A DNA stretch of 57,839 bases, filler included, from Sphacelaria rigidula (lineage: Eukaryota), in assembly GCA_964200075.2 (NCBI GenBank). It is 6 parts of 6 records of this genome, joined end to end, with 100 filler letters (N's around TTAATTAATTAA, not from the genome) between each part and the next. Parts side by side here need not be neighbours in the genome. Positions count along the whole stretch, not along the records: positions 9,658 to 19,214 come from CAXNAA020008226.1; positions 19,315 to 28,871 come from CAXNAA020008227.1; positions 28,972 to 38,528 come from CAXNAA020008228.1; 3 more parts are not named here. One strand, given 5' to 3'. Below, one piece after another: positions 1 to 57,839 of the stretch. Position 1 is the first letter of the stretch. Each line of letters opens with the position of its first letter. Below the pieces are notes generated by a model. The model was not told the DNA's origin. It saw only the letters and a list, made by a program, of their open reading frames with translations, and made no database searches. The translations under genes were made by a program, and so were the position numbers.

Positions 1-59
1 CTTATGAGCCTCGTTTTTCGTGCAACCAAATACCCCTCCCCCCTATCGTAGGCTGACTC
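1..59. mobile_element. Terminus of a TIR element, family C (end reads GAGTCAGCCTACGATAGGGGGGAGGGGTATTTGG on the - strand), truncated by the window start
   Basis: Matches 38468-38506 (GAGCCATCCTACGATAGGGGTGGGGGTATTTTGG) in the opposite orientation. Confidence 0.55.
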
Positions 60-78
60 CACTAAAGTCCATTATATT

Positions 79-640
79 CCTGAGTAGGATATCGACGTGC
101 AGCTGTATGCACACGGCAGTATTACGAAGAAAAGCACACGTGTAATGGAAAATTGATCAAGTTAGAATGAAAAGTGAAACGCTTTTTCTCAGTCAACAGC
201 TGGCCCCTCAATCTCACGAAAAACATTGATTCTATTATTGCTTACCAGAATTGAAAGACTGTGCTCCCGTGTCTCCGGATCGAGCGCGTTCAACGATGCT
301 TTCGTGAGATGGAGAGTGAGAAGCGGTCACTGGATGAATGAATCAAATGTTTCAGTTCCGAAGTGCTCCTCCACGAGGCCCGATACAGTACACTTTCTGT
401 AGAACAAGCTTGCCTCTGAAGCCTTTGAAATCCCTGAGTAGGATATTGAAGTGTAGCTGTGATATCGACGTTTAGCTGAAAGATATCGACATGTAGCTGT
501 AAGCGCACGGCTACAGCGTTACAGGCAAAAACCACACACACACACATACACACACACACAACGAAAAAATGCTCAAGTTGCCGCGAATAATAAAACTCAC
601 TTTCAATCAACTCTGACTTCTCAATTTCACGAAAACACTG
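79..640. repeat. Degenerate direct repeat (about 79-230 vs about 433-640); the second copy contains a CA microsatellite
   Basis: Shared blocks CCTGAGTAGGATAT..., GCACGGC-like, TCAAGTT and CTCAAT.TCACGAAAA occur in the same order. Confidence 0.5.
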
Positions 641-810
641 TTGTTTCGGGGAAAACACGTGTACTACAGTATACAGACATGGTGCCCGCTGGTCCATCTG
701 TCGGAAAAGACGTTGAGATACTACACACAGTCGGTAGTCGGTACTACAGACAAGAACATCGACTACAGAGTTGTTGACGCACAACTGCGCTTTGCACACA
801 GAACATCATG

Positions 811-1249
811 CACGGGATCTTACAAATTGGCGATGGATCTTTTATTGGGGATGAGAAACCCGAGGAATTGAAATATTCGTATCCACACCCAATATCGAGA
901 TGTGGTTCCATTTCTTCACCTACTGATAGCTATTGACAACTGCTACACGCCATGGAAAATTGGATTTCAATCACCGAAATGTTGGGGTCCTAGGTGAAGA
1001 ACCAATTTTGGGGAATTTCGGGTGTCCGAACGGACACCAAAATGGTTCCGATATTGGTTTTTCACCTAGGACCCCAATATTTCGGGGGTCGAAATCCAAA
1101 TTTCTATGGCGTGTAGCAGTCGTCAACAGCTATCAGTAGGTGGAGAAATTGAACCATATTTCGAAGATTTGATGTGGATACGAAGATTTCAATTCTCCCG
1201 GTTTCTCATCCCCAATAAAAGATCCATCCCCAATTTGCAAGATCCCGTG
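811..1249. mobile_element. 439-bp foldback / fully palindromic MITE with CACGGG..CCCGTG ends
   Basis: Arm 811-1028 is the reverse complement of arm 1031-1249 at roughly 85% identity by eye. The loop is only AA (GGTGTCCG-AA-CGGACACC). Confidence 0.85.
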
Positions 1250-1759
1250 TTATCAGAGAGTTGAAAGTAACGTGAACGTTCATCTCCCTTGTATGTACGA
1301 CCCCGTGTGGCGGGAAGCCGCTTACATTCGACGGCGTAAAGTATGCTTGCTTGATGGCCGATTACTTGGTGTATGTGAAAACATGATCGATGCTAGGCGC
1401 ATAGCCTTTTCAAAGAACCGCTGCAGCTTCTGCCCTTGACTGTAGCAAGCTAAGGAAGGGACATGAAGCCCAAACAACAACAAAAACAGCTATTATAGTT
1501 TCAGTTTAATGGTTGTATAATGGCCCGTACCTACGCGTTCGGTGCCGCTGCTTTGCATCATTCTGTGAGTCTGTGTGCGAATGTTCACCATATGTTCCCA
1601 CCGCACATGACACGCAAACCTTCCGAGATGGAACGAATAATGCATGAGCATATCGTATGTACTCCCTCACGCGCACACGAGAGACAAAATGTTCTACAGG
1701 TGCATCACCATGTAGAGTCTGTGGCGGAAAAAAAACAGAAACATAAATAAATATATAGG

Positions 1760-1781
1760 ATATATATATATATATATATAT
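1760..1781. repeat. (AT)n microsatellite
   Basis: Seen directly. Confidence 0.9.
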
Positions 1782-2459
1782 CCACCATCATGAAGATGAA
1801 AACAATAAATTTGCTAAGAAAATCACCTACGCCACGACACGGGCAGGAGCTTAGCTGTTCTCAAGGTTCACCGACGATACCCACATTCAACGCCTATACT
1901 CGCACGTGCAGCCCCCAAAACAAAATCAGCTCAGGTAAACGGCAAACACAAGAGGCGACCGGTACCCCAGCGGCGTTCTCCCGTTGCTGCTCACCCACCA
2001 CCCTGCTACTACCGCAGTTAGTTCTGTGGCCAACATGACAGGCACTGCTACCCCACACGGACAACAGCCACTCGATAACTTTCGTTCTAGTACTCCAGGA
2101 GAGTCCACAACAACCCACTTCTTCCTACTGCCATAAAAGGTCCCAAGACAAAAACATATAGTTCAAGTGCAACATCTATTGGAGGAGCATGGCGTAGGAA
2201 AATATATTCTACAGGACGACAACAACAACTGCAGGTGCACGACAAAAAATGCTCTTCCATGATAATCCAATTCTCCGTCCAAATCTACAGATCATAATGG
2301 GTTATTACTACGGTAGTTCATAATAGTTTTCAGTTTTTTCCAAGCCAACAATCTCTCCCTGTCAGGTCAGCTCTAAAGCAAGGTGTCGCCCGTCACGTGC
2401 TCGTGTTAACACTGTCTGTCAGACACAGAGAACGCTGAGTACAGGTGACCACACTTATG

Positions 2460-2552
2460 TCAGCTATCGAGCGGCTCCGCTCGGTCCAAATCAGGCCTGA
2501 CGATGCGTGCGCTACCGATCAGCCTCTCGGGGAGCTCGTCCTCTGATTCGCC
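2460..2552 (-). CDS. EDR2-like gene, terminal exon (GESEDELPERLIGSARIVRPDLDRAEPLDS*)
   Basis: CAG acceptor at 2555-2553; 93 nt ending in TGA; carries the ELPE.LIG motif. Confidence 0.88.
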   Translation of the reverse strand, partial: GESEDELPERLIGSARIVRPDLDRAEPLDS

Positions 2553-5500
2553 CTGGTATAGGTCGTAGATCAGACACCACCGATCGATATTCGCGGGGGT
2601 GAAGGAGGTATATTTCATCATTCTCAAGGTTATCATCATGATACATGCTATTGTCGATGTTATTGGGGTACGCACTTTGCCCGAACGTGCCGCATTTTAC
2701 TACACGTAAGCAAGGCAGCAACAGATTTACATATGCTTCATTACCAAACCGCCCGGAGATTAGAAAAAAAAAACGAGTTCTCAAGCCCCATGGTTAGCCC
2801 ATAGTCGCCATCACTACACTGTAAACACGTGATGGTAGAAAGTGGAATGGTGTGCTCGTTTGCACGTGAACAGCGGCATATTTAATCTGCACAGAACCGA
2901 GCGACTTATTCATCACAGGCTACAACAAGTGTATTTGATCGATTGTTTACGATTTTTTCCAGTCGTGTGCACCTGCGACATCGCGCAAAAAGCGGTGTGA
3001 AAATGCCGCCTCAAGACAATGACGAAGACTGGATCATGACCCCATCGACATATACACCAACAGTGGCAGGCGACCTCTTGAGCAGCCAACCGTCTACAGC
3101 TTCATCCGTAGACTGTCAACGACATGAAACAACCCCAGACAATTACTCTACGTCTTCATTTGTGCCTTAGTCGTTTGACCATTGACCACGCATCCCTTTC
3201 GGAACAGACATACAGGCCAACAGAGATAGAGATGACGACATCCACGTGGAAACAGGCAGGCAGGCAGTCAGATAGACAGAGAATTGATAACCACAGCTGA
3301 GAGAGAAGGTGAGAGATGACCAGGGAGTTGGGCTGAAGAAGTGATTAATTTTTTATTTTTGGGGCGGTTGGGGGAGGGGGGGAGGGGGAGGGGGGAAGGG
3401 GGGAGGGGGGTAATCATAATCTTGCATGCCCTAGTCATGAGACCATTCCTAATAGCGACACCTCCACCTGTCATTTCGTTACTTTTCCTTTTAGGGACTG
3501 AAACGGGAGAGGGGGGGGGGGGCTGGGGGGGGAAAGAGTAGTGGAAAACAACGATAATTATCCGTGGAATAATCTATCTATTTTCGTCCACCTGCAGTCC
3601 AAATGCCAGGTCGAGCACGATGTGCTTAGCGTAACCCCCCGCCAGATGTGTAGCGTTGCTTGCAAGAGCACTCGATCCCACGTCGATGTCGACCTCGAAG
3701 TACCCGGGCCTGGCGTCGGGCGTAGACGTGAATGCAGGGAATCGGCGGTACAGAAGGTGAGCACCGCTTAGCTGTCTTCACCTGCCTTGTCTTCGTCTAA
3801 TCAATAGCACGTTTCACGATACTAGACTTTGGCATCTACATGCATCATGGACCACCTCGTGCGAATAATTGCCATGCCTACCAGGCGATATCGCACATGG
3901 GCACACAGGTTCCATTGCCCAGAAAACAGTAGTAGATTCACGATTGAATACATACACAAAAAGCATAGTGTCTATACTACCAATTATCTATCGTAATGAT
4001 TCGTGATACCTATTTGATTCAGCCCCTTACCCCGTGCCGTTGGCATCGAAGTACATCCAATGACCGTACATGCACCCCCCAGTATCGCAAACAGTTTTAT
4101 CATTTGTACATATCGGCCACCTTGGGAACGGCCACCCTCTCTGTTTCTGCCTCCTCTCTCACCTTCGGAAGTACCTGACCTGCAGCCGTCGGCCGACGAT
4201 GCACGGCTTTCCCACCGCCTTCCGCACCACCCACGGCCCCTGGAGCACGTTGGGGAACATCTTGAGCCGCCTGTTCCGGATGTCGTTGCTCGGCAGACCC
4301 CCATCCAAGTCAAGATTTATGTATCTGAGCACCGTTTGGGACGGCCAGTCAGGGGGTGCGGGGCGGGACGGCGACTTGCATGAGGGAGTCACGCGTAGCC
4401 GCCATCGCTATGCCGTCGTACCCGCAGGTGCACATGCTACACTCTGGACAATATATGGTCAATAGTTGCAATAGACAAAAAAAGGTACTGCGCAAAGTAT
4501 AGGCCTATTATTATAGGCCCATACTTCACGCAGTACATTTTTGTTAATTGCAGCTGTTGACCAGATAACATACCGTGCTCTTGATTTCAATTCTATTCTG
4601 AACACATGGAACAAGTCACGCAAAAAAATTAATACGGCAATCGCCCATCCCAACTAAACTCTTGGACAGCGAGAGAGTAGTAGATCATCTGTCGAATCGG
4701 CATCAATTTCACTTGAAAAAATTATCCATAGTCCAGATGAACTACGTTCGCGGTCCAAGGGTTAGGGACCGCTCTCATGATGTGCACGAAATAAAGCACG
4801 AGAGAGAGAGCAACAAAACAGGAGGCAAGAAACACACGAAAACACCTCTCAAAACGGTTAGTGGTGGAGTACATGGCATCAGAGCAGAGAGAGGGCAACG
4901 CACAACCCAAGCATGGAAAAAAATATTCCAACACGCTCCCCGTGATCAATCGTGTAGACCATCTCCATCACAGTGGGCATGATGGGGAGCCCAAAAACCC
5001 TCGTGCAAACGAGTACACTGATATAGCACAGTGCTAGACGTGGATCTTCCAAGGAAGCACGGCCTGGAAGCCATATGGGCTCATAGTTTACGCAAATGGT
5101 ATGGCAACACTATCCTGCAGTGCTTTCGCGCCCGGGTGGGCTAAATCAAAATGGTAACCCCATGCTCAATAGGGACGTCAGGCAGCGGATTCAAATCGGA
5201 CATGTACGGCGTTTTTTTTTTCTTCAGAATCTGGTTTCGATCGCTGAACGCGTGAGAATATAACTAGCAGCATTATTTACACAAAATCGATCAGTATTTT
5301 TGAAAGCTAGACGATCATGTCTGAGTCATCATTTTGCGGAAATTCTCCACACTCAAAAATTAGGCTATATAATTCTTGTATGTCCATTCGGTACCTGCGG
5401 AAGAGGCGAAGAAAATTCTCGTCTTCCTGCGACAACGTCCCGGCCGCCGCTGCTGCCTCTGCCTCTTGGAGGCGTACCCCCCACACCAGAACCACGCTGT

Positions 5501-7037
5501 ACGCCTTGTCACCAGGGACCTGATGACCGCAAATGCATTAATATCACACATGGGGAATGAGCGACTGTACAGTAGAGATGGCTGATGCTGCGACAATATA
5601 TACGTTTGATTCGATGTGCTGTTTAATTAATCATGGCGTAGGTTCTTGAAATGATTGTATGTCCTTTTTTTTGCGCCCTTTCCCCCCAACTAAGCTTCTC
5701 CTTTGGGTGTGGACAGCGGTACTATTATATTTTTTTCGAATCAGTTTTTTGCGTGCTTCGTACTTCGACCGTTGCGAGCAACCATCCACACTATTTTATA
5801 CCCCGGGTCAGGCTGCGACGACAATGGCTCCCATGGTTGAGTTCCAGAACAGTTTCAACCGATCGTTTCTGCCGGGGAAAGTTTGGTGTTTTTTTCCACC
5901 GGTAGACGCAACTCTTAGACGACACTTTTGGGATGCGGAATTTGTTTAAAAAAACAAAAAAACACAAGTATAACCACAAAGCAAAACAAGGGACTTAAGT
6001 GTGCCCATTTCCACAGCTACACACTTAACAATCCACATATTTGAATAGTAATAATGATGAGGAAAACGAAAACAATAACATATATTAATAATGAATTTGA
6101 GCTACAAAGAGCATTCTGGTAGGTGCACGCTGTAATCAGCAGAAAGAGTTGACTCATGGATGATGATTTTATACATGCGGTTGTGTAGACATGGTGTGCA
6201 CACCTGGATGTTGACGATGAACAGGAAGGGGGATTTCGGCCTGGCAAGCAGGGAGGACACTCTATCCCGCATGCGACCATGAGAACAAATGTCATCGACG
6301 CGGAACAGATGATGTCTGTGGGGACACAACGCGAACAGCGGCCGATGGGACAACATGAGAAAGGGTGGGGACGGACTCACAAATCCATGAATCAGTAGTT
6401 CTCATAGTGTAGCTCAGCAGTGGACCCGGGGGCCGGGCTCACTAATAAGCTATTGCAAGAGCCTTTTATGGTTTGGAAATCGCAGTATGATTTCTGCTGT
6501 CATAATCTTTCAAGATTCCAGTAGGTTTCGTGCTGTTCAATCGGTCTTCTACGGATCTTTCGTAGTGCAGGTGCCCTTTTTCGTGTAAATGTTTTGTTTC
6601 TCGCCTTCCTTTGCGGGCTGTTTGAGTTATGGGCATGGGCGGTATGCTTCGTGCACTTTGTGACCACGGGTTCGAGAGATCGAGAAAATGTGACGGAAAA
6701 AATGATAATAATAATCAGTATAATGGGGTTCGCGCGCGAAGCCCTCACCGTTAAGTCATGTAAGAGAAATTACACATTAGTCCCATAACGACATGCTTTT
6801 GCAAACACTCTCTGTAGGACATCTAATCTCTGGTTTGGGGACTCGAAACGCCTGGGAAATATCCAAGGCGTATAATATCGAAGAAACGCCTATTAGAAGG
6901 ACTGTGAATTTTGTACCTGTTCCCGTCTACCCGGAACAGATCGGCCCGAAGAAGGGAGCCGAACGCGGGACCAGCCAGAATCTTCCGCCCGTCGCGCAGG
7001 TAGCTCTGTCCCCGCACGCGCAGCCCGTGGGACTCTC
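2460..7037 (-). CDS. EDR2-like / DUF1336 (EDR2 C-terminal domain) protein, 3' part, six exons: join(7037-6917, 6315-6204, 5519-5395, 4324-4163, 3709-3592, 2552-2460)
   Basis: All five introns are GT..AG and their phases match (2,0,2,2,0). The spliced protein reads ESHGLRVRGQSYLRDGRKILAG..ADLFR..PFLFIVNIQVPGDKAYSVVLVW..DIRNRRLKMFPNVLQGPWVVRKAVGKPCIVGRRLQVRYFRRPGYFEVDIDVGSS..VLDLAFGLQGESEDELPERLIGSARI..*. This reproduces the DUF1336 motifs (F.VR..Y, VNIQVPG, RN.RLK..P.V..G.W.V, Y.E.D.D.GSS, ELPE.LIG). The 5' part was not identified. Confidence 0.9.
3592..3709 (-). CDS. EDR2-like gene exon (PGYFEVDIDVGSSALASNATHLAGGYAKHIVLDLAFGLQ)
   Basis: CAG acceptor and GT donor; 118 nt; enters in phase 2 and exits in phase 0. 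Confidence 0.9.
4163..4324 (-). CDS. EDR2-like gene exon (YINLDLDGG..RNRRLKMFPNVLQGPWVVRKAVGKPCIVGRRLQVRYFR)
   Basis: CAG acceptor and GTGAGA donor; 162 nt; DUF1336 core motif. Confidence 0.9.
5395..5519 (-). CDS. EDR2-like gene exon (VPGDKAYSVVLVWGVRLQE..ENFLRLFR)
   Basis: CAG acceptor and GTAC donor; 125 nt; completes the NIQ|VPG motif. Confidence 0.85.
6204..6315 (-). CDS. EDR2-like gene exon (HHLFRVDDICSHG..PFLFIVNIQ)
   Basis: CAG acceptor and GTGTGC donor; 112 nt; phases match both neighbouring exons. Confidence 0.85.
6917..7037 (-). CDS. EDR2-like gene exon (ESHGLRVRGQSYLRDGRKILAGPAFGSLLRADLFRVDGN)
   Basis: CAG acceptor and GTAC donor; 121 nt; start of the DUF1336 domain. Confidence 0.85.
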
Positions 7038-7048
7038 CTGCATGCAAT

Positions 7049-7343
7049 CAGGCACGCACACGCCATGTTCCATGAGTGATGTATGAAGTGGAGTCACGTT
7101 CTATACCAATGTTCTGTTTTTGTAACGTCGTATGTTTTCGTACGTGAGTGCTTCAGCAGATGACACCTGTCGTCCTCAATTGGATAACGACCCACCAGGC
7201 ACGCATACGTCATGTTCCATGAGTAACGTTGGGCGCGGAGCCACGTTCCATACCAATATTCTGTGTCTTTGTAAACGTCAAAAGGGTCCGTGCGTGAGTG
7301 CTTCAGCAGATGCCACCGTCCGTCCTCAATTGGATAACGACCC
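7049..7343. repeat. Intronic tandem duplication, 147-bp period, 2 copies
   Basis: CAGGCACGCA..GTCCTCAATTGGATAACGACCC starts at 7049 and again at 7196. Confidence 0.85.
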
Positions 7344-8025
7344 CGCCGCTAACGACCAACTCAGCATACAAAATGATTACCAATTTCATTTCCATGTTGG
7401 AGGCAGCCTTTATATACCGTGTAGGTGAATCAAGGAACATGCCTCGCCGTCTCGAGTCGATTTTGTTCCGTTACAAGTTCGAAAAGCTCAATCCTGCTCG
7501 ACGGAAAAAATGTCCTGAACAGTAATCTGAATCCAAGTAATTAAGCTGCCAGACGTGGCCAAACTTCTGAAGATGAACACTGGTTCACGTGTGGAAAATA
7601 TTTTCCTGCAGTCGGAGCAAGGGTTGTAATGTTTCCGATATTTGATCGCGAGTCAGAGAGGTCGAGCTGCTGTGATTCAGAAACACCAGTGAAGCGGCCG
7701 AGTTTTCAAAGTTTCCTCAAGACCACGCTACACCCTATAGGGAAGATGTGGGGAAATATCTGCCCACTCAACCAGTCGTTTGTGTGCATTGAAGCACTGC
7801 CGTAGCTAGTAATCAGCTTGCAGATGTCTTCGATGCTTTAATAGTGGTTTTTGGACAGGATGTAAAGTTCTTCTCCGAGGCCAAAAACCGGGGAGGGGGA
7901 GGGGGGAGAAGCTGAACTGAGAGATATGCAACCTCGATCTCAGTGAAAACTTGCGCAAGCAAACTCCGGTAACACTGCCGATGATACTCCTTTCATTCGC
8001 GATTTTGTACTGATTTTGAGTGGAC

Positions 8026-8056
8026 CGGACCCGATCGAGTTATGTGGATCTGCCTC
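8026..8056 (-). CDS. Tentative 31-nt micro-exon of the EDR2-like gene (EADPHNSIGS-G)
   Basis: Strong pyrimidine tract and TAG acceptor. A weak GTCCAC donor in phase 1 would join the phase-1 exon at 7037. The donor choice is inferred. Confidence 0.35.
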
Positions 8057-8144
8057 CTACATGTTCGCGGACCGTGTCCGGGTCGGGTCCGAGTTCGGGG
8101 AGGGAAGAAGGGAGAGAGGGAAGAGGGCGGACACGGTGTGGCAG

Positions 8145-9557
8145 TGACTATTCCAAGGGTAGGTCGAGTAGAGTATACCCAATACTCTGTATTTTCCAAG
8201 AGTCATACTTTTAGTACTCAAGTTTTGAGTAGAGTATTTGAGGCCGTACTCAATGTACTCAACAATTGAGTAGAGTATTTGAGGCCGTACTCAACCTACT
8301 CAAAATTTGAGTGGAGTATTTGAGGCCGTAATCAAGCTACTCTAATTATAAAATAAAGTATTACGGCCATAGCCAAGTGATACTCTACACTAGAGTATTA
8401 CTGAGAGTGCTTACTCAATATTTGAGTAGAGTATTTGAGTGCCGTGCTCGACCTACTCAAAGTTCGAGTAGAGTATTTGAGGCCGAACTCGACCTACTCA
8501 AAGTTCGAGTAGAGTATTTGAGGCCGTACTCGACCTACTCAAGATTTGTGTAGAGCATTCGAGGTCGTACTCAATCTACTCTAAGTTTGAGTGGAGCAGT
8601 TGAGGTCATACCCAATCTACCCGAAAATCAGGTAGAGTATCTGAGGCTGAACTTGATGTACCACCACTGTCTCTCTCATGGAGGAGTCACATGTGCGGCC
8701 AGTAGAATCGCTCATTTTTATATACTACCTATCCGACAACCCGTCTAGTCGATTACTCAATGATGATGAGTAGCGTTCTGTACTGAAAGTGATATCGAAG
8801 GGGTTGAGAGGCATGCAGTATGTACTGCCAGGGGTGGGGGCAGGTGAGCTGGGACAGGTAGGTTCATTCACCTGCACGTTGTTTTTGTTTTTTGATTACG
8901 ATCATTCGCTCATAGTCATTGTAGCCCATGACGTACCGCCACTCATGTAAGTGATGGCTATCGTTCGCCCATGTGTTCAACATGGTCTGTGAAGTGATGT
9001 CACGAAGTCGCCGATGGCCACGGTTGCTCATTATACCCAAGTGAACTCTATACTCGAGTGTTACTGAGAGTGCTTACTAAATATCTGAGTGGAGCATGGG
9101 AGGTCGTACTCGATCTACTCAGAACTTGAGTAGAGTATTTAGGGCGGTACTCGACCTGCTCAAAATGTGAGTAGAGTATTGAGGTCATACCCAAGTGATA
9201 CTCTATACTCAAGTATTACTAGGAGTGCTTACTCAATTTTTGAGTAGAGTATGGGAGGTCGTACTCAATCTACTCAATACTTGAGTAGTGTATTTGACGT
9301 CGTACTCGACCTACTCAAAATTCGAGTAGAGTATTTGAGGCCGTACTACTCAAACGTTGAGCAGAGTAAATACTTGAGTATTTTACTCGAGTACTCAATA
9401 GTATCAAATGTAGGTAGGGCAGAGTATGTAATTTTGAGTACTCGAGTGAAATACTCAAGTATTTACTCTACTCGACGTTTGAGTAGGTCGAGTACGGCCT
9501 CAAATACTCTACTCAAATATTGAGTAAGCACTTTCGGTAATACTCGAGTATAGAGTA
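8145..9557. repeat. 41-bp minisatellite array (consensus about TTYGAGTAGAGTATTTGAGGCCGTACTCGACCTACTCAAAG) with a unique insert at about 8660-9035 and an orientation switch at about 9399-9433
   Basis: Period 41 (8227/8268 and 8463/8504). Units after 9434 are reverse-complemented. The array runs into the contig end. Confidence 0.85.
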
Positions 9558-9657
9558 NNNNNNNNNNNNNNNNNNNNNNNNNNNNNNNNNNNNNNNNNNN
9601 NTTAATTAATTAANNNNNNNNNNNNNNNNNNNNNNNNNNNNNNNNNNNNNNNNNNNN
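9558..9657. other. Artificial 100-nt contig linker (N44-TTAATTAATTAA-N44)
   Basis: Six-frame stop linker; identical at all five gaps. Confidence 0.97.
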
Positions 9658-11914
9658 CCGCTCCGCCCGTGAGCTTCAATCCTAACGCTGCGGTGTACTC
9701 AAATCTCATCTGTGGGGGAGGGGGCCATAGCGCTATGATGTGGGATCCACGTTGGAGACATTTCTTAACTACTACAGGCTACTACAGGCTATAAGATATT
9801 GACCGAGGCGTAGAGAAAATGGCGTTCCACTCAGATGGGGCTATGCGGGTTGTGACGATTGGGCGGGTCACTCCAGTGAAAGAGGGGGGGGGTTGGAAGC
9901 GAGACGAAACAAAAGCGAGAAATCATCACCTGGTTGACCTGGACGTCGAACTTGAGCGTCGGAGCGTTCTCAGCCGCCGGTAGGCTTTCGCATGACAGTG
10001 CTCCCAGCTGAATCGAGCTCAATACTGTCGTCACGAGCAACGGGTGGGAAACGAGGAGCATATTAACACGCGCCTATACTACTACGGTACAATCGTGTAC
10101 TTCGACACCATCCTTGTTGTACTTTCAAGGTTGTTGACAACTGCGGGATCTCGTCTCACGATGAACTATGTTCTTCGGAGGAATGCAAAATCCAAGCGGG
10201 CCCATACTCACAACGCACGCACAATGATAGTAGGGTACGATCGTGTCCCTTGTTCAAGACATCATGGCTGTCGTTTTGTTTCCAAGCTCGCAGGGGACTA
10301 CCAGATCCCGTCTCATGACAAAACTTTCTTGGGAAAAGGATAAAGGTGAACACTGACTCACGAGTCGACAGTTGTATGGGTGTGTGTACTTATACAAGGG
10401 TTACCCCAGGGGGAGCTAACGCCCCCCCTGGCTCGTGTCAGGAAACGTAGGTGATCGAGGGATGGGGTAAGGGGAGGAAGTGGAGTGTGAAGTTTGAAGA
10501 GGAGGTCGTTTTCCAAGTTTTGAAACGATTATTTGAACTTTCTTTGATGGATGCGGTACTATCTTGGCGTGGGCGCCAGTGGTGTTCCCCACTGTGGCAA
10601 CGGACAGAGCATGTTCGGGTTGCTGTCCCGACTTTAAACATCCCGCTTTGATTCGGTGTCGGTACCCTGAGCGGACTTCTATCAACTAAGATCGCAGAAG
10701 AATCGGACACTATGCTCAAGAACGACGCAGCAAGAGTTTTAAAATGTCGTGCATCCATGTCAGATGTCCGGTGTCAGATGTCAGATGATATGGAGGTTTG
10801 TGTCACCAATGAAAGTATTAGCACTATCATGACGCCCAATTGACTCCTCGTATACCCAAAACTTGACAAGTTAAAATCCCATGAACAATTTTCGGTCGGA
10901 GATTCGTCGGTACAGCATGCTGCAACCCCTCTTCCTTTATCCCTCGATGAAGATCCATTTTCATCTTATTCAAAGTGCAACAGTAACTTCGAGTAGAGTG
11001 ATTCGCCGCCGCACAGTGCTTTCTCCTTCCTTTCCAAGACCAAGAGAAGAGGTCATAGAACGTAAGGTTCCGTCAAGCATCACACCGAAACGAACTGTCG
11101 GTCGGAAATGCATCTGCGTTACATCACAGTGCAGCCCCACTGGTCCGATCCCGCAATACAGTCTCATGTCTTCATATTTCAAATATAGAGTACAGCGTCA
11201 AGTTCCTTCGACAGCAATCGCCCGCTACGGTGCAACACGAAAACTCTCGGGGGATAGACAAAATAGCGTATACTTTATGGTTTTAGGAACAAACGAGATT
11301 GGGCACTTTTCTGTTCGGGAGGCGCCGAAACTTGTTTTGAAGGTGCCCAGCTTGCGTGTAGCCCCGCGCCCCGAACCGAAACGTACACCACCCTTTTTTG
11401 TTCACAAAAACCGCAGGGTGTACCCTATCATGCATATCCTCAAATTTCTTCGACGTCTCTGACCCCGCTTTGTTTTCAAAGTCAAGGCTCGATGACAAGC
11501 TTCAACGCAGCATTTCGAAATGGAGCGTTCTCCGAGGTCAAGTGCCATTCTACATGGGGTAGCATGTACATATATGATTTTCCCCCGTCACAGATGCACC
11601 CTCCCCCCTTCCTCGAGACGAGTCTGTGGTCTCAAGGGATCAGCTCATCTCATTCCCGGTGCACGGCGTTGCGTTTGGCATCGCGAACTGAATTAGGAAT
11701 CCAGCACTGCGTCGATTCTCATCAGACGACCGATCATTTTGACCCGCGTCCTCAAGCTTTTAACGACACGAATCTGAAAATTCTCAGAAAAAAACGAACG
11801 AGTAATGTCACGGTAGAGATGCAGTTTTCCAGTCCAAACTTTTTCCGAGGCTGCACACTAAGGCTCAGACATTTGTAAAAGAGAGGATCCTACAGCAAAG
11901 AGCTTTTCAGAAAA

Positions 11915-11943
11915 AAAAGTGCACCCCTGCGGTGGCATTGCTC
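11915..11943. mobile_element. Solo TIR of the Sola2-like MITE family A
   Basis: AAAAGTGCACCCCTGCGGTGGCATTGCTC matches the right TIR at 12885-12913; no partner TIR was found. Confidence 0.6.
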
Positions 11944-12656
11944 GAATGCATCAGGCGTGACTCGTACCTTCGATCTCCCGGCCTCACTGATATTTTTTGT
12001 GTCATTGTAGTTTGGAACACCGGGTCGCGGTGGCATCAACGAAATAAGGTCCTTGCGACCCGATGATCATCATGACAGAACTCATCGGCGGAGCAACCCG
12101 TTTGACCCCGACAGTAGTCTTTCGTTGACATGGTATCGCTCGTGCAGGACGAGAGAATGTGAGTGATGTATGAGTAAACAAGTTCAGAGAGAGGACGGCG
12201 AAAGGGCCGAGGACAAAAAAGAAGTGGAGACAAGAGGTTCTAATTTCACGTGTCGTTTCATACTCCAGTCCCCCGGCACAACATATGTAGTTTGACACTC
12301 TAGTTGAATGTTTTAATTGCGGAGAAAACAAACGTTGAGCCCAGAAATACTCCATGCGTTATCGCATATTGTGCATGTATTCGGATTTTGGTTAGATAAG
12401 TAGCATACACTGCAGCTTGCAGCAATTAACTAGATCCTGAACAAGTGATACAGAGAAACGAGAGTTGCGCACGACGCACAGTCGGGAACATATCCAGCTC
12501 ATGGAGGTAGATTTCCGGGTATTGGGGATTGGATATAGTCTTCTGGATTCTGATATTTGTGCACGGCGACGAACTTTCTATACAGTAAATGCGTGAGATA
12601 GCGAGTCACCCGTTGAAGCTCACGTTCGGAGGCAACCAGTATACGCATGAATGTTT

Positions 12657-12913
12657 GAGTGACGCTACGGTAGGGGTACAGAAATAATTTCTGAGATTAG
12701 AATTGTTAGGAGCCTCTTATCTCATCCAAAACACGACTTATAAAAATATGCGAGAATACGCCAGGATTACTATTCCAATGTACTGAGGATATCCCGAATA
12801 AATCTGCAAACGAGGATGCCCTGACCCGTATTCTTGTGAGTCTAGAATCGTTAGGAGCCCCTGAACCAGACAAAAGTTCGCGAAAAAAGTGCACCCCTAC
12901 CGTAGCATTGCTC
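12657..12913. mobile_element. Complete 257-bp MITE, family A, with GAG..CTC termini and a 4-bp TSD GTTT; Sola2-like
   Basis: Left TIR GAGTGACGCTACGGTAGGGGTACA; right TIR (reverse complement) GAGCAATGCTACGGTAGGGGTGCA. GTTT at 12653-12656 and 12914-12917. Confidence 0.85.
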
Positions 12914-13760
12914 GTTTGGTGAAGGAACAATTGTTCATTGAATGTTTGGAAACCGTAGAAGCATGCACGTTGGGTGAAGAAAACAAAATCGTCGAGCGTT
13001 TCACCGAGAGGACGGTAGCTGAATTGTTTTTCGCTGCACTATGGTTATAGTGGAGTACGTTGCGTAAGCAGCGTGTTGGCTGTGCTGAAGCACGGATTCC
13101 CAGAGCGGTACCTTGGGTCGACGTTGGCAACCTCATTTTGCGTTTCGACATTGTCAGCGCCCGCCGAACCTGGCTAGGGCTGCCCCATAAGGTGACCGGC
13201 CACAATAACATGGCGCGCAAGACGTCCGGCAATTGATAAGAAACGTACCTTGCGGGATGATGGCTGTAGTCATTTTCCAACTACAAGGTACCAACGTCAG
13301 CGCAATCTGTCCCGATCCGCCGTGTGAGGCGGGCATGGTCACGCCGTGTGGTAGACGTTCGTTGCACAGTTGGCCAAAGGGATCACATTTGCAACTTGAA
13401 CTCCTGTTGTAAGAGTTCGCTGAGCATGTACGAACGGTAGTCAACACACTGTGATGTCAATATCACGCCCAAGATGGCAAGCCCTGACCACCTGGGATAT
13501 CACAGTGGCTGTTAGTTTTGGTACTGCCCTGTGTGAACGGAGTGCACGAACAACGGCTGTATCTGTGAGAGGCGAGGTATTCGAGATAGTTTTTCTAGTC
13601 TCCCTAATCTCGAATGAGCTGCAGGATTGACCGCTGAGGATTCGCGCATAGACTAGCTTCATTTTCACGCGCACAGATACCCAGTCTATTTTGCTTCCAC
13701 AACTAAGGGACTCCGAGATCTAGTGAAGACACGCCTTCACGCAACGCTCCTTGGACTGTC

Positions 13761-14371
13761 TCAGATGTGCCTCATCGGGCTTACGGCGCGCCCGCTGACT
13801 TGAGGGAGCTTTCCACGCAGCTCAAGCGTCCCCTCTGTACACACCTGCCTACCACTGCTAGTCGGTATTGTTGTATTGCTAGCCGCGTTCGCAGCTTCAC
13901 GCGCACACAGCCAGCCGATACATTTCAACAGGTTCCGAGCCTCGATGAGGCTTACTGTTTGAGTGTGCAAAGCTTTAGAGCGCCCGCACACGAACAGCAT
14001 CAGAATCTGATAGAAAATTCCAAAGGGAATAATACGATGGCGGTGCAACAGATATTTGAGCCCCGACTTGATGGTTAAAGAGTTGACTCCATTCTCAGGC
14101 GACGGTGGCCATGTCTCTCACCGGTGACCTGTTGATCCTCCTCAAGCTTCTCCGTCACTTCTCTCTGGTTTGGGGTCGGTACTACAGATGCTCCATCCGA
14201 GTCATTATATACCCTGATACCCGCAACCGGTATTGGTTCGTCAATCGGTCCCAAGTCATCATTGTCTTCTTGTAGGTAGCGCCTTGCCATCATGTCCGAC
14301 CTGGACGTGTTGTCGCAGCTTGCCGTAAGCCCCCATAGTACGGCAATGACCACTGCGGCCAGAGCCAGCAT
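13761..14371 (-). pseudogene. Possible frameshifted relic of a secreted or signal-anchored protein; weak resemblance to the start of an O-fucosyltransferase-like domain
   Basis: Hydrophobic N-terminus MLALAAVVIAVLWGLTASC, then RRYLQEDNDD..HRRL. After a 1-nt shift near 14098 it reads ENGVNSLTIKSGLKYLLHRHRIIPFGIFYQILMLFVCGRSKA. Confidence 0.3.
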
Positions 14372-15861
14372 CGTGCTGCCCCGCCGTATGCTTCGCTCCC
14401 GCTTTCCCTCCTTCCCTGCCTGTAATATATCGTGTAAGGTTCGGGTTTGTTTCTCAGGCTTCAAGGCGTAAGGCATTCGAATTTGGAAGCTCGAGCTAGA
14501 GGCCTTCCTTGATGTATTTGTGGACCGCAACGTCCAAGGTGTGCAGTGTCAGCGACCGTGACAGTGAAGTTAGTAGCAGCCGCGGTGAGAGGTGGTCGCA
14601 GCACTAAATCGCGGTCAATCGTGGTAGACAGTAGTGCCAGCAGCACCGGTGGAAGTAATGGTACCACCACCATTATTCATCGTATTAACACGTGTATGTG
14701 AGGGCTGGTTAGAGGTGGGGGACTCCACGAGCCGTGGTGGCTTTATTCTTCTTGCATGTGATATTGATATTCTCCTCTTCCTCAAACCGCTGGATAATAG
14801 GTGGAGAACGTGCCTTAGTGTGGGGAAAACGCGCGGACCCTACATTACACGCAGTTCCTTGCATAACTTTCTGTTGTGTGAAATATATCATCACTGGCCG
14901 TCTACTTTCTCTTCATGCCACTTTCTTGATTCGTGTTCTCCGTTTTAGAGGTAGGTCTCCTCCAAGAACAACCTTTTGACGCAATTAGCGCGGAGGTAAA
15001 TGTGTCTCTTTCATACACCAGCTGTAATTTTCCTGACCCGATTCAAAGATGGACAGGTGAGATTTCACTTCTGCCATTCAGATTCCTACAAAGGTAGTCA
15101 AGGAGGTCGGGTTTCCACTTCTCCATCCGTTTCCAAAATGATCATGGGAGAGTTGTGCCGAGTGCAAAGACGCCCAGATTCCAGTGTTGGTCGATGTGAC
15201 TGGAATATGGCAACACACAATGCTGTACACGTATTGGAGATCATGATATAGTCATATTCCGGTGAAAGGTTGAAATCATGAAGCATCGTAGCATCGGCTG
15301 CGGACTCCAGAGCTCATGCGCTGAGGCATGCAAGGAGCCAAAGTTCAGGACACTGGGTGTGGAGACTTCATACATAGCGTCTCCCTTGTTGTGCGGGCGG
15401 TCTCGCTCTGTCTGTCGATATTTTATGACGATTGCAACTCATGCGAAACCGTATGTGTGGCACGAGTTCTTAGCCGGAAGGTTGGGGGCGGGGCGAGCCG
15501 TATCATTGGTCATCCACACTCGAGGTTAGCGCCGGTAGCCCAGGCATGACGTGCACACAGTAGACGCCATGCGACATATCGGAGGCTGCGGGTTGCTGTA
15601 CGCCTACCTAACAGGCGATTAAGGGAAAAGCGGTTAGGATGAGGCCTGCGAAGAAAAGGCGAAGGCGACCGTTTCCTCGAACCAGGGCATGTCGTTGTCA
15701 TCAGCAGCTCGAGGAAGAAAAACGAGCGAAGGCAACCACGACCTGACAAAAAGAGACAACGAGGCGCCATCTTGGAAACGTTGAGAAGAAGGGGAACTGT
15801 ATTGAAAGCTTAAAGAAGAAAATAGAAGGTCATCATAGTCAGAACGATTGGGAGGGGGGGG

Positions 15862-15962
15862 GGTATGCTCATGATCTTGCATGACGTAGTCATATGACCA
15901 TTGACCTCGCATTCCTACAAAGCCAGAACGGAGCACGCCGGGGTTTCGCCGGACCAGGCTAG
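15862..15962. repeat. Partial copy of a dispersed repeat flanked by G runs (also at about 34870-35130 and 36420-36685; short end at about 3405-3450)
   Basis: Shared core CATTGACCTCGCATTCCTACAAAGCC..ACGGAGCACGC..CGCCG(G/A)ACCAGGCT. Confidence 0.7.
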
Positions 15963-15989
15963 GGCGGGAGAGGGGAGGGGGAGGGGGTG

Positions 15990-16385
15990 AGGACATTTTT
16001 TACCTCGCCGAGTATAAACGGGGCGAACAGCAGCGATGATTGTCCGCCGGAGATATCATGCCGCCTACAATGGTGGCGGGCTGATGTTGTGGCGGCACAC
16101 TGGCAAATTGCAATCGAGCTGGAAACGCCACAGGTCAAGTTCGAAGGGCGAAGAAGGGTCACTGCCTGTGGGGACAAGGACGAGGAGCTCAGCGAGATGA
16201 ACATAGCAAGGCCACTGTCTGAACACAGCTTTCTTGGCAACTGGGGTGATCCACAGGTCACGAAATGCGGGTGTAATTCCGGGCCGGCTGCTGCCAAACA
16301 TGGTTGCAGAACGTGTACGTGCAGGAAATATACAATCAACAGTTCTGTATCCGTTGCCCCTGTGGGCGCGCTTGTGTGAATTTCG
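15990..16385 (+). mobile_element. Academ-like transposase C-terminal fragment (end of the XPG-like region plus Cys-rich finger), frameshifted
   Basis: DCPPEISCRLQWWRADVVAAHWQIA resembles the PPT..L.LH..RA...A..W motif. It is followed by KCGCNSG..GCRTCTCRK(frameshift)..FCIRCPCGRACVN. Confidence 0.5.
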
Positions 16386-17060
16386 GGGGGACGGTGCCAG
16401 CCGCGGCGCACGTATCCCCGGCTGCCGGCGCCGGGGAAAAGGAAGGGCCCAAGGTTGGCATGGGAACCGGACGTGCAGGTGCCGAAGCCGCAGAAAGTAA
16501 TGCCACAGGGGAAAGTCACGGAGGGAAGAAATATATGCGGCGAGAGGTTCAGGATCTTGGTGGGGACACCCCAGCGATTCATTGCGGATGCTGACGCGGG
16601 CAAATGAAGTAGTGGAGACAAGGGACGTCCCCTAGGAGGCGCCGCCGGTCATGGCGGTGCCACCAGTACAGCTGCAGCAGCCAGCTTCGCCGAAGCTGGC
16701 AGGAGCGTCGGAGCTGGGAAGGACGGCACAGCCGGGCGGGACATCGGAGCTGGGAGGGACTCCAGAGCCGGGAGGACTAGATGATTTCGACTCTGCTCCA
16801 CCGACTCCATGACCGCTACCGGAGAGAGGTATTCCCCATCAGCGTCGAGCGACATTTCCAGCGAAGAGCGCAGACCATGATGGTGAAGATGAGCGGGGTT
16901 CTCTTCAAGACTTCGCGATGAAAATCAGTGGGCCCCGGACAACACAACTAATTATTTAGGCGTTTATTTACCGTCGGTGAGTAGTGAGCCGTCTATAGAC
17001 GGCGACCTCTCAGTGGAGGAGAGCGACTCGTCTTCATTGGACGAAATTGTTTTACTTCCA

Positions 17061-17310
17061 GACACTTTCTACGATAGCCCCCCCCCAAAACCAGCTAAAA
17101 GTGTCACAAAACAAATTGCCATAGAACGCCTGATGTTCGGGTTCAGGCTACACGAAGCGCTTCATGTTGGCGACATTGGCTAGAACGAACCCAAGTGTGG
17201 GAATTGCCAGCTTCTCATTGTGCTCGGCTTTTCCCATTTCGATTTACGTGAAGATATTGCCTCCCAAAACCATGCACTTTTGGGGGGGGGGGGCTATCGT
17301 AGAAAGTGTC
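17061..17310. mobile_element. Complete 250-bp MITE, family B, with about 30-bp TIRs GACACTTTCTACGATAG(C)nAAAA and a 4-bp TSD TCCA; nested in the Copia relic
   Basis: The TIRs are perfect apart from C-run length. TCCA occurs at 17057-17060 and 17311-17314. Confidence 0.9.
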
Positions 17311-17601
17311 TCCAACGGCAGCGCGGACTGCGGCGCGGCAACTCGAGTAAAATCTGTTTGGATCTGGAAATGGCGAGGAACTTGGACAAACCAGAGCGCG
17401 GACGCGAGCGCTCAATCAAGAAACATATGGGCTCGTAACCATGTTAGGGCCCGATGAAGAGGGTCATGGCCTGCTGGCGGCACAGGAGGTTATCCGTAAG
17501 CCGGGCGAGCTCCCTAAATGTGTCATCAAGGAAGCGGGGCCGGAACCATAAGCCCATCGGACTCTATCCTCGTCGCCTCATATCCGAGTATTGTGATGAA
17601 C

Positions 17602-17631
17602 AAAAAGTGCACCCCTGCCGTAGCATTGCTC
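17602..17631. mobile_element. Solo TIR of MITE family A inside the Copia relic
   Basis: AAAAAGTGCACCCCTGCCGTAGCATTGCTC. Confidence 0.65.
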
Positions 17632-19214
17632 CCTGGTGGAGTGTAGTTTCGGGTAATGCTTGATAGATCCCTGTGTGTTCCGACTGAGGGTGGCTGAAGA
17701 CATTGTGGCGACGATGGTCTTTCATGTGGACGATATCATCATGGTAGCAGCTGCTGAGGAAGTGACTGAGAAAATAGTCGGTGCTTGGAAAGGTTTCATG
17801 AACCCTACTCATCAAGAGTGTGCTAAATCGTTTCGACGTCTCGAAGACTAGTCCCATCCCGCTGCCCCTTCTTTAGACTTCAGGCATGCGAGCGAAGGGG
17901 AGACCGTGGTGGGTGTGCCTTTCCGTGAGATCGTGGAGAGCTTGATGTGGATAGCGAAGCAGACGAGGCCCGATATCACGAACGCAGTTCGGGCAGTCGC
18001 TCGGTTCTCTCATGAACCGAAGCTGACTCACAACAAGGCGGCACAGAAAATCTTCGAGTTTTTGAATGCTACGTCGGGCTTAGGTTCACTTTTCAAGAAA
18101 AGTAGTGACTTGGGAGGTAGTAAGTTGGAGTTTTATTCAGATACGTACGTTGACGCAGACTACGTTCGCAAGGCAGAGTACCGACCTTCCGTTTCCGTTG
18201 TAGCTGTTTGCTGTGGACATACGCTAATGTCTTGGTTTTCTAGGACACAGAAGTGCGTCACCCTATCTACTACTGACGCAGAGTATGTAGCAATGGCAGA
18301 CGGTGTCAAGGAGGCCCTGTATGTGAGGGGGATTCTGAAGTTGCTAATGCCCAGTTTGGGGTCGAAAAGCATTGGCGTTTTTGAGGACAACAAGGGGGCG
18401 ATAGACTCAGCTGGAAACCCCTTAAGCTAGTCAAAAAGCAAACACATTGATATATACGGTACCATTTCCTCAGGGAGATGGTTGCTAGCGGTGACATATC
18501 CGTGAAGTATCTTCAATCAAAAGAACAGCATGCGGACATTCTAACCAAAGCCAAGAGAATTTTGAAAGGCACCGTGATTTTCTCTCAGGCAGGGTGTAGA
18601 ATCCACCGTTTTGATTTTTTGCTGTGGTGGACCCCATCATTTGAGATGAGCGATGATAATAGGGAGTTCATCCTACTGAAGTTTATTCGGCGGTGATAAG
18701 GTTATGCTCGGACTTGTTAGTTGATAAAGCTAGGGAGGGTGTTCAGTATAGTTGATCTACAAACAGAAGCCAGAAGCATGAGCGGGGGAATCGCGGGGTA
18801 TTCGCATATTCTGGCAAGGTTACTGAGAACGTTCCTTGTGGTTAGACAAAGTCAAACTGTTCCGAGTTCCTGTATTATTTTGGGAATTGTGCGGTCGATC
18901 TTGCGACGCTGTAGATTGGATCGTAGCCTGTCGTGACAGGGTAGTGCTCTACGCCCTACTCCCTTCACTCGTCTCCCTCACCTCTCTTCACCGAATTTCC
19001 CACATGTGGATAGTAATAATGAAGAATCACAACACATTATGTTCTTCTTCCCAGTTACTGGAAGTGGGGCAGTCAGCTGTTGACAGCCGATTTTCGAAAA
19101 TGGGGTTGAACAACAAAATGAGGTTCAACTCAAAAGTCGTGCTTTCCCTGGCCTAAATTCATGACAAATGACTTTCATATGGATCCCCCCATCCCTCCCG
19201 ACCTCCTTGAAACT

Positions 19215-19314
19215 NNNNNNNNNNNNNNNNNNNNNNNNNNNNNNNNNNNNNNNNNNNNTTAATTAATTAANNNNNNNNNNNNNNNNNNNNNNNNNNNNNN
19301 NNNNNNNNNNNNNN
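19215..19314. other. Artificial 100-nt contig linker
   Basis: N run containing TTAATTAATTAA. Confidence 0.97.
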
Positions 19315-20226
19315 GACGAGGGAGGCGGGGGGGTGTGGGTGACACGCGCTGTGGGGGGGGGGGGGGGGAGGGTGATCTGGGAACCACCACATAGGAGGGC
19401 AAAATTCCCACAACTGTCCGTCGAGGATTCATCTCTTCATACAAGCAACGAATAAGTACGCCCCCCCCCCTCACAGGTCTGTGATTTGAACTCTTATTCG
19501 TTCCACTTCTCTCAGACTTGACCGTTGTCCTTGACGGGAAGGCGAACACGCCACCTTCTCGTACAATCACTACTGTGACTTCACTAGCCCCAACCTCACG
19601 AGCCTGTCTGCGCAGGTGGATAATGACCCTTCTTCGTGCCAGTACTCTTGTTGCGCTTGGCCCTTATCCTGTGAGGGGAGGGGTGAAGCTCGTCTTTTGC
19701 ACGCGAAGGAGCCACATCGCTAAAACGTTTCTTCTGCAAGCAGCAAATTCCACCTGAATGCTCGTGGTTATAGCACCACACACGCATTCACACCTCACGA
19801 CAACGTGTTGACGGACGTACTAGTGCACAACAATGAGTGCGTGAGGTCGTGTAGCACACACATAAATCCCTTGCTCCGCGAAGCTGACCTCTCCCCTCCC
19901 CCCCCCCCCCCCCCCCCCCCCCGCCCCTCGCACCGTGGAATCACCAGTCAATAGCTCGTCATATCCTCCGCCGTAGAAGGCGTCAACATTGAAATCACCA
20001 GCAGTAATGCTCCATCGAGTACCTCACTCTCCATCGAGCTCCTCACCTTGTCTTTACCCGTCTCGTCCGTTACTAGCTTTGAGCTTGACTTCGGCTCACG
20101 CGAATTGCTTCTTCGTCCAGGCGCGTTATCTCGATGCAAGAGTTCTTCTCTGTGCGCGACCATTCCTTGATCGGAGTCATGCCATGATCGGGGTTCCGTA
20201 CTTGAGCGCAGACGTTCCTAATTGAA

Positions 20227-20432
20227 GGGCTCCTGAAGTTAGGAACTACATGAGAATATGCGTCAGGACATTCCCGCTTTCAAATTCACTCCGGATATCT
20301 CTCATTGTAATGCTAATCGTGGCGTGCTGCCACTTGTGTCAATAGTCGTTTTTTGGATGAGATAACGGGCTTCTAATAACTCAAACCTACCTGAGCAGCA
20401 ATGTTTAGTGTACTCCTACCGTGGCGACGCTC
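20227..20432. mobile_element. Diverged, truncated, inverted copy of MITE family A
   Basis: Collinear with the reverse complement of 12657-12860 (GGGCTCCT..GGATATC..TTTTGGATGAGATAA..GTAC.CCTACCGT.GCG.C.CTC). Confidence 0.75.
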
Positions 20433-22329
20433 ATTGATCAAGTGGTTGTCGCATATTGACGGATCTATTATTTAGACGTTAATTGAAGACTGCATTCTGG
20501 TACGCCTTATTTTACGGTCTCTCTTCCGTGCCGTTTTTTTGAGACGCTCACCTCGTATTCCCGCAAATATCTGGTTTCTAAAAGAGGTTAGGTACACCTC
20601 AACACAGTAGAAAGAAACTCATGTGAGAACCGTCGGTAACGGTCAGATGAAAACATCATCGAAATAAATGATATGGGGCACGAAACGGTCGCGGTACAGC
20701 GGGGATGAGAGGTTTCACGAACAACGGAGGCTCATGAACAGTGTGATGCAGTACAGCACACTCACTTCTTTTAATGTGTTGTAAGGCGTCGTGTGCCCAA
20801 GTCCAAGTCGCCGAATATTCAGCATTGAAAGCATCATGCCACCATTCGCTGCGACGAGCAACGTCTCGACATATTGGCTCCTCCTAGAGGAGCAATGCAG
20901 TCGACTTAGCCCCTACCCCCTACCGCACGTGGGATGACTCCGAGCGATTCCGAATCGTGTACGGCAACATTTCGATTCACGCACCGGCGGTTTGTGTGGG
21001 AATGGATATCGCGGGTGGCCACTGATACACATTATCCGCATCTTGAAGAGTTCCAAGGTTATCGACGAGTTGAGCAGCATGCGTGCAGCGTGAACCGGGT
21101 TGCAAAACGGATGTCCCAGGATAACAGGCGGGTTCGTTGCCGCAATGCGTGCGTCATGGGACACTGCTCAGAATGCGACAAGAAACAAGGCGATTCTCCA
21201 ACTGCTCTCAACATCGAGTATGCTGCGAGGACGCCGCTGATGGTCCAGTTCTCGCTGCAGAACAAGAGATGAAGTTTGAAATTTTCGTCACGGTCAACGA
21301 CGGAAATGAGATTCGACCACAGCAGCGAAGGGCGCGGCCTTCCGCGCCCCGAGCACAAGGAACTAGCGATGGGGGTGGCAAATGGTAGTCACAGGGGGTG
21401 AGCACGTCTTCGACTCCTCGCAAGATGAGTCTCAATCTTCGTCGATACGTACACTGGTCGCTGTCACCCAGCTCCTCGCCCCTTACCTCCTCCCTCCCAC
21501 CCTGATTTGTGAAGCCAGGATTGAAGGTTCAACAGATATTGCCCGTGGTCAGTGGTTGCACGGTAGGGATGCACGGTCTATGCCGCATATCTCCGGGATT
21601 GGACACTTTGGCCCGTATGATTGTCATTGAAATTCTCCTAATGGTATGAGTCTGAGCAGCTCTTGGTGCACCCTTTCCCTGACACCACTCTGCCGGCTTG
21701 TCAACCGACCCCGCGAAAAGGTCGTCGAGCTGCAGAGCGTCACCCCATGCCTCCTCCACTCTTCCCATTGCTCTCAGCAGCAGAGTGAACATCGCACACA
21801 TTCCACGAATCGCTGGTTGACCGTCACCTCACTCTCGCGACCAGACCGCGGTGTTGATATGACTCGTCCGTCCCCTCCCCTCTCCTCCTGTCCATGGTTT
21901 TTGCAACCGGAACTGAGCGAGTACTTCATCGTATACCTGATTGATTCATTGATTCATTGGTTGTCGCAATTTAACTGACCCTCCAGGGGTCGAGCCGTGG
22001 GCTCATGATAGATGCACCCAAGAAAAACGAAACTGAAACACGTATTGAGAAAAAAAAAAGAAGGGACATAAAAACAAAGAGGGGGTCGAACAAAACGACA
22101 TAGCAGAATAAGTCGTGACGAAAAAGAAGGTAATGAAAATGTCAACATAAGCAAAGCACAGAAAGAAATGGCCGACCTAAAACAAGAAACAGGGAAAAGA
22201 AGAGGAAAGTACAAAGCAAATAAAATAAAATACAATGAAACGACGTGGAAAAAAAGAGGAAACAACACCTGTAGCTCGTAGAGATCTGACATCGAGCGTG
22301 AGTATCGCACCTCACTCCACCGGATGTCC

Positions 22330-23300
22330 TGCAGCCATTATACTACCGTCGTCAACATAGGCGGTGGTCTGGACAACCGGTTCTGCGGTAAACGTTTTTG
22401 TGGGCGTGAAATCCATTGCACTCCGCCTCTCCCCCCACCGTCGACAGAAAATGCTGCAGCGCGGGGCTTTCAACGAGAAAATAGGCAGTCTCGGAGAAGG
22501 GTATGTCGTACTGATCGCGGACTTCAGGAGCTCTACACACACCACGAGTAGGACGGGGTGCAATCTCAGCACTAGAAGCGTAACTCCACCACTCTGCTTC
22601 CTACGTCGATCATCTTCCGACTTGACGACAAGGTCTGAGTATACTCGCTTGTCGTGATGAGAGCGACAACAGCTCGAAAGGCAATGCCTGACTACAGCAT
22701 GCTTTCAAAAACCTACTCCAAACGAGAATACCGTCGATACTGAAGAGGGTCGGAGCTGCATAACTGGTTCGTGCCACCTTTTTCACCGATTACTGCGGAA
22801 CGCAGTTCGAACCTGCGACGTCGTTCGGGTTTGTCGGAGATTGTGGTAGACACGTCGTCGACCAACCTACTCGCCGGCTCCACGTAGGCGCACGCTACTA
22901 TGGCAACTGCTACGGCAAGTGCCTGTCAGGCAGCGAACGCGGCGTGGTTAAGACAGTTTCTGGGCGAATGCTGATACTGGGTTCGTTCGATCTTTTCCAG
23001 AAGCTGACGCGTGATTTTGACTTTGAGCTGCACGAAGCCAGTAGCACAGAAAATCATGACTTCTTCGGCATGGTGGGCGCTGGTCAAGTGCGTATGGCGA
23101 GAACTACTGAGGGTTAGTGTCATTCCAACACGTGCCGGCTCAAGAAAATGATTCTTGACCCTCCGTTCACCACTCAGATAGTGGCTTTCCGTGCGTGCAT
23201 CCCGCGTTTGTGTCGATTACGGCGTACGTGAGCCCTGGGTCGAGGAACGTAGTCTTCGTCCCATCATCGATGGAATGCTTCATGGCTCATTATCGCGTTC
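22330..23300 (+). mobile_element. Sola2-like DDD transposase pseudogene (core); a degenerate coding-like tract continues to about 24800
   Basis: Read across frameshifts and stops: QRGAFNEKIGSLGEGYVVLIADF/QELYTHHE*DGVQSQH*KRNSTTLLP..YSLVVM.D..ATFFTDYCGTQF..YYGNCYGKCLSGSERGVVKT..GSRK..RAS.VC. This matches the DF.ENY..QD..QS.HW / SDG...QF / HGK..D..GG..K pattern of Sola2 transposases. Confidence 0.75.
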
Positions 23301-26300
23301 GGTCTTGCTGGAACATGTCCTTTGTGCGGAACAGGGCGCAACCGAACCAAACGGGGCCATGAACGTTTTAGCGTTCACGAAACAGAAGAGTACCCTTTTG
23401 GGGGAGCGGGCGATTATGTTCGTCTCATAAGCCGGGGTGGCTGCAACACGTTCGACGGTGCGCTCACCACGGATGCCCACCAACGTCACCAGTTGCATGT
23501 CTCGAAGCCGTATCGCCGCAACCTCCACCCCAGGAGTGGTCGCAGCGTACCAGCTGTCTTGCGAGTGAGTGCCAAGCCTCAACCCTGGTTCATCAAACCC
23601 GATATTCCTTGTAGGAACACCATTCAGGGGAAGACATTCGTTCAATTAATTATACCGGCGTCGGAAAAAGTGGATCAGGTCGAATTACATCCCCAGCCCC
23701 AAACATGATATCACGATTTCTCGTCAACGTCCCCAACATCGCGCTGAATTCATACTTGGCTAGATCGTCAGACCCGGCCTGAGTGTCACAGGTCGTGTGG
23801 CGATCGCTACCTTTGTCGTGGCGAAGGTGCCACAGATGCCGCAACGGAGCGGAGCACAGGTGAGTCCACTAGTCCATCGTGGCGTCATTTCTGCACATGC
23901 GGAGTGCGCGCGACGTGCTCACCGAGAGGAGCCAGCCAGCGAACGGTAGTTTGAAATCGAAACTGCCTTCAAGCGCATGCAAGATGGGCTGCCTTATGGG
24001 TCCACAGCGCTTATCCGCATCAACGGTAGCGAAAACGAGAACAAGACGTCGTGCACGTGGTGATCGCGCGCATAGCACCAATCTTATGGGGGAGGGCCCT
24101 TTCGTCGGATTGGATGTTCAATATCGGTGACATTATGGTCTGGATCTACGATTCCCAGCAGGCGAGTAGCGGAGGAGATCGATGGTTCAAAGTGTGCTCA
24201 GACACAGTCAGCCACAGCAACCAACGCGCTGTTCCACTTGCCCCCATCACGGCTCTGGGGATGCCGATGACTTCGTACATGACGCAGTGAGCGACGGATG
24301 CCTCGACCTGGACGCTCAAAATGCCATCGATGAAGAGCGCTCGTAGCAAGGTTGTTTTGTTCTTCTTTAACCCATCGGAAGCATTAGTAAATCACCCTTG
24401 TGTGACTCTCGAGGTATACGACTTTGACCGGGGCCCGCTCCCTGAGCACAGCATGTTCCCCGAGGGCCCCCTGCTCGAGCGAGGGATCCGCTTGGCGAGC
24501 GACTAGATTGCTCAAGGGAGAGGTAGTCGGGCAGTTTTTCGAAGGCGTTCCTCGCGAATACATATATCAGGTGGTGTGGAGTGGGGGAACGCCAGGAGAA
24601 AGATCTCTCGCGGATCTCCCCGGGTGCGATCGAAGAAGGCGTCATCAGGCATCTGTTCTTGTACCACGAGTGATAAACGCCCCTCCATCAAACTCCCAAT
24701 GCCGCAGTGTATATATAGGATACGACGATGACGTACGTGGACGGGAAGCGCTCAAGGGAACGATGCCATGGCGGGTGCAGATGTGAAATACGAGCTGGGC
24801 CGGCCTAGACGCGGACTGAGGCTCTGAAAGCGATATCTCACCATTTGTTTTAGCTGAAGATGCAGTGTGCTCCACTGGAATTGTAGGCCATCTTTTCTTT
24901 TCCGGCGGCCTCCTCGGAAGCGCTGCATTGGAGAACCGAGCCAGTCTATCACATGACGTGCTTGCAGGCGTCCAGTTATACTGATCAATTTCAGTGGCCC
25001 GCTCAGCCGGTTAAAAAAAAACAGGTAATGCTCGTTTGTAGTTCTTGATTCTTGGTGATATGAATCGAGCCGACCAACGCTTCCCATATTAAGCTGGTTT
25101 TCTATTCACCAGCTACTCTCGATGCCAAACTGGGGGAGGTTACCGCAGGGGCAGTCGGTATAGGCGGAATATAGTCGGCAGCATGTAAAACAAATACACA
25201 AGCCGAGTGCACAAGCAGCTGATAACTCTCAAGCCTGGAATCGGTTTCTCTAGTGTCGCCCAAATGATGCGGCTCATGCAGTTATTGTCGCCATCGGACA
25301 GTCATTTTCTCGCATGGTATTCTTCCTTTGCACTCGAAAGTGCTAGAGTCGATGGGTGTTGGGGGGGGGAAAGCGGGTCGTGCTCAGGAAGCAATCGTCA
25401 AGTTGGTATTGTCGGGGTAATACGGAGTAAATACCCCGTTTATCAGGAGGATGTTAATGACCGCCATCGGTCCAAAGCATAATGTATTTCGGTTCTGACG
25501 CAACCAACATGTAAAATTTCAGATAAAACGTTTTTTACTTGTTCACGAGAACGATTGGGATCGATTTCATGCGAGAAAAACGACCTAAGAGTCAGAACTT
25601 GGGGCTGTGTAGTCGCAGGACCCCCGAAAACCGGCCACCCTGTATATCGTTGAAGATTGAGTGGAGGGATGGTTTCCGTTCGGAATGTGGAAAATATGCC
25701 AGTGTCTCCCAATCTCCAAACTTTGAGATCAAACATTCACTATCATGAGCAGTGGAACGCGAAACACTGTCAAAAATCGCCGACTGCGAACAATGACAAA
25801 TATCCTCGTATTTGGCCGGCAATTACCATACTTCTATACGTTGGACCTGATACACATGATCGCATTAACAACATTTTGTATTCACTTGCGAGGCGATCGT
25901 CGCGGAGAAACATGCGCATAATACTTGCATTCACTCACCCGGTGCCAAATGCAAAATGCTTTCTTCAAAACATTCAAGCAATCACTGAGGATTCGTTCAC
26001 AAATGGCCATACCTTGATTCACGTGAGTGCATAATATACTCTCAACACTTTTATTTGAAAGCCGTAGTGTGTGAAGGCAAACATGGTGCCTGTACTTTCC
26101 CACGCGGTTGCGGAGTTTGTTCGTATCTAGCGGCATATGAAATCGCGCCCAGCCAGTCGCGTGCGCGTGCCAGTGGTTAAACGGCACAGTACACAGTAGC
26201 ACGCTACGATAGCCTTAATCTCGCAATGATGCGTAGTTATGAGAAGTTGAAGCTGGGATCAGCGCTCATGTATGTGCCCGCGGCGAAGAGCTAATGCAGA

Positions 26301-27910
26301 CGGCAACTCTCAGTAGAAGTAAGCGGTGTATAGTTGGAGCGAATACAGCACCCTCGTCCCGCCCGCCCGTCGACATCTCTTATGCGGCTGCTACTAGAGC
26401 AGCGAATATCTCGTCCACTGACAGATCCTCGTGAGTCTTGTCTGTGCAGAACTCGTTACGGTAGCCGCAATCCCCCCTGTCTCCAATGCTGCCGTTTCCA
26501 TCGCTTGATCCCCAGCCGTCCAAGCAGCCACACAATCCGGTTTCAAAATCTTGAGTGAAGACAAGAACGATACACGTGTGTCGAACGTAGCAAACACGCG
26601 ATGGATAGTACCTGAAGATTCGATTACGTCTCTATGTCTTGCGTACGAAGAGATTCGGAATCTCACGGAATAAATGCCGACAAAAAATGAAGGGCCTTCC
26701 GAAGCTCTGTAAGCAAGATTGTGAGCCATCACGGAGGCAATAAAAGCGGATAGAGACCCTCCTGCCCAATGGGATATACAGTAGTAAAACTGCTGGCATG
26801 TTTTCTGATGAGAAGGCTAGTAATGGTGCTTATCCGACGTTTCTGGGGATAAACGATGTTCGTTTTGTCAAGGGGCCACCGCCAAAGGGTAAATGGAGTT
26901 GTCAGTTGCCTTTGATAGACTGCGGGCGACCTTCGAAGAGAGCAACACTTGACGAGGCAATGACGGCTCTTCACCACAGCTGGCCTTTTCCTCATTTCAA
27001 GTTCATCAAAGGTTTTACCATCTTTTGAAGGTGCGAAATGCCGCATGTCGTAAAGGCACAGTGTGCCTTCCGCAATGCGCCACATGACTGATTGATTGGT
27101 CGATTGACCGATTGATTGAAACCCGGGTCGATCGATCGACTATCTCGCAATAATTGACACGCTGCGAATCTAGCCATGGTCCCAAGATACTACGGACGTA
27201 TCTAGGTGAAATGGATGAATAACATGCAGCACAACCTGACGAAGACACCGGACTAAGAAGTACGGCTATAGAAACGAGCCACAGAGAACACACGGAAAAT
27301 CTTTGTCAAAGCCTTCAGGTGACGAGGTGTGAAAGACGGCTGCAAGTCAGCTATCTGAGGACCCCTTAATTTTACAGGAATTCTGACCTACCAATCCTCA
27401 AAAGCGGAGACACGCAGGCTGATACCACAGCAGACGGGGAAACGTAACATGAGTACTCCATTGCCTGCAATTAAATGTGATGAGATCATAGAGTTTGCCA
27501 CGTTCAAGGGTCGGAAAATAGGTTCATGGCGTACGCGAGGAAAGTATCACACCAGCACAAGGCGAGAAAATGATCCAGAGCTACGACACATCGTTACGAG
27601 AACAAAGAAACTCAGAATGCCCGGTCTGCTATATGCGTTGCCTGAAGCCGCTCGCGTCTCTCTTTTTCGAGAGAGAACTAGATCAAAGTCTAAGGACCCG
27701 GGAGTGTTGACGTAGTACGCAACACCCAAGCGTAAGACGAGTACCGGGGAAAGACATTGGTTCATCCCCGTAGACCACAAGACTCGACACAAAAACATGA
27801 GGAGGATGAGATAAAGAATGCTCCCAAAGATACGCCAAACATGCACACACGTGGAAGATAGAGATCGATGCTGCTGTGGGCAACACCCTCTACCCGGCAA
27901 AGTTGCTCAC

Positions 27911-28031
27911 CGCAGATGCCGTGAGCGCTACACTCCGCGTCTTCTTTGGTACCAACCACCGCAACGTGGACCGCGAACTCGGGGTCTGTTGTGAGCAACG
28001 GCAACGACCCCAACTCCGTTAAAAACGTAAC
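27911..28031 (-). CDS. Exon of a stramenopile-type EGF-like repeat protein (VTFLTELGSLPLL..GTKEDAECSAHGIC), possibly a pseudogene; probable upstream exon at about 28210-28341
   Basis: CAG acceptor and GTGAGC donor. V.F..E.G.LP.L...GTKE..ECS..G.C motif. The upstream segment ends in phase 0 at a GTAAGC donor. The downstream continuation (STGMNQC, about 27760) looks degenerate. Confidence 0.6.
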
Positions 28032-28833
28032 CTGTGAGCGCGCAGGTAAGGGGCTCGGTTTGATGGGGTGCGAGGAAGGTGCCAGAGGGTGCACGTTGTT
28101 GAACGACCGCACTGTAAAGAATGAATCGTCCAACAAGACGTGAACGAGTTGAGAGACGTGTATATCGACATTCATTTCGTATCGAATGGGAAAATAGAAA
28201 GGGGCTTACTACGATCAATGTGCGCGGAGTAGTGGAATACCCGGCATGCGCGCCCGTACCATCATCATGGTCAGGCATTGATGTCGACGCGTTCACTTCA
28301 TGGGCACTCCCAATGGCGCTAGCGCGTTTGAAACCAATGCCCTCGAAAACGCGCCCAGCGAGGCAAGATCACGCAGTAAAATAAGCACATTAAAGGTGAG
28401 TTGATTGCCCCACGGAACACAAACGAACAGGAGGTTTGTCAAACACTTCGTGAGCGCGTCTCCATATCCACGTAGGTATTTGCGCGTATGTGACCTGCGA
28501 CCGGGATCCTCTTCAGAGCAGGTGCGGATTTGGGCATGTTTACTTGTTGCTTCCTTCTTGCAATTTCTTCATCTCCCTTTTTTCCCCGGTTTGCGATATC
28601 TATTATATCGGCTGTGAACCACAAATGACCATCCTTGGAAGAGACTTGATTCTCTCGAAGCATCCCTAGGTCGGAAAAGGATCAAATGTTCGTCAGATGC
28701 TTTGAAAGAACTAGATCTTTATCTGTTCATTTCCAAACGTTTCTCGCATTTGGCCAATGGTGAACTCGCCTTCCCGACATTTGATGCGCTGACACGAACG
28801 CCTCCTCTGTGACGGTATAAGAGACAACCAACT

Positions 28834-28871
28834 AGACTACTGACCAGTCAGCGCTGACTTGTCAGTAGTCT
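28834..28871. repeat. 38-bp near-perfect palindrome at the contig end
   Basis: AGACTACTGACCAGTCAGCGCTGACTTGTCAGTAGTCT, with one mismatched pair. Confidence 0.8.
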
Positions 28872-28971
28872 NNNNNNNNNNNNNNNNNNNNNNNNNNNNN
28901 NNNNNNNNNNNNNNNTTAATTAATTAANNNNNNNNNNNNNNNNNNNNNNNNNNNNNNNNNNNNNNNNNNNN
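28872..28971. other. Artificial 100-nt contig linker
   Basis: N run containing TTAATTAATTAA. Confidence 0.97.
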
Positions 28972-30103
28972 GGGGGGGGGGGAAGCTCGCATGGGGTCTC
29001 GAACCGACGAAATTGGTCCTAGCGCAACTTTTCCCCCATATATTTTCGTACTCCGGATATTTGTTTGTGCTTCTTGATAGATTTTGACCTGGAGCCAGGC
29101 ATAACCGGGTTCAGAACCAGGTGATCTAAAACCAGTTTTTTGCGAGGATCCCATATATATATATATATATATATGCAAAGAGGTGGTGGGGGCCCGGCAA
29201 ATCGAGATTTACTAGTTCCCCCGCGTTTTTGGCAAAACGGTATATTCGACATAACTCGTCACCAACGTGTCCGTGAAACCTTAAGGAAGGTTCATTCGAA
29301 AGCCATGGTCCGTAGCTTTCGAATGGTATGCATTTTGTTGGGTAAATACCCTGGCTCCATAGGGAAATATACCAAGTGGCCTGTGGGCGGGTCCGGGAAA
29401 ATTACCACTAAAGCGATGTTTTCAGACGTGAGAAGAAAAAAAATGTACGTAGCCGGTAGCGGGGGACATATTGAACAAAATACTTTGGGCCTCTTCGACT
29501 CTGTGCGAAGATCGACGTGTACAGCCGAAAAGGAGTGATTTTCCGTGAAGAAAAAAAGTGGCACGCGTGCTCAATTTTGTCTGGCCGCAGCTCTGCGCAA
29601 AAAGGCGATGTGGTTGAATATGTACTTGCTTCTCGCGAAAACCATCATACTTGGGTATTTCCAGAGCTGAACAATCCCGAGTGCTCTCGAAGCATGTGTG
29701 CATCATACGCAGGGAACGTTCGGGCTCAGACCGACTCCCATCGAAACAAAACACGTTTCGGACGAGTTATCGCCGGTTCGGATCACCAAATCCAGGATTT
29801 TTCACGCCTGATTGCTAGAAAGTGAGAAAAGAGACAGGTTGACCGCTGGTGAAAAAAAGCCTCTGCTTGTGCTTTGCGTTATTTCATGTGCTCGGGCTGC
29901 GCGTACATGGGTTGCAACTCCGGAAACACAGCCTAAGGATTGATTCATGTGGTACAAATCAATTACACTAAAATCAAGTAATTTCCAGACGAATCAATAA
30001 TTTGTCCGAACCTTGAAACAAAGCACGCCTCCGTTGCCGGTGTGTTCTCGGTCTGCTGACACTGGTCAAGGTTAGCGTCACCATCCGACAAAAACAAAGC
30101 ATG

Positions 30104-30127
30104 TCAACCATCATCGCGTACTGCCGC
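30104..30127 (-). CDS. MTHFR: Tentative MTHFR terminal exon (AAVRDDG*)
   Basis: CCTTGTTAG acceptor followed by 7 codons and TGA. Inferred only. Confidence 0.3.
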   Translation of the reverse strand, partial: AAVRDDG

Positions 30128-33100
30128 CTAACAAGGATACAATACATCAACCCGCCTCCGTGAACCCGTGGAAAAACACGTACGGCCACGAATCATCATC
30201 CACAGTGTGCTTCACTCGAGTTCGCGAAAATGCGAAAAATAGTCGCATGAGCCTGGACTTCGTTCGTCAACCCGTCCAAAATCGATTATTCTCTGTGAAA
30301 AGCAAGCCTGACAAAGGGTCGGTCGCTAGTGTCTTGCCTATATGTCGAACATATATACAAAAAACACATATTTCTTCCAGGCACGCGTCGCCGATTATTT
30401 GTACCCCGAAATGGAACCCACCATCACTGAGTTCCGAGCAAATGCGTGTATACTGAAAGGTATAGTATGCTCAAGAAAACTACCCCGCCCTATGCGGGCT
30501 TACCATGTCCCTTGTATAATCACTTGACGTTAGTGTGCTCACGCCACTCACTGCGTGAGCCACCTAGACATACGGTTCACAACTTTTGGAGTCAATGATA
30601 GAAAAATGACGATTATCAGTTGACGTTTTCTTGGGTAAGATATGCTTGTTTTTCTGCAAGTGTTGATGCAGCCCACCGAAACGATGTACCACTCTCAGTT
30701 CAAGTATACTAATGTGACAGACTCGTGCACCGAACTCGAAGAGACGCTTCCCCGGTGACCAAAGTTTGTGTATGGGAGTTTGTACATCGTCACTTTTCCC
30801 TCAACGATTCCAAAACGGGTAATCAAAAGGCACTGACGGAAGGTCGCGCATTAGCTGGTCCCCGAGAGATCCAGTCATGCTCACAATATAGCACACCCTG
30901 GACAGTGTGTGGTAAATATATGCAACAGACGAAAATGTACTGGGTAAAGTGTGGGTCTATTGCAACTTATGTAGGTCAATTGTTGCGATAAGGCCATACC
31001 TCACCCAGTACATTTGTCGTCTATTGCATCTATTGACCATGTATCACCCAGAGTGTGCAATGCAGCAAAGGGCCAAGAAACCGATGGCCCAGGATGGACC
31101 ATGATATCCACATAGCATAAAATATTCTCGCCCACGCCATTGTGTGCACAGCAATTTGTACACGAATTTGGTCAAGACAAGAGAATGGTATATTCTTGCA
31201 GGATGGCATTGGACACTCGTGCTTTCTACAAAACCGGTTGGGCGGACGAAAAACGGAAAATCCAGCGACAAAAAAAGTCACAGATCAGGAGCCCTCCTTT
31301 TCAAGTACTTTTCTCCGGCCGTTGCATTGGAATCTCTGGGGATTTGAAATGGTTGATCACGGGCACGAGACATGAGCGTCAGTCGGCCTCACCTGCATGA
31401 TCCCCGAAGATGGCGCTTGATCGTCACCGGCCTCTGCAGCAACGCTTTTGTTCTTGGACGACTTGATCATGCCCAACATCTGCGCATACACATAAACGCA
31501 TTGATGTTAACATGCACGGGGGTGGGGGGAAAGGAGAGGGGCCACGTCGGTCACAGTATGTCAACTCGACCGCTCAACTGTGTATACATGAACGAGTCAT
31601 CACGCTGGTCAAACGTACACCGGAATCATCAGGGGAGAATGTCGCCATCGCACGTGTATGAGGCTCGCACACAGAGAAGAATTGGTTGGTCGGCCACAGC
31701 GTCGCGGCATACCTGCGTTGAATAGTCAGTTACGGCGAAACATTGGGTTGTTTTTCACGGGTTCAAGCCATTTTGATGAAAACGAACCTTGTGTCTTATC
31801 CTCGACTCACGAGGGAGGGAGGGGGGGGGGGAAGGGGGGAAATCAATGTCTTGCAAGAACGTTCGCCACGATGCTCTTGCGACTCTCCACACCTTCAAAC
31901 CACAACTCTCAAAGCCGGACTCCGTGCGTTCCATTCCATTCTTAGGCTAGCTCAACTCGTGCTAGAAGACAGGAACAAACAAGGCTGGGAACATGAACAT
32001 CCAGTTGCACCAACGTTCCAGTTCATCCTTAGGCTAGCTCAACTCATGCTGTGGGACAGGGAAAAGGTTCTTGGGATATGAACATCCAGCTGCGCAGTCA
32101 TCATTTTCTCTTCGAATCTCACCTGAGCCGTGTCTTCCTCGCGTTCAGCGAGCTTGTAGTCTCCCAGCATGCCCAGCCGTCCCAGGATGCCTATCGTAAC
32201 CTTTCACAAAAAATCGTGTCGGCGTGAGGGAGGGGAGGACGAGGGGGGACAGGCGTCCGCCTTTGAGAACGTGGATCACTGAGACACAAGGTCGGGATTG
32301 GAAACGTTTGAGTTTTAAAGCGAAACCGAGGGCCACCTTTGATGTGTCCTACATTTCATTGAATCCTCCTTTAGCGTCCATGCAACAGCACGGCGTTTCT
32401 TATCCCGCCGGGACCCCTGAATTATCGTGTGGCGAACGAGATGAAAGCCTCCATGTAACACATGGGGGTCTGCGCCCGCTAGACCCTCGCCACGCGCAGA
32501 GATTACGCCCTATACCGGTGACGGGTGCACTCTACGAGTAGCCGGTATAAAATTGCGTCTGTAGCAGCAATAATTTCCGCTGTTGTAGGGGTCAACGGCA
32601 ACACTATACCAGCGAGGTACGAAGGCGTACAGGGCACACGCAGCCACCGTGTCCGTCAAATTTGCGTTCCGCGAGAGACAAAGCTAGATAGAGTGCGCGA
32701 TGATACAAGAGTGCAAGGACTCGCACACTTTGGTTGCTTGATCCCGTAAGGCCAACCTGCTGCAATCCCATTGGTGGGGGGAAAAACGCAAAATCGTTCG
32801 AGCGCCCGAGCGGGCATGCTGTTACGACCTCCTCTCGCCTACAACATCGTCATCCCCGGGGCGGGACTGTCAGGAGCCCAGAAAGCCGCGGGTGCTGAAA
32901 CGGCCACCGTGTGATACGCTACATACGACCCCTACGCAGTATACGACTCGTATGTAGTATACGGTACGTCGTATTCGGCACGCCTTCCTGAACAAAACCC
33001 CCGGGTGATGTACAATCGACTGTTCCTTGGCACCATGTCGGTACAGTACTGCACCGCACTGCGGTACGTGGTGCATTATTCCCGAGCGATGTTAATTTCC

Positions 33101-36100
33101 TGAAGTCCCAAACTGTTCATACCCTTGCGGGTTGTGTTTGTATACCGTATTCTACGGTAACCATTCAGATTCATCAGTTTGAACTCGGTTACTGGTGAGG
33201 CGCGAGAAACAACGCTCCCAATCATTACTGGGACTTGTGGGGTCACGTAATTTCCTGGCAGGACACAAAGTGTTTCAATCATCACTTTGTTTACATAGTA
33301 TGTCTATTTTGCCACTGGCGATAATTACACTAACTCAACCCTAACGTTAGTCCTGATCCTACACTTGACCCCAACGAAATGTAGACGATGAGCCCTCGGG
33401 CACAGGGGGAGGGGGGGGGGGGGAACCATACTGGAGACATCGTCACAGCGCGAACGGAAGTGTGGCTGGGGGCAATGGGGTAAAGGGCCGCGTAGCGCCG
33501 CTGCAAGCAACAAACGTCGTATTCAAGAAATGGGAAGCGTCCGTAAGGGTTCAATTAGGGCTTCTGAAATACGTCATTCGTCTTTTGTATATTTTGCTTC
33601 GGATATTTAAACGTGCTGATTTCAGCTTTGTAAGGGAACACGTGCACTACGGGGGAAATAAAAAAAGATGCAACTGATATTTCGTCATATTACCTTGCAA
33701 AGTGAAAATAAGTAAAGGGAAAGAGATTGCACATGTAGGGTACAAGTTCTTTCGCGCGGGTTTCAATCTAATTGTTGCAACACCTTCGACCCACAAGTAA
33801 AGGCGATGCTCGTCATTTCAGCTGGAACTAGTTGCTCCGCTTCGTGCGTCACCGTTCGCTTCGGCACCCCGGCTCCAATGCATGAAGCACCGAGTAGACT
33901 TTGGGTCTAATCGTCGTTGAACACGACCATACCGCTGCCACGGTTGCGGTCATCTGAGCTGCGGCTGCTCATACTGTGATTTTGTACTTGGCCTTCGCGT
34001 CTCCGTGTGCTGGGTGAGGGCTGCGAGCGAATTCTACAGTCGATCGGCCACAGAATAATCCACCGACATACATCACTCTCGCACGAAAAATATTGCCACG
34101 GTGCGGTCAGACTACTTATATCAGATGAGGGGATGCGACGGGTCAAGGATGTTTCACTCCGTGCACAAAGCAAAAACCAGCACCGCGTCCCCTGAGTTTC
34201 ATACAACAAAAATCAGCACCACCTGTATATTTCTCATGTACTCGGTCTCGTGCGGCACTGCGGAACATATATTATATTATATATATATATAGGTTACGCA
34301 CCCCACCGGAGTTTTGTTGTGCTGCAATCCGGAGGTCGTACCCGCCCAGCACTTAGCAAGCGTGCTCAGTCACGTCACAGGAACAAAGTAGCATGGCCGA
34401 GCACACAGAAATCACCTCACCACACGTGGAAGGGTTGCGGTGCGATACAGTCTTGACGCGATTCACCGTCAGTTGAAAGCGGTCGCGGGTCTGAAAGACG
34501 CACCTTCGGCAAAATGGTGGTCCTTGGAAGCTGCAAACAAACAACCATATGTTGTTCTAAAAACAGCTCCTCGGAATACGCACTTTTTACTGCCGGTACC
34601 GAAATGGTTCATTTTATAACAGGGTGTGCTGATGCGCCTACTGATGCGCCGCCCAGGGCATAGCCAATACTTCCACAGTCCTGGCTAGTTCGCACCTTTT
34701 CCAGGTTGAGAGTGTAGAAATGGAGGCCAGGAGCTCCTGCTGCCATGAGGTCGTGGCACACCTGCGTCCCAAACTCTACACCAAACGCCTTCAGAGCCTT
34801 GTCATCGTCCTGCAGCCACGACAACAGCGCGCACAAGGGATCGGGAGGAGGGCGGGGGAGGGGTCCCATTACCTCGCATGTCGTGGTCATGAGGTCATTG
34901 ACCTCGCATTCCTAAAAAGCCGGGACGGAGCACGCCCAATTATCGCCGAACCAGGCTCGCACTCCATCACCGAACGCGAAGCACCATGATGCGTTCGGCG
35001 AGTCGCATAAAGGGTGAGCTGCATCCTGCTGGGATTGTTTTGCTCGAAGCGTACTACTTATCTTGCATGTGGATGTGACAGCCTCGCATAAGTTGTTTTC
35101 TTATTTTTTGGTATCCCCACTTCAAGACAGCCACGGTTACACATTGCCTCATGGGTGTCTCACCATTGGTCGGCGGGGGGGGGGGGGGAATAGCGGCGTC
35201 GAAGGATGATGATGTGTTCGACCGAGTGCGATGGCACGAAATACAGACAATAGACGGGAGGCGAGTACCGAAGCATCACAGGTTGAAAAAATATTGGGGG
35301 GTAGCAATTGCGCTTGTGTGTGTGTGTGTGTGTGTGTGTGCAGGGACGATATTTCCGATGACAATTATTTGGATGTCGACAATTCCGGGAACAATCATCT
35401 CATATTCGGACCACTAGAGGCACTTAATAGCAGTATCAGGCATGTGCCGACCGTTTTCACTCGGGTGCAAAAAAAAAAAAGCACGCCCATCCACACACAA
35501 GAAAACACGCTGGGCACATCAAAACGAATAAACTCGCGTCGCCACAAACGTGGTTGAAAACATCTGGTGGCTGGGTAAACGCCTGGTGGCCCTCCTTTTT
35601 CACGAGCCCCAGCCCCAGCTTTTTCCCCCACCCCGCATTCCTTTTGATGCCCTCTCATCCAATGTATGGAGGTGGGGAGATGACTCAAGGTTGATATGTG
35701 GGCGTACAGTACTTCCGACGTTTCCTGCTCATGACATCTCTCTTCCCTTCTCTCTCTTCCTTTCTTGGAGGCACGCACACCTTGATTTGCTCCATCTTGG
35801 CCATAAGTTCTGGGGGCACCCTGGTGCGGCAAAAGCCGGTCATCTTTATGAAACCGCCCCACGCGTTGATGCACATCATGCCCGGCAGAACAGGAACCGT
35901 TATTCCCCTGCACTCCGAGCATCATTTTCCAGCCGTACCCAAAAAAACGATTTGCCATGACCGCACATGACCAAAAACGCACAGAAACATACACCAATAC
36001 GTACAGAAGGGATGGGGAAAATGCTGGGTTGAGAAATTTAACAAGCAAGGAGGGTTGGGCTAAGCTGGGCCGTTTGAAATCTGAATTTCCATGCGCGTGA

Positions 36101-36997
36101 CTCATTCAACCGCTCACGATCATGAACGACAATGAACCCACTGCACGCATATCACATGTTATAAAAATACTGGAGCTCCAAACTATTGTAGATCAAAGGA
36201 CGTTTGAGCTGTGGACATTGCGCATGGTCCTCCTCAAGCACCCAACCCTAACCGCCTGTTTTCCGAGTCTTGAATGTCGAGTGATTCTAAATCATAGTCT
36301 AGGTTGGACCCTACCGTTTAAGGTCCTCAATGTCAAATACAGTACAGTACGTACACACAGTATATCACATGTACAATCACGTAGTGAACAAGAGTGGCCG
36401 CGGGCGACGCGGAGGGAAGCATGATTTCGTGTGCTGTAGTCATATCACCATTGACCTCGCATCCCTACAAAGTCAGGGCAGAGCACGCAGAGGTTCCGCC
36501 GGACAGGCTCACAACTCATCACCACGTGCGAAACGCCGTGACGTGTTCGGCGAGTCGCATGAGGGGTGAACTGCATCCTGCCAAGATAGTTGCGTTCGAA
36601 GCGTACTTATCATCTTGCACAGGAATGACGGCCTCGCATGAGTTGCTTCAGTTTCTGGTATCGCCACTTCCAGAGACAGTCGGCGAAGGGGGAGGGGGCG
36701 AAATGGTTCAGCCGGCTTCAACGCGGCATCTCAAAACAACGTTCATGACACGAGCTCATTCAGGCATGCGCTGAGGGATCAAAGTTCTTGTTTTTTTTTA
36801 GTATCCGGTGTAGTACGACAAAATCTCCACGGAAAATACGGGGATGAGAGTCTTCGCTTCTATTGTGCACCTATCGCGGCACGCCTTCACGAAGGAACCG
36901 TAGACGGCCGTGTCGAAAAACATCTGCGTGATGATGAAGTCTGCCCCGGCGTCCACCTTCTTCTGTAGGTACTCCATCTCTAATTCGAAATCCGCGT
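30104..36997 (-). CDS. MTHFR: Methylenetetrahydrofolate reductase, 3' part: join(36997-36871, 35907-35781, 34809-34696, 32200-32123, 31479-31393, tentative 30127-30104)
   Basis: GT..AG introns with matching phases (2,0,0,0,0). The protein reads ADFELEMEYLQKKVDAGADFIITQMFFD..ACRDRGITVPVLPGMM..FCRTRVP..IKDDDKALKAFGVE..GAPGLHFYTLNLEKVTIGILGRLG, giving the MetF/MTHFR motifs K.DAGADFIITQ.FFD and GLHFYTLN. The 5' exons were not found on this contig. Confidence 0.92.
30888..31061. repeat. About 170-bp imperfect hairpin downstream of the last well-supported MTHFR exon
   Basis: TGGTAAATATATGCAACAGACG..ATGTACTGGGT..GCAAC pairs with GTTGC..ACCCAGTACAT..CGTCTATTGCATCTATTGACCA across a loop of about 15 nt. 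Confidence 0.75.
31393..31479 (-). CDS. MTHFR: Probable MTHFR tail exon (MLGMIKSSKNKSVAAEAGDDQAPSSGIMQ)
   Basis: CAG acceptor and GTGAGG donor; 87 nt; open in phase 0. No homology support. Confidence 0.55.
31930..32095. repeat. Intronic tandem duplication, about 87-bp period
   Basis: CTTAGGCTAGCTCAACTC..ATGAACATCCAG starts at 31941 and again at 32028. Confidence 0.8.
32123..32200 (-). CDS. MTHFR: MTHFR exon (VTIGILGRLGMLGDYKLAEREEDTAQ)
   Basis: AAG acceptor and GTGAGA donor; 78 nt; supplies the expected last helix (IL..LG). Confidence 0.8.
34696..34809 (-). CDS. MTHFR: MTHFR exon (DDDKALKAFGVEFGTQVCHDLMAAGAPGLHFYTLNLEK)
   Basis: CAG acceptor and GTGCGA donor; 114 nt. Confidence 0.93.
34870..35130. 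repeat. Dispersed repeat copy in an MTHFR intron
   Basis: Collinear with 36420-36685 and partly with 15862-15962. Confidence 0.8.
35315..35340. repeat. (TG)13 microsatellite
   Basis: Seen directly. Confidence 0.9.
35781..35907 (-). CDS. MTHFR: MTHFR exon (GITVPVLPGMMCINAWGGFIKMTGFCRTRVPPELMAKMEQIK)
   Basis: CAG acceptor and GTGTGC donor; 127 nt. Confidence 0.93.
36420..36685. repeat. Dispersed repeat copy in the next MTHFR intron
   Basis: TTGACCTCGCAT..GTTCGGCGAGTCGCAT..CTGCATCCTGC..TCGAAGCGTACT is shared with 34870-35130. Confidence 0.8.
36871..36997 (-). CDS. MTHFR: MTHFR exon (ADFELEMEYLQKKVDAGADFIITQMFFDTAVYGSFVKACRD)
   Basis: TAG acceptor and GTGCAC donor; 127 nt. Confidence 0.93.
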
Positions 36998-38467
36998 CTA
37001 AATGTGGCACGGAAAAAGAGAGAGGGGGGGGAAGCGCACGGGGGAGGGGGAAAAACATGAGAAACACTACAATCGTGAAAATTCAAAGTTTTTAGAGAAA
37101 TATGCTGTTCGCTGCCGTGTTCGACACTGCGTATCAAGCGCGGCGTTACGCCTTCGGCGGTGCTACCTGCTCACTGCACAGCGGCAGGGTGAAGCCCGAC
37201 AAAGCACATCGCATGACGTCACACCCTTGGCCCATCCCTGTGCTGCATTGGTTTCGCGCTGTCCTACGAGTATGCAGTTCGCCGCATCATGCACGCAACC
37301 GCTTGTATCTGCGGCCAACGTGTACGTGGGATATCACACTCCGCTACGTCCTACATCGCTACGACACATCTGGTGAAGCTCTCCTTGCTGCAGCTACTGC
37401 GTTCGTCTGCCCCAGGTCAGGGCACGCGGGAGTGAAAGGCCGCCTCTGCTGCTGTAATGGGCGACTGTATCTCGGGCGAAGCTGTATGGGAACACAGCCG
37501 CCATGGCGCGCGAAAGCGGCCTGTACCATTCCATACCCTGGAGGTTTTTGCTCACTGTTGTCTCGGAGTTGGGCGTTGCAGTTACCGACTCAAGGTCCGA
37601 ATATTACTACATAAATTATAGTCGGCAATATATTTGAAACTGTGCGCAGTACACTTCCAACAATGTGTTCGTACGGACGGTAGAAATTTTCGTCCACGGT
37701 CTGGTGTGTTTCCAAATATAATGCAGAATCTGGCACATTTCCATACATAATCGGGCGCGGTGAGATGGTGTCAAAACTCACGACATATATTATGAGCGAA
37801 CTGCAGGTGAGGCAATCGCCAAAATATTCACCTGCAAACTCTGCTCCAATGCACTGTAAGTTGATATCGCCAGAAGGATACTACCATAACTACCTTGCCG
37901 ACTGCCAGACTGTCAGGACGTGGGATCCGCCAGCATTGCTGCTGTCTGTACGGAGATGTTGCCCACTTGTCGGGTACGTGGGAGAGGGTTCACGGCAGAA
38001 CGCAGCGGTTGCGTGAGAATACCGCCACATATATGGTGGGGCCTAAACGCTGCTTCTCTTCTGGTTTTCTGTGAGTATTCATCCCTAACGAGGCGAAGAT
38101 TGACGATGAAGCCGGAAGCGTTCGTTGCGGTCTGCGAGCCTGACCGGGATTGTACCTACCATCACCGTCATCAGACAGGAGGTGGTGAAAACAAATGAAT
38201 CTGGTGAGAATGATATCCACGGTTTCAATGCAAACCGGGCCCTCGGCGCGTTGTGCTGCCATGGCTGCGGCTCCGACACCTTTCTCTACTGCCCATCAAC
38301 CCGTCCTCCAAGTTTCGGCGTTATCACAAGCGAGGTGAGGATTTCCTTGGCGTCCAACCTCCACAAACACCGCCTCCACGAGATTGAAAAGGAGTAAAAC
38401 TGGTCGTCAATCTTGTTTCCCATCCTCCCCCACCCTCCCACTTTCTCTTTTCAGGTAGACTCGAGTC

Positions 38468-38528
38468 GAGCCATCCTACGATAGGGGTGGGGGTATTTTG
38501 GGGCATTTGTTGCTCGAAATTTCGAGTC
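38468..38528. mobile_element. Terminus of TIR family C, truncated by the contig end
   Basis: GAGCCATCCTACGATAGGGGTGGGGGTATTT matches the reverse complement of 21-59. Confidence 0.55.
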
Positions 38529-38628
38529 NNNNNNNNNNNNNNNNNNNNNNNNNNNNNNNNNNNNNNNNNNNNTTAATTAATTAANNNNNNNNNNNNNNNN
38601 NNNNNNNNNNNNNNNNNNNNNNNNNNNN
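38529..38628. other. Artificial 100-nt contig linker
   Basis: N run containing TTAATTAATTAA. Confidence 0.97.
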
Positions 38629-38775
38629 TTTTCTATTCAAACCAATATTGTGGCGCGCGGAACACTTCTGTCTCCCCCCAACCGCTCACAAAGAGGCGGG
38701 CCCCCCCCCCCCCCCCCCCCTTCATTTATCTGTGATGATGACGTGATTGACGTCGGAGATTGTTGCCCAAGATTC

Positions 38776-40596
38776 TTATCGCTGTTCAGGCTCCGAAGTT
38801 TTTGATTCTGTCGATGAGGTACCGGTGGCGCTTCTTGTTGGGGTGTTGCGTTCTGATATCAGCGAGTTGATCCTCCGTGGATACATAGGGGATCTTGACT
38901 TGCCCTGCTTCATCATTTCGCGGATGTCGAAGACATGTGAGGCTGCGTGCTTCGTGCGAGCGCTGAAAGTCCGATTACCGATTGCATGGAGCGTAGTCAT
39001 GTTGTCGATGTTTAATGGCACGCTGTCCAACTCTGCCTCGAATCCCAACTCCGTCATCATATTCCAGCAGAACATCGCCTCCTTCATCGCTAGTGCCGCA
39101 GCCATCATCTCGTCTTCCATCGTCGACATGGGCGTGAGACTCTGCAGCCCCGACTTGAAGCTCACCGGGGTCTTTACCATCATCATGAAGTACGATGACA
39201 TCGACTTGCCATTGTCGGGGTTGCTACCCCAGTTGGAATCCGAAAACCCTGTGAGGACGAATCCTCCCTTCTTGTAGGTGATACTGAAATCCGTCGTGCC
39301 GACGAGGTAGCGAAGAAGATGCTTTGCGGCAGCCATGTGATCTTTGAAGGTTTCGACATGGTCCGAGCGATCCTTCTGGTGGCGTACATGCAATCGTAAC
39401 GAGTGGCCTGAGTAACATACATCACTGATCATCCTCAAAGGTGTTCGGAATTGTGGTCACCTTCTCCCCCTCTGAACAACATTGCAGTTGGGTGTTGGTG
39501 GCGGCGAGGGCGTACTCTACAAAATTTAGCACGTTCTCGTGATGGGCAACGTCCGCTACCGCCTCCTCGGTGCGATGTGCTAACGAATTGAGTTCGCGCA
39601 GAGTTGCCGCGCTAACTCCGTCGTCGGGCGTGTTGGGATTAGCGAGAGGTTTACCGCTGGATCATGTCGCCGGGCATCCCGGCGCACTCGATGTTCGGGC
39701 GGAAGGGGTGCTCCGCGTCTTGGAACGAGAGGCACCTGCCGCAGTAGACGAAGAATTTTCTTCTGAGGCATTTGAAGATGCTCCTCTTGATTCTCCACTC
39801 GGCATAGCTTCCGCCGGCGAACTCTTCCCAGGCGATGCAGGCCCTGACCCGGCGCGTAAGCGAAGATCATGAGCGGTAATTTCGCGGATTTTCTCCACAA
39901 AAATTCCGAAATTTCGCCGCCATCCGATCCCGATAGATTGATCCCCGCAATATGGTTGCGCGGCGAATTGAGGTCAAGGCGTGAAGTTTAGTTCCTCACG
40001 TCTCTCACAAGTTGGTCATGGTCCAGGTACGTGAGATTAGTGTCGTTCAAAACGGCCGTCAATTACGGAGCCCGCAGGGTAGACGGCGTCTCGATAAAAA
40101 TGACGTCCCTGCTCTCCCTCACGTTCCGAAACGACTTGCTGTTCATGCGGTACCCACAGAGCCGTCGTTCCCAAGCCTGGGGGTCGAGCTTCTTGGTGCG
40201 CGGTTCAACGTGAACAAATGCCCTGGCCCCCATGACCTGAAGATGTCCAAGGTTTGCCTCCTTGCCGTAAAAGCTTTTGTACGGCGTGATATTTCCCAGT
40301 GCTGCATGCGGCACCCGGTTCGCTAGGTATACCGCAGTTTGCATGAGTTCTCCCCACAGAAAATTCGGCAGGCCGGAGTCCGTGAGAAGGCAGCGCACCA
40401 TCACGGCGAGATTCCTCCCGTCACACTCGCAGTGATCAATCGGCTGTGATGTGATTGTTGAGGCGAACTCGTGTCAAATGCCAGTCTGAAGACAGTAGTC
40501 CTTGAACGCATCGCCGGTTTACTCTCCGTCTCTATCCGTGCGGAGGCGCTCGACTCGCAACTCACTGGGAACTACGAGCGCTTGCACGCGGAGTCA
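38776..40596 (-). mobile_element. Ty1/Copia relic, pol part: integrase, linker, RT (mostly deleted) and RNase H
   Basis: RVERLRTDRDGE*..MVRCLLTDSGLPNFLWGELMQTAVYLANRVP..AFVHVE..KKLD..ESRDVIFIE; IPNTFE; KHLLRYL.GT..GFSDSNWG..GKSMS..SFKSGLQ..STME.E..IDN..ARTKH. Confidence 0.93.
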
Positions 40597-40601
40597 TGTA
40601 T

Positions 40602-41029
40602 TAAAAGAAAACCTCATGCACCGGGTGCATTGTCACGGGAAGTTGTAGGCCTGCCGTGGCTAGTTGAGACCAGGTATCATCTGTGTAATTCATTCACCCA
40701 TGTTTGCCCACTCACACACACACACTGAAACCAGCACTGAATCAGAACTTACACACAACAACGAACACCACTGAATCAAGTGGGGTAGTCATTCCTGGGG
40801 AAAACGCTCATACAAAATGACATGTCATAATCCCATCTCTTCGCTACGCAAGAAAGCGTGTGCCACCTCAGCAGGTATGTACTGCAACCACTACATCGGG
40901 TATACCTTATGACATAATTATCTCTTACTCGTATTTCCCCTGTATGTCATGATCCAATCTCCATATTCATTTCCATTGCATCCAGGCAGATGTGCAGGTA
41001 CAATCCTTGAGCGGAAGTATATTCGATTA
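40602..41029 (-). repeat. 3' LTR (428 bp)
   Basis: About 17 substitutions and one 2-bp CA indel relative to 45651-46076 (hand count, about 96% identity). Confidence 0.9.
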
Positions 41030-44000
41030 GCCTCCCTGCTTACGGCTCTAGGACTGATAATTTATCCTGAATACATAGTGCCTCATTCTGAATACGGGAA
41101 AATATTTCATGTTCTTTCGGACATGAATCCAACACTATATTACCAAGAACCGAAAAAGAAAACCCGATCCCGTCAGGAAAAAACCTTCCCAGCCACGCAC
41201 AGACGTCGCAAACTCGTCTACTTTAGCAATCGAAAGCTCAAATCCTGAATATTATCTGTTCTTCGTAAACTATCCATGCTCCATTTCAACAATTGTTTAC
41301 GTCAGTCAGCACAAAACAAATTAGATATATGTGTATCAATCTCAATCATTCCCAGTTCCCAAATCTTCCTTGGAACAACCAAAAATCACACATGAATGTA
41401 CAGTGGACACCCTTTTCATACTCCTCAGTTACCATGATGACATTCGAGAAACACACTCAACCTTCCAATACTCGAGTATGTCAAAAACGGACTTTTCTCA
41501 TGGTAACAAGATGCTGTCTATGTGAAATTCGATTCAACATACCGTCTACAACACGGTCTACATCAGGCAAGTGTCTACAGTCAACATGTCCAGTGACCGA
41601 GGTATCATTCCACTGAACAATAACATGACTCCTCGAAATAGTATGCAAAATAAACACTGTAAAATGAAAACTTGCAGTAGTGGTGTATGCACCACTTCCC
41701 CTCGAGTTCGAGAAGAAAATTCAAATTTATATCGAATCAATTCAAGTTCAAATCGCTAAAACGAGAGGTATGCTCGAATAAAAAACATATAGAGATTTCG
41801 CATCTGTCCCAACATAAGAACACAAGACTTGCTCCTGTTTGTACCACTCTGTATCCTAGAAAAACAACATTAGCCTCCCTGATGTCGACCATCTATCAAC
41901 TGCCTAGAACAGTTCATATAACCCACATCAGTGAAAACTTGCAAGCTTGGATCCTTTTATATCAGAACACGAAAAAATCTCTTTCGAACCTCGTTCACGT
42001 CATAGACCGTAGAATACCCAGAGAAAATGTAGGTAACAGTACACTCGTGCTTTCACAACGACTTGTACTGCTTATATCCTATCAGGGAGAAACTCGGAAC
42101 ATAAAACCAAACTCTGTACGCACTAAAAATATTGTAACCAAAATTAGCGGTTGATCAGTCCACTTAATTTCGAATTACTGATCTTTGATGCAAATTTCGC
42201 TCGTCATCCGGCCCGATAAATTCCCAAAATCGTCAAACTCATCGTCCCACTCTTAGAATATTTTCTCTTTCACAAAACAATCAATCTCTGTACACCAAAG
42301 TCCAAGTGCATGCGAAGAAGTCGAATAGAAAGTTTCTTTGCATAAAGAGTACACTCACCCAAATATCAGGACGGATATTACTTTTTGAATAAACGCCACA
42401 CCTTGGAGAGAACATAACATAAGTTACTCCGTATTAAAACGCCCCCCCCCGATTCAATATTACATATTGATTTGCAGGGAGTATTGCTTCCAGGTAGTAC
42501 ATGAAAACATAAGATCGATGATCCCAGAGTCAGTTCTCGTGAGTATCCTGGTGCATAGTCAGTCCCGCATGTTGAACGGCGGGTGGATAGTCAATTGTTT
42601 AGTGACACCCAAGACTAAAAGCCGTTCCACTCTCGGAAGTATACTCGAGGTTGAATCCACGCCATGTTCTTTCCACAATTGAAAATGTCCAACCCAAAAT
42701 CCAGAGCCGGCGAATCAATTTGTCAAAAACGTTTTAGCCCGGATCGCAAAATATCAAATTCCCTCTCGAAATCCATGACCGACGGATCAAACTGTCCCAA
42801 ATACTTCGCCGTGGATCACCCCATCACATGATTTTTCTCCCAAAATACTCCGCTGTGGATAACCCCATCACATGAGTTTTCTTCGTTTTTAATTACCCGA
42901 AAAGAGAATCATGGAAGCAAATAGTCAATTCCCCCTCCATTATTTTCTTTCTCGCTAATTCCAAAATCATCGCAATCATGTGGAGGATCAAGTTGAAAAA
43001 ATCATAACCAAACTACGGTAGTACTTCGTAGGGCGTAGGGAACAAAAATTGGAAGAATCAAACAAAAAATGCAACCACGGGACGTTTCACATGGTTGGCA
43101 TGTCACGTTGCTGCGAACTACGAGACGAAAATATTCCGAATCCAAACTCCCAAAGAAATCAAATGATAAAAACCTTAATGCCAAAGCGTGTTTGGTTCCT
43201 GCCCTGGCTCCTGCTAAGTCCCCCAAGTGGCTGTGTTGTCGTCGCCCAGGCCGCGGTGGCTGTTTTCGGTTTGGTTCTTGCGGTGTTACGGTCAGGGCTT
43301 CGTCATTTTTGTGCACATCCGCCTGGGTTCGAAAACAGTTGCCTCGCCATATAGAGAGTGGCTCGCAGCACCGGGGGCAGGGCACGCGTGCGGTAGAAAA
43401 TAATCGCAGAGTTAAGTCGTCCGTTGTATTTCATGCAAAAAATCGACAAATATTCGAAAACATCGTTCGTGCGTCATATCAAATCTCCCCTATAAACCCA
43501 TGCCTCGCAACGCTGTCAAAAACATTTCACAGTATCATGCCGTGGGTACACAAAATCCGCCCTAACGGTCGTCGATGGCCCACTGCGCTTAACTTCCCTC
43601 GCGATAAAAAAACATGAGCAAGAATCGCAGAAGGTGGAGTACTAAAACCAAACAAGGAACAAAAACAAATCCTGTGTTGACCCTCCTCCTGTCAGACTCC
43701 GGCTGGTGCGCCCACATATACCGAAAGGTGTATACTGGCATCCAGAATGGATGGAACGACAACTCACACACGCAGTAGTACTGTGGGTTTTGCTGGCTCG
43801 CCAGAACTAAATCAATTCAACTGCAGTCAATGTAGATCACACAAGTGCGTCAAGCTATACTATACTGTGGATCAATAATTTTGATTAACCAGGGAAAACA
43901 TGGAAACTTCAAACAGCACATGCTTGCTCAACGTGTTTCCTCTACATGACATGCTTGTATGCGGGGAACCATGTATGCTCTATAAACAGTATATGCATAA

Positions 44001-45650
44001 GGCTTCCCAAAGTATACCTATGAATCTAAGATTGATCAGCATGCTCAACAGACAATCTGTAGAAACGAAAAAACAAAAATCATGCATTGGTCCGCATTTG
44101 CCCGCAGCGTGAGAAATGTACCGTCATTGCAGGACATGATACTTCGATCATACGCCAATACACAGCAGACTGTAATGCAGTACGGTCTACAAGCTGTGAT
44201 TAGCCTGGAGAACAGCACACAGAATCAGTTGACATGAGAGAATGCTACGTGGAATCATTCATAACTACACTTCGCCATTCCGTTTCTGTTTGCAATCGGC
44301 GTGCTCAACGCGTTTCTTCAGCGCTCAATGTCTGTGAACACAAAAACAACCGCATCTCATATCACCAGCCAATGTGATTTTGCCCTCCTGTACTGTACAT
44401 CACGGTCAGTTGAAGTCCTGACTTTCAATCCATACAGTTTGGAACACAAGTGGTTGTGCACACAAGGCAACATGTCTGTAAAACGCAACATCTCTCGTCG
44501 AAGTCATCTCGAGTCAACAATGTAAGTTTAACTACCGTAGATGACGGAATATAAAACTCCCTTCTACAGTCAAGGGGATCATAATATCATTGTGCAGTGG
44601 AGAAAGGAAAAAACCAAAGTCTCAAACAAATAAGAACCAAAGTAGGGCACACATAGAATACTCCAAAATCACACTTGCGCTTCGTCTCACTATAGAGCGA
44701 GCAGGCCGTGATGCTGAATGAAAGAAACAAGGGATAAAGGGAAGGGCAATATATTGCCAACAAAAACAATCCGACTGTATGCCTTCAAAATGAATCTTCG
44801 ACATGGTACACGTGACGAGGTATCAATTGAGTGTGGCGTTGTATAACACCCCCAGTTCAACAGAAGAACAAGGGCATATGTCACTCTAGAAAACAAGAAA
44901 ATACGCAAACCAACTCGCAAACTAGAATAGAATGACTACTTACCGATAGCAAAACATTCTTGAAGTCATCCTACTCTTCGACCCTGGTTGTTCTATCAAG
45001 ATTCGATGTTCAATCAAAGGAAAGAAATTAAAAGGGAAAACGTGCCTTTGTGAGCACTGCGGCTCGTGTTGAAGTAATAGCTGGGAAGCTGATGACGTTG
45101 TCGTCCTGGACGTGGCTTGTTCATTGGCGTTCGGATGCTAGAGTTGATGACGCGCGTGTCGAGGGATATTACCGCTACCGATCTTGGGTACCGCGTACTG
45201 CTCCGGTTAGCTCAAAAATACAAAATAAAGATGAATACATGCCTTCGGGGCTCCTTCGCCCATCTGAGATAGAAGCTGAGAAGCTGAGATTTTGTTGTCC
45301 TTGATGTAGCTGCTCACTGGCGTTTGGATGCTAGTGTTGGTGACGCGCGTGTCGGGGGGTGTTTCCGCTTCCGATCTTGGGTACACCGTACTGTCCAGTT
45401 AGCTCTTGTAGTGCTGCGATGCTGTCCGTTGATGTTGTTGTCCTTCTTGTTTGCGGCGTATGCGCGTTTCGATGCCTCGTTGAAAACCCATTTTAACTCT
45501 CCTTTGGAATACCGTAGAGATATTGTATATCATCTTTGACGTTTTAAGAAAACCTTGAGATCGCCTGGGCGAAGCGTAGCCTGATCGAAGCCTACGACTT
45601 GTAAATCCCCAACACTCTGTACATGAGCCCTGACCCAGGTCATGCTAGCA

Positions 45651-46076
45651 TAATGGAAAGCCTCATGCACCGGGTGCATTGTCGCGGGAAGCTTTAGGCC
45701 TGCCATGGCCAGTTGAGACCAGGTATCATCTATGTAATTAATTCACCCATATTTGCCCACTCACACACACACTGAAACCAGTACTGAATCAGAACTTACA
45801 CACAACAACGAACACCACTGAATCAAGTGGGGTAGTCATTCCTGGGGAAAACGCTCATACAAAATGACATGTCATAATCCCATCTCTTCGCCACGCAAGA
45901 AAGCGTGTGCCGCCTCAGCAGGTATGCACTGCAACCACTACATCGGGTATACCTTATGACATAATTATCTCTTACTCGTATTTCCCCTGTATGTCATGAT
46001 CCAATCTCCATATCCATTTCCATTGCATCCAAGCAGATGTGCAGGTACAATCCTTGAGCGGAAGTATATTCGATTA
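45651..46076 (-). repeat. 5' LTR (426 bp)
   Basis: Ends read TAATGGAA..TTCGATTA, a short terminal inverted repeat. Confidence 0.9.
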
Positions 46077-46081
46077 TGTAT

Positions 46082-46923
46082 GACACCCCAACCGGAACTT
46101 CGCCAAACGCCCCAAATAATCCCCGAGTATCTGCTGGCCGTTGTTCAAGTGTTTTCTCCGGCGTTGGTCCAATAACGAAGACTGACTTGTCGGGCTCTTC
46201 CAGCTGCTTGGACTCCTCCGCCACGCTCGCGAGCGTAGTCCCGAGAGATGTGAAGGAAAACCCAAACGTTGGCTGCTTGGGTTCTGCTGCCTGGGCAATT
46301 CGCGCGCTACCGATGTTGGCGAAGTTAATGCTGCTAGCTTGTTCCTTCTTTGTAGCCTTCTGCTTGAAGCGCTGCTCGTCGCTGTGAACTTTTGTCTTGT
46401 GTAAATAGCACCACTTGGAATTTACGTCTCTTCCTTTCTTCCAGTGCTTCTTGTTTTGTCTCTGCTGTTGTTGGTGCTCCTGTGATCTCTGTCGCAGAGG
46501 TTCCGGGAATGTGTTGCGACGGTGCCCGTATTTGTCACAGTGAAAACACTGGATGCTTCTGAGGTCGCCGTGCGCCGCCTGCATGGCCACGCCGCAGCCC
46601 ACAACAGATTTGGTGGATACGCGAGAAAGGTTGTCGATGAACATGTTCCGCATGGTGGGCTTGATCTCCTCCAACCCGTAGTTGCGGTCGTGGAAACTAG
46701 TCTGTCGTACAAAGTCGTAGTCGTTCACGATGGAGTGCAGAATGATGTCCTCGTAACGCTCGCCAAAGACCACCTCTCCCATACCATGCAACGACCTTGC
46801 AGTCACCAGTCCTGAAGGGTATAAACACGGCGCCACGCGCAACGCAAATTGGTTGATACCAACGAGTCCGGAGCTACCTTTCCATTCGCTGCGATTGCCG
46901 TCCTTTGCCAAGCTTTTTACCAT
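46082..46923 (-). mobile_element. Gag fragment of the same Copia relic, separated from pol by the nested element
   Basis: ERYEDIIL..DYDFVRQTS..RNYGLEEIK.TMRNMFIDNLSR; zinc-knuckle remnant CFHCDKYGH; second motif WCYLHKTKVHSD. Same strand as the integrase beyond the TSD. Confidence 0.85.
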
Positions 46924-47362
46924 GAGCAGATCACACTTCTACACAACGTGTGCTTCGAGCTTACTGCAATATATACCTGCCGCAAATAAATGTAATCTCG
47001 ACTACAGCTGTACCACTACATCGTATCTCCGGTGAAACATAAACAGCTATCCCAAATCCATGGGAAATCGCATCATCAATGCTTTTGATAAATTCGCAGG
47101 CACATTTTTTCCGCGACAGCAAGGTGTCCGTCTATCGGTGCCGGCACCAACCCTCATTGTCTCCTCGAATCGAAGGAAAAGACGCTAGAATTCCAAGAAA
47201 TAAACTGCTATGTATAGCGAGCCTCTGAAGTGAAATTGGCTCGAGGAACAAGAGTATATTGCTAGATCTAGAGGGAGGATGTGCCGTGTCAGGAGAGTTC
47301 AACAGTCGACCGTGGATGAGAGAAATCGAGTTGAAATGAAGAACAAAAAAGGGTCTTGCTAT

Positions 47363-47487
47363 TTACGTCAACGTTGACGTAATTTGTTACATCCGTCAAC
47401 GTTGACGTGATTTGTTACATCCATCAACGTTGACGTACTCTGTTACATGCGACAACGTTGACGTATTCTGTTACATCCGTCAACGTT
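47363..47487. repeat. 28-bp minisatellite, about 4.4 copies, each built on the palindrome GTCAACGTTGAC
   Basis: Unit starts at 47366, 47394, 47422, 47450 and 47478. Confidence 0.9.
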
Positions 47488-48184
47488 CAGCATCCGTCCC
47501 ACAAGCCCCGCATGGACATAGCAACACATGGAAAACACTCACACAGTCTCTAGCTATCGTTCAAGCCATCGCACGGAGCAAACGGACCCGTAACGAATGA
47601 TATACATGCTTATGGCAGAGTGAGCAATCACCAGCAGCATCATTCTTATTTCGTGCGGTGAGCATTCTGATTCTGGGCACTGCTGGAACAACACCAGTGT
47701 ATGTCAAAGCTGCTGCTGCTGATGATTCGTCCCAAGTCGAAAGTTTTACCCCGCTTGCGTTCATCGAAACGGCCCTGCTGACACACAGTGTAGGCTACAC
47801 CCTGTAAAGTGTACAATACGCCTCTTCGGCTCAAAAGCACGGTGTGACGGTGCTATCAGGCCATAGTCCGACCCTCACCAACACTTTGTACTGGCAGCAG
47901 ACTTTGCTGCGCGGCTTGCTCGCCGGCTCCGTTTTGAGGTTTGTTACAACTCTCAAGTGTGCAAAGCTCTGCAGGCTGCTGAATACCCAGATAGGGTGGT
48001 GCTTCTCGAGACGATACAGAACCCAGACAAACCAGGAACGTAGACAAGGAGTTAGCTCGAGCATAGGGCATAGATTGACATGTGCTCAACAGATGTAGGT
48101 GTGCAAGTATTTCTCCGCATACGTTACACGCCAACCGGCACATATTATACCGACTGTACTCTCCACCCGTACAACATGGGTGAT

Positions 48185-48284
48185 NNNNNNNNNNNNNNNN
48201 NNNNNNNNNNNNNNNNNNNNNNNNNNNNTTAATTAATTAANNNNNNNNNNNNNNNNNNNNNNNNNNNNNNNNNNNNNNNNNNNN
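48185..48284. other. Artificial 100-nt contig linker
   Basis: N run containing TTAATTAATTAA. Confidence 0.97.
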
Positions 48285-49997
48285 GCGCCCTTGGGTGGGG
48301 CCGTGCCGGCCCCCCCCCCCCCCCCCCCCTCGCCCTTTCGGGCATGATCGAGGTGTTGTTCCTCGCGCTGGCGCAGCCCGAGGGGGGGTGGGGGCTTAGC
48401 GCAAGACATGGGATCCGTGCGCTGCCACCTTTTTCCCTGTGGTGTGGAGTAACAAGAGTGCTCACCCGACTTATTTCTCTCCATTCTTCGACGTACTGAA
48501 TATGACGCGTTACGGGTTCACCTCCACAGGTTACTTCTTCCGAATAAGAGCTTGTCCTCGATACTTTTACTACAAATAGTTCGCAAATCGGGTTGCCCAC
48601 TTGAACCTCATCTCGGAGTTAAACCTCAATTCGCACAATTTTCTGTTCACTGTATACGTTTCAGGGTACAATGCGGATGTTTGAACCCTATTTCGCCGCC
48701 GCTCTAGATACGTCGTTTGGGTAAATTTGAATTCATGCGTATTTACGAATTCGATTATGGTGATGAATAAACTTCCAACCTTGCTTATTGTCATGATAAG
48801 CTACAACCAAGGGAAGGAAAGATAATGATGGTTCATGCTGGTAACATCGTGCTACCCGCTTGGATTCATTTCACGGTTTACTGGATATCGTGTGGATAAT
48901 GCTTGCCTCATGCTGCATGTGGGTAAGGGCCCATGTGTGATGAAGCGTGAATGCTGTGAAACGTTGGGCTGTGTAGCCCGATATATGCCGAAATGATGCT
49001 GAGTTCATTGCTGTTCGCGCGGGGGTCGAGCGACCGCATCCATGGAGCACTTATTCTCGTTACAAGAAGCCAGTAATCAGCGCACATGTGTCCCTGTCAA
49101 GGTTCGCTCGGATTTTCTGTTTGCTGATCACATGGTTCAAATCTGGCCACCTAGACTGTTTACATATGTACTGTTGTCTGTCCGGTGCCGATGAACTGGG
49201 GGTATGAAGCCAGGCCATCTGCTGTGTCCATCGCGCATCACCTGAAATAGCGTTGTCACAATGTTTGCGCAGTGCACGAACCAGGTTGATACCCATTTTC
49301 CTGTTACCTGATGCGACGTGCTGTTGTTATTTTAATGCCACCAGTTATCCCTCACCATCACCCTGCACTAATCGTGTCTTACTGTTCTGTGAGATATTAC
49401 CTCATGTTGCTCAACACCGATGCACTTGACTGCTGAGCCAAATCTAAGTACGTCCTGTACAGTTTACAACAAATGCGGCGTATTTTGAGATTTTTTGCGT
49501 ACTGCGTGTCAGTTGTCCCGCACTTGCTGGTTTACGACATGATCATTTGTGTACTGCGAGTTGACACCTGATGATAAGCGACTGGACTGTGTTGTGCTGT
49601 GCTGTACTACTGCTCGATTTCGCACTGCACACACGTTTGCACCGATGCTGGCGTACTCCTGTCAGTTGTCCTGCATTTGCTTGCCCTCAACGTGGTTATT
49701 CGTGTGCTGCGGAACCAATCCAACATACGATGACCGAGAAACTACTATGTGGGGGTACCGATGTGCGCGACGCTAAATATATCGTTCAACACACTTGTCA
49801 TGCGGTTCGATACTGTGGTTGTTCCATACCAGCACAGCTTCACCACACGCCCGCCGTTTCTCGATGCAAGAATCAATTATTTGATAGTAGCATACACCAA
49901 ACATGCCATGTCACTAGCTGCATTGTCCACTCCCACCTCCGAGGGCGGCTCGAACGGGAAAGAGAAGCAGCGATACAAATTTTGAGTATCAACGGCG

Positions 49998-50454
49998 ATG
50001 AACACCATATTCGTGAGATTTAGAGCGTAATATCGGATTCGGAGTGGATGCTCTAGCGTTCCTTACAGGAAACCTTTTTTTTGCTTGAGCACACGTCCTG
50101 TGCATGCAGCTACCGTACAGTACCCCATTCGAGTATTTCGGCGGTCTGGTTGGTGAGATACAGTACAAAGCATTTTTACGCCTGGGGATCATTTCCGAAC
50201 TGAAACTGTTTCAGGCACTAATCGGTTTTTCCTGAAAGAGGGGATCTTTTGTTGCAATTGACTGACTACGTCGTTGCGATCAAGTGATGTGTCAAATTGA
50301 TCGTGTAGGTGACAGCATTGAAGCGACCGCTTCACCAACTGGGTGCATTACTCCTCGAACTGTGGCGATGTCAAAATCTATGGGAAAGTCAATTGTTTCG
50401 GGTCTAACTCTGAATCCCATGTTACACTCTGAATCTCATGAATATAGTGTTGAT
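49998..50454. repeat. Old inverted-repeat pair with 48-bp arms (49998-50045 and 50407-50454); probable decayed MITE
   Basis: 40 of 48 positions are complementary (hand count). Confidence 0.65.
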
Positions 50455-51210
50455 GATGTGTGCACGGTAGTCTCATTGGATACTGTCACTATTTAAGGGT
50501 CAAATCTTGTCGTGTAGATCTGATTGAGTAGAGTAACGGTGGATGCTAGGATTGCATGACTCTCTACACTGCTTTGCTAAATATTTCCATGCAACAGCTG
50601 CTGTGTGCTTTCTGCTGTGTGATGCAGCTAAAAGGAGAAACACAACACTATGTCGTCTTCACCCATCAAGCTTGTGCTTACTGTATTTTCCGCACGGGAG
50701 TCTGCATCACGTTCGCACGCCAGAAACGGTATTAATTGTATACGGCCTGCACTATCTCCTCCTTAAAACCCCACCTGTGTACTCAGTCTAACAGTTCATA
50801 GGTAACAGTTCACGAGTAATGTGTTTTTACTGTGGGGACAAACCGTAGCGGATCACCATCGAACATCGAATGTTAAACTGTGCTCGCGGAAGATGCCCCG
50901 ATCACCTCTGCCATGTGCTGGGAATTTGAGTATATATACTGTAAGGACAGATGTATTGTAGTAGTGATCGTGTTGCATGAGTGAAAATTTTGACTGCAGT
51001 ATTTAACCAGTAGACGTGAGTTAATGAATTGATCTCGCATGTGAAAGAGATGAAAACGGACTCCCGAGATGTTATCTGGTAAAATTAATGATGAATAGGG
51101 TATGCCTTTGGGAACGAAGGCCACCTACTAACCGCATCTTATACATGACCTTGTATGCAACTGATAGAGAGTGGCTTTATTACGCTGCCGTCTGCTAATG
51201 CACGAAAACT

Positions 51211-51320
51211 CACGGGTGGTCACTGGGGTGCCTGTAACCTCAAATTTGGGCCTTACAGACCTTGTGCAACGTCTATAACGTCCAAATTTGAGGTTGCAGG
51301 CACCCCAGTGGCTAACCGTG
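51211..51320. repeat. 110-bp hairpin (50-bp arms, 10-nt loop) with CACGG..CCGTG ends, flanked by CT on both sides; small MITE or miRNA-like precursor
   Basis: 43 of 50 positions form Watson-Crick pairs; 4 of the 7 mismatches are G-U on the + strand. Confidence 0.8.
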
Positions 51321-52357
51321 CTGTTTGTGTAACCGTAATGTCATACTGTCTGCAAACATGCTACCAGGCACGGTTTTTATCTAAGCCGATTTGCCGTGAA
51401 CGGAAATTGCGAGGCTTCAATGAGCGAAACATGAAGTATTTACCCTACCCCCTGGTCAGGGGGGGGGCAGGTCATTCATGCTCGGAATGCTTTTTTGTCA
51501 TGGAAAATGGATGTAACCTCAACGTGGTTCCCCCTGTTTCATCGTTTGCGCCCTTGGTGGATAGCTCCAAAGAGTATAAACGAACCATGCATGCGTGAAA
51601 CAAATGAAGAGTTGTGTGAAGTTGTTTCGATTTTAAGAGATCAAACCCAACCATGTACTTCTAGTTTACATTTCGACTGTGAATGCGTGGGTGGTTGTTT
51701 GCAGGTGGACTGCTGAACATACCATTTTTTTATTAATATTATCCGCAGCGGTGGATCACAGGACTGCATGAAGCCTGCAACAGTTGCTCGTCAACAATTA
51801 TTGCTGGTGCCCGCCTACCAATTTTTATGAAGCTACTCATGAGTGTGATAATCAACCCAGATCCACAACGATTAAGCGGCTATGAGTGAAGCTGCACGCT
51901 AATGGGTTTGCATGAGGCCACCAGACGGATGCCCCGTCCGTTTCCGTAGACCGTCCATACTTGTGCACACTCTGACAATCCATTCGAAGATGACCGTCTA
52001 CATGTGCGTGCTCCGACACTCAATTCGAAGATGACCGTTTACCTGTGCGTGCTATGACCGTCCGCGGGACAGGGCTACATTCTTCTGGCCTCGAGAGTCC
52101 ATGGGTTCTACACATTCCTTTGCCGAGATCTACACCGGATATAATCTGATGAAAGCTGATGGCTTGTAATGAACGACTCGTGTGTTTATCGTGGAGACTA
52201 TACAAGTTGCGATCATACAAGCCGGAATATGGAATGGATGTACGAGAAAGTTGTATTAACCAAATATATGTAGATATGCTTGCACCATACAGCAAACAAG
52301 CAGGATTTGATTGCATACAGGAAAATGGACAAAGATGAAGGCTCAAGATGTCAAGAC

Positions 52358-52722
52358 CATGCTTGTCCGAACAGGTCGACAGGGGATCAGGATTTCCCCT
52401 CCGTGTCCAAACAGGTTAACAGAGAACCAAGAGTTCACATGCTTGTCCGAACACGTTGACAGGGAATCAGGAATTCCCATCCGTGTTCGAACAGGTTGAC
52501 AGAGAGTCAGGATTTTCCCATGCGTGTTCGAACAGGTTGACAGGGAATCAAGACTTCCCACCCGTGTCCGAGCAGGTGGACAAAGGACCAAGAGTTCCCT
52601 TGCTTGTCCGAACAGGTTGACAGGGAATCAGGATTTCCCATCCGTGTCCGAACTGGTTGACAGAGAGCCAGAATTTTCCCATGCGTGTTCGAACAGCTTG
52701 ATATGGAGCCAGAATTCCCTTG
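52358..52722. repeat. 40-bp minisatellite, about 9 copies (TGTCCGAACAGGTTGACAGGGAATCAGGATTTCCCATCCG)
   Basis: Units recur about every 40 nt from 52361 to 52681, with recurring variant types. Confidence 0.9.
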
Positions 52723-53086
52723 GCAGTCCATGAAATTACACTTGGCTGTCCCCGACACGTGATAACCTGGCCAAATGCACGCGTGAACCTGTTTTGTCTG
52801 GTCATATTGCTGTTCCCGTCGTTCTTCTTCCACTATACTTTGTTCGCTATCGTTATACTGGTGAAGCGCTGCTATCCATGTTACTAATTCCATCGTTTCT
52901 CACGCCGTTGATGACTAAGAATGTTTCCACCAGACACCGCCCTCGTGACTCTTGAATCATCGAGATTGTAATACACTGCAATAAATCATACATAATTCTT
53001 TCAATCGGTGTTTTTACATTGATGTGGCACGTGCGTGCAGGTTTAACGTGTCGAGTATCGCACAGGTAACCCCAGATCGGTGAAAA

Positions 53087-56000
53087 ATGAGTGGAAACCC
53101 CTTAAACCCTCGAGCCCGGCCCTTCTACCCGGCGGGATCCGTCCAACAGCCTTCCGTGCAAGCACCTTCCCATGCAGCAGCAGGTTGACGCACCCTCCAA
53201 CGCAGCTGTAGGTTGCCGCACCTCCCCAATGGCATCAGTCTTTTGTGCGTCCGCAACTGCAGCAGTTTTTTTGTGCCACGACAATAACAGCAGTATTTTT
53301 CCGCCTTCGCAATAAAACGCCGCTGAGGTGCCGCAGATGAATTTGCTTAGTGCTCCTGACCAACGGTTTCCACAACCGGTCTTTCCTCCGTTTTTTTTCA
53401 GCGGATACTTCCAGTATCTGAGTCTCCGTTACATTGTTCATCCCAGGCTAGGCGCAACTAGCAGCGTACATATTCCATGCTCAGCTGCTGCCGCCGCTGC
53501 CGCCGCTTCTGTAGCATCGATCTAGGGGCTAGGTTCCACCTCACCCGGTGGGCACGCATGAAAATTCATTGTATGGATCATTTCACCCGTCCGGGGCTAT
53601 CCTTGCTTCGAACGCCATTTCAGCCGAAGCGATTAGGAGCGATGCACAGCAGCCGTGGGTACAAGCTGGAGTTTGTCACCACAGCATGAGTAGCCACCGC
53701 TCACCAGGAGGTGTTACTGGGCACCGGGGCAGGGGGGGGAGCTATGTATCGAAACAGTGGTGGAGGTCGTTGGTAACGTGAGATAATATGGCAAATAAGT
53801 TGCAACGACAGGGAGCAGGAATTTCGACGTCCGCTAACCCTAGTAAGAGTAAGATACCTCCCGATGAAGATTCTAGGGTTAGCCGTAATTCCTATTCGTT
53901 TCCACACAGAGGATGAGTTAACAAAGGTATGGATCCGGGTGGTCCATGGATTACCATATGGATGTATTTCGGGAGCGAGTTTCTTCAGGAGAAACAAGAG
54001 CAAGTTTTCTTTCGGAGGGCGATCGAGATTTCGGCCTTCGCCGGAGGCGCCGTGAGTACGGTTCGTGTCTAACAGTCCCCCAAAACTCGGAGCTGTTGAG
54101 ACCGACCACCTCACCAGCCAAGGAGATTCGGCAACTTTGGACCTCTTCGGTGCTGTCAAGCCAAGCGCGCTCGGTGACAATTCGACGGGGAGGTTGTCTG
54201 GTCGGAGCGAACTGGCAGCATCGAATGAAGTGGGGGAAAGCCTTGGAGTGGCGTGGGACGACGATGCTACGCTGCAGTGGCTGCTGCATCCAACGGAGGA
54301 CGTTAGGTCAGAAGGTTTCGCTAGCAAGCTAGCCCCAGGCTACGTGCGATCGACGCTAGTATGGGCAGCCGCCTGCGTCACGGTTCGGAAGAAGGACGGA
54401 CGGCAGTTTACGACTATGTCAAGATTATCGTGGACTGAACCAACTTCTGGAGTCATACAGCGGCAGCTTGAGGGATATTCAGACCATGTATAGTGGGCTC
54501 GCAGAATCCAAGTACTCTATGAGTGTTGATTTAGCGAATGAGTTTTTCCAGTTGGAGGTGAAGGAAGTATTTTGGCAGCCAAAGAGTTCGTTGAAGTGAT
54601 ACGCTGATGCGGACTGGAAGGCGTTGGATTGTGTTGGAGTAAACCAGATTGGAAAGGGGATCAGGCTGGTACGTACGAGTCTGGGGCGCGGTTCTTTCCA
54701 CAACCTTGTGGAAGAAGTGCAACTAAAAGTGTTGGTAGGGAATACAAGTCGGGTAACACCCATCGAATGAACCGAGCCGGAGTCCACATTATCCAGCGTC
54801 GCCGAAGAGTTGGTCGAGTCATTCCTCTCATCAACCTCTGTGACAACGCTAATCTTGGAGAGCACTGCTGTGATGGTGCGCTCTCCTGGTGGGAACGAGC
54901 TCGTTGTCCCGTGTTAAGCAGAGCTGGGTGTCTCACTGAGCAGGCCTCAGTCTCAGCCGTGCAGGTGGGCGCATCGTATCGGAAGAGACGGACCTATGCG
55001 ATCGCCTTGAAAACTGATCGTCGGAGGGAAGCACAACTGCGAGTTTGGAAGCAGCGAGTGGAAGCGAACACTGTTGCCTGCCCCACTTTGGGTTAGCGAT
55101 TACGGCGGACAGGTTCTTATTTTTCTGGTGCCGACAGGACAGGACAAGGCGATTCACACTTCCGAGAACCCGATGCCCAGATTATCTCGTTCTCAGCTCA
55201 CGAAAGGGAAACCAAGGCGCGAGGAATTCAGACCCCATGGGGCGGACGCAGGTGAAAAGGAAGAAGCGGTCGAGCTGGAAAGAGACGATTTTGTGAAAGT
55301 TGCGACTACTCTCAACTGTTACGAGACACCACGCCGGTAAATAACGACGCCATGCCATAAATTGTGGCTAATTTTGTTCACCCGTGGATGATGAAGGCGG
55401 TTTTATCAAGTGGAAACAGACGGTTTGTTAAGCCTGACTCATATCCAGGGTAAGGATGAGGATTTGAGCACGCTCGCTACGATGTGGCCTCGTGACAGAG
55501 GAGAGTTAACAGAGGCTTGGGGTGCCGCTGTAACTCATTCGTCGGTTCAAGAGGCAGAGCTGAAGTCAGACCAAGACCCTGGTGGGGGGGAGGCTTCAAC
55601 TGAAGAGCCACGGATACCACGTAAAGGTAGCCCTCAGACCGTTCTCGAGCAGGCGAGAGCGATTCTGATGAACAAGCCGCGACTAGCTTTGCTGCAAGAG
55701 CGGGACTCCCGGCTTGGACCCATCAGGGATAGGTTAATGTGAAGAATAAGGACGAAGGAACAGTTAAGAGGCAGGAAGCGTACGTTCCGAAATGATGATG
55801 ATCCATGGTATACCTCACCTAGGGCGCCAGGTAAGTTGGCTATTCCACGCAGTCTAGTGCTTGGCCTGCTCGCGTTGGTGCACACTACGCATGGGCACGC
55901 CGGAGTGATGAAAACGACTGTAGTGGTCAACGCACGCTATGAGTGACCTGGTTTTTTCACCGACACTCTCAAATACGGGCTGTCTTGTGGGTGTCGCCGA

Positions 56001-57250
56001 CGCAAACGTACTAATAGCCACACCATAACGATGCGACCCACCCGCTCCTTGCAGTTCTGGGAGATGATGTAGATGGATATATCGGACATGAAGCACATAT
56101 CTACTTCTGGTAATAGGTACTTGTTGGTTCTCATGGATCGAGCGACCAAGCTCTCTTTGCTCTCCCACTAGTAGCCAAGGTTACTGATCACGTAGGTAAG
56201 GGTGGCTGTTCTTGACGCTCGAAACGACCTATTTCCTTTGAAGTGACGCTAGGGGGGAGTTCGCTTCGGAAGTAGTGAATCATGTATGCCATGTGGATAA
56301 AGATGAAACTGGATCATGGTCCCTCAGATCACCCTCAAGATCAGGGCGCGGTGGAAAGATACGGAGAGTGGTTGCATGGCGTCTTAGCCGAGCTATGTAA
56401 GCAGTGGCTGGAATGGTGGGACGAGTATGTAGATCCTGCTGTATGGATTCATCATACTACTTCCGACCAGTCACTGCCGCATAACCCAACGCGGTTAATG
56501 CTACTTTTGAGCGCGAGCCTCGCACCCGAGTCGACTCTGTGTCACCTGAAGTAGAAAATCCCTCCCGTTGAATAAGACGGTAGAGCAACAGCGGCAAAGT
56601 TGAAGGACGTTCATGAGCTGTTAACCCAACGCCACCGGCGTATGGAAGAAGTGAGATTTGCTAGAAATGCCGAGATGATTCGTAAGTCGGTAGGATCGCG
56701 AGCTAAGGTATGAGATATGATACTAGTCAAAGAGTTTGACAGCTCCCTTCTTAACGAAGATGTACCGGCCAGATTAGTACATGACTTGTGGACTGGGCTG
56801 GGGACGGTGCAGCAGGTGGTGATACCAGGTCTCAATCTTGAGGTCAAAATGCAGGTTCGTAAAGTACAAGAGCGAACGGTGTTCGCGGTCAACGTGAAGA
56901 AATTTCATGTGCGCCCAGAATAGCTGCAGCACTCATTTCCAGACGAGGTCTCTTAGCTAGCTTGGGGGGGCAGATTTAGGGTTGTCTGAGGACGTCACGT
57001 CCACACCTCTACTATATACTCTAACGGATAGGAAAGCAGTGCTGGGCCCAGGGTCGTCGTGAGTGTGGAAACATTAACGGTTGTTTCATGACGGAGCTGA
57101 GCCACACCGGCTTTCAGAGGAAAGGCTTTAGACAGTTTCACTGGGTTACAGTTGGACGTGTTTCATGCCTTGTGGGAATTGTATCACCCGCAGACCTGGC
57201 CACGTCCATCTGATACACCATCTCGAGCTGAAAGGGGCTAAATTGCTCGG
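53087..57250 (+). mobile_element. Ty3/Gypsy relic (gag-like start, protease-like region, partial RT, RNase H, integrase), heavily mutated
   Basis: WAAACVTVRKKDG/RLCQDYRGLN (about 54360-54445); SVDLANEFFQL; KLAIPRSL..VHTTHGHAG..SCGCRRRK (integrase zinc finger); GNRYLLVLMDRATK; HPQDQGAVER..WDEYV. The RT-RH-INT order indicates Gypsy. Confidence 0.9.
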
Positions 57251-57294
57251 TAGCTTCCCCGACGTGCCAAGATCCGTAAACGGTTTACGGACAG

Positions 57295-57582
57295 CCCAGA
57301 GCGGTCAACAGGAAGAAGAACTTCTCCGGACGGGATGAGATCGTTTCTGTGCGGTGGTTTTCAATTCCCGAAGTGGTCTAACCTGGCGGAGCGGTCAACA
57401 GGATCAAGGACTTCTCCGGACGGGATGGGATCGTTTCTGTACGGTGTTTGAATTCTATACGTGGTCTAACCCGGCAGAACGGTCAACAAGATCAAGGACT
57501 TCTCCGGACGGGATGGGATCGCTTCTGTAAGGTGTTCAAATTCCCTACGTGGTCTAACCCGACAGAGCGGTCAACAAGATCG
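57295..57582. repeat. About 88-90-bp tandem repeat, about 3.2 copies, directly downstream of the Gypsy relic
   Basis: GA(G/A)CGGTCAACA.GA starts at 57299, 57389, 57477 and 57565. Confidence 0.9.
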
Positions 57583-57839
57583 ACGGCTATACGAAGCAAT
57601 GCCGACTACTCGGGGAACAAGAACACGGTGACGCGGCGATCCATCGTCGAACCACGTTCAGTCCCAGGGTTTTCAACCCTAGGTCTGAGGGGGGTGTTGT
57701 GGATCGCGGCGTAATGGTGGGAGGGTAGTACGAGGATGAGCCCAGCCATTCGACTGACGGACTCGACTAATGCCGAGATAGCCCCCCCACAAAAAGTGCA
57801 CCGGAGACCATTCGACAAACCGGCTGCGGTCCCACTATT

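What the first reader, a model, noticed from the sequence alone, without database searches (positions are those of the whole stretch)
12657..38528. Three unrelated TIR families share one terminal code: GA(G/C)-N5-CTACG(A/G)TAG
Seen directly, the termini read GAG-TGACG-CTACGGTAG (12657), GAG-CAATG-CTACGGTAG (12913, rc), GAC-ACTTT-CTACGATAG (17061 and 17310), GAG-TCAGC-CTACGATAG (59, rc) and GAG-CCATC-CTACGATAG (38468). Variants occur at 11943, 17631 and 20432. The quasi-palindromic 9-mer always starts at position 9 while positions 4-8 vary. Both complete copies have 4-bp TSDs (GTTT, TCCA). Established: Sola elements make 4-bp TSDs and Sola2 ends are GRG..CYC. Inference: this is a bipartite cleavage-site plus binding-site code used by several MITE families that depend on a Sola2-type transposase like the relic at 22330-23300. 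Nine such ends on four of six contigs suggest a large radiation.
Basis: partly seen in the sequence, partly recalled or inferred. Interest (0 to 1): 0.72.

Follow-up and report, generated by a model that had tools for sequence, protein, structure and literature searches.

The report
Sola2 mini-transposon radiation in brown alga
The shared end motif marks thousands of short, non-coding jumping-gene copies (MITEs) of the known Sola2 class in a brown seaweed genome; it is an inherited end sequence that has drifted along with several related transposases, not a new recognition code, but the set offers natural pairs for working out how Sola2 enzymes recognise their ends.

Summary
GASN5CTACGRTAG occurs 6 times in the window (0 expected) and 9,682 times in the genome (control 143). 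It forms 1,312 inverted pairs 224-294 bp long. TSDs are 4 bp (33 of 50 perfect, 47 of 50 within one mismatch) with no target consensus. The window relic is a broken Sola2 transposase gene on the + strand. The genome holds at least eight Sola2 lineages, and the 3' ends recovered (A, C, G, H) are of this type.

The interpretation needs correcting. Positions 4-8 are not a free spacer: T7 is found in 251 of 255 ends, and the other positions are family-specific. The palindromic 9-mer is not universal: family F6 (1,477 ends, one in the window) uses non-palindromic CCGAGATAG and matches the end of transposase lineage A. F2 and F6 bodies are homologous. At least seven families exist, not three.

Best reading: Sola2 MITEs whose short TIR (GAS-NNN-T-N-C-NNN-GRTAG plus a G or C tract) was inherited and diverged with several transposase lineages. 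Unexplained: six families, mostly with unrelated bodies, are all about 250 bp. No complete autonomous element with both ends was recovered. New members of a known kind.

The parts
1..59 (-). F3 MITE end (GAGTCAGC-CTACGATAG-G tract), rest cut by contig start
   Evidence: 91% to F3 consensus over 57 bp
11800..11943 (+). Old 144-bp MITE of a short family (F7), both ends decayed; TSD GAAC/GAAT
   Evidence: (74-82% to L228-L230)
12657..12913 (+). Complete F1 MITE, 257 bp, TSD GTTT
   Evidence: (92% to F1 consensus); read-out boundaries
17061..17310 (+). Complete F2 MITE, 250 bp, GAC ends with C tract, TSD TCCA
   Evidence: (92% to F2 consensus)
17602..17631 (-). Single F1-type end; only about 30 bp match, no partner end identified
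20174..20432 (+). Old F1-related MITE, 259 bp, decayed ends; TSD ATCG/ATTG
   Evidence: (74% over 177 bp)
21144..21439 (+). Relic of the cysteine-rich exon of a Sola2 transposase (lineage D)
   Evidence: tblastn E 2e-15
22361..23105 (+). Relic of the Sola2 catalytic (DDD) exon, three frame pieces, five stops
   Evidence: E 5e-68; motif comparison
23807..24624 (+). Relic of a further coding segment that follows the catalytic exon in lineages A-D, G and H
   Evidence: (E 2e-65)
38468..38528 (+). F3 MITE end, rest cut by contig end
   Evidence: 87% over 62 bp
57765..57839 (+).
   Evidence: (96% over 75 bp)

Best explanation
These are non-autonomous Sola2 DNA transposons (MITEs) of a brown alga. 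A Sola2 DDD transposase encoded elsewhere binds both short TIRs, cuts at the terminal G, and inserts with a 4-bp stagger at sites of almost any sequence. Repair gives the 4-bp TSD. The shared motif is the ancestral TIR of this algal Sola2 group (GAS-NNN-T-N-C-NNN-GRTAG, then a G or C tract to about position 24). It was inherited by at least eight transposase lineages in two clades and drifted lineage by lineage, each MITE family tracking one lineage or clade: F6 with A; F1, F5 and F4 with the G/H clade; F2 and F3 with no partner found. Shown: ends, TSD, copy numbers, transposase class, and end-to-lineage sequence matches. Inferred: cut-and-paste chemistry (from the fold and family), which positions are bound and which are cut, and which enzyme moved which family.
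For: Motif 9,682 vs 143 control. Of 15,143 bare 9-mers (control 3,827), 64% have GAS exactly 8 bp upstream. 1,312 inverted pairs vs 0 control. 4-bp TSD identity 0.90 vs 0.21-0.30 for other lengths 1-10, 33 different or near-different tetramers. Catalytic exon motifs ADF.ERY / QDEVQSQHW / SDD..QD / TDNCG.QFK / HGKS.SD.EGG match the published Sola2 alignment and the homologue consensus with D82, D171, D218. Model pLDDT 84.5, RNase H/DDE fold. Six lineage-A copies break at one position and read GACTCCTG-CCGAGATAG-CCC (one has A at position 1), 87% like F6 over 60 bp. Two G copies end in an F1/F5-type end (F5 81% over 112 bp; F1 91-94% over 47 bp), and H ends in an F4-like end (86% over 43 bp). 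Closest named homologues are brown-algal proteins.
Against: No autonomous element was recovered with both TIRs and a TSD: only 3' ends were seen, because elements are long and contigs short. No transposase lineage with an F2- or F3-type end was found. F4 matches G ends (85-88% over 40 bp) about as well as H ends, so pairing inside that clade is loose. Five or six families keep the identical CTACGRTAG core across both G-tract and C-tract types, which also fits some cross-mobilisation. No empty site or recent insertion was seen. Copies are 88-94% identical to their consensus, so there is no evidence of present activity.
Confidence: 0.82

Rival explanations
1. One reading: independent families converged on, or were recruited by, one bipartite code (terminal GAS for cleavage, palindromic CTACGRTAG for binding, free 5-bp spacer), and one Sola2 transposase cross-mobilises them.
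For: F1-F5 and F7 share CTACGRTAG at position 9 while F1-F4 bodies are unrelated. Strict spacing genome-wide. No dedicated transposase found for F2 or F3.
Against: T7 invariant and positions 4-8 fixed per end type. F6 amplified to 1,477 ends with a non-palindromic core. End similarity to particular lineages extends 43-112 bp, well past the 17-mer. Two transposase clades at 32-50% identity coexist.
Confidence: 0.1
2. All ~250-bp families descend from one ancient MITE whose body has diverged beyond recognition, which would explain both the shared ends and the shared length.
For: F2 and F6 bodies are collinear homologues (nhmmer E about 1e-8 both ways; 88 of 156 aligned columns identical). Weak global z 2.4-2.7 for F2 vs F3, F4, F5. 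Lengths 246-269 bp in 50 of 50 sampled from the 224-294 window.
Against: No profile signal between any other pair (E >= 0.36). The F5 body derives from the 3' end of lineage G. F7 is 141-144 bp, and a 499-bp element with its own body exists. This rival is compatible with the best explanation and concerns only MITE origin.
Confidence: 0.25
3. The ends belong to another 4-bp-TSD superfamily (Sola1, Sola3, piggyBac, Kolobok, Ginger) or the motif is a host-factor site, and the Sola2 relics are bystanders.
For: MITEs encode nothing, so assignment is indirect. MITE copies are nested inside the Sola2 elements, which could mimic ends.
Against: No TTAA, AWWT or TATA target bias. Homology among transposase-bearing copies stops exactly at the terminal G, with different flanks, and no partner end 250 bp inside.
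Confidence: 0.04

Closest known systems
Sola2 DNA transposons (Repbase Sola2-n_HM, _AAe, _SP, _BM; DFa and PPa elements; PMC3627910)
   Same: Catalytic motif series, DDD triad, cysteine-rich region upstream of the catalytic domain, short imperfect TIRs starting with G, 4-bp TSD.
   Different: The TIR sequence here is specific to this algal group. The transposase genes appear split into exons and lie in long elements. The TSD has no AT bias, unlike the AWWT of DFa/PPa.
Sola2-1_Ec32 of Ectocarpus (PMC12477816, supplements)
   Same: Sola2 in a brown alga, 26-bp imperfect TIR, 4-bp TSD.
   Different: Its termini are GGCGG-CCGCC, it is 4.6 kb with 48 copies, and my term searches of that family table showed no -CTC or -GTC-ended 4-bp-TSD family. 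Here more than 11,000 ends in at least seven MITE families.
Giant Ectocarpus DNA transposons (Sola1-1_Ec32 21.5 kb, KDZ, EnSpm; PMC12477816)
   Same: Lineage A is at least 13.5 kb and kept spreading with fixed nested insertions of other elements.
   Different: That paper reports giants for Sola-1, KDZ and EnSpm, not Sola-2.
MITE families sharing a superfamily TIR core with unrelated bodies (Stowaway/mariner, Tourist/PIF; recalled)
   Same: Many high-copy short families with conserved ends and unrelated interiors, dependent on a few transposase lineages.
   Different: Different superfamily and TSD. The comparison is from memory and was not tested here.

Membership tests
Sola2 | Transposase with Sola2 motif series and D-D-D triad | tested here: met
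   Searches compared by eye with the named Sola2 alignment. D82, D171, D218 nearly invariant in 66 homologues. The query copy itself has G at the third position, most lineage-A copies have D.
Sola2 | 4-bp TSD | tested here: met
   33 of 50 perfect, 47 of 50 within one mismatch. F6: 12 of 18 perfect.
Sola2 | Transposase-bearing elements carry the same TIR type as the MITEs | tested here: met
   3' ends of lineages A (6 copies), G (2), H (1 attached to a transposase, 1 detached) and C (1). 3' ends only.
Sola2 | Complete autonomous element: both TIRs plus TSD around an intact ORF | tested here: inconclusive
   5' ends not reached; elements exceed contig length. All copies seen have stops or frameshifts somewhere.
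Sola2 | Termini GRG..CYC (recalled from Bao et al. 2009) | tested here: inconclusive
   Met by F1, F3, F4, F5, F7 and lineages C, G, H; not by F2, F6 and lineage A (GAC). Source paper not held. Published Sola2 ends seen also depart from it.
Sola2 | Phylogenetic placement among Repbase Sola2 against Sola1 and Sola3 | not testable with these tools
   No Repbase or Dfam library. Pfam has no matching model.
MITE | Short, non-coding, TIR-bounded, TSD-flanked, high copy, uniform length | tested here: met
Sola1 / Sola3 / piggyBac / Kolobok | AWWT or TTAA target specificity | tested here: not met
   Of 33 perfect TSDs none is TTAA and one is ATAT. AWWT as Sola1 hallmark from PMC3845634; TTAA rules recalled.
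   T7 in 251 of 255 ends; F6 core CCGAGATAG, 1,477 ends.
   Needs EMSA or footprinting.

The most novel reading that the evidence does not exclude
The Sola2 transpososome favours an end-to-end distance of about 250 bp, so that five independently assembled MITE bodies (F1, F2/F6, F3, F4, F5) converged on 246-269 bp. In addition one MITE lineage (F2/F6) persisted across transposase divergence by changing both TIR cores together. The genome would then hold a natural matched series of TIR variants and transposases from which the first Sola2 recognition code and length rule can be read.
Probability: 0.25. Interest if true: 0.55.

Novelty: new member of a known kind. Interest (0 to 1): 0.33.

Why it matters
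Sola2 is a known superfamily already reported from Ectocarpus, and MITE families that share ends but not bodies are a familiar pattern, so the finding is not surprising in kind. It is useful in two ways. First, it gives a simple signature for annotating more than 11,000 element ends in this genome, against 48 Sola2 copies in Ectocarpus. Second, no solved structure matched the Sola2 profile by sequence, and matched pairs such as lineage A with F6 against lineage G with F1/F5 make Sola2 end recognition directly testable. The common ~250-bp length is the one feature a specialist might find odd.

Tried and rejected
I first read the relic on the wrong strand (P0001). It still located relatives in the genome, but the homologue search with it (no hits) is void. 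Pfam gave nothing for 5 transposase segments and nothing above cut-off for 8 further proteins. PDB sequence search: 0 hits. Foldseek: no match at E <= 0.001. Atlas search of the downstream segment: best score 0.77, a lead only. A candidate 5' end of lineage A (GAGGTAAG...) was rejected: it is a nested KDZ-like insertion and A continues upstream. The 8.2-kb pair of F6 ends on C1002 was two separate MITEs. The lineage G 5' search found only the two known copies. Metagenome pattern scan: of 119 stretches, the 80 listed had no match of 40 bp or more to any MITE consensus and no pair, so they are taken as chance hits. Sequencing runs: no RNA holder listed; no empty site among the joints shown, 175 more not shown; summed depths are not copy numbers. 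Earlier scan findings: none. The paper defining Sola termini is not held, and a term search for it found nothing.
Full report
Setting. The window is six contigs joined by N spacers, from a 244-Mb, 27,214-contig eukaryotic assembly. The interval given spans three unlinked contigs. The closest named relatives of the transposase described below are brown-algal proteins (Ectocarpus, Cladosiphon, Sphacelaria), so I infer a brown alga.

The observation. GASN5CTACGRTAG has 6 exact matches in the window at the quoted places, against 0 in 100 shuffles. The three variants are also present. Genome-wide there are 9,682 matches against 143 for the reversed control. The bare 9-mer occurs 15,143 times against 3,827, so 64% of all 9-mers have GAS exactly 8 bp upstream. 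Inverted pairs with both ends exact number 1,312 at 224-294 bp, 162 at 274-534 bp and 129 at 34-229 bp, with 0 controls in each; the bins overlap slightly. Among the 50 listed pairs of the short and of the long bin, many are assembly gaps, internal deletions or secondary insertions.

TSDs. For the first 50 of the 1,312 pairs, the 4 bases on each side were identical in 33, differed at one place in 14, at two in 2 and at three in 1. Mean identity was 0.90 for 4 bp and 0.21-0.30 for every other length from 1 to 10. The tetramers show no consensus beyond a weak lack of G at the first position. Contigs of public runs break into unrelated flanks at 12657, 12913, 17061 and 17310, confirming the boundaries. 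The best-matching runs may be the source of the assembly and are not independent. Run X4, which differs at many single-copy positions, also runs into the F1 copy from both sides, so that insertion is shared and no empty site was seen.

Families. The 50 pairs fall into five body clusters: F1 21, F2 16, F3 7, F4 5, F5 1, all 246-269 bp. Copies are 88-94% identical to their consensus. A sixth family, F6, was found from a transposase end. Of 24 F6 hits, 18 had a second end (17 at 247-264 bp, one at 183 bp), 12 of them with a perfect 4-bp TSD; five of the other six were cut by contig ends. Its core is CCGAGATAG, and GASN5CCGAGATAG occurs 1,477 times against 16. One F6 end lies in the window at 57765. 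A seventh family is shorter (141 and 144 bp; a 218-bp member contains a repeated end) and includes window 11800-11943; a 499-bp element with its own body was also seen. With termini removed, only F2 and F6 bodies are related (E about 1e-8 both ways, 88 of 156 columns identical); all other cross-family hits had E >= 0.36 (F5 served only as a target, F7 was not included).

The 'code'. In 255 distinct ends pooled from all fetched loci, selected by positions 1-3 and 9-17 only, position 7 is T in 251. Positions 4-8 read ACTTT in F2, (T/C)CAT(C/G) in F3, CAATG or TGATG in F1-type ends and TAATG or TGCTG in F6. A G or C tract follows position 17. What all families share is GAS-NNN-T-N-C-NNN-GRTAG plus a tract: an ordinary short imperfect TIR of about 24-30 bp with family-specific positions. 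The palindrome is a property of some cores only.

The transposase. My first translation of the relic was on the wrong strand. Aligning 14 related copies showed the gene on the other strand. In the window it lies on the + strand in pieces: a cysteine-rich segment at 21144-21439, the catalytic segment at 22361-23105 with five stops and two frame changes, and a further segment at 23807-24624. The catalytic segment carries ADF.ERY, QDEVQSQHW, SDD..QD, TDNCG.QFK and HGKS.SD.EGG. These correspond to the named Sola2 proteins aligned in PMC3627910 and to the consensus of 66 homologues, with D82, D171 and D218 nearly invariant. The model (pLDDT 84.5) has the RNase H-like fold of integrases and Mos1 (Z 11.3, rmsd 3.2, 141 aligned; Z 11.2, rmsd 3.5, 176 aligned). 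A genome search gave 55 matches in at least eight lineages. G, H and I form a clade (72-78% identity, support 0.99). A, B, C, D (window) and E group apart from it with weaker support and share 43-75% identity. Identity between the two groups is 32-50%. That the coding segments are exons is inferred from their spacing, not shown.

Ends of transposase-bearing elements. Six lineage-A copies break at one position and read GACTCCTG-CCGAGATAG-CCCCCC (one with A at position 1), 82-87% like F6 over 60 bp. Two G copies end in GAGnnnTG-CTACGGTAG-GGGTGCAC, matching F5 over 112 bp (81%) and F1 over 47 bp (91-94%). One H copy ends in GAGTCGTG-CTACGATAG-GGTTGCAC, matching F4 over 43 bp (86%), though F4 fits G nearly as well. 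One C-related copy ends in GAGTTATG-CCGCCGTAG-CCC. B ends are decayed and only roughly of this type. No 5' end was recovered. Lineage A runs at least 13.5 kb in one contig and shares upstream sequence with other copies at 92-94%. It carries fixed nested F3 copies (67-71% and 77-81% to consensus) and a KDZ-like insertion, so F3 was active before A last spread. No lineage with F2- or F3-type ends was found, and the ends of the window's own relic were not identified.

How it works. By established DDE/D transposon chemistry, a Sola2 transposase supplied in trans pairs the two TIRs, cuts at the terminal G and inserts with a 4-bp stagger. The invariant GAS, T7, C9 and GRTAG are the likeliest contacts common to all these enzymes, and positions 4-6, 8, 10-12 and the tract are the likeliest lineage discriminators. 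This assignment is inference; nothing here measures binding. Both ends of a family carry the same family-specific letters, as expected if a diverging transposase selects on both. Cross-mobilisation among families with the CTACGRTAG core is not excluded.

Comparison with what is known. Sola elements have a DDD transposase and 4-bp TSDs (PMC10741241, passages). Sola2 of Dictyostelium and Polysphondylium have 12-21-bp TIRs beginning GAA, GAG or GTT (PMC3627910, passages and supplements S10 part 1 of 2 and S11; supplement S5 opened by mistake). Ectocarpus has one Sola-2 family with GGCGG-CCGCC ends and 48 copies, and giant Sola-1, KDZ and EnSpm elements with fixed nested insertions (PMC12477816, passages and supplement rows). 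In its family table 'CTC termini' and 'GTC termini' hit only KDZ and Harbinger rows, and the three core 9-mers were absent from the five supplements held as text; the consensus library itself was not seen and could hold related families. AWWT as the Sola1 hallmark is from PMC3845634 (passages). PMC4455052, bioRxiv 2024.02.19.579948 and bioRxiv 2021.09.26.461848 were read as passages and do not describe these ends; bioRxiv supplements are closed. The GRG..CYC rule is recalled and its source was not available. Seven literature searches showed no description of this TIR or these families. Repbase and Dfam could not be searched.

Verdict. New members of a known kind; interest 0.33. The open oddity is that six of seven families are about 250 bp long although only two have related bodies.

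Noticed in passing
window 15854-15960 (also 3399-3447, 34851-35067, 36404-36619); L231-L241: A very abundant repeat that behaves like a 5'-truncated retroposon with a poly(C) 3' end: 37 of 39 ends abut a run of G, insertions vary in length and several have clear 12-18-bp duplications. 20 of 39 sit in the G tract right after the MITE core, but the sample was enriched for MITE ends.
   Followed up: partly
L246-L255; nested in lineage A (L068, L062, C1708): A ~330-bp non-autonomous family with GAGGT...TACTG ends and 8-bp TSDs in the copies checked by eye, matching the CAGTA-ACCTC termini listed for Ectocarpus KDZ-1.
   Followed up: partly
L260:1040-2406 and 2881-3315: Open frames of 144-257 aa upstream of the shared 5' extension of lineage A, with no Pfam match; possible cargo genes of a giant Sola2 element, seen in one contig only.
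   Followed up: partly
window 23807-24624; P0004: A 300-aa coding segment follows the catalytic segment in lineages A-D, G and H, apparently missing after it in lineage I; no family match.
   Followed up: partly
F1, F2, F6 alignments: No excess decay at CpG (0.065-0.092 vs 0.072-0.091 at other C/G), in line with the lack of CpG methylation recalled for brown algae.
   Followed up: yes
window 8185-9557: Arrays of a 41-bp unit in both orientations, like the subterminal repeats of another foldback element, cut by the contig end.
   Followed up: no
window 811-1249: A near-perfect palindrome of about 440 bp (arms 84-90% complementary).
   Followed up: no
window 17852-18430, 38776-39456, 40063-40473, 45994-46938: Open frames that look like Copia-type retrotransposon remnants (recognised from memory, not tested).
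   Followed up: no
window 25200-25281: An 83-bp, 71% match to the F2 body without ends, just downstream of the relic transposase.
   Followed up: no
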